From: a virus
Lineage: Duplodnaviria > Caudoviricetes
DNA: 64,000 nt
Reading direction: 5' to 3' (one strand)
IMG/VR virus record: IMGVR_UViG_3300025087_000689
The notes beneath the pieces were generated by a model. That model did not search any database and was not told where the DNA came from. It saw nothing but the letters and a program-made list of their open reading frames with translations. Positions 1 through 64,000 of this stretch are shown piece after piece. Both the position numbers and the translations under genes were made by a program. Position 1 is the stretch's first letter. The number at the start of each line of letters is the position of its first letter.

Positions 1-5
1 TAGAT

Positions 6-3000
6 ATGTTAAAATTACAAAAATCGGCGTCATCCCTTGGTTCAGGATTTAGACTAACTCATGTATTTACTCGATTAGTTGAAAACGCCGATGAAATAGA
101 ATTAAATAAGATAGTAAAAACATTGTCTTCCCATAGTAGTACTATTGCACATAATGATCTTATTCATAAATTAAGTAAGATGACGAATATTAGTAATCGT
201 AAACAAATGATTATTCAAGCTGTGACAGCTGATAGTCATGATTCTAGTGTTGACGTTGCTGTTACTCACACGGCATTAAATCACGTATTAAGCGATAGGT
301 CTCAAATGGGCAGCATATTAGGTTTCACTAATATGTTAAATAAAATAATGAATACTGGTTTTATAGATTTTAAAACCAGGGTTAATATGCTTAACTATGC
401 TAATTTAGCTGTTCATTATACTGGTAAAGATGCCGCTGAAGATGCACTGTTTATGTCTACTATTCCAAATACTGTATCTGCGGGCGGTATGTTAAAGGGT
501 AAGACACAGATGTTTCCGTATCATAGATTAGATCCTCTTAACGTACAAGATAGTAGTTTGCGTCAAATCCATCAAGTCATGAATGGTGTTCGTCTTGGTT
601 ATTTAGGGGAACATGGGCATTTTTATGATCCGTACACAACCGCTTTTAGAAAAAATTTAGAAAGACAATCATCCAATATAGCTGAAAACATAGCAATTCA
701 TGCGGAACCTGTAATGATTCCCACACTGGTGATAGCTAAAGGTTACGGTGTTGCCCCTGATGACTCTATTACAATAGATAGTAGGGTTCTAAATAAAACT
801 GCAACAACGGTACGTCATAGAGAAAAGATAGTCAATTTTAAAGGTTTAAAACAAGAGGGATCTCTATTCGAACTAATTCATAGACTTACTAAAGATAAAG
901 GTATTAATATTTTCAATGAAAAAACTACTTTAGATGCAGATGAATTAAATCATTTATTTGATCAGCATTTTAAGAAAGAACAGGGAGAGCTGGGTGAAGC
1001 TTATCGACATTCTCAAGCTAATGTAAATAATTTAAAAGGAAAATTTTATCAGTTTGAACAAGACACACTCATAGCAAAAGATATATCAGGACAAGAAATT
1101 AGGTCTAAACACACTGGCAACACTCGTTTTTCAAAAATAAGATTCACCAGGGGTCGAAACGGTGAACTCCAATTTGTTTATGAACTAGAAGAACTTATTA
1201 CAGCTGAAAAGGTTAGAGCTGGTTTTGGAAAAGGAATGGTATTTGGAAGTGGTGAACAGGGAATTATGGGTATCCTTGGACACCATAATGATAGTCCGGC
1301 TGTTGTGTCTGACAGATTAACAGCTAGATCTAGAATTAAACCAGAGATGTTGCTTTCAGGTAATCTATTTAGTAGAAGTGACGTAGGAACTACTAAGAAA
1401 TTAGCTTTAAATAGAATTTATGGAACTTATATGGCTGCTGGTGATCATACAGGAGCACAACGTTTCTTGCAAGATTTATTCGCTAGAAGCACCACTTATC
1501 AAACAGGTAATCAATCTCGTGTTTTATTAGATTATACTACTGTGGCTGAAGCATTGGATATAGCTAATGGAGTGAAAGCTGATACGTTATATAAACACAT
1601 GGAAAAAGTTGGACTAACATGGGATACGGCGAATATCAAAGCATTGGCTCAAAGCCATAATGTAACATACACAGCAGATAAAATTGAAATGTCTAAGCGT
1701 TTTGATGACCTAACAGTAAGAATGATTGAAAAAGATAAACTTAATATACTGGATGGTGTTAAAGCTAACTCAACGAAAATTTTAGACGCAGCCATGGATA
1801 ATGAACAAATTAAGTTTATGCGTTCAGTATATAATCCATATTTTAATTTTGTCAGAAATAAGATTGATTTTAATCATGAAACTAATGGCAGATTTATAGA
1901 TTTCACTAAGATTAAACGTGATGGAAAAACTGTTATAGCTCCAGTTTTACTGACATTTAGTGATATATTATCATCGATGTCGTATCAGATGCAACAACAA
2001 CAAGAAAGACAACATACTATCTCAGTGTCATCTGTTATTGAAAAGCAAATGGAGGCTTTACAGTCAAATTATAATAAATCAATGGAAAAGACACTCATAG
2101 ATAGAATGATTGGACAAAAGAAAAGAGGGACAAGAAAAACAATACTATCTATTTTTTCTATGTTGCAAGGGGCCGATAAATTAAGTGGTGTTAGTATAGG
2201 TGAGGTGGATATTAACGCAACTAAACAAATTTTAAGTAGGACGGCGTCTTATCAGCAACTTCATAAGTACTTTCGAGAAAATGGATTAGGATCTGAATTA
2301 CAAACTCCTGCATTTAAGAAATGGTATCATGAAGCTTTTTTAACTACTACTATTTCTGATCTGGAAATAGAAAGACGTGATTTAGAATTAAAGTTAGATA
2401 ATTCTACTCCCACTAATAGAAAAGAAATTATTAATTCTATAAAAGAGGTGGATGATCGACTTAAAGGAATGAAGACATCTTTTAAGATTAGTGAAGAGTC
2501 ACTAGCTATTAAAGATATCGAAAGTATGACTGATACATTGTATAACCATGCTTTTCGTTCTAATGGACAAGGAGAATTCGGAGATAAAAATATTGGAATA
2601 AATGGACCAAAGGTAGCTCCTCCAGACCTAATATTATTTAAATCTAAGAATTTCAGAATGGATAAAGATTTCTTTAAAATGGTTAGAGAACAGTTACAAG
2701 TATTGGATGAAAATTTACGAACCAACGATCCAAAAGCATTTAAAAGAAGAGAATTTATAGATAAAATTATTAACATGACGGAATCACAGGTTAAGAATAA
2801 AGGCGTACATGACGGTATTATTTTACCTAACGCTCATATATTAATGGATGCCATGAACTTATCAGCGAGACAGTTAGCTCTTGGAAGCGAAATACCATTA
2901 ACGCGTGGAAATTTAATGAATAGTATGCAAAATGTTCTATCTTCTATTATGCTTACTACATCTAATGAATTTGAAAATAGTAAGAGTAGTGATTACTTTC

Positions 3001-5159
3001 ATAAAAGAACGGCTAAAAAATATGCTGAATTCCTGGGTGATTTAGCTCATAGGGTTGTTGGAAAGAACGGACTTTTCTCAAGAGAATTAGAATTACAAGG
3101 AACATATGGATTGTTAAATTCTCCATTTGCTTTTAAAAAACAAGTAGGTGGAATGGTGAGAGATCACAATAAACTTAAAGAAATAATTAGAGAAAAATAT
3201 AATAAAGCGACCAAAGATAATGGATTTGATGTAAGAAAAGCTAATACTCAGAAAATTATAAATCGTCACGTTGAAAGAGAATTTAATGCATCTCTAGAAT
3301 TAAATGAGAAGATTCAATCCGGTAGATATAACTTTATTGCTCGTAGTGAATTCATGAAACATCAAGTTAATGTTGGAAATGCTACTATGTCAGTTGGTAA
3401 GTTTTTCGAAAAAGAACTTAAAGAAGGACGACTGACAAAGGAAGAAATTAGATTAATGAAGACTGGAGGAAAATCTGTTCCAGTAGGAATTAGCAGATAT
3501 CCTTTAGAATCTAATATGTGGGGTTTGTTTTCTGGTGAAACCTTTGTATACGATCAAAATTGGGCCGTGTTTCAAGATGTAAGAAAAGGTACAGTTCCTT
3601 CTCTAGATACTATGTTAATGTTAAGAGCTGACTCTGATGGCGATAATATAGTAACTAGATTATTAAATGTTAAAAATATGGAAGAACTAAATAAGGTTCT
3701 AACTGAAAGACGAGGTAGAACTAAAGACGTATATGAGGCTATGTTTCAATATCAAAATAATCTTTTTAAGTTTGGAAATACGACTAAAGCTAAAGAGATA
3801 ACCGAGAAGATGTATGGTAAAAAGTTTCAACCAAGTGAGATACGAAGTATAATAACACTGACGACTGAGATGTTAGAAGATTATGGACATAAAGTGAGCA
3901 AAGATCCTATCATTGGACATAAATTAGAGGAGTTGCAGCAATCTGAAATTAATAAACTTGGTAATTTAAAATTTATAGATGCATCTATATCAGATTTAAA
4001 AAAGTTTGTTGGATCTGAATCAATTCAAGAACTAATAGAAGAGAAAACAAGAAGATTTAGAGCTAGGGTAGTTGGTCAAGCATCTGTGGGTTATCTATCT
4101 TCCGCAGCCAGTAAGTTTAAAGCCAGAAAAGATCTTATAATGGAAAGAATAAGTTTAATTAAAGATCCCAAACTCCAACAAGATATGATAAAATTATTTC
4201 CAGGAATGAATCAAGCAAATGAGAACGCGGTTAAGATTTTTGGCGATACAATGAGTACTATGTTTCAAGATTTAAATAACTCCTATGATGATTTAATAAG
4301 AAGTTTAACACATCAAGGACCGGAACAAAAAGCTATAAGTATGAAGAAACTAACTGAAAATGATGCCATATCACACGTTTTAAATGTCGTTAGTCACGTT
4401 GATGACTTAGATAATGCATCGGTTCAAGGATCTTTTAAACGTCTTAGTATCGATATCAGTAAAGATAATTTAAAAAAATGGAGATTCTTTCAAGATATTC
4501 ACAAAACATTATTAAAATCTGACCCAAACTATGAGAGACAGTATCATGATGCTACTGTAGATTTAACACATAATGGTAAGAATGTAATGGATTTATTAAA
4601 TATGTCTCTATCTGCTAGATTTTCACAAGGGTTCGAACAATTAACTCCTAAAGAACTACAACATGCTATGTCTGCTTATACTGAAAGTACCACACCTAGT
4701 TTTGGAACAAAAGTTAGTACAGCTTGGAGAAATTCGGTTAAACAAGTACTTGAGATGAAACCAGCTAAGTCCGTCTTAGGACTTGGGATAGGACTAAGTA
4801 TATTAAGTCTTGGCAGCCCAGATCAGCTAGCTGGTGGTATTAGTAGTTTTGGTATTGATATCGGTCATCGTCCAGGTTTTAAATCAGACTCAGATATTGG
4901 AATGGAATCGTTATCTGCAGAACCAGGACAAGATGTTTTTACTCAAAAATGGACTTATTTATTGAATAACGACCCTATTTTAAAGGATAATATAAGTGCA
5001 CTAAGTGATAGAAGTTATAAGGATTTAACTATGAATAAGAAGATATATACGCAGTTTAATCCATCTAAGAAATTTAAAAGAAATTATATTGATTATAGAA
5101 AGAATTATAATAGCAGATATCAAACTAACGATATGCGTAGAACTCAAATAGGAATGTAA
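6..5159 (+). CDS. Giant virion protein in tape-measure position with a single-chain two-barrel (DPBB) RNA polymerase-like core; probably 5'-truncated by the window edge
   Basis: ORF of 1717 aa, with the frame open back to the window start. It contains a beta-like motif VYELEELITAEKVRAGFGKGMV (K codons 1209 and 1230) and a beta'-like RYP (3495-3503) followed by ADSDGD (3627-3644). Bridge-helix-like GQASVGYL (4074-4097) and EQKAISMK (4323-4346) follow, then a hydrophobic C-terminal segment VLGLGIGLSILSLG. It lies directly upstream of the baseplate genes. Confidence 0.7.
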   Translation: MLKLQKSASSLGSGFRLTHVFTRLVENADEIELNKIVKTLSSHSSTIAHNDLIHKLSKMTNISNRKQMIIQAVTADSHDSSVDVAVTHTALNHVLSDRSQMGSILGFTNMLNKIMNTGFIDFKTRVNMLNYANLAVHYTGKDAAEDALFMSTIPNTVSAGGMLKGKTQMFPYHRLDPLNVQDSSLRQIHQVMNGVRLGYLGEHGHFYDPYTTAFRKNLERQSSNIAENIAIHAEPVMIPTLVIAKGYGVAPDDSITIDSRVLNKTATTVRHREKIVNFKGLKQEGSLFELIHRLTKDKGINIFNEKTTLDADELNHLFDQHFKKEQGELGEAYRHSQANVNNLKGKFYQFEQDTLIAKDISGQEIRSKHTGNTRFSKIRFTRGRNGELQFVYELEELITAEKVRAGFGKGMVFGSGEQGIMGILGHHNDSPAVVSDRLTARSRIKPEMLLSGNLFSRSDVGTTKKLALNRIYGTYMAAGDHTGAQRFLQDLFARSTTYQTGNQSRVLLDYTTVAEALDIANGVKADTLYKHMEKVGLTWDTANIKALAQSHNVTYTADKIEMSKRFDDLTVRMIEKDKLNILDGVKANSTKILDAAMDNEQIKFMRSVYNPYFNFVRNKIDFNHETNGRFIDFTKIKRDGKTVIAPVLLTFSDILSSMSYQMQQQQERQHTISVSSVIEKQMEALQSNYNKSMEKTLIDRMIGQKKRGTRKTILSIFSMLQGADKLSGVSIGEVDINATKQILSRTASYQQLHKYFRENGLGSELQTPAFKKWYHEAFLTTTISDLEIERRDLELKLDNSTPTNRKEIINSIKEVDDRLKGMKTSFKISEESLAIKDIESMTDTLYNHAFRSNGQGEFGDKNIGINGPKVAPPDLILFKSKNFRMDKDFFKMVREQLQVLDENLRTNDPKAFKRREFIDKIINMTESQVKNKGVHDGIILPNAHILMDAMNLSARQLALGSEIPLTRGNLMNSMQNVLSSIMLTTSNEFENSKSSDYFHKRTAKKYAEFLGDLAHRVVGKNGLFSRELELQGTYGLLNSPFAFKKQVGGMVRDHNKLKEIIREKYNKATKDNGFDVRKANTQKIINRHVEREFNASLELNEKIQSGRYNFIARSEFMKHQVNVGNATMSVGKFFEKELKEGRLTKEEIRLMKTGGKSVPVGISRYPLESNMWGLFSGETFVYDQNWAVFQDVRKGTVPSLDTMLMLRADSDGDNIVTRLLNVKNMEELNKVLTERRGRTKDVYEAMFQYQNNLFKFGNTTKAKEITEKMYGKKFQPSEIRSIITLTTEMLEDYGHKVSKDPIIGHKLEELQQSEINKLGNLKFIDASISDLKKFVGSESIQELIEEKTRRFRARVVGQASVGYLSSAASKFKARKDLIMERISLIKDPKLQQDMIKLFPGMNQANENAVKIFGDTMSTMFQDLNNSYDDLIRSLTHQGPEQKAISMKKLTENDAISHVLNVVSHVDDLDNASVQGSFKRLSIDISKDNLKKWRFFQDIHKTLLKSDPNYERQYHDATVDLTHNGKNVMDLLNMSLSARFSQGFEQLTPKELQHAMSAYTESTTPSFGTKVSTAWRNSVKQVLEMKPAKSVLGLGIGLSILSLGSPDQLAGGISSFGIDIGHRPGFKSDSDIGMESLSAEPGQDVFTQKWTYLLNNDPILKDNISALSDRSYKDLTMNKKIYTQFNPSKKFKRNYIDYRKNYNSRYQTNDMRRTQIGM

Positions 5160-5356
5160 TGCCACAACTCAATATTAGTATCACGTTAGATAATATAGAC
5201 TCTGAAATAGACGCCAACCAGTTAGCGTCCACCATTGAGAATATTATAAGACAAAATAGCGGAATAGATAATATACAAACTAGTATTTATGATAATGATG
5301 GAAGTAATAGTGGAAATCCTATTATGGCACAGAACATTATGAGGAAGATAAAGTAA
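5159..5356 (+). CDS. Small hypothetical protein (65 aa)
   Basis: TAATG overlaps with both neighbours indicate translational coupling. No recognisable motif. Confidence 0.7.
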   Translation: MPQLNISITLDNIDSEIDANQLASTIENIIRQNSGIDNIQTSIYDNDGSNSGNPIMAQNIMRKIK

Positions 5357-8300
5357 TGGGAAAACCTACCTTTGAAAATAAATCGCATGATGATGAAAAA
5401 TCTTTTGCGAAAATGAGGAAATATGAACCTCTTAAAGATCTCGTTGATGTTATTGATCTATTATCTAAAAAATATAATATACATATTACATCTTTAGGTA
5501 GAGGTTTTAAACCTGGTTTTACAACTACTACTTCAGTTGCTACTGCACTAGGTCTTAAAGATCCTCTCATTAGTATTGTTAATAAGTTCTTTAATAGAAC
5601 TGATGTTAGTGAGAATGAATTTATATATAAGAAAGTAATTTGGGAATCTTCTGATCCTATTAATGATCATAATTTTGTTAAGTATAGTCCACACTTTTGG
5701 ATTCCTGATCAACCTTTTGGATGTGCGGTAGATATTAGATCAAAGAATTTTACTGAATCTCAAATACAATCAATTGTTAATATAATTAAAGCTCAGAATA
5801 AAGAATTATATGTTTTAGTTCATTCAATTAAAGGTAACTATCCCCATATTCATCTACAACATGATGGAGTTTATAAAGCTGGATTAAACACAATGAAAGA
5901 TCTAGTAGATGAGGCTTGTGGATATACAAAAATACGAAAAACTTATTCGGCATTAAATCCGGCTAAACTTGTAAAAAGAGATCCTGACTACGTGGATACT
6001 TTTAAAAAGCTCGATAACGCAATCTGTGATGGATTTACAGCGGCTGATATCGCAGAAACTCTAGACATAGCTAATCAAAAACCTAATTTAAAAGATAAGA
6101 AAGATACTAGAACTATACTTCCGTCAGATATAGATAATAATGGATTAATGGAAGTTCTTAGAATTGGTGATATTAATTTTAGCGTGTGTCCAGTAACTCA
6201 GATTTCATATTCACAATCAATGCAATATGTTAGATTTTCTACATTGAGAACAGTCGGAGATCCAAAAATAGCTAATGACACCGTCCCAAATAACGTTACC
6301 TTGAATATAATCTTTCCAAATGCTGATGCTATTAATAACCAAATGAGATCCCTCATAGCACAGTTTATGGTAACTCCGATAACTATAGTTCAAAATAGAT
6401 TCATAACTAGAACATTAAAACCATTGATTATCAATCATAAGGGTGAGACCGAGGCTAATCCTTTATTATCACCAGAAGATGAGAGTATCTGGATGATAAT
6501 GACTGATTTAAATGTTAGATCTATTCCAAATTTTCCAGAAGCGTTTGAAGTATATATTACATTAGAGATGTTCGAAGATAGGGTTTTTGGTAATAAACTA
6601 AAGTTTCTTGTTGATTATAAAGATTTACAAGAAAAATATAGGCGGAAACAAGAGATTTTTGGTCATCAATATATAATACCTTCTGAAAAAACTATGTTAA
6701 AATCGGCAGCGGATTTTAAACCAGGGATTATCAATGTTACATCTGATCCTAATAATTCAGAATTATATAAAAACTTTTATCAATCTGTCGCTAATACATT
6801 TGAATTATACTATCCAGAACAGGATACAAAAACTGGTGGAAAATTAACTGTTTTATACAATTCTTATAATTATAGTAGAGAAAATATTCGAAAAGTTAAA
6901 AAGACGATGGAAGAAGAATATAATCAATCGTTATTAGAGACTCAAGATATTATTAAAGAACTTCAACCAGGAGAAATTAAATGGTTCGCTGGTAAGGGAT
7001 TAAATGTTATAAAACCAGATGTAATACAGTTAATAAATAAAACAGGAAGAACTACTATTGATTTACTGGAGTTGACGATATCCAATTTTGAGTCTGTAAA
7101 ATCGTTGCATAATTTTCGTTACTCTGTGATGGATCCGATATTTAGATTTAGACAGTTATCTAAGGATGCTTCGATATATGTTAATAGGATCGGAGATGAA
7201 TTAGGATTAACTTCTTGGGATAAACAACAAGTTTTAAAAATATTTAATAGTGCACTGGGACGAATTGGAACACTAGAAAAATATAGCACCGGACTAGCTA
7301 GTGCATTTAAAACAGACGCCAATGGTAATCCATTGAGCAATCAATTAACTAATCCTACACCCGCTCAAGATATTGGTCGGACTGATGGTTTAATAGGTGG
7401 ATTAGAAGCTCTAATAGGTGAAATGTTATTTACGGTCGAAGGTGGAAAAAACGAAGCTTTATCGAAACGAGCAGCTAAAATCAACACCGCATTAAAAAAG
7501 ATAACTGAATTATGTCTTGGTGATATTAATGAAGAAAAACCAGGATCAAATCTCGATCAGGACGGGTTACCAACATTTATTGCACGTTATAGTAGTGTAG
7601 ATTTAATAGATGGAAAAGATAGTATATCTACAGGTGTATCATTTTCTATTAGTAATAAGGTTATTCCACAGCAGGTTATTGGATGGAAACAACCTACATT
7701 TCAACATCTAGGTCGAAGTGATTGGTCTATTAACATGAATATTATTTGTAAGAATGATGAAGCTATTCGTAATATAATGTTCATACTTAATAAAATGGGA
7801 GTTTTATCTAAACAAATACAGTTTACATCACCTGCCAAATTTATTAATCTTGATACAACATTACATATTCAAGAAGGCGATCCAATCTTTGGAGTATTAG
7901 GAATAAATAGTTTTGTTTTAAATACGGTTGAGGTATCTAGTATTCCTGGTCAACCAGGAGAATATCAGATTAATTTAGGTTTAGAACAAGCAGATTTATC
8001 TATTCACACGGCTGAAAAAATCGAAGAATCGTCAGCAAAACAAAAAAACAAAGAGTCGTCTCAGTTAATTCTTAAAGATATATTACCCGTCTTAAAGGCT
8101 ATAGTTATTAATAAAGATCGTAAAGATTATGGACAGATATTGGATTTCGAAAAAATAAAAGACGCAATTGATAATCCTAATCTAAATGAATACTGGAAAG
8201 CTTATGGTGTTGATTCTTACGATTATATGGATAAATATAATTTTTATAAATTAATGCTTGGAACTAAAAAAGTAACAGACCCAGATAAAGATTGGGATCT

Positions 8301-11300
8301 TTTGGTAATGGATCTATTTCCAACGGATACTAATTTTTCATCCAATAAGTACTTTTCATCTAATAAGTCAGGACATGCATTTATAACAAGTATAATTAAA
8401 TTAAATAATTTAATTATAACTGAAACGGCTGGTAATTTGATCTGGCCTAAAGGTTCTGTAAAAACTTCACTTGGTTTAGTTGAATCTCTACAATTTTATT
8501 TTGAAAGTATTGGTCATTTGGCGAATGCTTCCAAAAATCATGTCGCTACCCAAACTGTGGATAAAAATAGTGCTCTGTGGCGAGCACTTGGTGTTAGTGC
8601 TGGTGGCACAGCTTTAGTTGGAACAGTAGGTACTCTAATAGGTATAGGGCCTGTTGGATGGGGTATTTTGATGGGTGTTACAGCCATTGCTCTTGGTGGT
8701 GGTGCTATAGGTTATGTTTTTTCTGAAGATACATTATTAGCCATTAAAGATAAATTACCAGAGATTTTACCTGCCGCATTTAATATAACTGTTAATAATA
8801 GAATTATAGAATTAGCAAAAGAATTCTTATTAGATGATACGTCGCTTGATGTTTTTTCTTCTGACTTTGAAATTGGAAATGGAGTAATTTTACAGGATAG
8901 AATGAGATCTATAAGAGAAGATATTGCAACTTCTCTAAAAGGTTGTTATAATGATTTTGAAAGTCAGATACAATTAGCATCAAAGAAAACTGGAATATCT
9001 TCATCCTTTCTGGATCCTGCTTTTTATCTGTATTCGGACGATTTCATTACGGTCGATTTAATTAGAGAGTTACGTATTGATATTCAAAATCGACTAAGTA
9101 TGTTGGCTACAAGGGCCAATATTAATGCACTACAACTGGGGACAGTTGTAGCAGATAAATACTTTCCTAAAACAGGATCAAATAAATATAATGTCGAATT
9201 AGATAAATTGCTTATTCCGCTTCCAAAAGATAGTTTAATTACTCAACAAGACTTACAATGGGTGGTTGATGTTCGTAATAAAATTGTCCAAATTAATAAG
9301 AATGCTTTTGATGATGCCAATAAAGAAAATATTCAAAAATTAATGGGACTTCAAAATAATACAAAAGAATTTGAAGAAGTATTTCTTAATGATTATTGGC
9401 CAGAACGCGTTAAAGGTGAAAGAACATCAGTTGTAATGGAAGCTGCATTTGCCAGATTACAATTAATTAATTCTGCTTTAAGATTTGAAACTATTAAAAG
9501 TTCTCTTGATAAAGCAACCGAACAAGTTAGTAGAGGCAGATCATCCTTTAGAAAAGATATGGCGAGTCAGATACAATTAAGAGAATATAATAAACTCTTT
9601 AAAGATGTCGAATATCCAAAAGTTGTGGCACGTAACCCCACTATGACATGGTATGAAGCGATTATAGATGCAGGTGGAATAGGTAATCCATATATTGGTG
9701 CTACATCAGTCGATAAAGTTTTTTCTGAGATCAATGGTAAGAGTATGTATACTTACTTTACTAACGACGGCATGAGAGAATTACTTTATCAAATAGAAAC
9801 AATAGCTAAATGTAAGAAAGCAATGAATAATAATACATCTGCTGAATTAATGGCAGCTTACAATGCATTGGAAGCCGATCCTAGAATGCTTCAAAAACGA
9901 ATTGATCAAATACAAAGTTTACAAGATATCTTATTTAAAGCCACGCTAAATGATAATACTGGTAATCCAATTCGTATTTTTCCTACTTTTAAGATATATT
10001 TTATCGAAGAGGATGCACCCGAGTGGGGTATCTTTAATGACTTCTATGACTATAGTGCGGTTCAAGAGATTACCGTGGTCAAAGATAGAAAGTCTGCTTC
10101 AGATACATGTGTTATTAAATTATCGAATGTGGCTGGTAAATTAACTGATTCTTTTGCTGAAAATATACCAGAAATCGGGACAGACAATTTACCATTAACT
10201 TCTATGATGTTAAAACCAGGTATGTCCATACTTGTAAAAATGGGATATAGCAATAGTCAGGTAGAATTACCTGTTGTATTTTATGGTATTATAATTGAGG
10301 TTGCACCGGGACCTATTGTTGAGATTATATGCCAGGGTTATGGGGCTGAATTAAATGAGATTATTGCTCCTGGAGAAGGAGTACATCATGGTGTATTTGG
10401 AGATGTCAAAGCATTAGGCGATGTTGCAACCTGGGCTATTCAGCAAGCTACTGGTCTTAATCATTTTGGTAAATTAGGTTATACAAGTTTTGGTATTAAA
10501 GATACACTAAGATTGTCCGGCACCGCTACCACAGGATTACAAGGTCAGATGAAAATAGGTTCTTTTATAACGGGGTTGCCGGGTTTAAATATTAACGACC
10601 CAAGAGACGATAATATTTTCTTGTCTTATAATATTGGAAATATTAAGAAAGAAAAACAAATCACAGGATCTTTAAATTTAGCACTAGAATGGTTAATTTC
10701 AAAATGGGAATTATCAGGTAATCTTCATTTTGATTGGTATATCAGAGATCAAAGTATATGGGATGTGTTATCAGAACTAGTATACTTTAGTCCAGATTTT
10801 CTTAAGATAGTATTACCATATAATGATAATTTATTTCCATTTATACCTAAGATTCGAAATACGTTGTATGTAGGGCCTAGACGTGGTTACTATAAGTACA
10901 CTGATATGTTTTCTATGATATCCGTTGATAACAATATTGAATTTTCTAATGCTAATAAAGTGGCTGATATTTTATTTCGTATGGCTGAAGATATTACTTA
11001 TAACGATGAAATTCCACATACCGATATTATTGATAAACTGGTGGCCGATTTCAAATCATTGACTGATAATGACACCTTATTTAAAACAGCTATTTTCTAT
11101 TATTTCGGTATTGCTGAAACTGGTTCTACAACAGTACAGGCATTTAACGCACAAGAAATTGGTAAAAGAGATCAGATAATAAAACTGTCAAAAGCATTTA
11201 GAAAAGAATTTACTAATTATGAAACAATACTCACAGATTATAAGACAATACAAAAGGGTTCTAAGCTTGAACATATCAATCGAAATTTTGAAGAGAATTT

Positions 11301-12651
11301 AAAAAAGTTAGTTGTGAATAATATAGGTTTTAATGGCATCTATTATAATATATATGGTAATAATCATCAATATAAAAAAGTACAACAACATCATATAGCC
11401 ACTGCTTATACTAATATTCTAAATAATAATATAATAGCTTCTGCCGACGGGTGGGCTAATCAGATTAAATTAGTTTGTCCGGTAGATCCGACAAATGCAA
11501 ATGATATAAACGATGTTCCTATCGAAGATAAGGGAGAATTGGTAACAACTATATTTAATTTAGATGATAATATACTTGATGATCAGATTCGTTCAAAACA
11601 AATGTTTATAAATAATATCGATCCTAGTATGTGGGATGATTCCATATGGGCTAAAAAAATATTACAGGGAGAAGGAACTTGGTGTAATATCGATGGTGAA
11701 CAATATACTGGATTGGAACAAAATGGAGAACCTAAAGTTAAAGAGCGACAATCTACTAAAGATGAGGATGTACAATATAGATTAAGCAGAAATGCATGGG
11801 AGTTATTACCATCAAGGTGGAGAGTAGGTATTAGTATTTTAGCTGAAGAAGCTAGAGATATGTATAATGGCGAATTAACTATTATTGGTGATAGCACTAT
11901 TAGACCATATGATGTTATTCATTTGATCGACTATGTTAATGACATGCATGGTTCATTTGAAGTCGGAAGGGTAATTCATTCTCTATCACCTCAGACTGGA
12001 TTTATTACTAGAATCAAACCCGATCTCATAGTTAATCAAAAGAATAAATTTAATACAGATGAATTATATGTGGCGTCAAATCTTATGTCTCAATCTTATA
12101 GTAGATCTATATTGATTGGTGTTGGTACTGTCGCTGGAATGGGATTAACTAGTTTGAGTGTATTTAATTTAGTGAATTCTGCTGTTAAATCTAGTGCCTT
12201 ACTTGCTGGAGTTTCCTCTACTTTAGGTATACTTGGGATTACAGCTGGTGTCGGATTAGTTGCGTTTGCTGGTTATAAAGCTATTAAATATCATCATGAG
12301 CGTATTATAATGATCATGAATAATATTATAGGTAGAGATTCATTAGAAATTTTACCTTTAACGTATCGTAATATTCCCTATGTTGCTGGTATTGAAGGAT
12401 ACAAGAAGGATAGTTATTTACGCCATATGATAAGTTCTTCTTTAGATGAAACTGGTAAGTATAGTGTTTTTGAAAGAATGGGATATATGAACGCTCCACT
12501 AGAGTTTGAATTTTATAGAAATGTGGTTGGTGATAGTCCAGTATGGTCATGGATACAGACAAATATATTGTCTAATAAAGAAGGCGTTAGTGGTCTAGAT
12601 AGCTTTGTGGCGGCTAAACGTGCGTTCTTTAATTTAGGAGAAACGAGATAA
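5356..12651 (+). CDS. Giant multi-domain baseplate hub / tail-tip protein (M15-like peptidase, two tube-like domains, gp27/gpD-like hub, hydrophobic segments)
   Basis: 2431 aa. N-terminal H...GCAVDI...HIH motif (H 5692, D 5731, HxH 5845-5853). Two internal repeats ending NVRSIPNFPEAFEVYITL and EVSSIPGQPGEYQINLGL. Hub-type C-terminal motif GELTIIGDSTIRPYDVIHL...GSFEVGRVIHSLSPQTGFITRIKP. Two Gly-rich hydrophobic stretches. Confidence 0.7.
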   Translation: MGKPTFENKSHDDEKSFAKMRKYEPLKDLVDVIDLLSKKYNIHITSLGRGFKPGFTTTTSVATALGLKDPLISIVNKFFNRTDVSENEFIYKKVIWESSDPINDHNFVKYSPHFWIPDQPFGCAVDIRSKNFTESQIQSIVNIIKAQNKELYVLVHSIKGNYPHIHLQHDGVYKAGLNTMKDLVDEACGYTKIRKTYSALNPAKLVKRDPDYVDTFKKLDNAICDGFTAADIAETLDIANQKPNLKDKKDTRTILPSDIDNNGLMEVLRIGDINFSVCPVTQISYSQSMQYVRFSTLRTVGDPKIANDTVPNNVTLNIIFPNADAINNQMRSLIAQFMVTPITIVQNRFITRTLKPLIINHKGETEANPLLSPEDESIWMIMTDLNVRSIPNFPEAFEVYITLEMFEDRVFGNKLKFLVDYKDLQEKYRRKQEIFGHQYIIPSEKTMLKSAADFKPGIINVTSDPNNSELYKNFYQSVANTFELYYPEQDTKTGGKLTVLYNSYNYSRENIRKVKKTMEEEYNQSLLETQDIIKELQPGEIKWFAGKGLNVIKPDVIQLINKTGRTTIDLLELTISNFESVKSLHNFRYSVMDPIFRFRQLSKDASIYVNRIGDELGLTSWDKQQVLKIFNSALGRIGTLEKYSTGLASAFKTDANGNPLSNQLTNPTPAQDIGRTDGLIGGLEALIGEMLFTVEGGKNEALSKRAAKINTALKKITELCLGDINEEKPGSNLDQDGLPTFIARYSSVDLIDGKDSISTGVSFSISNKVIPQQVIGWKQPTFQHLGRSDWSINMNIICKNDEAIRNIMFILNKMGVLSKQIQFTSPAKFINLDTTLHIQEGDPIFGVLGINSFVLNTVEVSSIPGQPGEYQINLGLEQADLSIHTAEKIEESSAKQKNKESSQLILKDILPVLKAIVINKDRKDYGQILDFEKIKDAIDNPNLNEYWKAYGVDSYDYMDKYNFYKLMLGTKKVTDPDKDWDLLVMDLFPTDTNFSSNKYFSSNKSGHAFITSIIKLNNLIITETAGNLIWPKGSVKTSLGLVESLQFYFESIGHLANASKNHVATQTVDKNSALWRALGVSAGGTALVGTVGTLIGIGPVGWGILMGVTAIALGGGAIGYVFSEDTLLAIKDKLPEILPAAFNITVNNRIIELAKEFLLDDTSLDVFSSDFEIGNGVILQDRMRSIREDIATSLKGCYNDFESQIQLASKKTGISSSFLDPAFYLYSDDFITVDLIRELRIDIQNRLSMLATRANINALQLGTVVADKYFPKTGSNKYNVELDKLLIPLPKDSLITQQDLQWVVDVRNKIVQINKNAFDDANKENIQKLMGLQNNTKEFEEVFLNDYWPERVKGERTSVVMEAAFARLQLINSALRFETIKSSLDKATEQVSRGRSSFRKDMASQIQLREYNKLFKDVEYPKVVARNPTMTWYEAIIDAGGIGNPYIGATSVDKVFSEINGKSMYTYFTNDGMRELLYQIETIAKCKKAMNNNTSAELMAAYNALEADPRMLQKRIDQIQSLQDILFKATLNDNTGNPIRIFPTFKIYFIEEDAPEWGIFNDFYDYSAVQEITVVKDRKSASDTCVIKLSNVAGKLTDSFAENIPEIGTDNLPLTSMMLKPGMSILVKMGYSNSQVELPVVFYGIIIEVAPGPIVEIICQGYGAELNEIIAPGEGVHHGVFGDVKALGDVATWAIQQATGLNHFGKLGYTSFGIKDTLRLSGTATTGLQGQMKIGSFITGLPGLNINDPRDDNIFLSYNIGNIKKEKQITGSLNLALEWLISKWELSGNLHFDWYIRDQSIWDVLSELVYFSPDFLKIVLPYNDNLFPFIPKIRNTLYVGPRRGYYKYTDMFSMISVDNNIEFSNANKVADILFRMAEDITYNDEIPHTDIIDKLVADFKSLTDNDTLFKTAIFYYFGIAETGSTTVQAFNAQEIGKRDQIIKLSKAFRKEFTNYETILTDYKTIQKGSKLEHINRNFEENLKKLVVNNIGFNGIYYNIYGNNHQYKKVQQHHIATAYTNILNNNIIASADGWANQIKLVCPVDPTNANDINDVPIEDKGELVTTIFNLDDNILDDQIRSKQMFINNIDPSMWDDSIWAKKILQGEGTWCNIDGEQYTGLEQNGEPKVKERQSTKDEDVQYRLSRNAWELLPSRWRVGISILAEEARDMYNGELTIIGDSTIRPYDVIHLIDYVNDMHGSFEVGRVIHSLSPQTGFITRIKPDLIVNQKNKFNTDELYVASNLMSQSYSRSILIGVGTVAGMGLTSLSVFNLVNSAVKSSALLAGVSSTLGILGITAGVGLVAFAGYKAIKYHHERIIMIMNNIIGRDSLEILPLTYRNIPYVAGIEGYKKDSYLRHMISSSLDETGKYSVFERMGYMNAPLEFEFYRNVVGDSPVWSWIQTNILSNKEGVSGLDSFVAAKRAFFNLGETR

Positions 12652-12652
12652 A

Positions 12653-13546
12653 ATGGAAACTAATATTTTTAGAACCACCCTATTTAAAGATATTATCGGA
12701 GTCAAGGTAGATAGTGGTTATATAAGAGTCAGTGATAAAGGCGTATTATATGACTTAAAATGCTCTAATAAAATGAAACTTCCTCAAGTAGAAAAAGAAC
12801 CAGGTAAATATTTTGTTTTAGTTGGCGAATCCATATCAGAGCTAAGTAGAGCTAGAGTTAGACAAGATAGCAATACTAAAGATTTTCCACCTGTTGGAGA
12901 ACAAAGTGTTGGTGAGGTTTATTGTGAAGTCATGGATACTGGTATATCGACTCCACCTGTTACGCGTAGTGCTGGTGAAATATTTAGTAATCCAACAGCT
13001 ATAGATAGTGTGCCAATTGCATATATAACAGCCTCACAGATTTCTAAGAATGATCCTAATTATGATTCTGGAAATAAAGAAGAATCTATGGCTAGGGCCG
13101 TTCAAGTTCCTGCGATTACAGGTGGTCCATCTACTGGAATTGGAATGAGAGTTGGCACCCATAGTGTTGGTGTTTCACAAAAAGCTGGAATGGTATCTAA
13201 TACTGATTCGATGACACATAGTACACAAGAAACCAATCATGGTGCTGGTATGTTCACAACCAGTTATAATTTTCTGCAGCATTATTTTATTCATTTGGCT
13301 GGTGCCGTTTCTCTTCCAATGAATCACATGGTTAATCTGGCAAAAATGTTGGCTATTGGCAAATTTGTTAAAGGTGTCGTTGGTAGTAAAGGTAAGAGAG
13401 TGGATGACGGGAGTGGCACAACTAAATGGCAGAATGGTACTGGTATCTATGGTCTTGCAGATGAGATTGGAGAAACTAGCGGTATTCATTCTCCAGGTGA
13501 AGGTACTATTATTGGAAAAATTAGGAGAGATCTTAATAATCTCTAG
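12653..13546 (+). CDS. Putative baseplate protein (possible central spike by position)
   Basis: 297-aa ORF between the hub and gp25-like genes, preceded by the RBS AGGAG. Function inferred from synteny only. Confidence 0.45.
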   Translation: METNIFRTTLFKDIIGVKVDSGYIRVSDKGVLYDLKCSNKMKLPQVEKEPGKYFVLVGESISELSRARVRQDSNTKDFPPVGEQSVGEVYCEVMDTGISTPPVTRSAGEIFSNPTAIDSVPIAYITASQISKNDPNYDSGNKEESMARAVQVPAITGGPSTGIGMRVGTHSVGVSQKAGMVSNTDSMTHSTQETNHGAGMFTTSYNFLQHYFIHLAGAVSLPMNHMVNLAKMLAIGKFVKGVVGSKGKRVDDGSGTTKWQNGTGIYGLADEIGETSGIHSPGEGTIIGKIRRDLNNL

Positions 13547-13556
13547 GAGGTTTTAT

Positions 13557-14030
13557 ATGTCTTTATTTAGTGGTCTTTCAGATATAGCTACGTCCTCGGA
13601 TGGAGATATGCTTGTTGAGGGTTCGGATTTAAAAAAAGTTAATGGTATTGATTGGTTCATTCAAGAGGTAAATAAGATTCTTAGATCTGCGAATGACTGG
13701 TTCTTTGCTCCTAATGCGGGTGCAGCGTTAGATAGATTCTATGGTTCAAATAATACTAGAGAGATAGCAACTGAAATACAAGATATCATTAAAAGTAAGA
13801 TTGAAAGACAAGGTATTAGTTTTCCGGCTACTCTTAATGTGAGAGTAGTCCCTCTATCTCGAGATGAGATAAAGGTTTATATTAACTTAAATTTTAATAA
13901 CGAAAATATTAACATATCGAAATTAATCTTTGATTTGCAGAAAGGTTCTATAAAAGAGACAGAAGAGATTGAAAAACAACAGTCTACAAAGACTCCTAAT
14001 AAACATCCATATGCTGGTAAGTTTCTCTAA
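13557..14030 (+). CDS. Baseplate wedge protein, gp25/DUF2634-like
   Basis: AGGAGG at 13545-13550 supports ATG 13557 rather than the ORF-track start 13356. Motif DIATSSDGDMLVEGSDLKKVNG...W...GAALDRFYGS. Lies directly before baseplate J. Confidence 0.75.
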   Translation: MSLFSGLSDIATSSDGDMLVEGSDLKKVNGIDWFIQEVNKILRSANDWFFAPNAGAALDRFYGSNNTREIATEIQDIIKSKIERQGISFPATLNVRVVPLSRDEIKVYINLNFNNENINISKLIFDLQKGSIKETEEIEKQQSTKTPNKHPYAGKFL

Positions 14031-14041
14031 ATCATTGAATT

Positions 14042-14068
14042 ATACTAGAAAATACAATATAATATATA
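14042..14068 (+). promoter_or_regulatory. Class B bipartite promoter-like motif ATACTAG-N12-AATATATA
   Basis: Intergenic, 19 nt upstream of baseplate J. Both boxes and their spacing are identical at 29375 and 48665. Confidence 0.65.
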
Positions 14069-14087
14069 GTGAAAGTAAGGATTTAAA

Positions 14088-15365
14088 ATGTCTATAACCC
14101 AAATTTCTCGCTCTCAGTTTGATATACTACGTGACGCTAGGGAAAACTTAGTACAAAATGTAGGCGTCAGTGCTGATAATGAAACATCTACATCGTTGAA
14201 TTTGCTTAAATCTATGTCAAAAGAAGTGGCTTCGATGTGGGATCGTATGAATACACTATTACGTATGGGTTTCATTACGACAGCTTTCGGTGAAGGTCTA
14301 GACGAGATAGGTGTATTTTTACAAGAACCAAGAGCTGGTTTTAAAAGATCAATGGATCTTAGTACAACTAACCTTAAATTTTATCTTGATGAATCATATG
14401 CTAGAGACATAACTGACTTACTTAATAGGTATTTAACTATCAGGGATCGTAATGAGTTACTTGAACAGGGTGTAATAGATAGTGCAACTAATCCATCATT
14501 GATTAATATTCCCGCGAACTTACTGGTAACTAATAATGATGGTACTATTTCATATACTGTCATGAATTCTATGACTTTATCTAATACACAAACATCTGAT
14601 TTTAGTCCTCTTATAGCTACAGGCACTGGTTCTAGTTTTAATGCAGCTCCTGGAACATTAGTTAGACATAATCTAACTTCTATCTATCCTATCTTATCGA
14701 AGGTAAAAGAAGCTATTAAAGTAAAAAATCTTTATGGTATTCGAAATGGTGGTGATATAGAGGGCGATGAAAACTATAGATTTAGACTTTCGAATAAAGT
14801 AGTAGCCGCTGTATCTGGTAATAACGCATCCATTCGCCAAGCTGTTTTATCGGTTCCTGGTGTAGTCGATATGGCTCTCATCCCTCGTACTCATGGTAAT
14901 GGAACATTTACCATCTTTCCTAGGACCTCCGATCCTATTCTGTCAGATGGCGTCATGACTGCGGTTGAAGCAAGTGTGCAGAGTGTTATAGCTGGTGGAA
15001 CTATTGTATATGTAGATGCACCAGATTATCTTGCTGTAGCAATGAGACTAGAACTTCGATTCTTACCTGGGGCCGATAAGAATGCTCTTTTTGCTAATGC
15101 TAGACTTGCGGTTATGGATTATATTAACAATCTAGATTTGGGCGGAGAGATAGTTATTAATGAAATCATCCAGATTGTTATGTCTTTAGATGATAAGATT
15201 ATGGATATGAGTATTCCTCAATTTGGATTTGGTTTTCTCGATAGAGTAACAGGTGCTATTACTTCGTATACTCCACTTAGATTAATGAATCAGGTGGCCG
15301 ACTACAATCAAAAATGGTACACTAATAGTAGCCTCTGTTCCATTTGTCAAGCAGGAACTAGATAA
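14088..15365 (+). CDS. Baseplate J-like wedge protein
   Basis: Motifs FITTAFGEGLDEIG, GGDIEGDENYRFRL and SIRQAVLSVPGV, plus a C-terminal DYINNLDLGGEIVINEII, are typical of the baseplate J/gp47 family. Confidence 0.9.
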   Translation: MSITQISRSQFDILRDARENLVQNVGVSADNETSTSLNLLKSMSKEVASMWDRMNTLLRMGFITTAFGEGLDEIGVFLQEPRAGFKRSMDLSTTNLKFYLDESYARDITDLLNRYLTIRDRNELLEQGVIDSATNPSLINIPANLLVTNNDGTISYTVMNSMTLSNTQTSDFSPLIATGTGSSFNAAPGTLVRHNLTSIYPILSKVKEAIKVKNLYGIRNGGDIEGDENYRFRLSNKVVAAVSGNNASIRQAVLSVPGVVDMALIPRTHGNGTFTIFPRTSDPILSDGVMTAVEASVQSVIAGGTIVYVDAPDYLAVAMRLELRFLPGADKNALFANARLAVMDYINNLDLGGEIVINEIIQIVMSLDDKIMDMSIPQFGFGFLDRVTGAITSYTPLRLMNQVADYNQKWYTNSSLCSICQAGTR

Positions 15366-16936
15366 TGCTTCCATCAAGAAGAGCCTTCCATCCTACGATG
15401 TATGCAGCTGGAATCCTATCTAGATTTCCAGCGTGGATGAAACTACATAATAAAGACTCAGTAGGATATAGATTCACTGATGCTATTCTTGGTAATGAAC
15501 TAGAGTTATTCGCCAATACACTACAGATATATAAAGACTATACTTCAATAGTTAGATCACCCATAGATACATTAGAATATCTATCCCAGATAGAGTTACC
15601 TTACTTTCTTAAAGAGAGTACTATTTATACAACAGAAGATATTCCTATTTACGTAGTTCAAAACGAAATGGAGTTTCTTAATAATATACCTACCAGAATT
15701 GCGAACACTTTAAGTAGAATTTCTCCATCTGGTTTAGATGGAGCTAATATAGTTGGATTAGAGTGGCTTGATGGATTTCCAAGTGGTGTTCTTGCGATCA
15801 AAAGAGATGTGGATGATATTACACCTAGTTCTCTTTTATATTATGATATCATTAGTAAAACAAATAGTATTTCTCTAACACCGTCGTCTGGTATTATATT
15901 GGGTGTAGGTTATGTTGGACTTGGTCAAAATGCTTCATGGGATGAAGCGATACCAGAATCAACACAATCATTGAGAAGTAAATATCCAATTAATTCATGG
16001 ATTACTATTAGTGGTGATGTTAGTAGTACTATGCCATCTGGAGTTACTTGGGATAAACAAAGTTTTATATATCCAGAAACTGACATCAAAACATATTTTC
16101 AGAGGTTATTAAATAACCCATATGGGTCAGGAGTATACGATCAGGCTGATATCGAACTAGTATTTGCTCCTATACCTGGAACGATTAAAGTATATGATGT
16201 CTTTAACACTACTGTCTCGGGAACAGCAACTCAAGAACGTACGCCAACTCTTATACCTTCTTCTGGATGGAATGTATATCAATTCACATCTGGTTATTAT
16301 GCTGAAAATGACTATGGTGAATTAGAGTTCAGACAGCATCCGTGGACTTATAAAGGATACGATAATCCCATTCCATGGGAAATAACACCAAAAGATATAC
16401 AAGATGAAATAATTGCAAGGGAAGGTTCTGGAGTCCCAATTGTACCAACTCTAATCGGTAATGTCTCTTGGAGATTACTACCGTCTGGTGGATATGTTGA
16501 TGATGAAGTTTTTCCACATAGTGGTACTTTTAATTGGATTGATGGTACTAGTGGTAGTGGTAATATAATTCGTTTTAGTGGTCATTTCTCCAAATATGAA
16601 GTTCATTATCAATATCGATTATATGAAAATATAACTCAAATATCAGCTGATCCAAAAGAATCATATAAACCAGCCACTCCAAGCGGAGGACCTTTATACT
16701 TTATAACTAATACAGATTTCTTTCAAAATATTCATATTGAGACCAGTTTATCTGATGCTAATGCAATTCGCATTGATCCATACTCAGTTAGACCAGGAGT
16801 TACATTATATTATACTCTAAGAATGAATACTAAATTTGAAGATATATGGGACGACGCAAGAACAACAGATAAGACTGTGCAATTCTATAAACATAATATA
16901 GGTTATACAGATAATCTAGGATTACGTAATGGCTAA
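15365..16936 (+). CDS. Baseplate/tail structural protein, Ser-Gly rich
   Basis: 523 aa, coupled to baseplate J by TAATG. About 16 SG dipeptides. Confidence 0.6.
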   Translation: MLPSRRAFHPTMYAAGILSRFPAWMKLHNKDSVGYRFTDAILGNELELFANTLQIYKDYTSIVRSPIDTLEYLSQIELPYFLKESTIYTTEDIPIYVVQNEMEFLNNIPTRIANTLSRISPSGLDGANIVGLEWLDGFPSGVLAIKRDVDDITPSSLLYYDIISKTNSISLTPSSGIILGVGYVGLGQNASWDEAIPESTQSLRSKYPINSWITISGDVSSTMPSGVTWDKQSFIYPETDIKTYFQRLLNNPYGSGVYDQADIELVFAPIPGTIKVYDVFNTTVSGTATQERTPTLIPSSGWNVYQFTSGYYAENDYGELEFRQHPWTYKGYDNPIPWEITPKDIQDEIIAREGSGVPIVPTLIGNVSWRLLPSGGYVDDEVFPHSGTFNWIDGTSGSGNIIRFSGHFSKYEVHYQYRLYENITQISADPKESYKPATPSGGPLYFITNTDFFQNIHIETSLSDANAIRIDPYSVRPGVTLYYTLRMNTKFEDIWDDARTTDKTVQFYKHNIGYTDNLGLRNG

Positions 16937-18953
16937 CATATATATTCTTAATGTACCTACAGATTATGATAGCATTTCTGGTGCTATTGGAGCAATCATC
17001 AATAGCGGATTAACGGATTATGATAGAGGTATAATTAATATTGAGACCAGTGGGTCTTATATAGCATCAGGTGTAGGATGTTATCAAATACCATCCGGTA
17101 CATTAGAAATTGGAAGCACCGAAAATAATGTGCATCTCGATAGTATGTATTTCTTAAATTCAGGTAATATTCAAGTATCTAATGTTCGTATAGATCTTCT
17201 TAGTATTAGTGGTTATGGACAGCTTCAACTATTTGATGTGTCTGGTTCTACTATATCTGCTAGTGGATTAAGTTCAGTTAATATTACTAGCGGGGTTATC
17301 GGAACGTTACTCGATGTTACCGATTCTGATAGTCTAATTCTCAATGATGTTTATTCTTCTGGTAATTGTAAATATAATATAACGCGAGTAAGTTCAGTAA
17401 ATATTTCTTCTGGTGATTATTCAAACTACGATGATACTGGTTTCAAATTAACCTTGGATGTTTGTAGTGGAATATATATTAACAAAATAAAAGGTGCGAA
17501 TATTTCTGGAAATTTACTATTATTTTCTGGTTGTCCTGATATAACTATGAACCATGCGTCTTTGGCCAGTAATATTTCTGGTTATACAATGACTGCTTTT
17601 GTGTCTGGTGGTGGTTTGGCTTGTTCTGGATTAATTGAGTATTCTATTATTGTTGGTAATGCTGGATCTGGTATGGGTCCATTCGATATCTACGATGCAC
17701 AATTTATCACGGTTAGTGGATGTTGCATATATAATTTTATAGATGATGAAACTTATACTGGATTATCTGGATTTTATTTTAATAAAGATCCATTATTTGT
17801 AAATGCATCTGGCGGAGATTTAAGGCCAGATATTAACTCACCTTGTGTTAGTAATGCGGATTCTATTGAAATCGTAGAAGCTTTAAGTGGCGTTACTGTT
17901 GAGACTGTTCAACTTAATAAAGAAGCTATTAAATTTTATCTTCGTGATCAGGATATTAAAGCCGTTATTCCTTCTGGTATCTATGTTGTTGGTAGTGGTC
18001 TAGCCGTCTTTTTTAAAGCTGACCCGAGTCTTGATAATAATATGGATATCTTAATTCATAAACAATATAAGGTTCTTGGTAGCGGAATAACATTTCAGAG
18101 TTTTCAAAATACCGCCGGAATAATTGGATTTGATTCAGACTACAAATTAATACCATATATAGACTACGCATCAAATGCGGTTATGTATTATGTTCAACCG
18201 TTTACTATGTTATCGTTTAGTGATATGGTTAATAGTGCTAGTGCCACATTACAAGATATAGAGGTATCTGGAAAATTTAAATACAATGGGTTTACTAGGG
18301 ATAGATTTCAAGATAGCGATGGAACTCCGTTGTATTGGGTTGGTGAGGAATATAATAACTATTTATATGGATATTCTATTCTTTCAAACGAGAAGGTTAT
18401 GACTTATCCTTTATTTAATAGTTCTGGTGTGTCACCTTCAGTTACTTTATCTGATTTGAATTATCTTAGTAGAACTTCTACGCAAGCTAATATATGGTCT
18501 GATAAGGTATATGTTGATGATCATTATGAATCAAGAAATATATCGATTGATAATCAGGATGGAATATTTAAGTTTAAATCATTTGAAAAAGACACCAGTT
18601 TAGGATTAGAAGCTATCGGTACATTGGGTGATTGGTTAGTAGTATCGGCCCGTCAACAATATAAAGATGATTCAGATGTAGTTTCTACTAAACATAATCT
18701 TTATTTTTATAATAAATATGAGATAAATCCTTTCGAAGAACCAATTAAAGTATTTAGTGGAGTGATAGGATTAGACGATGTAACTATTGGTGATTTGACT
18801 TTTAATGATGTTGGTAATTTATTAATCTCAGTTTCTGGTTATATAAATTTTTATAAATTGTTCTATGATTATGCCTTACTAACCAGATTACCGAATGGAA
18901 CTATTAAAAGCACTCTTCTCTTTAGAGAGGACTATACCGGAGTGAAGTTATAA
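16929..18953 (+). CDS. Right-handed beta-helix (pectin-lyase-like) structural protein, strongly Ser-Gly rich
   Basis: Periodic N/S/I-rich strands in the N-terminal ~300 aa end in DPLFVNASGGDLRPDINSPCV (about 17787-17850), the DP.FV...GD..L...SP cap typical of beta-helix/choice-of-anchor-Q domains. About 30 SG. Confidence 0.6.
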   Translation: MANIYILNVPTDYDSISGAIGAIINSGLTDYDRGIINIETSGSYIASGVGCYQIPSGTLEIGSTENNVHLDSMYFLNSGNIQVSNVRIDLLSISGYGQLQLFDVSGSTISASGLSSVNITSGVIGTLLDVTDSDSLILNDVYSSGNCKYNITRVSSVNISSGDYSNYDDTGFKLTLDVCSGIYINKIKGANISGNLLLFSGCPDITMNHASLASNISGYTMTAFVSGGGLACSGLIEYSIIVGNAGSGMGPFDIYDAQFITVSGCCIYNFIDDETYTGLSGFYFNKDPLFVNASGGDLRPDINSPCVSNADSIEIVEALSGVTVETVQLNKEAIKFYLRDQDIKAVIPSGIYVVGSGLAVFFKADPSLDNNMDILIHKQYKVLGSGITFQSFQNTAGIIGFDSDYKLIPYIDYASNAVMYYVQPFTMLSFSDMVNSASATLQDIEVSGKFKYNGFTRDRFQDSDGTPLYWVGEEYNNYLYGYSILSNEKVMTYPLFNSSGVSPSVTLSDLNYLSRTSTQANIWSDKVYVDDHYESRNISIDNQDGIFKFKSFEKDTSLGLEAIGTLGDWLVVSARQQYKDDSDVVSTKHNLYFYNKYEINPFEEPIKVFSGVIGLDDVTIGDLTFNDVGNLLISVSGYINFYKLFYDYALLTRLPNGTIKSTLLFREDYTGVKL

Positions 18954-21718
18954 TGAGTTATCTTTATTGGCCGTCTGGCTTAGCACCTTATACAGCTTAT
19001 ACACATATTACTGATAGAACTACTCAGTTAAATCATCAGTCTATTATGGATGGTTTAGCTAGAGATATAGGATGGCTCCAACATAATATTAACGCAACTA
19101 ATCTGTTTGCGTCTGGTTATGTTACACCGATCCTATCTGGCTTCTTTAGAAATATTGATACTAACTACCTATATGTGGATAGTGTACAGGTTCGTACTCT
19201 ATATCTATATAATATTATGAATCCCAATATGCCGGATATTGATATACTAGGAACTAATTTAAATGTCGTAGATGCTGCATTTAGAAATAATAATTTAACT
19301 GTATTGAATTCGTTTAGGGGTTTGGAAGAATTTAGTTTAAATTCTAGCGGATTTATATATAATCCTCCTTCTATATCTGGAGGTATATATGATTTCTATC
19401 TCGCGAGAAATGGGAATTCTAAATTACTGGGAGGTAGCGTTGGTAATTTTATTCTTAATAGTGGCAATATCAATGTTGATTCTAACCATAGAATAATCAT
19501 AGAAAACCTAGGTTCTTTTTCTCCTTCTGGTAGTATTAGTGAATCTGGTATATACTGGAATTCAATTACAGGTCACGACCATAGAGATAATAAAATTAAA
19601 GCGAGTACGATAATAGCAACTGATCTAACTTATAATACTGATGTTGAAATTATAACAGATGAAGGATTCATAGAAGTTACTAGTGGTGTATTAGATGCTA
19701 ATAAGTATTTTCTAGAAGTTTACTATGATAGTATAGGATTCCATGAAGTTGATTATTCCGTTAGTGGTGTTTATATATGCGATATACCTGCTTTAACTGG
19801 CAATGTATCTGAATTGGATATTGGTACGTGTCCCATGATATCTTATAATGGTAAAGTATATGCTGCAAGTTTAGCCACTCCAACTGGTAGTATAAACTTA
19901 TCTGATACATACATTTACTCATCGGAAGATTTTTATACATGGAGCGGAGTATTAGTCTCTGGTGATTATAGACCGATAGTATCGGGAATTGCCACGGTTG
20001 ATGGATTTGCTATAAATTCTAATGTCTTGTATTTCTTATGGAATTTACAAGTATCTAGTGGTAACTATTGCGACGCTCGTTCTATTGATAATATAAGTTC
20101 TGCTACGCCTATAAAGTATCATATTAGCGGGTTCGCTCATGGTTCTTCCCGATACGGACTTGGTATTTCATCTGTAGAAAATGCTATATTATTATACGGA
20201 TACGAGTATCCTCATATATACGAATCAGGTATTCCAAAATGGGATAACCATACTATATTGTATAATTACGATTTGGATAGATACGAATCTTATCAAACAT
20301 CTAACGAACATCAACATATATCATTTAGTGGAGTTCCATATAAATATTCGTTTCCTTTTATTCAAGGTTTTGATATGTCTTCTTTTGATTCATCTCTATT
20401 CTGGTTAGATGGAACATATTCTGGTGGTATAAGAGAACCATACTATACTGATGCACAGAATGATGGTGTTTTTAAAAATTTGGTCGCCCCTAGCAATACA
20501 TTTAGTGGGTACTTCGGTGCTTTTTTTGGTAATGGATTTAGTGAAATTAGTTCTATTTTATTAACAGAACTGTCATATCATAATGGACAACGTGGATTAA
20601 ATACAGTGTATATTAACAGTGCATCAGCGAAACAGATGTATGGTGATATTATAGAAAATTTTAGTGAGTCTCCTTTACTTATTTTTGGTAATTCGACCAT
20701 TGCGTGTAACACAACTTCTAGTGGAACTATATTTGGAGGTTGTATCCCACTAGTTATGGATATAGATAAAAGGTTATTATATAATATTGGTATTTCTGGT
20801 ATTCTAATAACTTCTCAAAATGTAGATTATAGTCCTAATATTTTACGTGGTTCGAAGAGTCTACTTGATACGTCTATATTGTTTAGAATTAATGCTTATC
20901 TGTATTTTCCTGGTGTTATTACAGGTGTTGGCAGTCTTATGGTTAGTAATCTTTTTAATTATGAGTTAGGTGAGGCTAGACTTTGGACTGATTATCGTTG
21001 GGTTTCTGGGCAAAGAACAGAATTAATTAATTTGTGTCCATGGGACCCAGGTTTGTTAACTGTACCTTTTGGAGGTGCTAGTGGTTTATACTATAAACAC
21101 GAGCACGATGTAACAACATCAAAAATTAATTATACATCTATGTTGGTCGAATCTAGTGGAATTATAATACCCTCATCTACATTTGTTCATCCTGGTAATT
21201 TTCCAACGTTTTATGATAGACCAACTAAAGATGGTTTCTGGAGTACAAAAACGTTTGATTGGTATTACATTCCTCAATCTGATTATTTTGGTCCTCCTAA
21301 TAGAGCATACACAAAGACTTATCATTATATGCGGCCTCGTTGTCCTGTTCAACATAATGGAGTAGTATATTCTATTCTTGAATTTAATACAGGATTTAAC
21401 TATATTGGTCCTGATGGTTCAGAATATATTGATGATGATATACTTTATAGTGATCTTATTAAATATGGTAATGCTGTATATGGAGTTGGAGTAAAAGTTA
21501 TATTGGATGATAGAGGTAATTATAATTATAGTTTAGTTCTTAGTACAATAAAAAGAAATGTTTCAACTCAAGTTCCATTGTCGCAGGGAATTAGCGGAGA
21601 TAAACAAACACCTAAGTTTTTAATCCATAAAGGTCTATTATATATAGGTATAGGCAATGGTAGATTCTTGGTGAAGAAACCATCACATATTGATTTATGT
21701 ATAACTTCTAATTTATAA
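18953..21718 (+). CDS. Tail-fibre-like protein 1 (HxH motif, beta-propeller-like blades)
   Basis: 921 aa. GHDH at 19571-19582. Repeated xxYNGxVY-type blades. About 25 SG. Confidence 0.55.
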   Translation: MSYLYWPSGLAPYTAYTHITDRTTQLNHQSIMDGLARDIGWLQHNINATNLFASGYVTPILSGFFRNIDTNYLYVDSVQVRTLYLYNIMNPNMPDIDILGTNLNVVDAAFRNNNLTVLNSFRGLEEFSLNSSGFIYNPPSISGGIYDFYLARNGNSKLLGGSVGNFILNSGNINVDSNHRIIIENLGSFSPSGSISESGIYWNSITGHDHRDNKIKASTIIATDLTYNTDVEIITDEGFIEVTSGVLDANKYFLEVYYDSIGFHEVDYSVSGVYICDIPALTGNVSELDIGTCPMISYNGKVYAASLATPTGSINLSDTYIYSSEDFYTWSGVLVSGDYRPIVSGIATVDGFAINSNVLYFLWNLQVSSGNYCDARSIDNISSATPIKYHISGFAHGSSRYGLGISSVENAILLYGYEYPHIYESGIPKWDNHTILYNYDLDRYESYQTSNEHQHISFSGVPYKYSFPFIQGFDMSSFDSSLFWLDGTYSGGIREPYYTDAQNDGVFKNLVAPSNTFSGYFGAFFGNGFSEISSILLTELSYHNGQRGLNTVYINSASAKQMYGDIIENFSESPLLIFGNSTIACNTTSSGTIFGGCIPLVMDIDKRLLYNIGISGILITSQNVDYSPNILRGSKSLLDTSILFRINAYLYFPGVITGVGSLMVSNLFNYELGEARLWTDYRWVSGQRTELINLCPWDPGLLTVPFGGASGLYYKHEHDVTTSKINYTSMLVESSGIIIPSSTFVHPGNFPTFYDRPTKDGFWSTKTFDWYYIPQSDYFGPPNRAYTKTYHYMRPRCPVQHNGVVYSILEFNTGFNYIGPDGSEYIDDDILYSDLIKYGNAVYGVGVKVILDDRGNYNYSLVLSTIKRNVSTQVPLSQGISGDKQTPKFLIHKGLLYIGIGNGRFLVKKPSHIDLCITSNL

Positions 21719-21726
21719 GGTAAATT

Positions 21727-24700
21727 ATGAATATATATCCAAGATTTATTCCACCTGGTTCTGGTTATGTTGATTATGAATCCATAAAGGATAATAAACA
21801 TATTGGATTATACTACCACATGGATTGGGATACGTCGAAAACAGGTCAACCTATAAGTTATTACCATCCTTATTACCTGCATCATATATACGATAATGTA
21901 TTATCGTTAAGAGATCCTGTTACCGCTGCCAGTATAGAACTCGGTATTGGTAAACATCTTTTAGAAGTTGTTAGATTTGCCAATGGTAATAATCTAGGAT
22001 ATAGTAATGAACGCGTTGGTGTTGGATATTTTCTACAGTTGGGTGTTTCTGGTAATCCTTCTTGGTGGCTTGGCAATAGTGGGTTATATTCAACTACTGT
22101 AAATTCCGGTATAGCTTGTGTTAGCATGAGTACCGATTATTTGATTGTAACTAGTGGTTATTTTAATGAAATGTCTAGATTCGCTATTGATGCATCTAAT
22201 AACGTGTTAGATATTAGTTCTGCTGGTTCCGGTTATATTGATAAGATCGATGATGTATTTGAACGCTGGTCATTTAGTTACGGTAATGTTTATACTATAG
22301 ATAGTATTAATCTTCTTAGTGGTGTACTAACTGTAGATAATTTGGGCAGTGGAAGCATGACAACTAGTAACGATATAACTTTCTTTAATAACCTATTAAT
22401 GAAAGATGTGAATGTTGGTTCTGGTATACTTTCTGGGTTTTTCGATACATATCAGCTAAATGGTGTCGATGATGAGAGTTTAGTTACTTATAATGTTAAT
22501 GGTCACTCACATAATTGTTCAGGTTGGTCGTCTACATCAACTGATACAATCATAGTTGGTAACACAATATTTGATGGAAGATATTTTTATAGTTTAAATA
22601 AAACTCAATTATTAAGATTAGATTCTAGACGTACTAGTATTAATTGGACTCCTATAAAATCATATACTTCTGCCAGAGTTACTTTTAATAGTTCTACTAG
22701 AGTTTATAAAGATAAAACTAATTTAAATGTAGTCAATAGTAATTGGGCTCCGCGAATAGATAATAAAGTTCCTATTGGAATTCCAAATGTTAAACTCGGT
22801 GATAAAGTTGCAACTATAAACGAACTTATAGTATATGGTTTTGTTGGAGATTCGCAATTACGAATCAGTGATGGTAGAACCTTTGCATTATCAGGTCCTA
22901 TACAATCACAAGATGAATTTTACTTTATTAATAATGATTTATATTTTATTCATAGTGTTGTTGGTTATGTTTATATATATCAGTTCAATGGTCTAGTTTG
23001 GAAAAACTGGAGTTACTCGTTAGGTAGAAACATCCTATACAGTTCATGTGTTTCAAATCATGAAGTTTTTTTAATACTTCAAGTTACCAGGTCTGGAGTG
23101 CAGGATGTTATATCTATTATTCGTTTTAATACACTTGGTATCTTTCGTAATTCTGGAAATTTTAAATTATTTGGAGTTTTAAAACAAGTAAGTATTCTTG
23201 ATCACGATATTTTTTGTTTGGTGAAAGATTGGAACGTTAATATTTTTAATGTATATATCTATAATTTTAATAGACCTATAATATATCAGAAGTTATTCTC
23301 AAATATACCAACAGGAACTTTATCAATATATTATAATTCAGTTTATAATATAGTTCAAGTTGGCAAATATAAGAAAAAAATATATAAAAATAAATCAACT
23401 TCACTTCCATTAGATGCGATTGGTGGTGTTTATAACTTAAAAAACAATATTGTAGTTAAAGGAACATTGAAATCTAATTCTACGATAATGGCTTTGTGTG
23501 CAGATTCCTTATTTCGAGAAATGAATCCTATTTATAAACATGTTTTTTTACTAGAACCTGGCAGAAATAACGAAACTAACTATTCATATGGCGGTAACTT
23601 CACCGATACATTTATAAATAGATATCTAATAGATAACTTTATAGTTAGAGCACATACTTATAATGATTTAACTTGTTCGATAGTATATAAGAATAGTTAT
23701 TATTTTGGACATAGAGGTGATATATCCACATTTCTTAAAACAAATAATAAATTTCAAATAGGTGTTCCTGCACCTAATATGAGTAAAAAGATTATTACTA
23801 AATTTTTACCAACTGATCAGTTTTTATATGCTCTTGTTCAAGACTTTGATATTTCTTATAAAGATTTTACCACTAATAAACCAGAGGCTCCTATATCTAA
23901 TGATCCAGAGGATTTGGATTTAGATACTAACTTTATACCATATATTCCTGGTCCATGGTCTATACCTGTAACTAGATTGTATAAAAAGGCAATTGATAAA
24001 AATACATGGATTGAAGATAAGAATTTTTCCCAATTATTTGGATTACGTTTAATAGATGCGATAACTTATGATAATAATTTATATGTTATAGCTCATAATT
24101 CTGCAGGTAGTGGAATTGTAACATCGAAATTTAATATAACAAATAACACAATAACCGAATTAAGTTTTAGTGGTGTATTAAAGTTAAATGAGAGTTTAGT
24201 TGGATCAAGTGAACGTAATACTACTTTATATGAATTCACACCACAGGTAGATGGAACATTCGTTAGAGATCTAACTACAAATGAGTATCCTTATGTGACG
24301 TCTGCCAACTTAAATGGTCATCATGAGTTTTATTTATATAATCATCCGTTTGGTCCTTATGTAGTTCATGATCAAGTAGAAATTCTTTATCAAGATATAC
24401 AACCAAGCAGTATCTATGGTCATAGACAGGCGACATCTTCTTCTGTTAGCAGTTATGACATGAAAAACACATCTAATAAATACCTTTATAGAACTATAGG
24501 TATTACTTTCTTAAGAGAAGAATATCCAAGACAAGGAGGATATCCACTTTCTTATTCTACAACCATGCAAACTCCTTATATGGATCTGAATAATCCAAAT
24601 ATTAAAATTCCTATCCAAAAAGATAATCCAATCATAATTACAACTAATCTAGAAGATGATAAATTTCTATTAAAAGATAAGATAACGCAATCATCAGTTA

Positions 24701-25536
24701 GAAATAATACTCATTTCGTTACTTCTATAACACACAATAAAAATATATATATAATAGTACAAGTAGATCAAAAACTTAAAATTTATTCAGTGAAAGATTT
24801 TAGTAATTATTTTTATAAAACAACACAGAAAACAGGGCCTACTTATTCTTATACAGTAGATGGAGCTGAAACAATATATGGAGATGGTGTAAGTTATGCC
24901 GGAATCATAGCTAACGAAAATTTTATACCTTCTGGTCAATATGGTAATACTGTTTTCTTAGATTTTGTTCCTTGTGAATTAAGCAACACTTTAGTAACCG
25001 AATTAGATTTGAGTATTATAGTAGGTGAAGAATCAACTCCATTGTATATTTTAGGTGATGGTGATGATTTATTTATAACAAAACCAAAATATGAAAACTA
25101 TAAACATAACAAAAGATTTTGTACTCATTCTACTATGGTTGTAGGTTCCAATGTTTACTTACCATTGACATGTCGTATAAAATATCCAACAGGTAAATTA
25201 CTAACATTTCTTTTAGGTTTTTTTAGTGATGGTTCTGTTGGATTAGTTGACAACAATAATATCCCTACTCAAATAGTAAGTAAACCAATAGGTAGGTCAC
25301 AATTCTTATATAAGGATGGTAAGTGGATAATAAGTGCTATGTCTATTGTCGATGGTCAACCAGAATATATATCGTACGAAGACATGAAAAAAGACCCTAT
25401 CTACGGTCCTATTATTCTTAAAAATACACCAGAATCATTTGGAAATATCTTTAATCCAAACACACCAAAGAAATGGATTATAGGAGAATATGATATTCAA
25501 ATAAATGATAACCTAAATGTCAGGGAGACATTCTAA
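21727..25536 (+). CDS. Tail-fibre-like protein 2 (HxH motif, beta-propeller-like blades)
   Basis: 1269 aa. GHSH at 22501-22512. SG-rich N-terminal ~270 aa. Repeated xxYxNxLY blades. Confidence 0.55.
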   Translation: MNIYPRFIPPGSGYVDYESIKDNKHIGLYYHMDWDTSKTGQPISYYHPYYLHHIYDNVLSLRDPVTAASIELGIGKHLLEVVRFANGNNLGYSNERVGVGYFLQLGVSGNPSWWLGNSGLYSTTVNSGIACVSMSTDYLIVTSGYFNEMSRFAIDASNNVLDISSAGSGYIDKIDDVFERWSFSYGNVYTIDSINLLSGVLTVDNLGSGSMTTSNDITFFNNLLMKDVNVGSGILSGFFDTYQLNGVDDESLVTYNVNGHSHNCSGWSSTSTDTIIVGNTIFDGRYFYSLNKTQLLRLDSRRTSINWTPIKSYTSARVTFNSSTRVYKDKTNLNVVNSNWAPRIDNKVPIGIPNVKLGDKVATINELIVYGFVGDSQLRISDGRTFALSGPIQSQDEFYFINNDLYFIHSVVGYVYIYQFNGLVWKNWSYSLGRNILYSSCVSNHEVFLILQVTRSGVQDVISIIRFNTLGIFRNSGNFKLFGVLKQVSILDHDIFCLVKDWNVNIFNVYIYNFNRPIIYQKLFSNIPTGTLSIYYNSVYNIVQVGKYKKKIYKNKSTSLPLDAIGGVYNLKNNIVVKGTLKSNSTIMALCADSLFREMNPIYKHVFLLEPGRNNETNYSYGGNFTDTFINRYLIDNFIVRAHTYNDLTCSIVYKNSYYFGHRGDISTFLKTNNKFQIGVPAPNMSKKIITKFLPTDQFLYALVQDFDISYKDFTTNKPEAPISNDPEDLDLDTNFIPYIPGPWSIPVTRLYKKAIDKNTWIEDKNFSQLFGLRLIDAITYDNNLYVIAHNSAGSGIVTSKFNITNNTITELSFSGVLKLNESLVGSSERNTTLYEFTPQVDGTFVRDLTTNEYPYVTSANLNGHHEFYLYNHPFGPYVVHDQVEILYQDIQPSSIYGHRQATSSSVSSYDMKNTSNKYLYRTIGITFLREEYPRQGGYPLSYSTTMQTPYMDLNNPNIKIPIQKDNPIIITTNLEDDKFLLKDKITQSSVRNNTHFVTSITHNKNIYIIVQVDQKLKIYSVKDFSNYFYKTTQKTGPTYSYTVDGAETIYGDGVSYAGIIANENFIPSGQYGNTVFLDFVPCELSNTLVTELDLSIIVGEESTPLYILGDGDDLFITKPKYENYKHNKRFCTHSTMVVGSNVYLPLTCRIKYPTGKLLTFLLGFFSDGSVGLVDNNNIPTQIVSKPIGRSQFLYKDGKWIISAMSIVDGQPEYISYEDMKKDPIYGPIILKNTPESFGNIFNPNTPKKWIIGEYDIQINDNLNVRETF

Positions 25537-27737
25537 TGTTCCAATTTCAAATATATCCTAGTGGTACTCTGGATAATTATAGATTAATGGTTAATAGTGC
25601 GTCTGGAGTATCTGCAATAATAGATAGTAGAATGGGTATTATTGAAGAATCGTTATCAGGGGTCGCTTTCTATATTAAGGCTATCAGCGATTATATAAAT
25701 ATAAATAACGTTGGGACGTCTGGCTATCCGATTACTTCTGGCTATTTTAATCATCTTGGTTATACATCATATGATTATATAGATGGTAGTAATTACCCTT
25801 ACGCTCCATCAGTAGATGGTATTATTTCTGGTGTTAATGTTATTTATACTTCTGGGTTTTATATTCAAACTTCTAATCCATCTATACAAAGTTTGGATGT
25901 TGGATCTGGTTTATTTAATAAAGTGTTCTTCGATGATGGATTTGTTGGTTATGTAACAATAAATAATTTTATTTTTACTGATGTTATTAAAAATTTATAT
26001 TCTGGTTATATTCCTACTGATCAGCAATTAAGATTTACTGATCTTAATAGATTATCATCTATCCAACCAACTATTAAAAACGAGGATGATTATCCTTTCT
26101 TATTGGGTAACACTGGCGTTCTTAATTCTATTGTTACTCGTCCAAGATTAAGATTATCTTTACGTGAATTTGGATTAATAAGCGGAACTTTAATTAACGA
26201 TAAACTTCAAATTAATAATCTTAATGGATTAAATGTATCAGGTAATCTATATATAGATGGTTCGTTAAAATTAGGTTTATCTGCTTATACTACTACATCA
26301 CCTGTAATATCTGAAACTTTATTTCAGATACGGGCTCATACACATGATGGTATTGGTTCTTCTGGTGTTTGTTTTTCAAGTTTTAACTCGATACAATCCA
26401 TTATTGATCATTTTACTTTAGTTCAATCTAGTGGTTCTATTAATATTCAAGGCGATTATAAAGGAAATAGCATTGGGCTAAATAGTAATTGGGAAATAAA
26501 AGATATTATAAATGCGGATAATATTCAGAAAATTCTTACATGTAAAGATAAAATGTATATAGTTGATAATAAAAAACTCTTTGATATCAATGATTCATCT
26601 AATGTAATTATCGCGACTCAGACAAATTTGCCAAGATCCCAAATAATTGCGACACCTACTGGCGATTCACCTGCATTAATAGAGTTAGTAAAAGGATATA
26701 ATCGTTCATTAAGTTCTGATGGAAGTGTAAGAAATGTTAGAATCACTACATTAAATAATAAAAAAACAAATATCATATCTTTTAGTTCTCGTGGAGTTGG
26801 ATATGGATTTAATACTATAATGAATAGAAAAGAGATACCAATCGATCAGGGTGTTAGGATTGGCAGACATTTATATATATCTTTTCTAGAAGTGATAGAT
26901 GGTACTAATTCTTTTAGTGTTTATGCTATAGATACTTTACGGACTCCAATGAATTCTAAATGTGTCGCATGTTTTAGAATTAGTGGAACTGATTGGAGAT
27001 ATTTAAAACCTGTTAAATATAAAAATTCTATACATTATTTTATACTAGATGATGCTGGAAATACTTACTGTTTAGTATATAATGTAATTTATAGACCTGG
27101 TATTAAATCATTTATTCCTATTGGGACTACATCTAGTATAACTGAAAATACATTCGAGTATGCTAGTGGCGATAGAGTTGGATTCAATGTCTTCGTATAT
27201 GATGGTACTATTCCAGCGATTAATGAATCCACCGGACTTGAATATGTTTCACTTAATATAGCTAATCTTAAAAGATATCCAATAGATTATACCTATTTTA
27301 ACGGCAAACCATATGTAAATGGTATTACTGAAACAGGTGCTTTCGCGTTTCAATTTACAACTCTTAAAAGAAATAGAGTTGCAATCTTTCCAAAAACTGG
27401 AAGTGGAACCACTTGTATTTCATATGTGGGTAAAATCTGGAGAGGAAACGCATTACATATAGGTAGAGACCCTACGAATAGAGATATAACATTAGATTAT
27501 CTATTAACTAGATTAGAGACTTTAACGGGATTAGCCAGTCCTTGGTTGATGAATCCTGTAATTTATCGAGGTTGGTTATATGCTGTAGCACCAACACAAA
27601 GTCTTTCTGTATGGCAATCCGCTGGTGGATTCGCAAGATATGATGTTATTGATGAATATCTTCCAGCTGGTTCTGTGATCGTACGCAGAAGAGCATCTGA
27701 AATAGATCTTGTTGAAATGCAAGCTTACAGTTTATAA
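25536..27737 (+). CDS. Tail-fibre-like protein 3 (HxH motif, beta-propeller-like blades)
   Basis: 733 aa. AHTHDG at 26334-26351. SG-rich N-terminal ~300 aa. The C-terminus resembles that of fibre 1. Confidence 0.55.
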   Translation: MFQFQIYPSGTLDNYRLMVNSASGVSAIIDSRMGIIEESLSGVAFYIKAISDYININNVGTSGYPITSGYFNHLGYTSYDYIDGSNYPYAPSVDGIISGVNVIYTSGFYIQTSNPSIQSLDVGSGLFNKVFFDDGFVGYVTINNFIFTDVIKNLYSGYIPTDQQLRFTDLNRLSSIQPTIKNEDDYPFLLGNTGVLNSIVTRPRLRLSLREFGLISGTLINDKLQINNLNGLNVSGNLYIDGSLKLGLSAYTTTSPVISETLFQIRAHTHDGIGSSGVCFSSFNSIQSIIDHFTLVQSSGSINIQGDYKGNSIGLNSNWEIKDIINADNIQKILTCKDKMYIVDNKKLFDINDSSNVIIATQTNLPRSQIIATPTGDSPALIELVKGYNRSLSSDGSVRNVRITTLNNKKTNIISFSSRGVGYGFNTIMNRKEIPIDQGVRIGRHLYISFLEVIDGTNSFSVYAIDTLRTPMNSKCVACFRISGTDWRYLKPVKYKNSIHYFILDDAGNTYCLVYNVIYRPGIKSFIPIGTTSSITENTFEYASGDRVGFNVFVYDGTIPAINESTGLEYVSLNIANLKRYPIDYTYFNGKPYVNGITETGAFAFQFTTLKRNRVAIFPKTGSGTTCISYVGKIWRGNALHIGRDPTNRDITLDYLLTRLETLTGLASPWLMNPVIYRGWLYAVAPTQSLSVWQSAGGFARYDVIDEYLPAGSVIVRRRASEIDLVEMQAYSL

Positions 27738-27746
27738 GAGGATAAC

Positions 27747-29363
27747 ATGGCAATTAAACCAACGAAGATAAATATATGGAATGCTTTTGATGAGTTTGGA
27801 ATTCTAGCTGGATTAGCTCATTGGTCTGAAGATGGAAAGACATTAACTAATGTTAGATATCCTGGCGAAACTAACAAACTTTTAAAAGATAGAATCATTA
27901 CTGCAAATAAATATCGCGGCAACTCTACCATTCAAGGTTTAATTAATAACATATCTCGAGATCTAAGCATTTCTGTTTCTGGTACAGCCAACTATCCAAT
28001 TTATAATACTGAAACTAAACGATTCTTTTATCTGTCGGAACCACCTTATCCCAGTGCTTCTGGTATTCGAGTATTTGTGTCTACTTCTGGTAGTTGGTCT
28101 TCATCTAATGAAGTTGGACCTCAAGTAAGAGCATCTGGTTATGATGATGCCGTATCTGGTTGGATAGTGTGGAACGCAAGTGATTTCAATCCCGATCTCA
28201 TTCCGTCTGGATTACCAGGTTCTTCTGGTTGGTATGCTCAACGAAATGATTTAGAACACTATCCTTCTGGTATTCAGGTGGGAGAATACACTCAGATACT
28301 CGAATTTATTAGCGGGAGTATTCCAAATACAGGAGAAAGAATTAGAGTAGATTATCAGGTTCAAACCGGAGTTAATCTTTATGGGGAACCCACAATAGAT
28401 TGGAGAACAGACTTTAGTAATATAGATGATGTTAATGATCTGTCTTTTATTGGAAAGAAGTCTGAGTATCCAACTAATAAAACAGATTATGACACCTTTA
28501 AAGTTAATCATATAAGTATATTTAGCCTGAATGAATTAGCAAATCCTGCAATATCTGGCATCTTTTTTGACGCTAGTGGACGTGCTACTGATAAGTATAT
28601 TCAAATCGCCAGTATCGTAAATAATGAATATCCTTTAACTTGGGGTAAGTTTAAATATGACGTTGGTAGATGGGACCAGCTAGAGATGGCATCAGTTGGT
28701 TCAATTCCTTCCTTCCACGACGGGTCTGTAGCCCTTCTATCAGGTGCTGTCATTCAAGGTGGATCCAAGTATGGAATCGATTTAGACTGCGTAGAACTGC
28801 GTCCTAGTGCGTCTGGGACACGTTCTCCTTGGTATCCTATTCTAGTTCCAGGAGAATTTTATATTAATAATGAAAGCTTCTATCTTTTTGGTTCTATGCA
28901 GTACCAAGTACTAACTCTTAGTGAAGCGGGTGGTATTTATTCTGGTAATTTAACTGGGTCTTCTTCTGGTTGGCCATATAGACTTGGTGTAATTTCTGCC
29001 TATTCATCTGGAAGATTCTTTGATGAAGTTTCAGGTCAATTACCTAACAATCCTTATTTCAAGAGGTTACATGACTTTATTAATGTTGTTTCTGGTGTAT
29101 ATTATAGAACTCCTTATATTACATATAGTTCTGGGTTCGATCCTAGTGGACTTATGTTTAATGGTAATAACTTTTACTATGACTATGATTCTGGTGCTAT
29201 ATATGCTTCGGGTGTTGACCCAACGGGATTCGTTGTAACTTGGGAAGATCCTGGTGTATATACGTCTGGTATTTTAGTTATATACTCTGGTGGGTATCAG
29301 CTAACAACATTCGATTTCAATCCATTAACTGATCCTTTTGATAAGTTAATATATTTGGAATAA
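27747..29363 (+). CDS. Baseplate wedge-like (P2 gpI-type N-terminus) structural protein, Ser-Gly rich
   Basis: N-terminal FDEFGILAGL...RYPGETNKLLKDRI...NSTIQGLINNISRDL resembles the LD.lG...R..GE.D...R.RI...T..G wedge motif. About 24 SG. Confidence 0.55.
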   Translation: MAIKPTKINIWNAFDEFGILAGLAHWSEDGKTLTNVRYPGETNKLLKDRIITANKYRGNSTIQGLINNISRDLSISVSGTANYPIYNTETKRFFYLSEPPYPSASGIRVFVSTSGSWSSSNEVGPQVRASGYDDAVSGWIVWNASDFNPDLIPSGLPGSSGWYAQRNDLEHYPSGIQVGEYTQILEFISGSIPNTGERIRVDYQVQTGVNLYGEPTIDWRTDFSNIDDVNDLSFIGKKSEYPTNKTDYDTFKVNHISIFSLNELANPAISGIFFDASGRATDKYIQIASIVNNEYPLTWGKFKYDVGRWDQLEMASVGSIPSFHDGSVALLSGAVIQGGSKYGIDLDCVELRPSASGTRSPWYPILVPGEFYINNESFYLFGSMQYQVLTLSEAGGIYSGNLTGSSSGWPYRLGVISAYSSGRFFDEVSGQLPNNPYFKRLHDFINVVSGVYYRTPYITYSSGFDPSGLMFNGNNFYYDYDSGAIYASGVDPTGFVVTWEDPGVYTSGILVIYSGGYQLTTFDFNPLTDPFDKLIYLE

Positions 29364-29374
29364 GATGGAATTTT

Positions 29375-29401
29375 ATACTAGAAAATTAGTATAAATATAT
29401 A
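29375..29401 (+). promoter_or_regulatory. Class B bipartite promoter-like motif ATACTAG-N12-AATATATA
   Basis: Intergenic. Shares TTATACTAGAAAAT with the copy at 14040. Also contains TATAAATA (29390-29397). Confidence 0.65.
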
Positions 29402-29412
29402 CGAGGACTTTG

Positions 29413-31299
29413 ATGGATTTTAAATCAATATCATTACTTAGTGGATCTCTTGTAGTTCCAACTTCTGGGGTACCTATTATTGCTTCTGAAGTTCGTGGGT
29501 ATACACCATCGAATTTATTATCCTTCTTAGATCTTACAGATAGCATTTTAGAAAATAATCCCGATTATAATATATATGAGAAGATTTCACCTATTTCTGG
29601 TGTGTATCCTCATGAGTATATATTACCCGAAAAATTTCGCGGTTATAGTTCAGGTTCATTAATCGTTACTGATAGGTCAGTCGAATCACAATTTGTAGAT
29701 TTTAATTTACCTTTGTTTTATGAATACCAGTTGATGTATGATTCTTATTTGATGGATCCTTCATTACCTGATGGATTTTTAATTATCAGAAAAAATTTCG
29801 AATCTCTAGTTAATCCAGATAATTATGTTCTTGAAACTAGACTATTCCCAACCAGTAGTGGCAGATATAGTAGTGATTCTACTTCTGGTTTTCTATGGGG
29901 TACTAGACCTATCTCAGGTAATGTTGTTACATCACGACTTCTTTTACCTGCAAGAGAGAAGGATAATTTTTATACCGTCGAATATAATAAGTATATTAAC
30001 GACACAATTCAAGAACATTACAATGAATTTATTAATGAACAAGTTTTATATAATTCTAATGATTATACTATAACTCCTAGTTCTATTGTTTTAGTGGAGG
30101 GAGGAGATATTGTTTCTGGTGCTATTTTATATGTTCAAAGACAACCAGATTCATATATAAAGATTAAAAGTCCTTTTTACTCTAATGATAAGTCTAAGGT
30201 TTTACCATGGCAATTTCAAGTATCATGTGGTGAGTTTTTATTATCGTCTGGTATTTTTGGTGGAAGTAGGTCTTACTATGTATCTAATGACTACGTGAGT
30301 GGGTACTACGCGAGTGGTCATATAGTTAATTCTGAGATTCCACAGTTTATTAACAAGAATATAATTAAGGTCGGTGTCACTCCTTTATATACGTCTGGTT
30401 CTATATATCCTACTTATTCAGTGTCTAATACTATATTATCAGGCACAATTAATGGCAGGTATATCATAGATAGAATTTCTTCTATTGATTATAATAATGG
30501 TTATATTTATCTTAAACAAGATATCAAACCAACAGATAGTATTCAATTAACTTATATTTATGATTATACGAAGACTATTCTCGCTGGTAGTATTGATCTT
30601 AATCCAAAGAATACAATTAATGCGAATGTCGATATTGCGTTAGATTCTGTTGGACTTGTCGTTGTTCCGTCTGGAACTACATTTTATAACTCTAATTCCG
30701 ATCCAAGTGGATGGAGTTATTTAGCTTATTATCCCATGAGTGATAATATTAGTGGTGATTTCTCAGCTGGTATTACTAAGGGGTACGCTGTTGAAAGTGC
30801 TACTGAAGCAATGATGCAAGGTTGTGTTTCTGGATTAATACCTTCTGGATCTAGGCTGATTGGAATTTTTTCATTAAATTCATTGTCTAATGACATGGTG
30901 AAGGTTTATGATGCTCGTAAATCTGGAGGATATATTTCTAGTGATATTAAGGCTATAAGTGGATGGAGGGGATTTAGTGATATTGGATATTGGGATGGTG
31001 AGCCTTTTCCACATGCTGGAACATTGGTAATACAGATACCTTCTGGAGTATACCGTGAAATATATGAGCTTTTTGATTCAAATACAGAATATACACAACA
31101 AACATCATTATACACACCTGATCTTACCAGGATTATTGAACGGGATGTTTCATCTTATGATAGCAGAGAACAACATATTCATAATGATGTTAAAAAATAT
31201 ATAAGAGACACAATAGAAAGATATTTGCCAGCTGGATTTTTATATATTATAGTTGATGAGAACTTTAATCCGTGGTCTTCTATACGGGGTGAATCCTAA
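29413..31299 (+). CDS. Structural protein, Ser-Gly rich
   Basis: GAGGA RBS at 29403-29407 supports ATG 29413 (TTG 29410 is possible). C-terminal DIGYWDGEPFPHAGTLVIQIP...ERYLPAG. About 21 SG. Confidence 0.6.
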   Translation: MDFKSISLLSGSLVVPTSGVPIIASEVRGYTPSNLLSFLDLTDSILENNPDYNIYEKISPISGVYPHEYILPEKFRGYSSGSLIVTDRSVESQFVDFNLPLFYEYQLMYDSYLMDPSLPDGFLIIRKNFESLVNPDNYVLETRLFPTSSGRYSSDSTSGFLWGTRPISGNVVTSRLLLPAREKDNFYTVEYNKYINDTIQEHYNEFINEQVLYNSNDYTITPSSIVLVEGGDIVSGAILYVQRQPDSYIKIKSPFYSNDKSKVLPWQFQVSCGEFLLSSGIFGGSRSYYVSNDYVSGYYASGHIVNSEIPQFINKNIIKVGVTPLYTSGSIYPTYSVSNTILSGTINGRYIIDRISSIDYNNGYIYLKQDIKPTDSIQLTYIYDYTKTILAGSIDLNPKNTINANVDIALDSVGLVVVPSGTTFYNSNSDPSGWSYLAYYPMSDNISGDFSAGITKGYAVESATEAMMQGCVSGLIPSGSRLIGIFSLNSLSNDMVKVYDARKSGGYISSDIKAISGWRGFSDIGYWDGEPFPHAGTLVIQIPSGVYREIYELFDSNTEYTQQTSLYTPDLTRIIERDVSSYDSREQHIHNDVKKYIRDTIERYLPAGFLYIIVDENFNPWSSIRGES

Positions 31300-33596
31300 T
31301 GTTTATATTTGAAGATAAAAATAACGATTATTTAAATCAAGAAGTTGATTTAAGATTAAGTGAACTAACATCGCAAGGTTTAATTAAATCTGAAGAAGAA
31401 TATAAACGCGTCATTCAAAATACACTTAATAGTATTGATGCCGATCTTCAGCGTATTACAGATGTTAAAAAATATGCAGTTAAAAGCGATGAGACTATTT
31501 CATCTAAACAATTAAATGAACTTTTCACTGATTTAGAATCAGATGTTAGAATTTTACATAAAGAGATCTCTGATATTCATCATGTTATTGATCTTACTTT
31601 TGATCGAAATAGATTATTTTATAGACGAATTAAAAATAGAATAGCCGCTATTTGGAAAGAAATTCAACATTTTAGAGAGAATACATTTAATATTGAAGCG
31701 AGTAATTATACGTTTTTTGAATCATTCAGTGAAAATTCTGTCATGCATTTAAGTGGACTAACCATAGATAAGAAAACAGGGACTCTAGTTTTAGCTCCCG
31801 GTTATATTAATTCGTTTAGTGATTCATCTGATATTGCATCTATTGATATGAGTCTATATCCAGCAGCGAATAAAGATGGTGGAGTTATTGATACCACAAA
31901 TATTAAAAACACATTTGACTATAACTATAGTTCTGGAGATCACACACTTCTTAAAGATGGTCTTTGGAAAGTTCAAATGTTAACTGCTGATATACCAGAG
32001 ATCATATTAGATATATTTGGTAGAGGAATGAATCGTACATATCGGGGTATTGTGACTAATATTGAAATAACATTCACTAGCCAAAAAATTATTAACGAAA
32101 TCAATGTAGATCCTTATGGTGATTTTTCAACTAAGGTTATTGGTGTACGATATCAGGTTGATGAAACATCAACTGAATGGCTTGATGTAGTGGATGAGAA
32201 TGGAGTAACAGTTACTAGTTCAGATGTTGATTGGATAGTACTAAGAAATTTCGCACCTATATCAGCTAAGAAGTTACGTATATATTTTTATCAACCTAAT
32301 TATCAGATCATTAGTCGGCTTCTAAATAGCGTGGATAGCATGGTAGATAAGATGGTTAAAGCTCTTATTGAACAGCGTTTTGAGAAAGTTAATTATAAAT
32401 ATAAATCTAAAGATCAATTTCCAAAATGGGATACATCCGAGGAAGCAGATCTCTACGATGAAATTATGAAAATTATCGATGAGGGTGGTGATATTAGTAC
32501 ACTTGAATCTCAAATTACAAACTTATTAGTACCACAACCAATAGATATCTCTGCTGATATTAGAAATTGGAAATTATTTAATCTCGGTGCTTGGTCTATT
32601 GATCCAAGAAATGTCGCCTATTCTCCTCAATCTACTGGAGTATATATTTCTCACGACCCTAGAGATCATACATCTGGATTTAAAGTAACTAATGGAGTTC
32701 CAAGTTATGTAAAATTATATACACAGCAATCGGAACCTTCCACTACATCTATTGAATGGTCTCTTCTTGTAGATACAGATAATGTTAACTATAAAGAGAT
32801 TCCGATTATTCCTAATAATGATATATGGAGAAATGAAACTGCCAAATATAACGAACATTTGAATCTTAAATATTATTCTCGTGCGGCCAGACAAGTGGTA
32901 AATCATAAAAATATGTATAATGTTTTTAAATTGGATTTCCCTATTCACCCAGCATATATTGCATCTATCGTAATTACAGAGAATGGTTTACCTTTAGCCG
33001 CTAGTAACTATCGTTATTTTGAATTTTATAATAGTACTGAACTTTATGTTCCGAATGCGGATTTAACTAATAATGGGATATATACTATCAAGTATATACC
33101 AGCTATGTTGGATACGGTTAAGTGTTGGACAATTATTCCAAATACCTTACCAAGAGCAGGACAAGTTGATATCGGAACAATGTGTGTTTTTGCTACTAAA
33201 CAAGCGGCTATCAATATGGTTAATCTTTTAAAACAATCTATTACAATAGCTAATAAACCAAAAAATGTAGTTGTATCAAAAGGATATACTATAGTGTCTC
33301 AATTATGCACTGTCAAAGAATATAACTTTTGGTTTTTAAATGGAACAGTTAATACATTTATTGATAGTGCACTGGATAATGACAATGACAGAAATAATCA
33401 AATAAGTTGGTTTGCCACTAATGATAAGAATTTTAAATATAATATGAGTGATACTCGAGTAACATGGTTATTTAGAACCAATGTTTTTATTACACAGAAA
33501 GTAACGCCTTATAGTGAAAATGGATATGATGAATATACATGGAAAGAATTACCGGCTGCTGTTCCATCTGTTAAAATAAAGGAGATCCAACACTAA
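31299..33596 (+). CDS. Structural protein, paralogue family A (N-terminal coiled coil followed by F.ESF...D..TGTL.L)
   Basis: 765 aa, TAATG-coupled. The N-terminal architecture is shared with the ORFs at 34396, 40780 and 44517. Confidence 0.6.
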   Translation: MFIFEDKNNDYLNQEVDLRLSELTSQGLIKSEEEYKRVIQNTLNSIDADLQRITDVKKYAVKSDETISSKQLNELFTDLESDVRILHKEISDIHHVIDLTFDRNRLFYRRIKNRIAAIWKEIQHFRENTFNIEASNYTFFESFSENSVMHLSGLTIDKKTGTLVLAPGYINSFSDSSDIASIDMSLYPAANKDGGVIDTTNIKNTFDYNYSSGDHTLLKDGLWKVQMLTADIPEIILDIFGRGMNRTYRGIVTNIEITFTSQKIINEINVDPYGDFSTKVIGVRYQVDETSTEWLDVVDENGVTVTSSDVDWIVLRNFAPISAKKLRIYFYQPNYQIISRLLNSVDSMVDKMVKALIEQRFEKVNYKYKSKDQFPKWDTSEEADLYDEIMKIIDEGGDISTLESQITNLLVPQPIDISADIRNWKLFNLGAWSIDPRNVAYSPQSTGVYISHDPRDHTSGFKVTNGVPSYVKLYTQQSEPSTTSIEWSLLVDTDNVNYKEIPIIPNNDIWRNETAKYNEHLNLKYYSRAARQVVNHKNMYNVFKLDFPIHPAYIASIVITENGLPLAASNYRYFEFYNSTELYVPNADLTNNGIYTIKYIPAMLDTVKCWTIIPNTLPRAGQVDIGTMCVFATKQAAINMVNLLKQSITIANKPKNVVVSKGYTIVSQLCTVKEYNFWFLNGTVNTFIDSALDNDNDRNNQISWFATNDKNFKYNMSDTRVTWLFRTNVFITQKVTPYSENGYDEYTWKELPAAVPSVKIKEIQH

Positions 33597-34396
33597 TGGC
33601 AACTCCTAATTATGCTATTTTAGCTCAAGGATATTTAACTCGTTTAGAGAGTATTAAAAAAGATTTGCAGGCTGGAAATTATACTGATTCCAGTTTAGAT
33701 AAAACTATTACAACTCTTAGTACTATACAATCTACTATTAATTACTTTGGTTTTTTAAATATTGTTACTAGTCCGCAGACTGCTAGAATACCAATTTTGA
33801 TTAGATATATTTATAACTTAATTAAGGTTTTGAGAGATTTAATTAAACAAAATTCTGAGATAATGTATCCACCAGAATATGTGTTTCCTAAGAATCCAAA
33901 TCTAGTCCAGTATCTTGAACCACAAAAAGTAATAAACGAAATATATAAAGATGATGGATCTGGATTAAAATTTGAATTGGGATTTACTGGGACGTTTAAT
34001 GTTATTAGAACTAAATATCCTCCATATCTTGATAGATCTTTTTTTGATTTTAAAAATCAAGAATGGACAGAAAAACAAATAACAGTTAATATAGCAGATA
34101 ATCCGAATGTAAAAGATATAACACCATACTTCACAAGTTCAGTTGTTAACTTTTCTGGTACATCTTCTGGAATACATGATAAGATAGTATATTACTTTGA
34201 TGGAGAAAAGATTGTAACTAACTTTGATTTTAGTAATGTTGATGATAGAAAAACAGTAAAAATTTCATATAAGAAGCTTTTAAATTCACTGCGAGTCAAA
34301 GCTACTTTAAGAACTAATACACTTGGAATTTCTTATTATACCCCAGTTGTAGATCAGTATACTTTATTAGTAGATAAACAAAGGGTTCTAAACTAA
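33596..34396 (+). CDS. Structural protein
   Basis: 266 aa, TAATG-coupled. C-terminal LRVKATLRT...YTPVVDQYTLLV motif shared with 39238, 40780 and 44517. Confidence 0.6.
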   Translation: MATPNYAILAQGYLTRLESIKKDLQAGNYTDSSLDKTITTLSTIQSTINYFGFLNIVTSPQTARIPILIRYIYNLIKVLRDLIKQNSEIMYPPEYVFPKNPNLVQYLEPQKVINEIYKDDGSGLKFELGFTGTFNVIRTKYPPYLDRSFFDFKNQEWTEKQITVNIADNPNVKDITPYFTSSVVNFSGTSSGIHDKIVYYFDGEKIVTNFDFSNVDDRKTVKISYKKLLNSLRVKATLRTNTLGISYYTPVVDQYTLLVDKQRVLN

Positions 34397-35916
34397 TGGA
34401 TACCATTCGTAAACAACTAGTTGATGATAAACGAGCTAATGATATATTTGCTCGTGTAAGACTTCGTTTATCAAATGAAAGAATTAAAACAAATGAGAAA
34501 TACCTTGAAATATTGATTGATGAAATAAATAAATATTTTTCTGATTTATCTACTAGCACTATCAATTCGAATGATCTTCCAGACGAGAGAACCGGACCGT
34601 TAGTTAATAACCATAATAAATTATTAGTAGATATTGCTTCTGATTTAGATAAAGTAAATAAAAAAAGAATAGAGGTACAATCAGTAATTACCAAAGCCGT
34701 TAATTATTTATCAGCTGAGAGAGTTAGTGTTAATAACGCCGTTAGTAAAATGCATGCTAGAATTATTAATCAAAAATTAAGAACATCAGCTAATGATAGA
34801 CATATAACATTTTTTTCAGAGTACTTTACTAATGATAAATTCGTTGATAAAAAGTTAAGTAAAAATGTCAGTGTTGATTCCGCTTTAAGTGCCTTGACTC
34901 TTTCATCTCTAGTTGAGAATAAAGATAATTCTAATATGATAGATACCAATGAAATATTTGTGGAAGTTAAACTTAAAAATAATGAATCAGTAAATAGATT
35001 TGCTATTTATCCAGCGAGTCAACCTATTAATCAAATACATATGGCTGGGTTTGGACGCACCGTTACTAACAATGATGTAATAACACCAATGAAAAACTTA
35101 AATAGTGCTGGTACAAATTCTGAAAAATATAATAATATTCAGAAACAATGTGTAGTTACGGGTGAGATTACAGATCCTTTTACATTTGGTGAATTTGAAT
35201 TAATATTTAATGATTTTAAAAATCAAAATCTTCGTAACACCATAATTAAGTCTATTAAAAGATCAGTTCCAAATGCCGCTAACTTAGATGTAGATCCCCA
35301 ACATGTTGTTACTAATAGCACAGGACCTTTAGGTTCGTCTTTTAATGGTGCATATTATCTTCCTAATAAAACTATAGCCACGGATAATGTTGTTTTAAAA
35401 GAGTTAATTCAATCTGTTGGATTAAAGTTTAAATTAAAACAAGGTCAATTACGTGGATTACTATCTTATATACGGATTAACTTTGTTCCATCTGAAACTA
35501 ATTTATCTATACCTCAGATAAATTATAACGAATCTTATATTAAAGATTCTAATGGTATTATTTATAAACCATTTAAAGAAATGAAATCTGTTATAAATGG
35601 CGACGTCGAAGATAGATTGCTTATGTTAGATTCAGTTGTTGTGTCACCTATAGAATTTTATATTGCTTTTCAATTACCTAACCTAATAGCTATACCTATT
35701 AAAAGCTATACTGGTCTTTGTTGGAAAGTAAGATTACATGGTTCTGATGTGACTGGATATGCTAGTGATAATCAAGTGTTTACTTCTTCATCTAATAAGT
35801 ATATCTTTGTATATCATGATGTTATTAGAGATGCATCAGATACAAATTTTCAAGATATTAATAAATCTCGATTAAAAGAAATAATGTCACATTATGATAT
35901 TACCACTTTAACTTAG
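34396..35916 (+). CDS. Structural protein, paralogue family A
   Basis: 506 aa. HNKLLVDIASDL...coiled coil...FFSEYFTN...VSVDSALSALTL. Confidence 0.6.
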   Translation: MDTIRKQLVDDKRANDIFARVRLRLSNERIKTNEKYLEILIDEINKYFSDLSTSTINSNDLPDERTGPLVNNHNKLLVDIASDLDKVNKKRIEVQSVITKAVNYLSAERVSVNNAVSKMHARIINQKLRTSANDRHITFFSEYFTNDKFVDKKLSKNVSVDSALSALTLSSLVENKDNSNMIDTNEIFVEVKLKNNESVNRFAIYPASQPINQIHMAGFGRTVTNNDVITPMKNLNSAGTNSEKYNNIQKQCVVTGEITDPFTFGEFELIFNDFKNQNLRNTIIKSIKRSVPNAANLDVDPQHVVTNSTGPLGSSFNGAYYLPNKTIATDNVVLKELIQSVGLKFKLKQGQLRGLLSYIRINFVPSETNLSIPQINYNESYIKDSNGIIYKPFKEMKSVINGDVEDRLLMLDSVVVSPIEFYIAFQLPNLIAIPIKSYTGLCWKVRLHGSDVTGYASDNQVFTSSSNKYIFVYHDVIRDASDTNFQDINKSRLKEIMSHYDITTLT

Positions 35917-35924
35917 GATAATAC

Positions 35925-38900
35925 ATGAGTTTTTATAAAAATAATTTAATTGATGTTGGTTTAAATCAAGTAATATATACTGTTACTGAACAACCATATT
36001 CTTTTAATATTTGTTCATTAAATAATGTTGTTACTCCAAGTATATCTGGAAATTTAAATTCAACAAGAATTAGAGTTCCTTTTGATATGATTGTATTTGG
36101 TAGGGTTCGTTTATTAACACTATCCACTAATTCACTTAATTGGGAATATTTTTGGAGTAATACTACTACATATGCTCAAACTAACTGTATGGTTGGTGTT
36201 AATCAAAATTATTTTAATAAAGTAGGAACTACGAATACAGCTACTTATGGATGGCCTGTTCCGATATATGGTGGAGTCAGCGAACCAAAATTTTATTATT
36301 CTATTAATCCAACAAGTAGAACATCTATTCCAATCAATACAGGTGGTAAACCATGGGCTTATTTGGAAAATTTTATTGCCATGCCTGTGGCTAATGGAAC
36401 TAGAAGTTATTCAACAACTATAATCAGTATCACCGATAGTTATCAAGAACTTCAACGTGAACTACAGTATGATAGCTCAAATGAGATTATACATTACATC
36501 ACTCTAGCTAAGTATAGTTTTAAATATAAAGGTTTAATACAAACACAATTATATCAATCACCATTAGAATATATGCGAGGTCCTTATAATATTACTTTAT
36601 TATTGGATTTTAAATATCATATTTCTAATCCTACCAAATTAGTTGGTCTCGATATTCTAAATAAATATATTCTTAATATTGGTGAATCTACTGGTATTAA
36701 TCCGTCTGTAAGTTTAGTTCCCGGTGGAACTTGGAGTATTGGTGTTGATTTTGGTTCTTTTCCAACGACTAGTTTTGGTGTTAGACAACCAAGCGTATTC
36801 AAATATACTTTAACTCGAACAAGTGACACGTTTTTATGGAACGACCATAAGATATATTATCCTACAACAGTTGATCAATCTGAAATAAATAAATTTAGTT
36901 CTTTTCAAAGCACACCAACGGAATCCGGTGTTTGTGTTTTATATGAACAAGGAAGATTTCGTACAAGTGAATATTTTCATTATGATCAAAATGGAGTTCC
37001 GGAATTAGTTGATTGGAGATTATCGATAATAGAAAAAAGCCATTGGGTACCTGAGAAACGTGCTCCAGCATCAAGAGAATTAAGTAGATATAGGACGCTT
37101 CCTTATGTATGGTCTCTTAATCCTAGTGGTGTTATTAATACCACTGATGGAAGAGCCTTTCCCATTCTTTCTCCAGTTCGTCAGACATATAATAGCCAGT
37201 ACTGTTCGTCAGCTATTTTTTCTCTTCCCGATGAAACATCTAAATATACTATTGAATTGCTTCCACTTTATGGATTCAATGTAGTGGCTAGTAACTTTCC
37301 TGGCGGTATTGGTTCAATGGTAGCATTGAATGATAAAAGTATTAAAGCACAAGAAAGAGAATTACAGATAGCTGGAGTGACTTATACAACCGCTGGAGAT
37401 GATTTCTATATTCTTTATATTCTAACTAGAGAAAATCTATACATGCATGTAATATATGGAAATAATAACTCGGCAATATATACTTATCCTGGTAGAAATA
37501 ATATCATTGGTGTATATAGTAACTCTCCATTATCTGAAAATCTAACATGCGAGTATCTTACTACGGTGCAAAAGACTTTATTCTTTACACTGGAGACTAA
37601 GATTTATAGAATAAATATGTCTTCTATGATTCCTACGGCTTCTCTAAATACTGAAATAACTGATACAGCTGTTAACTATGATATACTTTTAACTTTTTCA
37701 AATAAAGAACAGGCAAACGAAGCTAAGAAACGTATTGATTTAAATCAATGGGAAGTTAGAACTACAACAGGTCAACTTATTACTATTGATAAAAAAGAAT
37801 CTCGTGTCGGAAAGAGAGACGGCACTGACTTAGAGAAAGTATATATAAGAATAAATCTTATACAATATCTTCGCGATAGTGGTGCTTTAGTGGTAGAAAA
37901 TCTAAAACTATATGTTAGGGCTATTGATTTTCATGTACCTTACATTATAGTATGCACTATTACCGTTGATGGTAGAATATTACAACTAGGAAGTTTGACA
38001 TTTAATTATAAAGGAATAACTTGTAATGTTCCATTAAGTGCTTCCTTTGCTAATGGTGTTATACATACGACATTAAATGATTTAAACACTAGTACTTTTA
38101 CTGTTAGTGCACCTGGTGATGTAGCTAATGTGCTCTCCACTAAATTAACATGGGCTGCGGATAATCAAAATTGGATGACTGTTGGTGAATGTACATCAAG
38201 AGAAGGGACTGGTTCCTCAGGGTTTTTTAATAATGCATATCCTGCTAAATATCTAATATGGAATAAAAAGAACCCCACAGAAACTCAATTTCTGATTCAT
38301 GGTAATACTTCGACGCCAGTAAGATCAAATACAGTTTCCGGTAATGTTGGAACTAATAGCGGATTAAAACTCGTTGTAACCAGTAAGTGTTACGAAAAAA
38401 AAGAATACATGTTGCCTCAAATAACAGTGTATGATGATCATAAATTTATAATTGGAAAGATATACAATGACAATTTAGTAGATATAGATAGAGTTCCAAA
38501 TGGATTTTCGACAAATTATTCTGTTAAAAATAATAATATGTTTGTTCCAAAATTAAGTGATAATAATAATTATGCCTATACATTTAACTTTAGATGCAGT
38601 CCTAATTATTTAGATATAACTGGAAGATATACTATTTATTACGAGAATGATACAAGCGATCCTATATCTGGCCGTATTAGTACACCAATGATTAAACGCT
38701 GGTGGATTATAGGTATACCAGTTAAACAAGATAATCCTTATTTACCATATGTTAATTATATTCGTGGTATTACTGCTGATGGAGGTGCAATTACTTTAAC
38801 TAGTGGCACGCTTAATGAGGTATTAACTGAGGGTGTTTATCCTCCAACTAGAATAACAGAATATAATTTTGACTACAAACATCGTCCGAATTATGCTTAT

Positions 38901-39224
38901 AGATCTGTTTCTAGAGCTTATCTTCATAATGAATATACAGATAGACTTGTTCTACATGTTACTAACGCGACAGGAAATACCAATTGTGGAACGGTTTGGA
39001 CTAGTGGAACTTGTACTGTTCCTTCTGGTTATATGGATTTTAAAGATGTTCAGTTTTCTGATTCTAATTTAGGTATTGCATCATTAACAAGTGGTATGAT
39101 TCCTAATGGTTTATATGGCATATTTTTTATAGTTGAAGATACAATAGGCCATAGAACTGGTATTGATTTACTTCAGTTATCGACTTCTACTCAACTACCA
39201 GCATCTGGTGGATTTAATTATTAA
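35925..39224 (+). CDS. Large beta-rich structural protein (fibre/adhesin-like)
   Basis: 1099 aa, rich in T/N/S/Y, inside the structural operon. No family recognised. Confidence 0.55.
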   Translation: MSFYKNNLIDVGLNQVIYTVTEQPYSFNICSLNNVVTPSISGNLNSTRIRVPFDMIVFGRVRLLTLSTNSLNWEYFWSNTTTYAQTNCMVGVNQNYFNKVGTTNTATYGWPVPIYGGVSEPKFYYSINPTSRTSIPINTGGKPWAYLENFIAMPVANGTRSYSTTIISITDSYQELQRELQYDSSNEIIHYITLAKYSFKYKGLIQTQLYQSPLEYMRGPYNITLLLDFKYHISNPTKLVGLDILNKYILNIGESTGINPSVSLVPGGTWSIGVDFGSFPTTSFGVRQPSVFKYTLTRTSDTFLWNDHKIYYPTTVDQSEINKFSSFQSTPTESGVCVLYEQGRFRTSEYFHYDQNGVPELVDWRLSIIEKSHWVPEKRAPASRELSRYRTLPYVWSLNPSGVINTTDGRAFPILSPVRQTYNSQYCSSAIFSLPDETSKYTIELLPLYGFNVVASNFPGGIGSMVALNDKSIKAQERELQIAGVTYTTAGDDFYILYILTRENLYMHVIYGNNNSAIYTYPGRNNIIGVYSNSPLSENLTCEYLTTVQKTLFFTLETKIYRINMSSMIPTASLNTEITDTAVNYDILLTFSNKEQANEAKKRIDLNQWEVRTTTGQLITIDKKESRVGKRDGTDLEKVYIRINLIQYLRDSGALVVENLKLYVRAIDFHVPYIIVCTITVDGRILQLGSLTFNYKGITCNVPLSASFANGVIHTTLNDLNTSTFTVSAPGDVANVLSTKLTWAADNQNWMTVGECTSREGTGSSGFFNNAYPAKYLIWNKKNPTETQFLIHGNTSTPVRSNTVSGNVGTNSGLKLVVTSKCYEKKEYMLPQITVYDDHKFIIGKIYNDNLVDIDRVPNGFSTNYSVKNNNMFVPKLSDNNNYAYTFNFRCSPNYLDITGRYTIYYENDTSDPISGRISTPMIKRWWIIGIPVKQDNPYLPYVNYIRGITADGGAITLTSGTLNEVLTEGVYPPTRITEYNFDYKHRPNYAYRSVSRAYLHNEYTDRLVLHVTNATGNTNCGTVWTSGTCTVPSGYMDFKDVQFSDSNLGIASLTSGMIPNGLYGIFFIVEDTIGHRTGIDLLQLSTSTQLPASGGFNY

Positions 39225-39237
39225 GAGGTAATGAACA

Positions 39238-40770
39238 GTGAATATTAATCAAAGAGGTATAGTTTCGGGTTTTTTAAAAGCCACGGATATATCTGTAAGT
39301 GGTTTAGCTCCTTATTTTTCTATCGGTAAACCATTACCAGTACCAGCCATTAGTATATATGTTAGCGGCACTTTAACTGATATAGAGAGTCAATTAGGTA
39401 ATTATAAAGATAGTGAAATTAGTTTATATGCTTGTGCCGTTCCATCTGGAACCAATGGACCTGTTAGTGCAGTTGATTTATTATCAGGATATGTATTGGG
39501 TGGTTATGGTCAACTTCCATGTAGAAAGATTGAAGGTTCTACTTTATTCCCTTCTCATAGCACATGTACAATTACGAAAGTTTCTATTAGTGGAGTCCCT
39601 CCTACGTTTACTACTATAAGTGGAAATACATATTATGATATATATGCTACTCATGTTCTTACAACTATTACTGATTCTAAAAGAGTCGTGGCTGGATATG
39701 GCACTCTTCAGGTATTAGGTGGGTATTTAACACAAGCTCCTTATCCAGATCTTAGTGAACTTAATTCTATTATAGAAGATCATGGTGAAGTTGTAACGAA
39801 TAATACACTTATGACATTTGTATTTCGGTTTCCAGAAACATTGAGTTTGTTTGCGAATAGTGGTTCTTTTGGAGCTGGTTATCCTGATTTGGCTGCATCA
39901 GGTATGATACAAATGAGTTGTTCTGGTAATTATAGTGGTGTGTATTTTCCAGCTACTTATGATGGAACTAATGATAACATCAATCCAATTTATCAGTATC
40001 TACAGCCAAGTGGTACTATAACATGGAAGATTCCAAAAAAATTTACTGTTAATCCGGATGTTTATGGATGGTATACGTTTCGACTTAATTATATTAATTC
40101 CTCTGGTTTGTTATCACCTACTGTTAATATTGAATTTTTTAGTCGTCAATTAAGGAATTTTGATCAAGCTATTCCAGCGTTACCTGATAACTATCAGATT
40201 CAAGATGGAGATATAGCAGGACCTTATGTAGTGACTGTAGAAGGTGAAACGGCTCGCTCAAGAATATCTTTGGGTGTCCGAGATATAGATTTGGCTGTAG
40301 TGCAATACAATGAGAATGGTACTTATATATCATCTCCATACACTAGCGAAAAACCGATCTATGGTCTTAGTATGGAAGTTAATGAGAGTGCACCTAAAAT
40401 AACAAACTTTAATATATGGGATATGGTCAAATATTATATACAGTTTGATATTAATGATAATGGTAAATGGTATCAAATCTCACCTAAACCAAGAATAAAT
40501 GAATTGGATATCAACGGAGTTAACGTTCCAAATATATTCTTATTAGATAGTAATTTATTCTCTAATGATAAAGTTCTAGATATATATAATATGATATCGT
40601 TTATTGATCTAAATAAAGAACAATATAATTTTCGCGTAAAAATAGAACTTAATACTAATATAACTGGTTCGCATGGACAATGGACTCCCCAAATATATGA
40701 TTATAAAATATCAGTTATAGATAGAGAAGCATTACTTGCTTCTAATTATGAAAGATATCTTTTTAATTAA
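39238..40770 (+). CDS. Structural protein, Ser-Gly-rich N-terminal half
   Basis: GTG start after AAGAGG. About 13 SG in the first ~290 aa and none after. C-terminal FRVKIEL...WTPQIYDYKISV. Confidence 0.6.
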   Translation: MNINQRGIVSGFLKATDISVSGLAPYFSIGKPLPVPAISIYVSGTLTDIESQLGNYKDSEISLYACAVPSGTNGPVSAVDLLSGYVLGGYGQLPCRKIEGSTLFPSHSTCTITKVSISGVPPTFTTISGNTYYDIYATHVLTTITDSKRVVAGYGTLQVLGGYLTQAPYPDLSELNSIIEDHGEVVTNNTLMTFVFRFPETLSLFANSGSFGAGYPDLAASGMIQMSCSGNYSGVYFPATYDGTNDNINPIYQYLQPSGTITWKIPKKFTVNPDVYGWYTFRLNYINSSGLLSPTVNIEFFSRQLRNFDQAIPALPDNYQIQDGDIAGPYVVTVEGETARSRISLGVRDIDLAVVQYNENGTYISSPYTSEKPIYGLSMEVNESAPKITNFNIWDMVKYYIQFDINDNGKWYQISPKPRINELDINGVNVPNIFLLDSNLFSNDKVLDIYNMISFIDLNKEQYNFRVKIELNTNITGSHGQWTPQIYDYKISVIDREALLASNYERYLFN

Positions 40771-40779
40771 AGGATTATT

Positions 40780-43700
40780 ATGGAGTTAGATAGAGTTCGA
40801 AAATTTCTTTTTGAGAAAGTTAAAAATAATATTATTCGCGGTAAAATAACTGGTTTATCCGAATTACCTAGCGATGAAGCAATAGAAAAAGAAATAAATA
40901 ATATTCTAAGTTCTTCATCTAATGGGATTATTGGTTCTATTTCTACTTTTGGTAGAAAGACTACATCTGATCCGAATGTTTATGGAAATAATTTTTTAAC
41001 TATTAAAGATAATATCGAGTATATTTTGGGTGAAGTATTTGATAGTTTGAATAATACTATTGATATTATTAATAATTCAGTGTTAGAAAAGAATCAAATT
41101 CTCCGTGATTTGAAAATGATAGACAGAGATTTTTCTGATATTGAAGCTGGAACGTTACACAATGATGGAATGAAATACTTAATATCAGATTCTTTTACCG
41201 ATACAGATAAAATTGATACTGTTAGAACGACAACACAATTAAATTTAAATGCCGGTACAGCTTCTCTTAATACCACAAGGGCTTCATATATAGGATTTCC
41301 TCATTATCGAAATCAAACAAGTATTAATTTTACTATAACGGAGGGGATATCACAAATTGTTAAACAACAACAATCTCCAGAAACAAAATTTGGGAATATC
41401 TTTGATGGTGATGATACAGATAGATGGGAATTAATTATAACCACGCTTAGACCTACTGTATTGGAAGGTTATTTTAATCTTAAATTATCAGAGATAGGTG
41501 CTAGTGTAGAAATTAATAGAATTAAAATGAAGTTTTCAGGTACTAAAGACGTGACATCTGGAACAGATAATCTGACCTTTTTTTATATGAATCAAGATGC
41601 TATTGATAAAACTTGGAAAATATTACCTGATGGAAAATTAGAAATTAAAAATGCCGAAATAGATTTTCAGTTTCCTACTATTCAGACTACTCATATAAGA
41701 GTTATGTGGACTAAATATGAACCAGATGATGTTCAGAATCTTGAATACTTATTTAGTATTACAGAACTTAATGTTCAGAAAACTAGCACAGCATTCGAAT
41801 CAACACTAATATCCAATTCAATGAAGTTAACTCCTTATCAGAATGAACAACCTACTATATTTACAGCTGAACTAGATGTTGATAAACAAGTTCAACCTGG
41901 AACTAATATAGAATTTTATATTGGTATCGATAATACGATACCTGGTAAAGTAGTGGATGCTAATTCGAATGTAGTTGATATTGATGCTAAAGATGCCGTG
42001 GCTTTTGTTCCTAATGGAATAGATTCATATGGCAATCCTGAAAACTACTATACATTTGCATCGCTATTAAGAGATCATCCTTATTTATCTGGTACTTTTC
42101 CATATCAAGATTGGCAACCTAAGTGGCAACAATTATCATCCATTAAAGATATTGGAACAGCATTACCTAATCAGTTATATTTTAATGTTTCCGATTTTGA
42201 TAAACCAGTACATGATTTATATTATAAGAGTCCTGTATTATGGGGTGATCCTGCTTATACAGGCCCATGGCCTGTTACAGGTGCTGACTGGGCTGATAAT
42301 TGGGACGGCACACCAGGAGCTTTTCCTAAGTCTGGTTATATTTGGGGTGAAGATCCTTTAAGTAGTGCTGGTGTTTGGTGGGGTGATTCTAATGAGTATC
42401 CTGGTTGGTGGAGACCGATGACACCTTCTAGTTCAGGAATTCATTTATCTACGCCCATGATATCTATTCCTGATTTTATTATTCCTGTATATGATGTCGA
42501 CGGCACTCCTGTTTTAACGTATGATCCATATTATAGACGTCTTGTTCCATTACAAAAGAAATTTTGGAAGATATTCAAATGGCCGTCATCTTCTTTACCT
42601 ATACCAGGAACGATTAAACTCAGTAACAAACATTTAAAATCTACTGGTACTGCTAATGATAATAGAAATACATGGAAATGGAATTACAAGAGTAAGAAAA
42701 CTATAAGTGATTATGTTATTAATTTTACTCTACCTAATAATGTTAATTTCTATACTATTAAACTAGAAGAATTTTTACCTGGAAAATCAGATATTAGAAT
42801 TTTAGTTGATTCTATTCGTGATGTTAAATTTTTAAATATAACACCTTCTGAAATTACGGACTTTCAAGTAGAATATGGTTTTGAATATGATAAGGATGAG
42901 AATGGATTATATTATAAAGTAAAATCACCTGATTTTCTAGATGACGCACATGTAACTATTGTATTTGCAGATAGTGTAATTGCACAGAGGCGTGCATTAG
43001 GTGGCGATATAAAAATATCTCTAACTATAAGTTATGAGGCTAAAACTGATGTAACAGCATCATGGGATGGATATCTTCTTGTTCCTGACGGAGTTACTAC
43101 ATTGCCAGTTTGCCACTTAGATACAAGTATTGGTTCAGTTAATAAAATTACTGTGCAGCAGATTAATGATAATGGTTTAGTTCAACAAACTAAATCCATA
43201 GAACAAAATCAACCAGATCCATTTCAGAATTTTAGTTTATATACTGGTTTAAATCTTGTACGTATTTTTGTAGATGTTCTTTCAACACAAGATGAGAGTG
43301 TTGGTGATGAACTCGCTACTTGGAGACCAGATCAATATTTATTTGATATCGAAGAGACTATTAAAATGCAGGGTAAGTATTCTGATCCTGATTCTATTAA
43401 TTTTACAACTGAGTTTGAACCCAACATTATTACTAATAAAAATATTGACTTCTTAGCTTCAGGTATCGTAGAAGGTGTGACTATTAATGTTCAACCTTAT
43501 ACGTTACAGGAAGGTGTTAAAGTTAAACAAGATAGAGAAGATATGGTTATTATAGCTGTTACTAATAACACTATTACATTACTTCCTTCTGTACTAACAT
43601 CTGATTTTTACGTAGAAGAGTGGTCTGTTAAAGATTTCACTAAACGGACAACTTTTACATATGATGAAAATATAACAACACATCAAGGAACTAATTATCT

Positions 43701-44286
43701 ACGACAGGTGGATATTAATGTTCTATTATACGAAACTCCATTTGACGACGATACAAAATATGCTTTATTGGATGATGTGGATGGTAGTAAATATATTGTT
43801 GTAAAATCTCCAGATCCAAGTCAGTTTCCTAGAACAATAAGAAACATATTTCATTTCACTCGCACGTACTGGGATTATTTACTTGGTCAATATGTTACTT
43901 TTACAACAGGTACTAGTGGAAATACGGGTGCATCACCTAATCTTTTAGCCACTGCATATGAAACGGCGACATCTCTAGTTAATACACCTGCTAATACCTT
44001 TGTTGGAGTTAATTATCCAAATGTATCTACATACGGACAGTTAGTAAATGTTACTATGCCTAATTCGTCTGGATTCCTTTTTTGGGATACAGCTGAAAAT
44101 CTAGAGGTTATTTATGATATTAAATACTCTTTAGCCGCTAATAACAGACCAGCGGATAGGATATTTTTAATGGCTAAATTCATATCAAGTGATTTAAATT
44201 TAAGTCCGGTATTGAATTCATACAGCTTAATAATCAATAATATGATACGGAGTACTAATGAGACCAAAATATCCTATATCCAGTAA
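40780..44286 (+). CDS. Large structural protein, paralogue family A
   Basis: 1168 aa. YGNNFLTIKDNI...coiled coil...ISDSFTDTDKID...LNLNAGTASL. C-terminal FLMAKF...LSPVLNSYSLII. Confidence 0.6.
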   Translation: MELDRVRKFLFEKVKNNIIRGKITGLSELPSDEAIEKEINNILSSSSNGIIGSISTFGRKTTSDPNVYGNNFLTIKDNIEYILGEVFDSLNNTIDIINNSVLEKNQILRDLKMIDRDFSDIEAGTLHNDGMKYLISDSFTDTDKIDTVRTTTQLNLNAGTASLNTTRASYIGFPHYRNQTSINFTITEGISQIVKQQQSPETKFGNIFDGDDTDRWELIITTLRPTVLEGYFNLKLSEIGASVEINRIKMKFSGTKDVTSGTDNLTFFYMNQDAIDKTWKILPDGKLEIKNAEIDFQFPTIQTTHIRVMWTKYEPDDVQNLEYLFSITELNVQKTSTAFESTLISNSMKLTPYQNEQPTIFTAELDVDKQVQPGTNIEFYIGIDNTIPGKVVDANSNVVDIDAKDAVAFVPNGIDSYGNPENYYTFASLLRDHPYLSGTFPYQDWQPKWQQLSSIKDIGTALPNQLYFNVSDFDKPVHDLYYKSPVLWGDPAYTGPWPVTGADWADNWDGTPGAFPKSGYIWGEDPLSSAGVWWGDSNEYPGWWRPMTPSSSGIHLSTPMISIPDFIIPVYDVDGTPVLTYDPYYRRLVPLQKKFWKIFKWPSSSLPIPGTIKLSNKHLKSTGTANDNRNTWKWNYKSKKTISDYVINFTLPNNVNFYTIKLEEFLPGKSDIRILVDSIRDVKFLNITPSEITDFQVEYGFEYDKDENGLYYKVKSPDFLDDAHVTIVFADSVIAQRRALGGDIKISLTISYEAKTDVTASWDGYLLVPDGVTTLPVCHLDTSIGSVNKITVQQINDNGLVQQTKSIEQNQPDPFQNFSLYTGLNLVRIFVDVLSTQDESVGDELATWRPDQYLFDIEETIKMQGKYSDPDSINFTTEFEPNIITNKNIDFLASGIVEGVTINVQPYTLQEGVKVKQDREDMVIIAVTNNTITLLPSVLTSDFYVEEWSVKDFTKRTTFTYDENITTHQGTNYLRQVDINVLLYETPFDDDTKYALLDDVDGSKYIVVKSPDPSQFPRTIRNIFHFTRTYWDYLLGQYVTFTTGTSGNTGASPNLLATAYETATSLVNTPANTFVGVNYPNVSTYGQLVNVTMPNSSGFLFWDTAENLEVIYDIKYSLAANNRPADRIFLMAKFISSDLNLSPVLNSYSLIINNMIRSTNETKISYIQ

Positions 44287-44524
44287 TGAAATGTTAGTCG
44301 AGTTAGGAGACTTACAAGAAACTCTAATTAGTCTTATTGGCTATGATTCTAATTCGTTTGATGATATTATCGATATATCTGGTCAAGTAGGTATCTTGGA
44401 TGAGAGTATAGATGCGTCTGGATTCGCCTTTATAAATTCTAGACTCTTTCAAGAAGAACAATATAGTTTATTTTATAAAAATAGTTTAATTATGTATCAT
44501 TCTCGGAGGTCTTTAAATGATTAA
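44258..44524 (+). CDS. Small hypothetical protein
   Basis: 88-aa ORF filling the gap in the operon. The start could instead be ATG 44291. Confidence 0.55.
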   Translation: MRPKYPISSNEMLVELGDLQETLISLIGYDSNSFDDIIDISGQVGILDESIDASGFAFINSRLFQEEQYSLFYKNSLIMYHSRRSLND

Positions 44525-45677
44525 TAATAGAGGACATACGTTGGCGTTCGATGATTCGCCACTAACTCTGAACTCTCCTTTGGATTCAGTATCATATAAT
44601 AAGATAATTGATAGTCTAAAATCTAGTACACTTCGATGTATTAATAGAACAAGAGATCTGAATAATAGAGTAGTTAAGTTTAATAAAGCTTTAACGGCTG
44701 AGAATTTATACATAACATCTAAACTACAGGAACAAGCTATATTTGTTGATAATCCAATTACCACTAGTGGTACAGCTCTTATAACTGGATTTGATACTTT
44801 AATAGCATCCAGTTTAGTAACTCAAACAACACTCACAGGTCAAATAACAATAGAACCAGTGGTAGGAAGAAAATGGAGTAAAGTTGTTCGTTATCAGGAT
44901 AAAAATGGTAGAAATAGAGCATCAAAAGATATTTATATTTCTTATGGTCCTGTTGCTTCGCCTTCAATTCAACCGGCTGATTCCGATATATATTCGATCT
45001 TAGATGGATACGCAGATACATTTTGGTTAGCAGATACGGTAGAGAATACACAATATACTTTACAAATTCAATTTCCTACATCATTAAAACCATATGTTAA
45101 TTATCTTTCTTTGATTCCTTTTCCAGCATTTAGTTTTAATATTGATAGCGTATATATTACTAAAGCTGATGGTTCTCGAGAACAAATAGCCGATAGTGTA
45201 TCTCAACATATGGGGATTCTGGACGTGCATTTTAAACCAATATCCTGGGGTGGAACAATTACTATTAATTTCACTTCTAATGGTTCTGTCGTTGGTATAG
45301 CTGATCTAGATATTGGTTTAGTTAACTATCAAGATTCACAAGGATATATGGTCTTCGAAGTTCCTTCGTTTTTTTCTCATACTTTTTCTACTATTGAATC
45401 GATTGATTTGTTTGACTATAATCTATATGGTATTGCAAACGACCCTAGTTATATTAAATCGGATAGAATTGTTGCGACAGCTTATCAATTTTCAGACGGT
45501 ACTGTTTGGTCTGATGTTGGTGGAGTTGATATTAATCGAGCGACGTTAACAGGTGATGGTGCTACGGTTTTCAGTAAGACATTGACTACGAATAGATTCT
45601 ATTTAAAGATTACTATGGATAAATACTTAGGTCAGTCGCCAATCTTTCGAGCTATTAAAATTACACATGGAGTATAA
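44517..45677 (+). CDS. Structural protein, paralogue family A
   Basis: 386 aa. NSPLDSVSYNKIIDSL...coiled coil...TGFD...TLTGQITI. C-terminal FYLKITM...QSPIFRAIKIT. Confidence 0.6.
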   Translation: MINNRGHTLAFDDSPLTLNSPLDSVSYNKIIDSLKSSTLRCINRTRDLNNRVVKFNKALTAENLYITSKLQEQAIFVDNPITTSGTALITGFDTLIASSLVTQTTLTGQITIEPVVGRKWSKVVRYQDKNGRNRASKDIYISYGPVASPSIQPADSDIYSILDGYADTFWLADTVENTQYTLQIQFPTSLKPYVNYLSLIPFPAFSFNIDSVYITKADGSREQIADSVSQHMGILDVHFKPISWGGTITINFTSNGSVVGIADLDIGLVNYQDSQGYMVFEVPSFFSHTFSTIESIDLFDYNLYGIANDPSYIKSDRIVATAYQFSDGTVWSDVGGVDINRATLTGDGATVFSKTLTTNRFYLKITMDKYLGQSPIFRAIKITHGV

Positions 45678-45679
45678 TT

Positions 45680-46051
45680 ATGCCTATTACATCTGAATCA
45701 TTATATAATTCAATAGAACAATTAAAGAGAACTATCAATGGACTTGCTACGAGAATATCTGATCTTGAAACAACTACAGGTATATATGTTACGCAATCTA
45801 CTATGCAAACTTCTTTAGAAGATGTGAATTCTTCCATTACTGATATGAATGTTATAGTGAATAATTTGGAGACAAAATTACAAAAGATATCACTGCCGGG
45901 TAATACTAGATACTACTTAGATCAATCTGAGATTACTGATTTTAGAAATCACTTTAGACAGTTAAGAAGTATGATGTCTGAGTTAGAAAAGTCTAGACAA
46001 GCTTTTATCAGATTAAGTGCCCGTTACAATCTAACAAATTCGTCTCTTTAG
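45680..46051 (+). CDS. Coiled-coil hypothetical protein (last gene of the structural operon)
   Basis: 123 aa with a heptad pattern. GGAG RBS. Confidence 0.65.
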   Translation: MPITSESLYNSIEQLKRTINGLATRISDLETTTGIYVTQSTMQTSLEDVNSSITDMNVIVNNLETKLQKISLPGNTRYYLDQSEITDFRNHFRQLRSMMSELEKSRQAFIRLSARYNLTNSSL

Positions 46052-46145
46052 TTAATTTTAAAATTTCTTCTCTTAAGAGTTTGTTTTCTTGTTCGAGTTT
46101 TCTTAATTTGTTTTCTAAATATATTAGATTAGCAGCTAGTATCAA
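46008..46145 (-). CDS. Possible small coiled-coil protein
   Basis: TTG-start 45-aa frame (LILAANLIYLENKLRKLEQENKLLREEILKL...) not in the ORF track. It overlaps the end of the convergent + gene by 44 nt. Confidence 0.3.
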   Translation of the reverse strand: MILAANLIYLENKLRKLEQENKLLREEILKLTKETNLLDCNGHLI

Positions 46146-46162
46146 ACAACTAATTCAATTCT

Positions 46163-46504
46163 TTAAAATGGATTGTCGCGGGTTTTGGTCTCTTCATCTT
46201 GTGTTCGTTGTCTTCGTTCTGTAATTTCGCGAAGTCTTCTAAATAATTCGTTTGCTGATGTATAATCTATATGATACAAAGATTCAGTTGGAATTTCTAA
46301 GTCTTTGATCTCATGTAACTTATCTACTATCTCTTTATCGCTCTTAAGATCTATTTCAACTCTAATTGAACTACCATGATATCTAACAGATGAACCAAGA
46401 ATCTTATGATCATTGTTTCTTAGTATCTTCGTTAATGCAGTGTTGTATGGTTCCCGAATCTTATATGGAAGATCAGGTATGATTGGAACTATATCTAAAT
46501 CCAT
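46163..46504 (-). CDS. Hypothetical protein
   Basis: 113 aa, TAATG-coupled to the upstream - strand ORF. Confidence 0.65.
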   Translation of the reverse strand: MDLDIVPIIPDLPYKIREPYNTALTKILRNNDHKILGSSVRYHGSSIRVEIDLKSDKEIVDKLHEIKDLEIPTESLYHIDYTSANELFRRLREITERRQRTQDEETKTRDNPF

Positions 46505-46764
46505 TAGCGTTGACAGTCTTGAACGTCGACTAGTCCATTCCTATCTTTTCTATTTGGTATATAAATTGGTTCTTCACCAGGAAGAGGAAGTCTACTTACT
46601 TGCGGACAACCATGACGCAAATATGATCTAAGAAGATTAAAATGAGCTTCACATAGATCGGTTGTATTAACCACTTTGTGGTACTCGTTATCGTACATCG
46701 TTACAGTAATAGTTTTACTATAAGTTCCACATATATCACATGATCTGCGTTCCTCTACAGCCAT
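46504..46764 (-). CDS. Small putative zinc-binding protein
   Basis: CDICG...DLCEAH motif. AGGAG RBS on the - strand. Confidence 0.6.
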   Translation of the reverse strand: MAVEERRSCDICGTYSKTITVTMYDNEYHKVVNTTDLCEAHFNLLRSYLRHGCPQVSRLPLPGEEPIYIPNRKDRNGLVDVQDCQR

Positions 46765-46803
46765 ATTAACTCCTATGTTATGTCTATTCTAAATGTGCTA
46801 AAT

Positions 46804-47304
46804 CTACTCGTTAGTATATGTAGTACCTGTTGTCTTAGTACTGTAGGTGATGCGTGTAGAATCGCTTGTTGTATTATTTGGTATCCATATTGGATTCACT
46901 GTAGTTGTAGTTCTTTCATATAGATTTGGCTTAGCTGTTTGTGCTCGAAGAAAAGCTTCAAGAACGTCATCTTGTTTTAACGTTGGTGTTACTGATGTTA
47001 GTTTATACCACGACAAATTATTTGTTTCTACTGCGACTATGTTGTTTCGAATCTTTGTTTTAATAGTAGCGTGATAACCATCATCTCTATAAATTATTAA
47101 GTCTATATCTTGTTCGCTACTAATATTCATTTCTGCCGGTAGATCAACTTTAAAGTATGTTCGATCCTCGTATTTTTTTGTCATTACCTTAGTACAAACT
47201 ATACGTGTTTCATCATTAAATGGAGCTCCGTGTATTTTAATAGTTGCCCTATAAATCGTATTATCATACGGAACATCAAGCGAAGAACTTTGAATAATAT
47301 CCAT
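46804..47304 (-). CDS. Hypothetical protein
   Basis: 166 aa, directly abutting the exonuclease stop codon. Confidence 0.6.
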   Translation of the reverse strand: MDIIQSSSLDVPYDNTIYRATIKIHGAPFNDETRIVCTKVMTKKYEDRTYFKVDLPAEMNISSEQDIDLIIYRDDGYHATIKTKIRNNIVAVETNNLSWYKLTSVTPTLKQDDVLEAFLRAQTAKPNLYERTTTTVNPIWIPNNTTSDSTRITYSTKTTGTTYTNE

Positions 47305-48297
47305 TTAAATTACTCCTAAATCGTGTAAACAATTTGTTCTGTAGGGACACCATCCACATTCTTTATCAGATAGGTAGTCAATCTTACCAGCTTTATAATC
47401 TGCAAATTTAGTCTTACCAATCTTACCGGTTATAGCATGGTCAGTAATTTGTTGATCAGAGTAGAGGGGACAGTAATCTGGTTCTATTAATAGACCACTC
47501 TCATGGTGTTGATAGATTTCGATAAATCTTTCGAACACTGAATTCATATTGAATTCGTAATCCATTAACTTCGTTCTAGTTTTTTCGATGTTAATACCTT
47601 GGACTTTAAATATTGAGTTAGTATAATTAGTTATACCCTTACACAAAATTCCATTAATGATAGGATATAAATCATCAGATAACTCAATGATGTGTTGGAT
47701 CCAGTCCATACTTCCACGATTCAAATAAGTAATAACAAATCTGGTAATACCTAAAGAAGTATCTATATATTTATAATAATAAAGATACGATAAAACCTGT
47801 ATTACGTGTTCTATCTTTGGCATTCCAGGAATGGTTTGTTTATGAAAGACAGTACTTTCAAAATCATAACCATAGGAGGTTTTGATTTCTCCTCCAACTA
47901 TCTCGTCATCAATCTTGTAGATCATATCTACTTCACCAGAGATTTGTACGGTAGTACTTCCAGGAATGAGATAACGAATCTTCACGCTATGGTCATGTCG
48001 GATGCCCGAGGAGATAGCGAGTTCTCGAATCCATTCTTCCAGAATATTACCAACTTTAAATCTTCCCAATGAGCGGATATCCTCTTCTTGAGGAACCACA
48101 ATACCTTGCTGACTGTAGTAAGTTCTACGTCTACATCTTCCAACTATACCATTAAGAGTCCTAGCACTAGCTTCAGTTGGATAAAATCTAGTAGTAACCC
48201 TACCTGAGTGAGCTGCAGATTTATCTGTATCAGCTTGAATGATTGCATCGCTGAAGCTATCTAGAACTGTATCGAGTAATTCATTACGTGTTAGCAT
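47305..48297 (-). CDS. Cas4-like PD-(D/E)XK exonuclease with Fe-S cysteines
   Basis: GRCRRRTYY (Cys1), ISGEVDM...GGEIKT (D...ExK), IQVLSY (QxxxY) and the C-terminal CGWCPYRTNC. Confidence 0.8.
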   Translation of the reverse strand: MLTRNELLDTVLDSFSDAIIQADTDKSAAHSGRVTTRFYPTEASARTLNGIVGRCRRRTYYSQQGIVVPQEEDIRSLGRFKVGNILEEWIRELAISSGIRHDHSVKIRYLIPGSTTVQISGEVDMIYKIDDEIVGGEIKTSYGYDFESTVFHKQTIPGMPKIEHVIQVLSYLYYYKYIDTSLGITRFVITYLNRGSMDWIQHIIELSDDLYPIINGILCKGITNYTNSIFKVQGINIEKTRTKLMDYEFNMNSVFERFIEIYQHHESGLLIEPDYCPLYSDQQITDHAITGKIGKTKFADYKAGKIDYLSDKECGWCPYRTNCLHDLGVI

Positions 48298-48557
48298 TTA
48301 TCGTCTTTACTTAGATTTTCTTCTATTTTTAACCATTGGTGATTTTCTGGTGCGAAGGTTTTCTGTATTTCAGTTTCCTGACTTAATTCAAATGAACTCA
48401 ATGGTTTAATATGGTCTATGTGATATAGTTTCCTATCTCCTGAACATGGACCTAAATGATCTATAATAGATTGGATAGTAATTCCATAAAGTATAATAGA
48501 TTTTTCTTTATTTCTAAGATATCTTAGTCTATCATACTCTTTTTTATTGGGTTTCAT
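48291..48557 (-). pseudogene. Truncated HNH endonuclease (remnant or minimal)
   Basis: YHIDHIKPLSSF...PENHQWLKIEENLSKDDK matches the HNH C-terminal motif. Only 88 aa, with the central region apparently missing. Confidence 0.6.
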
Positions 48558-48564
48558 TACCCTT

Positions 48565-48594
48565 AGTATACTAATCTTTTGTTTATAATGCCAA
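48565..48594 (-). promoter_or_regulatory. Class A sigma70-like promoter TTGGCA-N18-TATACT (leftward)
   Basis: On the - strand: TTGGCA (48594-48589), 18-nt spacer, TATACT (48570-48565). The ATG at 48557 lies 7 nt downstream, so the mRNA could be leaderless. Confidence 0.65.
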
Positions 48595-48664
48595 AATTAT
48601 TTTGCATTAACTAAGATACTTGTGGTTACTTATTAAACCTTACGGTTAATGACTGCAATCTTTA

Positions 48665-48691
48665 ATACTAGTACCTTAACCATAATATATA
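48665..48691 (+). promoter_or_regulatory. Class B bipartite promoter-like motif ATACTAG-N12-AATATATA
   Basis: Third exact copy, in the divergent intergenic region upstream of the annealase gene. Confidence 0.6.
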
Positions 48692-48716
48692 CACGAGTAA
48701 AATAATTAAAATACTT

Positions 48717-48746
48717 TTGGCATTATTGACCGATTGTAGCTATACT
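48717..48746 (+). promoter_or_regulatory. Class A sigma70-like promoter TTGGCA-N18-TATACT (rightward)
   Basis: TTGGCA 48717-48722 and TATACT 48741-48746, followed by the AAGGAG RBS and ATG 48773. Confidence 0.7.
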
Positions 48747-48772
48747 ATGTTTGAAATCAAAAGGAGATTCAA

Positions 48773-49381
48773 ATGGACAAATTAGAAATGCAGAGTAAGT
48801 TAGCTGAGAAGTTTCCGGTCGCAGAAGTCAAACAACGTGAAGGTGGATTTGGTAAGAAGCTCGATTACATTCCTATCGATGGAGTAATCAATCGTCTAAA
48901 CGAAGTACTACCAATGGGTTATAGTTGGTCAGTAGATTCAGTTTCTCAAATAGGTGATTCCATTGTAGTTGTAGGAACTTTAGGAATTAAACTTTCTGAA
49001 ACAGAAACTATTTATCGTGCAGGTGTTGGTTCTGATGTTATTGGTAAAGACATGGATAAGACAGTTAAAACGGCCTACGCTGAGGCCCTTAAAAAGTCTT
49101 GTAATACATTAGGCATTGGTCTGTATCTCTGGGACGCAGAAGAGCGTGCAGACATCGCTAGAGAGCGTCAGAACGGCGGTGTAGAAACCAAGCGTACTTT
49201 CTCTTCTCAACAACTAGAGAAGATGAAGTTTGTTAGAACTAAGTTAAAACTAACTAATGACGAAGATCTAAATAAGTTCCTAGTCGAGACTTATAAGGAA
49301 CCAGATATTAAAACTAAGGCTGATTTTACATCCGCTAACATCAACAAGTTCTTAAAGTTCGCAGAAGCAAAAACTAAATAA
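48773..49381 (+). CDS. Rad52/Rad22-family single-strand annealing protein (Sak-like)
   Basis: VKQREGGFGKKLDYI..VINRLNEV...W and KTAYAEALKKSCNTLGIGLYLWD are hallmark motifs of Rad52-like phage annealases. Confidence 0.88.
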   Translation: MDKLEMQSKLAEKFPVAEVKQREGGFGKKLDYIPIDGVINRLNEVLPMGYSWSVDSVSQIGDSIVVVGTLGIKLSETETIYRAGVGSDVIGKDMDKTVKTAYAEALKKSCNTLGIGLYLWDAEERADIARERQNGGVETKRTFSSQQLEKMKFVRTKLKLTNDEDLNKFLVETYKEPDIKTKADFTSANINKFLKFAEAKTK

Positions 49382-49391
49382 GGAAATTGAA

Positions 49392-52300
49392 ATGGCTAAA
49401 CAGGAACAGGATATTATTCAAACTCTAAAAGATAAACTGGAAATTTATCTTAGTCAAATGGGTATTGAAAGAAATAGAAACTTTTTCACTTGCATCAATC
49501 CCGACCATGAGGATTCAACCCCGTCATGTTCGATTAGTGGGAAACATAATAAACAAATATTTCATTGTTTTGGTTGTCTTGCACCTTCTGAAGAAATTAG
49601 AACACAAAGAGGTTTAATTAAAATAAAAGATATTAAATTAAGTGATGTTGTATTAGCAGTAGATGGAACATGGAAAAATATAGTCGCTATAACACCAACT
49701 AAAGATAATAATAAACCGATGATTTCATTTGTGTTAGGTAATATTTATAGAGATGAATCTATTTTTACTGTAAATCATAGGATGTTAATTGTAAAAGAAA
49801 TGTATAAAAAAGTTCCTTATATTAACTATTCAACTTATGATAAACGATTTAAGTTTATATCTAAATTAAAAAATCGTAAATCTTGTAAAAAATATAAAAA
49901 TAAATTAAATATTACTGAATGTTATGCTAATGAAGTTAGTGTTAATGATTATTTTTTATTCCCTGTATTACAAGATTATACTAAAAAGGATTTTATTCCT
50001 TTTGAAATAAAAGAATATTCGTCGGGTCCTAATAATACACGAATTAATAAACTTATAATCAATAATGATATGATGTGGGTATATGGTTTATATTGTGCTG
50101 AAGGTAATTCTTATAGAGGTGGAATTGTTTTTAATCTGTGTATAGATGAAATGTCATACGCTTTGAAAGTTAAAATTTTAATAGAAAAGTACTATGATAA
50201 AAAATGCACTATAACAGAGTTAAAAGAAAAAAATTCTATTACAGTTCATTGTTCCTCTACAGATTTACAAAAAGGATTCGAGTCATTATTTGGAGTTGGT
50301 TGTGAAAATAAAAAATGTCCAGTAGAATTTATTTCTCTTCCACGATTACAACAATCTAATTTCTTAAAAGGTGTATTTGATGGCGATGGTAGTAAAGATT
50401 ATGAATTAACTATTACTAGTAAGGAACTAGTTTTACAACTTGAACATATTGCTATTAATCTTAAAAAACCTTTTTCATATTCTACTCAACCTTTCTATAC
50501 TGGAAAAGATGGTATTTTTAGACTACCAACATACACGCTTAGACTTAGAAAATATGAATCACTGGATTGTTTTTATGAAACCATAAATAATAAATCTTAT
50601 TGTTTTCTTCATGTAGTTAGTATTAAAAGAGCAAAAGATGAATCAATTGTTTATGATCTGACTATAGATGGAAATCCATCATTTACTACTAAACATTATT
50701 CAGTTCATAATTGTGGAGTGGCCGGAAATATTTTTCACGCAGCTCACTATCTCGAAGGGTTACCAATACACGGACCCGAATTTTTTACCACGACGTTAAC
50801 GTCCTTGGCCAAACGATTTGGGATAGAGTATAAACCAACAGAGCTTAGTGAAACAGCAAAAGAAAAAATAACACTTATGAATGCATATAACGATGCATCA
50901 CAAGTGATTGTTAATTTTGCAAAGAAAGATTGGAATACGACACCAGTTCCTTCTCATGTTAATATGATTAAAGTTAGAAATATTAATGAAAACTCAATTG
51001 ATGATTTTGGAATAGGTTCCATCCCTTCTATTGAAGCGTATCGTGATGCTATGTTAAAGAAGGGGTGGAGTCTTGACTATCTTACATCACATGGTCTTTA
51101 TCATGAAAGAGAAATCAGTGAAAGTATTTTTGTACCTGGAAAGATAATTATTACTATCTCTGATTATCTGGGTAGACCAATTGCTTTTGTTGCTCGTAAA
51201 CACGAATGGAGTAAAGACTGTGGTTGTCCAAAATATGTTAATTCCGGTACTTCTGCGATTTATAATAAATCTGCTACGTTTTTTGGGATGGATCTTGCCA
51301 AAAAATATATTAAAAACCAACCTCTTTATATTGTCGAGGGTTACATCGATACAATTACCCTCCACCAAACAGGATTTAAAAACGTCGTTGCTCTCGGATC
51401 AGCAGGTTTCAGCAAAGAATTACTTGAGTTCATTGCTGAAAGGAACGAATGGGTTAGCCGGAAACCAGACGAAAAAGGAAAGTTCATTATCAACCATATC
51501 GTCTTCTGTTTCGACGGAGATGAAGCAGGTACGTTCTGCACTCGATCAGCTATCGACCTTATTGCAACAACAGGAAGTCCACTCACAGTCGAAGTAAAAC
51601 AACTTCCAACGGTTGTTGGTTATCATGATCCTGACGAGATAGTTCGTAAGAGTGGTTTGGAAGCGTTTAAATCTATTGAAGTAATGATGGCCTTTAAATG
51701 GGATCTAAAGTATCATAGAGAGCGTGAATGTTCTGAGCCGGAAGAAACATTTATAAAACGTATTACTGCTCAGATTATGAACTTTGATAGTCCGATAGAT
51801 CGTAGAGCTCGTGCTAGAGATCTGCATGATGTGCTTCAGGCTAAAGGTACTATCTTTTCTATTGAAGATATTATTAAAGAAGTAGAAGTTTTACGTGGAG
51901 AAAAGAACGGCAAGCTACAAGCTGAACTTGAATCTGTTTTTGATACTATGATTTTGAAGAGAAAGACAACTAGAGGTTCAGATCTAATAGAAGTTCTTTC
52001 AAAAGGGTATGCCGATATTAAGAAGAAACAGAGAGAGTATAGTCGACGTTATGGTAATGTTGATGAAATCTTTCGTTCCCAAGCCCTCCAAGTTCGTCAG
52101 TCTTTTACAAAATGTAAACAATTGAATGGGTTTAAGCTTCATAGATTTAGTAAACTACAACAATTGTTTGATGGTTTTCCAGATAAGGAATGTCTTTTTG
52201 CAGTAGCAGGTGATGCTAATATAGGAAAGTCTACTTGGGTAAGAGAAGTATCTTGGGATCTAGCTCAGTCAAATCCAGATGCTATCGTTCTTTATATGTC

Positions 52301-53018
52301 TATTGACGATTCTATTAAAGACGTTATGATGGCTTTGGTAGCTAGAGAATCTGAACGTTCAAGAGCTTGCGTGTATAGATATGGTAAACTGGCATCAGAG
52401 AATGGTGAATCAGATATCGTTACACAAATTGATGAAGCCTGGGAACAAGTACTTAGTCAGAAGAATTATATCGTTGCTGACGCATCCCAAGGTAGTTCGA
52501 TAATGCATCTTGAAGATCATCTTGATTATATCCACAGAACATATCCTAATAGCCGACCTATTATCTTCTTGGATAACTTTCATAAATTACGTTATGGTGA
52601 AGAAAGTAGTATTCGTGAAAAGTTTATTGACATGGTTCAGAGTCTTAAAGAGTTAACTCAGATCGAAGACATTCCTATTGTAATGACAGTTGAATTACGG
52701 AAGACAGAATCAGGGAAGAGAGCAACTCTTAATGACATAGCTGAAACAAAACAAATTGAATATGATGCTAAAGTAGTTCTTATGGCTCATCAAGAGATGC
52801 ACAATAATCCAGAGACGATTATTAAGTGGCATCGAGATAACTATGACCCGGCTGCAAATCTTCCTTATCTTGAAATGCAGATTGCTAAAAATAAACAATC
52901 AGATAAAAAATGTTGGATTGGATACCGTTTCGAACCAGATCGTAGTATCCTGACTGAAGTAGATTATGAATCTGAAATACAACCTAAAAGATTTCCGGCC
53001 CGAAACACTAACAACTAG
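49392..53018 (+). CDS. DNA primase-helicase fusion (CHC2 zinc finger, TOPRIM, DnaB-like helicase) containing an intein
   Basis: CINPDHEDSTPSC...FHCFG|C, IVEGYID, FCFDGDEAG, DPDE, Walker A AGDANIGKST and Walker B IIFLDNF. About 829 aa after splicing. Confidence 0.92.
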   Translation: MAKQEQDIIQTLKDKLEIYLSQMGIERNRNFFTCINPDHEDSTPSCSISGKHNKQIFHCFGCLAPSEEIRTQRGLIKIKDIKLSDVVLAVDGTWKNIVAITPTKDNNKPMISFVLGNIYRDESIFTVNHRMLIVKEMYKKVPYINYSTYDKRFKFISKLKNRKSCKKYKNKLNITECYANEVSVNDYFLFPVLQDYTKKDFIPFEIKEYSSGPNNTRINKLIINNDMMWVYGLYCAEGNSYRGGIVFNLCIDEMSYALKVKILIEKYYDKKCTITELKEKNSITVHCSSTDLQKGFESLFGVGCENKKCPVEFISLPRLQQSNFLKGVFDGDGSKDYELTITSKELVLQLEHIAINLKKPFSYSTQPFYTGKDGIFRLPTYTLRLRKYESLDCFYETINNKSYCFLHVVSIKRAKDESIVYDLTIDGNPSFTTKHYSVHNCGVAGNIFHAAHYLEGLPIHGPEFFTTTLTSLAKRFGIEYKPTELSETAKEKITLMNAYNDASQVIVNFAKKDWNTTPVPSHVNMIKVRNINENSIDDFGIGSIPSIEAYRDAMLKKGWSLDYLTSHGLYHEREISESIFVPGKIIITISDYLGRPIAFVARKHEWSKDCGCPKYVNSGTSAIYNKSATFFGMDLAKKYIKNQPLYIVEGYIDTITLHQTGFKNVVALGSAGFSKELLEFIAERNEWVSRKPDEKGKFIINHIVFCFDGDEAGTFCTRSAIDLIATTGSPLTVEVKQLPTVVGYHDPDEIVRKSGLEAFKSIEVMMAFKWDLKYHRERECSEPEETFIKRITAQIMNFDSPIDRRARARDLHDVLQAKGTIFSIEDIIKEVEVLRGEKNGKLQAELESVFDTMILKRKTTRGSDLIEVLSKGYADIKKKQREYSRRYGNVDEIFRSQALQVRQSFTKCKQLNGFKLHRFSKLQQLFDGFPDKECLFAVAGDANIGKSTWVREVSWDLAQSNPDAIVLYMSIDDSIKDVMMALVARESERSRACVYRYGKLASENGESDIVTQIDEAWEQVLSQKNYIVADASQGSSIMHLEDHLDYIHRTYPNSRPIIFLDNFHKLRYGEESSIREKFIDMVQSLKELTQIEDIPIVMTVELRKTESGKRATLNDIAETKQIEYDAKVVLMAHQEMHNNPETIIKWHRDNYDPAANLPYLEMQIAKNKQSDKKCWIGYRFEPDRSILTEVDYESEIQPKRFPARNTNN
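49575..50711 (+). mobile_element. Intein (379 aa) with LAGLIDADG homing endonuclease, inserted in the primase zinc finger
   Basis: Starts CLAPSEEIRTQRG and ends VYDLTIDGNPSF...SVHN, with +1 Cys. LAGLIDADG blocks YGLYCAEG and LKGVFDGDGS. Confidence 0.92.
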
Positions 53019-53724
53019 TAGGGCTGTAGCAAAGAAAGGTTTAATTACTGATGGAGAATTATATTATCACTTGAGTTCCTGTCCCTTTTTCCATTCATAT
53101 AACGATGGAGGAGTGGAAGAGTGTGAAACAATCCTGCTTCCATTCTTCCGTCGGTTTATGAAAAATAGGATATTGGGATCTATATCATATGTAACAGCAA
53201 TAGGAGAATTTAATGATTATCTTACGCATTGCAAGCATACCATTCTACCGAAAGATATTAAAAAATATCTTAGATATTTTAGCAACTTCTACGCTCTTCT
53301 TTTTCCCACTAAGAAGTTTGATATACTTCTTCCCTACTTTCCTTATAAGTATTCTTATCTCGAGGGGTGTGCTGAGTTGGTTATTAGGTCCAAAGCCGGT
53401 GTTCGTATCTACGTTTACGACTTCTCAGATGAGGCTATAGATGCTGAAGATCTTAACTATAATGGATTTAGATTACAATTATCTGGCTGTGTATTCAAGA
53501 AGCTTACTGGGATCATTCCTACTTCGTTGGCTTGTTTATACCCAGGATCTAAAACGGTTCTCTATTATACTTATACCGATGCTGAAAAGTTAGATGAGAT
53601 GATAGTTGAAAAGAATCAATTCGTAAGAAGATATGGATCTCATTGTGCTTACTGTTTACAGAAAAATTGTAGTCCTTTAATTGACCGTAGCGACCGCTAT
53701 GGGTGGCGAATATCGGAGAAATAA
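52966..53724 (+). CDS. Degenerate Cas4/AddB-like protein (Fe-S cysteines kept, nuclease motif eroded); start uncertain
   Basis: LSSCPFF plus C-terminal HCAYCLQKNC. The PD-(D/E)XK region reads EGCAELV...IYVYDFS, lacking the catalytic D and K. Overlaps the primase gene by 53 nt. Confidence 0.5.
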   Translation: MNLKYNLKDFRPETLTTSRAVAKKGLITDGELYYHLSSCPFFHSYNDGGVEECETILLPFFRRFMKNRILGSISYVTAIGEFNDYLTHCKHTILPKDIKKYLRYFSNFYALLFPTKKFDILLPYFPYKYSYLEGCAELVIRSKAGVRIYVYDFSDEAIDAEDLNYNGFRLQLSGCVFKKLTGIIPTSLACLYPGSKTVLYYTYTDAEKLDEMIVEKNQFVRRYGSHCAYCLQKNCSPLIDRSDRYGWRISEK

Positions 53725-53963
53725 TGAATCAAACAAGACAGGTCGTTAGGTTATCTGCTGTCCAGCTTAATAAAAGTGGGAAGAGATATCTATCTATAAC
53801 AACATGTAGTATGAAGGATCTTAAAGTTGGAGATTCTTTTTATATGCTAGAATCAGATCAAGAACTAGTTGTAGATAAAGATGGATGTTTTCTATTTAAA
53901 GCTGAGTCCATTCCTAAACCACATAAAGATACATATATAGTTAAAGTAAGGGAGCTTAAATGA
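53724..53963 (+). CDS. Hypothetical protein (possible AbrB-like fold)
   Basis: ATG via TAATG coupling at 53724 (the track start is GTG 53703). Short beta-rich protein. Confidence 0.5.
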   Translation: MNQTRQVVRLSAVQLNKSGKRYLSITTCSMKDLKVGDSFYMLESDQELVVDKDGCFLFKAESIPKPHKDTYIVKVRELK

Positions 53964-54547
53964 CAAGAAGAAGTGATGATGGATTAGCATATCACTCGTG
54001 GTTTGATTCTGGTTTATCATTAGTTGAAAGAGTTATTGTTTTAAAATCAGATTCACCCGACGATGAGATAGATACTAATATGTCCTTGCATTTTATTAAG
54101 TGTATAGCTACTTTGGAAAATCTTAATGATAAACCAATTTGTGTCATTCTTAATTCTACTGGTGGTGATATGTATGCCAGTCTTGCTATCTATGATCGGA
54201 TTAAGGATTCTCATTGTGCTGTTTGTGTTCGAGGTTATGGTGCTATTATGTCTGGTGCGTCTATTATAATGCAGGCTGCAGGCTTAAGACAAATGAGTCC
54301 TAACTCTCATATGATGGTGCATAACGGAAGTGTAATGTTGGACGCAGATATAGACAAAGCACAAAATTGGTTTGATTTATATAAAAATATGGGTGATGTT
54401 ATGTATGATATTTATTATAATAATATACATAAAATAAATAAAAAAATAACAAGACAAGAAGTAATTGAAATGTGTCAAAAAGAAACAATTTTAAATGCTG
54501 AACAAGCAAAAACTATAGGATTAATTGATCAAATTTATCGAGGTTAG
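53960..54547 (+). CDS. clpP: ClpP-like (S14) serine protease
   Basis: VILNSTGGDMYASLAIYDRI, GAIMSGASII (Ser), MMVH (His) and ILNAEQAKTIGLIDQI. Confidence 0.88.
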   Translation: MTRRSDDGLAYHSWFDSGLSLVERVIVLKSDSPDDEIDTNMSLHFIKCIATLENLNDKPICVILNSTGGDMYASLAIYDRIKDSHCAVCVRGYGAIMSGASIIMQAAGLRQMSPNSHMMVHNGSVMLDADIDKAQNWFDLYKNMGDVMYDIYYNNIHKINKKITRQEVIEMCQKETILNAEQAKTIGLIDQIYRG

Positions 54548-54548
54548 T

Positions 54549-54708
54549 ATGAGAATATATAAAACTCTTAACTTAATAAATGGAAAAATTTATGTTGGTA
54601 AAGATGCATCTGATAGAAAAGGTTATCTTGGTTCGGGGTGTTATACTAAAACAAGCAATTAAAAAATATGGCAAAGAAAACTTTAGCACAGAGAAAGAGA
54701 CATGGTAA
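54549..54708 (+). pseudogene. Frameshifted, truncated GIY-YIG homing endonuclease
   Basis: ATG 54549 gives MRIYKTLNLINGKIYVGKD...GYLGSG, with a stop at 54660-54662. The +1 frame from 54640 continues VILKQAIKKYGKENF and stops at 54706-54708. Confidence 0.8.
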
Positions 54709-54965
54709 TGAAACTTTCTAACTTAGACGAGCTCCCCGAGAATATAAAGAAAGCTATCTATCATGTATTTACTAACATAAGTATTCGGGACAAGATTATC
54801 TTTCTATCTAGACTCGAGTATGGTAATGACTTAACCTATAAAGATATCTCGGAGATGACAGGTATTACATTTCAGAGAACGCAACAGTTATATGATGGTT
54901 ATATGAACGCCATATCTAATCTGGTACATTCTAGCGGAGTTATATTATCAGGAGTAATTATCTAA
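54702..54965 (+). CDS. Stand-alone sigma70 region-4-like helix-turn-helix protein
   Basis: ISIRDKIIFLSRLEYGNDLTYKDISEMTGITFQRTQQL matches the L..RE..I..LR....LT..EI....G.S.ERV.QI pattern. Confidence 0.65.
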   Translation: MVMKLSNLDELPENIKKAIYHVFTNISIRDKIIFLSRLEYGNDLTYKDISEMTGITFQRTQQLYDGYMNAISNLVHSSGVILSGVII

Positions 54966-55011
54966 TGACTGACGAAGTATTAAAATTTATTAGAAAAGGA
55001 AATAAGATATC

Positions 55012-55371
55012 ATGATACAATTTACTATACCGGGCACTCCTATTTCTGTTAATCATATGTATCATTCTAGAGGTAAAATAAGATTTCTATGTAAAGAAGG
55101 TAAAGAGTATAAAGAAAAAGTTGCAAAAATAGCTAATAACACATCAAAACCTACTGATTTTGATAGTAAATCTAAAAAAATAGTAATGAAAATCGACTAT
55201 TATTTTGGTGATTTAAGAAGACGTGACTGTTCCAATTATGATAAAGGAATTTTAGATTCATTATCTAAGATACTTTATGATGACGATTCCCAAATTAAAC
55301 GATTAACACTTGAAAAATTTATAGATAAAGTTAATCCAAGAGTAGAAGTAACTCTAGATATATTAAAATAA
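55012..55371 (+). CDS. rusA: RusA-family Holliday junction resolvase
   Basis: FTIPGTPISVN...RRRDCSNYDKGILDSL...YDDDSQI...PRVEV. Confidence 0.88.
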   Translation: MIQFTIPGTPISVNHMYHSRGKIRFLCKEGKEYKEKVAKIANNTSKPTDFDSKSKKIVMKIDYYFGDLRRRDCSNYDKGILDSLSKILYDDDSQIKRLTLEKFIDKVNPRVEVTLDILK

Positions 55372-55373
55372 AG

Positions 55374-55403
55374 TTGGCATTTTAACCTAAATAATATTAT
55401 AAT
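55374..55403 (+). promoter_or_regulatory. Class A sigma70-like promoter TTGGCA-N18-TATAAT
   Basis: Intergenic, same spacing as the other class A copies. Close to the AAGGAG RBS of the ORF at 55416. Confidence 0.6.
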
Positions 55404-55415
55404 AAAGGAGAAGAC

Positions 55416-55667
55416 ATGAAAAAGACCATAAACAAACGTGGAAATCCAGGCATGTTATGTGTCGATGGAAGACCCGATAGAACCAAAGCCCCTCTAATCA
55501 AACAGACTCAGTCTGTTAAAACAAAAATCATTCCCAGTCCATCTAAAGCATCCATCACAGTTCAAACAACTGAACCCTTAAAGTTTGTCACAGTCGATGA
55601 ACCTGGGACAATGACTATTAATACAAAACCAGATTCATCTGGTTATATAAAGAGACGGAGGAACTAA
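55416..55667 (+). CDS. Small basic hypothetical protein
   Basis: 83 aa. AAGGAG RBS. Confidence 0.65.
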   Translation: MKKTINKRGNPGMLCVDGRPDRTKAPLIKQTQSVKTKIIPSPSKASITVQTTEPLKFVTVDEPGTMTINTKPDSSGYIKRRRN

Positions 55668-55906
55668 TGGAAACTAAACAGAAATGGGAATTGATTATTA
55701 ATACGGCGGGAGATCCTCTAAAGAATATTCTAACACTAGATGGAAATCTAATTCCATGTTCAGAAGTGAATGTTATTAGTTCGGGAGATGGTCCGGCTTA
55801 TCTAGTAATTAAAGTGCCCATCATAGATGGTAATCTTGATATTAAAACTGACACAATTAAACCAGTAGATCGTGAAATAATTGTAGCAAGTTCAAAGAAG
55901 GAATAA
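55667..55906 (+). CDS. Hypothetical protein
   Basis: 79 aa, TAATG-coupled. GGAGG RBS. Confidence 0.65.
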   Translation: METKQKWELIINTAGDPLKNILTLDGNLIPCSEVNVISSGDGPAYLVIKVPIIDGNLDIKTDTIKPVDREIIVASSKKE

Positions 55907-55907
55907 C

Positions 55908-56417
55908 ATGCCTCGGAGAATGACTTTATTAACAGATTTAGATATTAACAAATATAAAGAAGGTGACTTATTCTATGCACCTAAACTTGGATATAAAAGA
56001 CAAGGTTATATTAAATTTGTTTCTTGTCCAAGATGTGGAAAGTTAAAGTTTGCTTACGCTCATAAGAATGGAACTTTAGAGAATCACGAAACTAATCCTT
56101 ATTGTCGTTCATGTATTCAAATTGTTAACAATGAAAAATTAGGATTTCAAAACCATGCACGTTATAAAGCAGCTAAAATGAAAGATAGTCACGGTTATAT
56201 TTCTATAACCATAGATAAAAATGATTCTTATGTTTCAATGTGTAGACATAGTAAACGTGGACATATTATTTCTGAACATAGATATGTTATGGCTAAATCA
56301 TTGGGACGATGTTTAAAAACACATGAAGTGGTACATCATTTACCGTTTACGATTTTACAAAATAGAATTAAATATTTAGAAAATGTTCTTAAGGAGAATA
56401 ATATACAATATGATTAA
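55908..56417 (+). CDS. HNH endonuclease-like protein with Zn ribbon and an apparent deletion in the HNH core
   Basis: CPRCG...CRSC and GYI...EHRYVMAKSLGRCLKTHEVVHH, then no NG.K.DN..ENL segment before LQNRIKYLE. Confidence 0.7.
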   Translation: MPRRMTLLTDLDINKYKEGDLFYAPKLGYKRQGYIKFVSCPRCGKLKFAYAHKNGTLENHETNPYCRSCIQIVNNEKLGFQNHARYKAAKMKDSHGYISITIDKNDSYVSMCRHSKRGHIISEHRYVMAKSLGRCLKTHEVVHHLPFTILQNRIKYLENVLKENNIQYD

Positions 56418-58974
56418 GAAAAAAAAGTTGCTAATTTTCACGGATTCTTTTTGTGTTTACACTGGTTTTTCCAACGTGGGTCGCCATGTGTCAACATATC
56501 TTCACAACACCGGTAAATACGAGATAGCCTATCTGTGTTGGTTTCATGCACCTATGAATAATATAATTCCTCCTTTTACAATTTACACGACTATGCGTGA
56601 TCATAGTAGATGTTGTGGCAGAGGTCCTGTTGTAATGAAAATGGTTCCTGGTCAGCAACCAGAATATTTTAGACATCAGCAAGGTGTATTACTTCCAGTG
56701 GGTCAGGGTGGACAGGTTTGTTTTAATGGGCCGAATATGGAACATGATAAATATGCTTATGAAAGTCTTCATGGTGTTATTCTTGATTTTAAACCAGATA
56801 TAGTATGGGGTTTGGGGGACACTTGGATGCAATTTCATACCAATATGATGGATATTAGACCGTGTTTTTCCTATTATGAATATTGTTTTTCTCCTGATAC
56901 TGATATAATGACTAAAGAAGGTATTAAAAATATATCAGATATTAAAGAAGATGATTTAGTTTTTAGTATAAATCCAGAAACTAAAGAATGTTCATATAAA
57001 AAAGTTATACGAACTACCGAAAGGAATTATATTGGTGATATGATTAGTATACAATCTATGCGAGTTGACCAATTAGTCACACCTGAACATAGAATTTTAT
57101 TAGACTCCGGTGATTTTATAACTGCTATTGATGTTACTAAAAGATCTATTTCAAAATTACCAAGACCTTATAAAATATCAAATCATATTGGTGATAATGA
57201 AAGTACGATTAATATGTTAGATTATTGTGATGATGATGCTTTTATATTAATACCTGTAAAATATAAATTACAATTATGTAATTCTTATTTATGTAATAGA
57301 TGTGGTTATATTGGAACAACAGATCAACCAACAGAATTAAAATGTTCACAATGTAGATCAAGAAATGTACAGTTACATAACGGTGTTTTTAATAAAACTT
57401 TTTTAGAATCTCATCATTATCATCATGAACTTGTTTATAAATTTAGAAAACATGAACTTTCTAAAGAACACTTAGAATTTATAATTTCTATTAATGAAGA
57501 ATATGGTGATATTCGACTGCGAGGTGCCGATGATGAACATGATTCATTACCTATTCTAATTAATAAAAATGATTTATTAAAATTAGGGGGTTGGTTTATT
57601 AGTGAAGGTTCAGTGGAAAATAAAAATTGTCATGTGTGTTCTTTATCTCAATACAAATATATAAAACAATTAACTGAAGATATTGAAAATATTGATATTC
57701 GTTTTAGTAAAGTTCCTAGTGGTTATAAAATATATGGTAAAATAATGTATAACTTTTTTACCAGAAATTTTGGTTTTAATAGTTATACTAAAAAAATAGA
57801 TGAGAGTGTATTTAATATTTGTTCTGTTGTTGAATTAGAATTATTATTTGATAGAATGATGTTAGGTGATGGATCTTTTAATAAGGCTTCTTATTATACT
57901 GTATGTAAACAATTAGCAAACGATGTGGTAAAACTTTGTTTTATTATAGGTAAACAAGGTATTATTCATTCTAATGAAATTATTAATAGAGTTGGTATAT
58001 GGTCTGTAAATAACACTATATCTATTAAACAAGAACACACTGAAATAATACAATATAATGGAATAGTGAAATGTTTATCAGTTGAAGATAATGGTACAGT
58101 TTTAGCCGGTAGAAATAATAAACTAAACTATATAGGTCAGTGTCCAATAGACGGGGAACCTATGCCCCATATTATTAAAATGGTTAATCAAGAAATCAAT
58201 TGGGTTGATACACTTAATAAAGCCGATAGAGCTTATGCCTTTTGTAATTTTGGTCGTGATACAATGATTAAAACAGGAGAGAAATATGGCGTTAATCTTA
58301 AAAAAGTTGGTGTTATATATCACGGCGTAGATATTAATACTTATCACAAACTTGATAATAAAAAAGGTTTAAGAAAAAAATGGTTTCCAGAAATTAAAGA
58401 TGATGTGTTCCTAGTTGGTTTCTTTAGTCGTAATCAACCACGAAAAGCTGTTCATAAATGGTTTGAAGCTATCGCTCTTGGCGTTAGGAAGGGTTATTGG
58501 ACGAAAGATACTTTACAAATGTATGGTCACTTTCCATGGAATGATGTTGGGTGGTACATACCCGATTTAATTAAAACTCACGGATTAGAAGAATTATTTA
58601 TTAAACGAGATAAATTACAAGTGGGTATGGGTCCTTCTGATTCAGAAATGAATGAGTTATATAATTGTTGTGATTTAACGACGCTCCCAACTAGGGGGGA
58701 AGGTTGGTCTTTGACAATCAGCGAATCTATGTCAGCTGGCACACCAACCTTAATATCAGCTTATAGTGCACATCATGATTGGGCTGAACATGCTGCAGCT
58801 AGAATTAAAATAGCTGTATTAGATGCTGAACCTTTAACTAATATAAATAGGGCTATAGTAGATGTTGATGATTACACAGAAAAAATAAAAGCCTTCTATG
58901 ATAATATTAGTTTAGAAGAATTTGAAACTAAGTTTGGAAAAGTTCAAAGTTATAAAGATGAAACAAATAAATAA
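56410..58974 (+). CDS. GT-B fold (GT4-like) glycosyltransferase containing an intein; lacks its terminal helix
   Basis: AAGGAG RBS supports ATG 56410. TDSFCVYTGFSNVG, Y|CPIDG, IYHGVD, RNQPRK and LYNCCDLTTLPTRGEGWSLTISESMSAGTP. Confidence 0.85.
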   Translation: MIKKKKLLIFTDSFCVYTGFSNVGRHVSTYLHNTGKYEIAYLCWFHAPMNNIIPPFTIYTTMRDHSRCCGRGPVVMKMVPGQQPEYFRHQQGVLLPVGQGGQVCFNGPNMEHDKYAYESLHGVILDFKPDIVWGLGDTWMQFHTNMMDIRPCFSYYEYCFSPDTDIMTKEGIKNISDIKEDDLVFSINPETKECSYKKVIRTTERNYIGDMISIQSMRVDQLVTPEHRILLDSGDFITAIDVTKRSISKLPRPYKISNHIGDNESTINMLDYCDDDAFILIPVKYKLQLCNSYLCNRCGYIGTTDQPTELKCSQCRSRNVQLHNGVFNKTFLESHHYHHELVYKFRKHELSKEHLEFIISINEEYGDIRLRGADDEHDSLPILINKNDLLKLGGWFISEGSVENKNCHVCSLSQYKYIKQLTEDIENIDIRFSKVPSGYKIYGKIMYNFFTRNFGFNSYTKKIDESVFNICSVVELELLFDRMMLGDGSFNKASYYTVCKQLANDVVKLCFIIGKQGIIHSNEIINRVGIWSVNNTISIKQEHTEIIQYNGIVKCLSVEDNGTVLAGRNNKLNYIGQCPIDGEPMPHIIKMVNQEINWVDTLNKADRAYAFCNFGRDTMIKTGEKYGVNLKKVGVIYHGVDINTYHKLDNKKGLRKKWFPEIKDDVFLVGFFSRNQPRKAVHKWFEAIALGVRKGYWTKDTLQMYGHFPWNDVGWYIPDLIKTHGLEELFIKRDKLQVGMGPSDSEMNELYNCCDLTTLPTRGEGWSLTISESMSAGTPTLISAYSAHHDWAEHAAARIKIAVLDAEPLTNINRAIVDVDDYTEKIKAFYDNISLEEFETKFGKVQSYKDETNK
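56884..58140 (+). mobile_element. Intein (419 aa) with Gly-Gln C-terminus, LAGLIDADG blocks and an internal Zn ribbon
   Basis: Starts CFSPDTDIMTKEG and ends VKCLSVEDNGTVLAGRNNKLNYIGQ, with +1 Cys. Contains LGGWFISEGS, RMMLGDGS and CNRC...CSQC. Confidence 0.88.
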
Positions 58975-58983
58975 TGATAAGGG

Positions 58984-60969
58984 GTGCAAATGTCGATAGG
59001 AATTAGAGAGCATTTTAGCAAAGAAGGCCGTAAGCTTTGTGAAGATAATTTAGGTTGGGATACGATCTGTGCTAAGTGGGATAAAGTTATTGGTGAAGTT
59101 AATATATCAAAGAATAATCCTTATCCTAAACTGAATATTCCTAAACCAACTAATCTAGAAGATCTTCTTGAGAAAGAGAAGAAGGATAGATTTTTATATG
59201 TTATGCCTGGAACATATGGAGATGTATTTCTATCAACAGCTGTTATAGATGGCATTAAGAAAAAATATCCTGATAAGGATATCTATTTTGCTACCGGTGG
59301 ACAGTATATTCAGATCTTAGAAGGTAATCCTAATATTCATAAAATTTTACCTTATGATGGAGTCTTCAATAATATACCGTTGATGAATAACTTATTTGAT
59401 ATTGTCTTCACTCCAGCCGTGGCAACTCAAGCTTCAAATAATTGGACGAGAAATGGACATGGTGAACATTTAGCCCGAACATATGCCACTCATTGTGGTG
59501 TAGAACTCGGTAATTTATATATGAGGATCATTGAATCACAGGATGCACTGGAAGGTGATTATCTTGTTGTTCATACAAAGACAGGTCAAGAAGCCAAGAA
59601 CTATAGTGAATACCAAAAGATTATTAATCAAATTGATATCCCAGTGGTTCAAGTCGGATCCAAAGACGATCAACTTCTTAAAAATGTAATTGATAAGAGA
59701 AGTAAGAACATACAAGAAACAGCCAGTATAATCAAGAAAGCAAAGCTCTTTCTCGGTGGTGATAGTATATGTGCACATATAGCTGGATATGTTGGAATTC
59801 CATCTGTGTTGTTATATGGTTCTACATTTTCGGCACTCACAAAACCACTTTATAAAGATCAGAGTAAACTTAATGTTATAGAACCAGCTAATAGATATAG
59901 TTGTGAGAGACCATGTCATTTAGCAAAATGTAATAGATCTCCTAATCCTTGTATTAATAATATTGACGCAAAGATGGTGGTTGAACACATAGGTACATTA
60001 GGAATACTTACTAAGGCTCCAGTACCTCCCACTTTATCCGGCTATACTACAACATTGAATCCAGAGAAATATTATCCTTGGCGTCAGTCTATTAAATCAT
60101 TACTAGGGGTGTGTGATGAAGTTGTTGTAGTTGATGGTGGTTCTACTGATGGTACATTAGAAGCCTTACAAGAGTGGAAGAAAACAGAACCTAAACTGAA
60201 GGTCTTTAAACGTAAGTGGAGAATGGACGAGCCAGCTATGGATGGTATGATGAAAAGTTATGCCAGAGCTCTATGTACTAAAGAATTCTGTTGGCAGCAG
60301 GATTGCGATGAACTAATACATGAATCAGATTATTCAAAACTTAAGGATTTATTAATTAATTTTCCAAGTCAGGCTAAAGTGCTAACACTACCTGTTATTC
60401 ATTTATATGGTACAACGAAAACAATTCTTACAGATAAAGGATTATATAAGGCTCGTTTAAGTAAGAATCTACCAGAGATAACCCATGGTATTCCTAAACA
60501 ACTTAGACAAACTACACCTCAAGGCAAATTGTTTTGTGATAAAGATCGTTCAGATGGCTGTGATTATATTAATTCACAGACTTTTGATCATGCAGATGGA
60601 CAGATAAGTTTTATAAATGCTGAACTTATGCAAGCACAACAGACTAATATGCCTAAGTTTAAATCTATGATGGTATCTGCTTTTAAACAGTTTCCAAGTG
60701 TATGGCATTTTTCTTGGCATGATTTAGTTCGTCGTATTAATGTTGATCTTGAATTTTGGGATGGTCAGTGGAATAGATTAAATACTGGACAGACTATACC
60801 TCCAAATCGTTTTTTTCCAAATACAAAACGTGAAGATGTAACTCCAGAACTAATTAAACAACGTGCAGATTTCCTTAAGGATAAAACATTAGAAGAAAAA
60901 CCAATGGATCTAATACAGTTAAATTGGTTAGATACACCGGAGGTGATTAAGTCATGGCTATCCAAGTAA
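58984..60969 (+). CDS. Multi-domain glycosyltransferase: GT4 terminal helix, GT9-like (heptosyltransferase-type) domain and GT2-like domain
   Basis: N-terminal IREHFSKEGRKLCEDNLGWDTICAKW. GT9-like GTYGDVFLST...KKAKLFLGGDS..AHIA...PSVLLYG. GT2-like CDEVVVVDGGSTDGT...QQDCDE. Start is GTG 58984 or ATG 58990 after AAGGGG. Confidence 0.85.
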   Translation: MQMSIGIREHFSKEGRKLCEDNLGWDTICAKWDKVIGEVNISKNNPYPKLNIPKPTNLEDLLEKEKKDRFLYVMPGTYGDVFLSTAVIDGIKKKYPDKDIYFATGGQYIQILEGNPNIHKILPYDGVFNNIPLMNNLFDIVFTPAVATQASNNWTRNGHGEHLARTYATHCGVELGNLYMRIIESQDALEGDYLVVHTKTGQEAKNYSEYQKIINQIDIPVVQVGSKDDQLLKNVIDKRSKNIQETASIIKKAKLFLGGDSICAHIAGYVGIPSVLLYGSTFSALTKPLYKDQSKLNVIEPANRYSCERPCHLAKCNRSPNPCINNIDAKMVVEHIGTLGILTKAPVPPTLSGYTTTLNPEKYYPWRQSIKSLLGVCDEVVVVDGGSTDGTLEALQEWKKTEPKLKVFKRKWRMDEPAMDGMMKSYARALCTKEFCWQQDCDELIHESDYSKLKDLLINFPSQAKVLTLPVIHLYGTTKTILTDKGLYKARLSKNLPEITHGIPKQLRQTTPQGKLFCDKDRSDGCDYINSQTFDHADGQISFINAELMQAQQTNMPKFKSMMVSAFKQFPSVWHFSWHDLVRRINVDLEFWDGQWNRLNTGQTIPPNRFFPNTKREDVTPELIKQRADFLKDKTLEEKPMDLIQLNWLDTPEVIKSWLSK

Positions 60970-61577
60970 TGTATGACATGCATTTGAATAACTTAGACTT
61001 TATGTCTGAGGTTAACTTCATTATCTCACAATATGATATTGAAGATATAGTTGAGACTGGTACTAATGTAGGTCTGGGTTCCACTCAGGTACTAGCTAGA
61101 ACGGGTTTAGACGTGGCTACAATCGAGTGTAATCCTCAGAACCATGCTCAGGCAGTAGAGAATCTTAAAGCCTTCTCAAACGTCTCCTGTCATCTGGGTT
61201 TTTCTATGCATAAGCAAAGAATGCTAGATTTCATAAAGAACGACAAATATACTATACCGAAGGATATAGCTATTGATTCTCACGATCCACTAACTTTTTA
61301 TTCACAAGAACTAAACTTTAATGTTGATGAAGAGTTATTGGATAAGTTTTCTAATAACAATAAAAAACAGTTACTCTTTCTTGACTCTGCCGGTGGTGTT
61401 GGTTATATGGAATTTCTATATGTAATGAATCTTAAACCAGAATATCAGAAGAATAAAGTAATACTAATGGATGACTGTACTCATGTTAAACATTTTAGAT
61501 CTGTTATAGATCTGGAAAAACAAAGTATCAAAGTTACTAAAATTCTTAACGATAGAGTATGTTGGGCAAAACTATGA
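60969..61577 (+). CDS. Class I SAM-dependent methyltransferase-like protein
   Basis: IVETGTNVGLGST...TIECN...LLFLDS...ILMDD. Start assigned to the TAATG overlap at 60969 (track start 60954). Confidence 0.7.
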   Translation: MYDMHLNNLDFMSEVNFIISQYDIEDIVETGTNVGLGSTQVLARTGLDVATIECNPQNHAQAVENLKAFSNVSCHLGFSMHKQRMLDFIKNDKYTIPKDIAIDSHDPLTFYSQELNFNVDEELLDKFSNNNKKQLLFLDSAGGVGYMEFLYVMNLKPEYQKNKVILMDDCTHVKHFRSVIDLEKQSIKVTKILNDRVCWAKL

Positions 61578-62497
61578 AGATACAGGTTGCTTCAATATGT
61601 AAACAGGAAGAAGATTTAATCAGGCCGTGGCTTGAGCATTTACTAGTTCTTGATTGTATTGAAGGTATCTATCTTCATGATACTGGTTCGACTGATGCAA
61701 CTCTCGATTATATCAAATCATATAAAGATCCACGAATTCATTTATTTGAATCACAAGACTTTAAAGACTTCTCATCGGCTCGTAATTTCATCTTATCTAA
61801 ACTAGATAAACCTGAATGGATGATTTTTTTAGATATAGACGAATTATTTAATTGTAATGTTAATGAAGGATTGGAAGTACTAAATAATAAAGTTCTTTAT
61901 TGGAATGATATCCAAAAGATACAACTTCCTCATATTCAATTATATGATTTTAATAAGATTTGGTTCCATAAACCTCCAACCCCACCAAATTGGGATGGTC
62001 AGGTAGCAAATTATTCTTGGGATAAAGACACTATAACATTGTATCGTGGAGATTTAGTTACTTCAAAATTTCATAATTCTCTTCATGAAAGATTTACTCA
62101 TTCTGAAGTAACATCAAGATGTTTTAACTTACTTGGGGTTTCTCCTATCTATGATCTAAGAGATTTGGAAGATGACTTCTATGTGATTCATTATAGTAAA
62201 GCTAAGTTACACGCTGAAGCTAGAAGGACTGGTAAGTCTTTTGAATATTGTGTTGGAAAGAAACGCAGAGAATATAGATTAATTAAACCTGCTCTTACTA
62301 ATGGAAAAATGTACGATAGAGAATGGGCTCTTAATGCTACAGAAGCCGATATAGAACAACTTGGAAGAGATCAATTGATTCAGTTTATAGAGATAGAAGG
62401 ACATGTATTCCCTAAAACCAATTTTAATGTATATGATTTAAACAATGAATTTATTAAGAGGTATTTTAATGACTCATTATGTGTTAATTACAACTAA
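61574..62497 (+). CDS. GT2-family glycosyltransferase
   Basis: ICKQEEDLI..WL...YLHDTGSTDAT...DFSSARN...FLDIDE...LHE. ATGA overlap start at 61574. Confidence 0.85.
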   Translation: MKIQVASICKQEEDLIRPWLEHLLVLDCIEGIYLHDTGSTDATLDYIKSYKDPRIHLFESQDFKDFSSARNFILSKLDKPEWMIFLDIDELFNCNVNEGLEVLNNKVLYWNDIQKIQLPHIQLYDFNKIWFHKPPTPPNWDGQVANYSWDKDTITLYRGDLVTSKFHNSLHERFTHSEVTSRCFNLLGVSPIYDLRDLEDDFYVIHYSKAKLHAEARRTGKSFEYCVGKKRREYRLIKPALTNGKMYDREWALNATEADIEQLGRDQLIQFIEIEGHVFPKTNFNVYDLNNEFIKRYFNDSLCVNYN

Positions 62498-63227
62498 AGA
62501 TAGACTGAATCTATTAAATAATTGTGTCGAATCCATTAGAAGAACGACACCTGAATCTAGAATCTTCATAGTTAGTGATGGTTCTCGTAGTGATACTATT
62601 GACTATATAACTAACTCTGACTACTTTGAAGGGTATGTTATTAATAAAACTAATATAGGTATTGCTCCATCTATTGAAATTGGTATTAATCTAATTAATA
62701 ACTATCATCGTTTTAGATTTAATGAAGGTAAGGAGAAGGATGAAGATCCTTTTATATCTTATGTGCAGGACGATGTTGAGTTTATAGTTAGTGATTGGCC
62801 AAAAGTTCTTAATAATGCTCGATTAGGAATATCGTTGTTATCTGATATGGGACAGGGTGAGTTTAAAATAGGTTTTACAACTGGTCATGTAGCACCGGAA
62901 CATTCAAATTCTATTGTTGGTGAATATAATTTATCAAATGGTTATAGAATACAATTAAGAAACCATATTAGAGCAACTCATATGGAAGCTCCTATGTCGT
63001 TCTGGATGCAACAGTTTCCTGTATCTGAAGTAGACCCTGAACAAAGAGATGGTTTAAGAGGACACCCTGGTAACTCACGCGGGAGTAATATTGATTGGTG
63101 GTTCTTACGTGATCATCCTAAAAGTGTATTACAACAAGGTATGACAAATCTAGTAGTGTCAGGAATTCTAAAACATGTTGGGTTTGACCATAGCACTTGG
63201 CAATCTAGACCACTTCAAGAAGTCTAA
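62469..63227 (+). CDS. GT2-like (GT-A fold) glycosyltransferase
   Basis: VLITTKDRLNLL..CVESI...IFIVSDGS...NIGIAPSI...YVQDDVEF. AAGAGG RBS before ATG 62469. Confidence 0.8.
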   Translation: MTHYVLITTKDRLNLLNNCVESIRRTTPESRIFIVSDGSRSDTIDYITNSDYFEGYVINKTNIGIAPSIEIGINLINNYHRFRFNEGKEKDEDPFISYVQDDVEFIVSDWPKVLNNARLGISLLSDMGQGEFKIGFTTGHVAPEHSNSIVGEYNLSNGYRIQLRNHIRATHMEAPMSFWMQQFPVSEVDPEQRDGLRGHPGNSRGSNIDWWFLRDHPKSVLQQGMTNLVVSGILKHVGFDHSTWQSRPLQEV

Positions 63228-63234
63228 AATAAAA

Positions 63235-63264
63235 TTGGTATTATAGATTAATAATAATTATAAT
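63235..63264 (+). promoter_or_regulatory. Class A sigma70-like promoter TTGGTA-N18-TATAAT
   Basis: Intergenic, one mismatch in the -35 box, same 18-nt spacer. Confidence 0.55.
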
Positions 63265-63309
63265 ATAGGTGTAGGACCGCAAGAAGAAAACTTGAGAAAG
63301 TGTGTTAAA

Positions 63310-64000
63310 TTGCGTACACTAGAAAATACAAAGTTAGCCATACTAATTCCCTCGCTACAAGACTATGATTTTCTTAAACTTACGTTAAAGAGCATAGTCG
63401 AAAATACCAAAACTAACATCGAAATTAAGATTCATTTGAACGCTGTTACTCCTGAAATGGAAGAATTAGCTATTCAATATGATCCAGAGTATACTAAATC
63501 ATTAAGTAATCTTGGAATATCTCCAGCTATAAATATATGTTTTGACAGATCAGACGCTGATTTCATATTTATAGCAGAAAGTGATTTAGTTTTTCTACCT
63601 GATTGGGATACTTATTTAATCGAAGCTATGAATAAGTTTGGCGAAAATAATATCTTTCCAGTTACTAAGATACATCCATACGATGACGCACAGACTGTAT
63701 CTTTAGTTAAAGATTATGGAAAATCTCCAGATACATTAGATTATAAAAGACTTCTATCTGAAGTAGATTCTCTTAGACAACCAAGATATCAGATTGCTAA
63801 CTGTTCTCCTGCTTGTTTTCCAAGACACTTACATGTTCCATTTGATGAAGCCTACTTTCCTGGCTGGGCTACTGATGTTGAGATGCATGTTAATGCATGG
63901 CAGCTTGATAAGAATGTACGCTATATTAAATCAGAAAAAAGTTTAATCTATCATTTCAGATCTCTTGCATCTAAGAAGTTTTACTCAGACGATGAACGCT
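63310..64000 (+). CDS. GT2-family glycosyltransferase, 3'-truncated by the window edge (not in the ORF track)
   Basis: Hand translation: KLAILIPSLQDYDFLKLTLKSIVENT...SNLGISPAIN...FIFIAESDLVFLPDWD...FDEAYFPGWATDVE...IYHF, with no stop before 64000. Start is TTG 63310 or TTG 63292. Confidence 0.8.
   Translation, partial: MRTLENTKLAILIPSLQDYDFLKLTLKSIVENTKTNIEIKIHLNAVTPEMEELAIQYDPEYTKSLSNLGISPAINICFDRSDADFIFIAESDLVFLPDWDTYLIEAMNKFGENNIFPVTKIHPYDDAQTVSLVKDYGKSPDTLDYKRLLSEVDSLRQPRYQIANCSPACFPRHLHVPFDEAYFPGWATDVEMHVNAWQLDKNVRYIKSEKSLIYHFRSLASKKFYSDDER

Follow-up and report, generated by a model that had tools for sequence, protein, structure and literature searches.

A directional Ser-Gly bias in predicted outward-facing virion proteins of an uncultured phage and its possible role in phage-encoded glycosylation

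Introduction

In 2023, Freeman et al. reportedly found that the mycobacteriophages Che8, Corndog and Myrna glycosylate their virions with phage-encoded glycosyltransferases (GTs); the modified sites are said to lie on capsid and tail-tube proteins without a Ser-Gly (SG) code, and one or two GTs to be involved. Mycobacteriophage virion glycosylation by phage-encoded GTs is also mentioned in PMC11256854. In a second described system, TibC heptosylates Ser, not Thr, in the beta-helix turns of TibA, including an N-S-G-G site (PMC4358343). TibC and AAH, acting on TibA and AIDA-I, carry out cytoplasmic hyper-O-glycosylation of short inter-strand beta-helix loops, and the locus described here has a Ser-only bias at predicted beta-helix turns.

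We analyzed a 64,000-nucleotide window from an uncultured phage of 221 kb and computed SG statistics across the ORFs of a 160-kb record (nine SG-rich ORFs and 100 others). A preliminary description of the window had proposed that SG may be a code for glycosylation of virion proteins by the phage's own enzymes. Our results suggest that the SG serines of outer tail and baseplate proteins may be sugar-attachment sites for these enzymes, a reading to which we assign a probability of roughly 0.4.

Results

Nine ORFs (15365-31299 and 35925-40770) together encode 175 SG against 55.7 expected from composition (observed/expected, O/E, 3.14; z 16), whereas O/E is 0.81 for the 100 remaining ORFs in the 160-kb record. 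Raw SG density was 2.54 per 100 aa in the nine ORFs and 0.32 in the rest, so that the excess claimed in the preliminary description is real but its "about ten-fold" was too high: the enrichment is 7.9-fold in raw density and 3.1-fold over composition. Outside the nine ORFs and the middle of the tail sheath, no further enriched ORF was found in the 160-kb record. When all 400 dipeptides were ranked in the nine ORFs, SG came top by far (the runner-up, GV, had a z of 4.8). The bias is directional, as had been claimed, with 175 SG against 55 GS (O/E 0.98) in the pooled set and 30 against 6 in the protein encoded from 16929, and Ser precedes 32% of all Gly in the nine proteins. Other X-Gly pairs in this set gave O/E values of 0.76 (TG), 0.70 (NG), 1.14 (DG) and 0.62 (GG). 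Both TCN (62%) and AGY (38%) codons encode the SG serines, again as first described and at near-background proportions; because both Ser codon families are used, the bias acts at the protein level. The usual context was [V/I/P/A]-S-G-[V/I/T/Y/L]-[Y/F/I/L], with K, R and E uncommon among the flanking residues, and the extended motif occurred at 7.1 per 1000 aa in the nine ORFs versus 0.24 in the rest, a 30-fold difference. Together, these statistics indicate that SG is a selected, Ser-specific motif.

Upstream, the SG-rich block, all of which lies on the + strand, is bounded by a Baseplate J or gp6-like wedge protein (14088..15365, 425 aa; Pfam Baseplate_J 6e-22, phrog_6 2.5e-28) that is itself SG-poor (1 SG, O/E 0.4). 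It is followed by a putative peripheral baseplate protein (15365..16936; 16 SG in 523 aa, O/E 4.6), whose homologues in three relatives have an SG O/E of 3.1-3.6. For this protein an atlas feature gave a lead, and a lead only, to the crAss muzzle C-domain (score 0.89). The block continues with a tailspike-like protein with a beta-helix model (16929..18953; 30/674), a baseplate or fibre protein (18953..21718; 25/921, O/E 2.7) and two fibre-like proteins (21727..25536; 17/1269, with 11 SG in the N-terminal 270 aa; and 25536..27737; 16/733, with 13 in the N-terminal 300 aa). Two further SG-rich virion proteins follow, one matching phrog_21059, virion structural protein, at 2e-15 (27747..29363; 24/538, O/E 4.0) and one with 20 SG in a relative's homologue (29410..31299; 21/629, O/E 3.5). 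Three ORFs of 765, 266 and 506 aa within the block (31299..35916) are poor in both SG and Gly, and they are SG-poor in the relative too. The last of the virion proteins (39238..40770; 13/510) has all of its SG before residue 290, and its C-terminus matches phrog_21108. The eight counts in the preliminary description all proved exact on recount, as did its low-SG contrasts (hub 4/2431, RNAP-like protein 7/1717, primase 5/1208), and the sharp stop of SG at domain boundaries was seen in 100-aa bins. A moderately enriched protein of 1099 aa (35925..39224; 13 SG, O/E 2.1, mostly C-terminal) is a ninth SG-enriched ORF in the range, beyond the eight first listed.

Strong SG bias was thus found in peripheral baseplate and fibre proteins. 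The tail sheath, encoded outside the window, carries 12 SG (O/E 3.4) in its variable middle (residues 192-520), and residues 1-191 and the conserved 521-956 hold 0 SG versus 3.1 expected. The O/E was about 1 in three tube-like paralogues, which are presumably all-beta as tail tubes are in general, 0.37 in the hub and 0.4 in the wedge, and SG counts showed no bias in the gp25-like protein. These data show a bias that, as far as protein roles can be assigned from sequence, follows exposure rather than beta-content and is confined to outward-facing virion domains.

The bias was retained in distant homologues. Fifteen homologues of the 16929 protein, down to 27% identity, have 18-30 SG, and 17 homologues of the 27747 protein, down to 37% identity, have an O/E of 2.9-4.5. 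Counts of 18-27 SG were still seen in homologues at 27-56% identity. A core of SG sites was conserved, and the remaining sites showed losses in one clade and gains in the other, indicating selection on SG density as well as on position. Where Ser was replaced before a retained Gly, the residues found were T, N, G, A and D. These are the replacements expected at a type I turn, and they were counted against glycosylation.

A GT cluster at 56383-64000, part of the preliminary proposal, was confirmed by Pfam. Its GT4, GT9+GT2 and GT2 genes share the strand of the SG-rich ORFs and follow the last of them after 15.6 kb, an arrangement kept in the relative. The first gene (56383..58974, +) encodes an 863-aa GT4-type glycosyltransferase with an intein (Pfam Glycos_transf_1, with a faint HINT match); a phmmer search against the PDB returned chlorovirus B736L (2e-7) plus intein matches, and the relative's orthologue is an intein-less protein of 433 aa. 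The second (58984..60969, +) encodes a 661-aa protein with GT9 and GT2 domains by Pfam, followed by three further Pfam-assigned GT2 genes (61559..64000, +). Membership of the second protein in GT9 is supported by PF01075 at 31.8 bits versus a gathering cutoff of 22 (residues 242-301) and by precomputed PF01075 assignments in its family. C305, C309, C314 and C321, located between the domains just after the GT9 Pfam match, are invariant in 16 members of the family. In profile searches against the PDB, the GT9 part matched 3tov (6.5e-13), WaaF (1.1e-10), TibC (2.6e-4) and WaaC (8.8e-4), and among solved structures GmaR came nearest to the GT2 part (9e-9); a single-sequence search did not return TibC at E <= 1. 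By sequence similarity, the catalytic domain is thus nearer the LPS heptosyltransferase WaaF than the bacterial autotransporter heptosyltransferases (BAHTs; TibC/AAH). We regard this GT9+GT2 protein as the strongest candidate protein O-glycosyltransferase.

The GT operon extends about 16 kb past the window end and encodes enzymes that tailor nucleotide sugars, a PAPS synthesis route and a sulfotransferase. By its gene content, the cluster opens a soluble pathway of roughly 22 kb that is directed at rare, sulfated sugars. Cpn10 is encoded within the relative's GT cluster. Pfam scans covering 30 ORFs in and around the operon detected no Wzx, Wzy, initiating phosphoglycosyl transferase, oligosaccharyltransferase or ligase, and the sole membrane protein was a TauE-type permease. 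The lack of detected lipid-carrier machinery suggests that the acceptor is cytoplasmic. The classical target of GT9 enzymes is the LPS core at the inner membrane face, and such a role would need no flippase gene on the phage either.

The SG bias is rare. No ORF with an SG z >= 3 was found in T4, phiKZ, KVP40 or A511, none of six reference myoviruses (0/6) was biased, and further environmental and gut phages that we tested lacked a comparable bias. Both the bias and the GT4, GT9+GT2 and GT2 genes are present in a relative at about 55% identity, and no relatives without the GT genes were found. In the IMG/VR phage G003, GT4 and GT9+GT2 genes adjoin a structural block with 151 SG (O/E 2.85) and the same [P/A]-S-G-[V/I]-aromatic context, and homology between its structural proteins and those of our phage was not detectable. 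This combination of unrelated structural proteins, homologous GT genes and the same SG motif was counted for glycosylation. The expected pairing of SG-rich virion proteins with a GT cluster held in one relative and in G003, but seven further phage contigs bearing a GT9+GT2 homologue had no SG bias, so that presence of the GT family is no predictor of the bias. In six contigs with this homologue (G001, G002, G005, G009, G011 and G012), large S/G-rich ORFs contained about as many SG as GS; no biased ORF was found in G007 or G008, and G004 showed weak bias only. The contrast between near-complete GT-bearing genomes (bias in 2/5) and reference phages (0/6) was not significant.

Residues 1-270 of the 16929 protein, which contain 20 SG, were modelled by AF2 as a right-handed beta-helix (pLDDT 85-95), although Pfam beta-helix models gave no match to the protein at E <= 0.01. 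Foldseek matches of the model included the Dettilon tailspike, AlgE6, RbmB and PL6 lyases (entries 6f7k, 5lw3, with a TM of 0.49 by target, and 9ozl among them). In the model, the N-terminal 270 aa share the PbH1 or right-handed beta-helix fold of tailspikes and polysaccharide lyases. SG lay at strand ends in this model, often as the regular rung-end turn x-N-I-S-G-N. In the 27747 protein, where no beta-helix was predicted, SG also flanked strand ends, but that model was poor (pLDDT 53). Rung periodicity was absent from the other eight SG-rich proteins and from the sheath domain. Where the models are usable, they show SG marking tight turns between beta-strands. The preliminary description had spoken of unrelated folds: sequence and profile comparison detected no homology among the SG-rich families, but only a single fold was confidently modelled. 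It had also held that regular beta-solenoid turns would speak against a glycosylation code, and many of the strand-end turns are regular beta-helix rung ends. Turn position in a beta-helix is nevertheless not decisive against glycosylation, because TibC glycosylates exactly such turns.

Discussion

If the SG serines are glycosylated, the exposed Ser of SG turns would serve as an acceptor for O-glycosylation in the cytoplasm, with the phage's soluble GT4, GT9+GT2 and several GT2 proteins as candidate enzymes and its rare-sugar and sulfation operon as the source of sugar donors. The tail would then carry a coat of glycans at the sites of the motif, in the peripheral baseplate proteins, proximal fibre parts and outer sheath domain. 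The conserved SG bias, its confinement to outer domains and the soluble GT pathway argue for this reading, but the GT9+GT2 contigs without bias and the rung-end turns count against it. We infer the modification of Ser, the responsible enzyme and the identity of the glycan. The most specific version, a proteoglycan-like coat of sulfated rare-sugar O-glycans outside tail, baseplate and sheath, added in the cytoplasm at a [P/A/V]-S-G-[V/I]-aromatic sequon on strand-turn-strand elements of unrelated structural proteins and read by a BAHT/GmaR-like GT9+GT2 enzyme, is rather unlikely.

Nearly as likely as glycosylation, though still a tentative explanation, is that SG is a purely structural, unmodified turn motif of this lineage in fast-evolving, beta-rich accessory domains, occupying positions i+2/i+3 of type I turns or beta-helix rung ends, with the GTs serving the host envelope or DNA. 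SG at strand ends in both models fits this explanation, as do the turn-then-strand geometry of P/A before and hydrophobic residues after SG, the turn-compatibility of every observed Ser replacement and the scarcity of bias among phage contigs with a GT9+GT2 homologue. However, it leaves unexplained why Ser alone is preferred when NG, TG and GG fall below expectation and DG stays near it, why the bias is lacking in the tube-like paralogues and the two conserved parts of the sheath, why six reference myoviruses have no such bias, and why non-homologous proteins of a second phage share the extended context.

It is improbable that SG is a durability motif of inert exposed turns, which would avoid Asn-Gly deamidation and protease-accessible loops and require no reading enzyme. 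Limitation of the bias to outer domains, the low NG value and the rarity of flanking K, R and E are consistent with this idea, but DG, equally labile via isoaspartate, is undepleted, the NG depletion is partly arithmetic since Ser occupies a third of pre-Gly positions, and the other environmental and gut phages lack such a bias. Reading of SG by another trans-acting factor, through phosphorylation, acylation, PAPS-dependent sulfation or a chaperone binding strand-SG-strand, is likewise improbable: the same short motif in non-homologous proteins, the sulfotransferase and PAPS synthesis genes and the relative's Cpn10 would suit it, but neither a kinase nor an acyltransferase acting on proteins was identified, sugar-tailoring genes surround the sulfotransferase, and neither mechanism has precedent.

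Were the SG serines glycosylated, SG would be the first O-glycosylation sequon coded in the protein sequence of a tailed-phage virion, and the large glycan operons of many jumbo phages, which lack a known target, would gain an acceptor. It would then be possible to predict glycosylated virion surfaces from sequence alone, with bearing on phage stability, mucus adherence, recognition by immune and defence systems and therapeutic phage design. With unmodified serines, outer virion domains would still follow a strong sequence rule tied to exposure, by which outer and inner virion proteins of uncultured phages could be told apart more easily.

Among described glycosylation enzymes, TibC belongs to a GT9-like superfamily and the phage 58984 protein is likewise GT9, although TibC is a weak profile match, below a GT9 protein of unknown function (3tov) and WaaF. 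TibC carries a Cys4 metal (iron) finger in the C-lobe of its catalytic domain. Four Cys are invariant in the phage family, but the spacing is C-x3-C-x4-C-x6-C in the phage versus C-x2-C-x15-C-x11-C in TibC (Cys339/342/358/370). TibC is further characterized by an N-terminal beta-barrel and a dodecameric assembly. Unlike TibC, the phage enzyme is a fusion of GT9 to GT2, and its candidate substrates are phage tail proteins, probably of several folds, rather than autotransporters.

GmaR, the Listeria flagellin O-GlcNAc transferase (PDB 22ao), is a cytoplasmic GT2 that O-glycosylates Ser/Thr on an exposed filament surface. Its similarity to the 58984 GT2 part spans only about 130 residues, in the nucleotide-binding half. 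We know of no SG preference in GmaR. Eukaryotic proteoglycan xylosylation uses a Ser-Gly acceptor and yields a sulfated final glycan, and genes for PAPS synthesis and a sulfotransferase are present in the phage operon; the likeness is an analogy only, as the eukaryotic sequon has acidic flanks and phage SG hydrophobic ones, and a GT14-type xylosyltransferase was not detected in the phage. In the mycobacteriophage systems, GT genes are encoded alongside structural genes and surface virion proteins are modified in the cytoplasm, and here too the GTs share a genome with the virion genes. Compared with those systems, this phage combines a roughly 22-kb pathway for rare sugars and sulfation with a dipeptide bias dispersed through baseplate, fibre and sheath.

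Size, direction and specificity of the SG excess

Across the nine ORFs of the SG-rich set (15365-31299 and 35925-40770; peripheral baseplate- or fibre-type virion proteins, named here by start coordinate), we observed 175 Ser-Gly (SG) dipeptides against 55.7 expected from composition (observed/expected, O/E, 3.14; z 16), while the genome's remaining 100 ORFs (37,488 aa) held 121 against 149.8 expected (O/E 0.81). The SG counts of the preliminary description were exact throughout, and the direction that it had claimed for the bias was confirmed, as GS stood at O/E 0.98 in the nine ORFs and 1.01 elsewhere. Its estimate of a ten-fold enrichment described a real excess but was somewhat high, the raw density being 7.9-fold that of the rest of the genome (2.54 versus 0.32 SG per 100 aa). 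SG was by a wide margin the most over-represented dipeptide in the nine ORFs, followed by GV (z 4.8), and Ser preceded one third of all Gly; O/E for TG, NG, GG and DG was 0.76, 0.70, 0.62 and 1.14, compared to 1.15, 1.02, 0.87 and 1.03 in the rest of the genome. SG typically occurred in the context [V/I/P/A]-S-G-[V/I/T/Y/L]-[Y/F/I/L], and the nine ORFs exceeded all others 30-fold in the density of this extended motif. No further enriched ORFs were found in the 160-kb record. The 21727, 25536 and 39238 proteins did show the abrupt stop at domain boundaries described earlier, with SG ending after the first 270-300 residues.

Both Ser codon families were used at SG, as had been claimed (TCN 62%, AGY 38%), and their use was close to background, indicating that the bias acts on the protein. 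Together with conservation at the protein level, this rules out a DNA-level cause. GC content is likewise ruled out, since phage A511 (36% GC) and G001 (30% GC), an IMG/VR record with a homologue of the GT9+GT2 glycosyltransferase discussed below, have no such bias. The rest-of-genome O/E of 0.81 was lower than the overall value of any other phage genome in the comparison, and the hub (2431 aa, 5356-12651) was SG-depleted (4 versus 10.8 expected, z -2.2). As a sequon signature, avoidance of SG in non-target proteins was inconsistent, for O/E outside the biased ORFs of G003, another GT9+GT2-carrying record, was 1.10.

To compare phages, we counted an ORF as biased at z of at least 3 and at least 6 SG. 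Eight ORFs passed in this phage, none in phiKZ, KVP40 or A511, four (weak) in S-PM2 and two (non-specific) in RSL1; SG z in T4 baseplate and fibre proteins was at most 2. T4, phiKZ, KVP40 and A511 thus rule out a generic trait of myovirus baseplates or fibres. In Synechococcus phage S-PM2 (AJ630128), the ORFs at 63517, 75087 and 103494 displayed a mild directional excess (e.g., 9 SG/2 GS; 6/1), and cyanomyoviruses may have a weaker SG habit.

Genomic setting and conservation in relatives

The window is part of the minus-strand sequence of an IMG/VR virus record of 160 kb (CheckV completeness estimate 69%; GC about 32%), and the same phage is present as 221-kb contigs in many assemblies, at least 25 in number. 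Its gene order is of the large contractile-tailed phage type: tail sheath, three tube-like paralogues, two small ORFs, two giant proteins (2490 and 2355 aa), the 2431-aa hub, a 297-aa protein, a gp25-like sheath initiator, a Baseplate_J/gp6-like wedge protein (14088-15365) and, last, consecutive large ORFs that match no Pfam family. The three adjacent paralogues between sheath and giant proteins (226, 464 and 499 aa; L214:7686-11500, in the upstream part of the same phage) match phrog_9206, whose label is "major head protein"; their location points to tail-tube paralogues, for which the PHROG label is probably misleading. Matches to the crAss muzzle C-domain and Baseplate_wedge in the atlas feature comparison (scores 0.81-0.89) are leads only. 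Between the structural and replication modules lie a Cas4/PD-(D/E)XK-like nuclease (phrog_1706; 47305-48297, minus strand) and an Erf/Rad52-type annealing protein (48773-49381).

Relatives were found solely as ENA and Logan contigs, and one 57.7-kb contig from this source was read along its length. None were found in IMG/VR (16929 family and wedge protein as queries) or JGI metagenomes (18953 family as query), and tblastn and megablast gave no match in the phage collection. Synteny and the pattern of SG-rich and SG-poor proteins were common to the phage and its relatives, in which the wedge protein had O/E of about 0.5-0.8 and homologues of 31299 and 34396 about 1. When 1.84 billion representatives were searched exhaustively by profile, just 12 clusters of the 16929 family were recovered at E < 1e-30. 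Its 15 full-length members, with identity down to 27%, kept 18-30 SG (O/E 3.4-5.1); about a dozen sites were near-invariant, and many others differed by clade, with losses in one and gains in the other, which indicates that SG number is maintained as well as positions. The 27747 family (17 sequences, identity down to 37%) behaved in the same way. Conservation was 0.69 for Ser in SG versus 0.37 for other Ser.

Structural placement and exposure of SG

We used AF2 with the family alignment to model the 16929 protein. Residues 1-270 were predicted as a right-handed beta-helix (pLDDT 85-95), and Foldseek matched the model to phage tailspikes and polysaccharide lyases or epimerases. The 20 SG of the modeled beta-helix are located at strand ends, where many make up the motif x-N-I-S-G-N at regular rung ends. 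That SG is a structural turn motif left unmodified, in outer domains that evolve fast, is a real possibility, if short of even odds. The preliminary description had named regular beta-helix turns as grounds for abandoning glycosylation; such turns are seen in this model, but they are not decisive, as TibC, a heptosyltransferase acting on the autotransporter TibA, modifies Ser, not Thr, in just such beta-helix loops, an N-S-G-G site included (PMC4358343). The model of the 27747 protein was poor (pLDDT 53, too low for a fold search); no beta-helix was predicted and SG flank strands. One paralogous domain family behind the SG-rich proteins found no support in BLASTP or hhalign (at most 29% probability, shallow profiles).

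The tail sheath (L214:4804-7674, 956 aa, phrog_16991 3e-75), some 17 kb upstream of where the window starts, indicated where the bias falls within a protein. Its variable middle (residues 192-520) carries 12 SG (O/E 3.4), whereas residues 1-191 and 521-956 carry none against 3.1 expected, the PHROG sheath matches lying within 631-950. Contractile sheaths have an inner layer of conserved domains, with inserted domains facing outward. SG dipeptides thus follow exposure and not beta-content, and no other observation speaks as strongly against a generic structural habit. The three tube-like paralogues have 8 SG against 6.7 expected, and the 4 of the hub amount to O/E 0.37. Two more virion proteins upstream on the 221-kb contig were mildly enriched (O/E 2.0-2.6). 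The bias therefore reaches beyond the region first described and marks a variable, presumably outer, sheath domain. Together, these data show a real and rare excess of SG that is under selection, specific to Ser and to exposed domains, and in need of a reason other than ordinary turn formation alone. Durability of exposed turns is an improbable reason, and another reader of the SG motif is just as improbable.

Glycosyltransferase genes and SG bias

O-glycosylation at SG by a soluble pathway of the phage is the reading that we tentatively prefer, at a probability of about 0.4. The proposed glycosyltransferase (GT) cluster was recovered by Pfam at 56383-64000 as an intein-split GT4, a two-domain GT9+GT2 protein (58984-60969) and further GT2 genes. 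The operon extends about 16 kb further, with genes for an intein-containing C-methyltransferase, FdtA-type isomerases, an NDP-sugar epimerase/dehydratase, a PglD-like acetyltransferase, DegT aminotransferases, a methyltransferase, a sulfotransferase, CysD, CysNC and a TauE permease. Genes for a flippase, a polymerase, an initiating transferase or an oligosaccharyltransferase were not detected in the operon, and judging from this gene content the acceptor is probably cytoplasmic. Inteins appear to be present in three genes: GT4 (56383-58974; 863 aa, a relative's being 433 aa; matches to HINT and to inteins in the PDB), the primase-helicase (49392-53018; 1208 versus 829 aa, Intein_splicing match below the Pfam cutoff) and the sugar C-methyltransferase (L008:13835-16102, minus strand; Intein_splicing and LAGLIDADG). 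A NUMOD3 homing-endonuclease-like ORF also lies within the sugar operon.

In a relative at about 55% identity, ClpP and RusA are followed by an intein-free GT4 (433 aa), GT9+GT2 and two GT2 genes, but this is not independent evidence. On the contig of this relative, a Cpn10 (GroES-like) gene lies between GT4 and GT9+GT2 (L011:12936-13229), with no match at the same place in the window. Searches of IMG/VR, JGI metagenomes and the phage collection found no GT-less relative. The GT9+GT2 family is large (624 matches), and GT4+GT9+GT2 fusions of 1040 aa, encoded on 150-215-kb contigs, make up many of its members. We scored ten IMG/VR records carrying it for SG bias. G003 (IMGVR_UViG_3300018031_000005; complete, 168.6 kb, terminal repeats, GC 33%) had 13 biased ORFs with 151 SG (O/E 2.85; GS 1.13) in the context [P/A]-S-G-[V/I]-[F/W/Y/L], and at 38.9-84.3 kb its GT4 and GT9+GT2 directly adjoin the SG-biased structural block on the opposite strand. 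Its proteins had no homology to those of this phage detectable by BLASTP or HMMs of 16 families. Internal repeats of the form ..L.GGSGIE.S.SGNT..D occur in G003 ORFs 39761 and 40910. G004 (196.5 kb) had two weakly biased ORFs; G001, G002, G005, G009, G011 and G012 had large S/G-rich ORFs with SG about equal to GS; and G007 and G008, both fragments, had no biased ORF. The GT9+GT2 family is thus not sufficient for SG bias, and the sample was too small to reach significance.

Comparison with known glycosyltransferases

The best solved relative of the GT4 domain is chlorovirus B736L. In the GT9+GT2 family profile, the GT9 part matches 3tov, WaaF, TibC (2.6e-4) and WaaC, and the GT2 part matches GmaR, the Listeria flagellin O-GlcNAc transferase (9e-9). 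By sequence, the GT9+GT2 protein is not a member of the BAHT heptosyltransferases, to which TibC belongs. Four Cys (C305, C309, C314 and C321) are invariant among 16 family members, between the catalytic domains and just after the GT9 Pfam match, and from this pattern they may form a metal finger. Although the spacing differs, these four residues recall the Cys4 iron finger of TibC.
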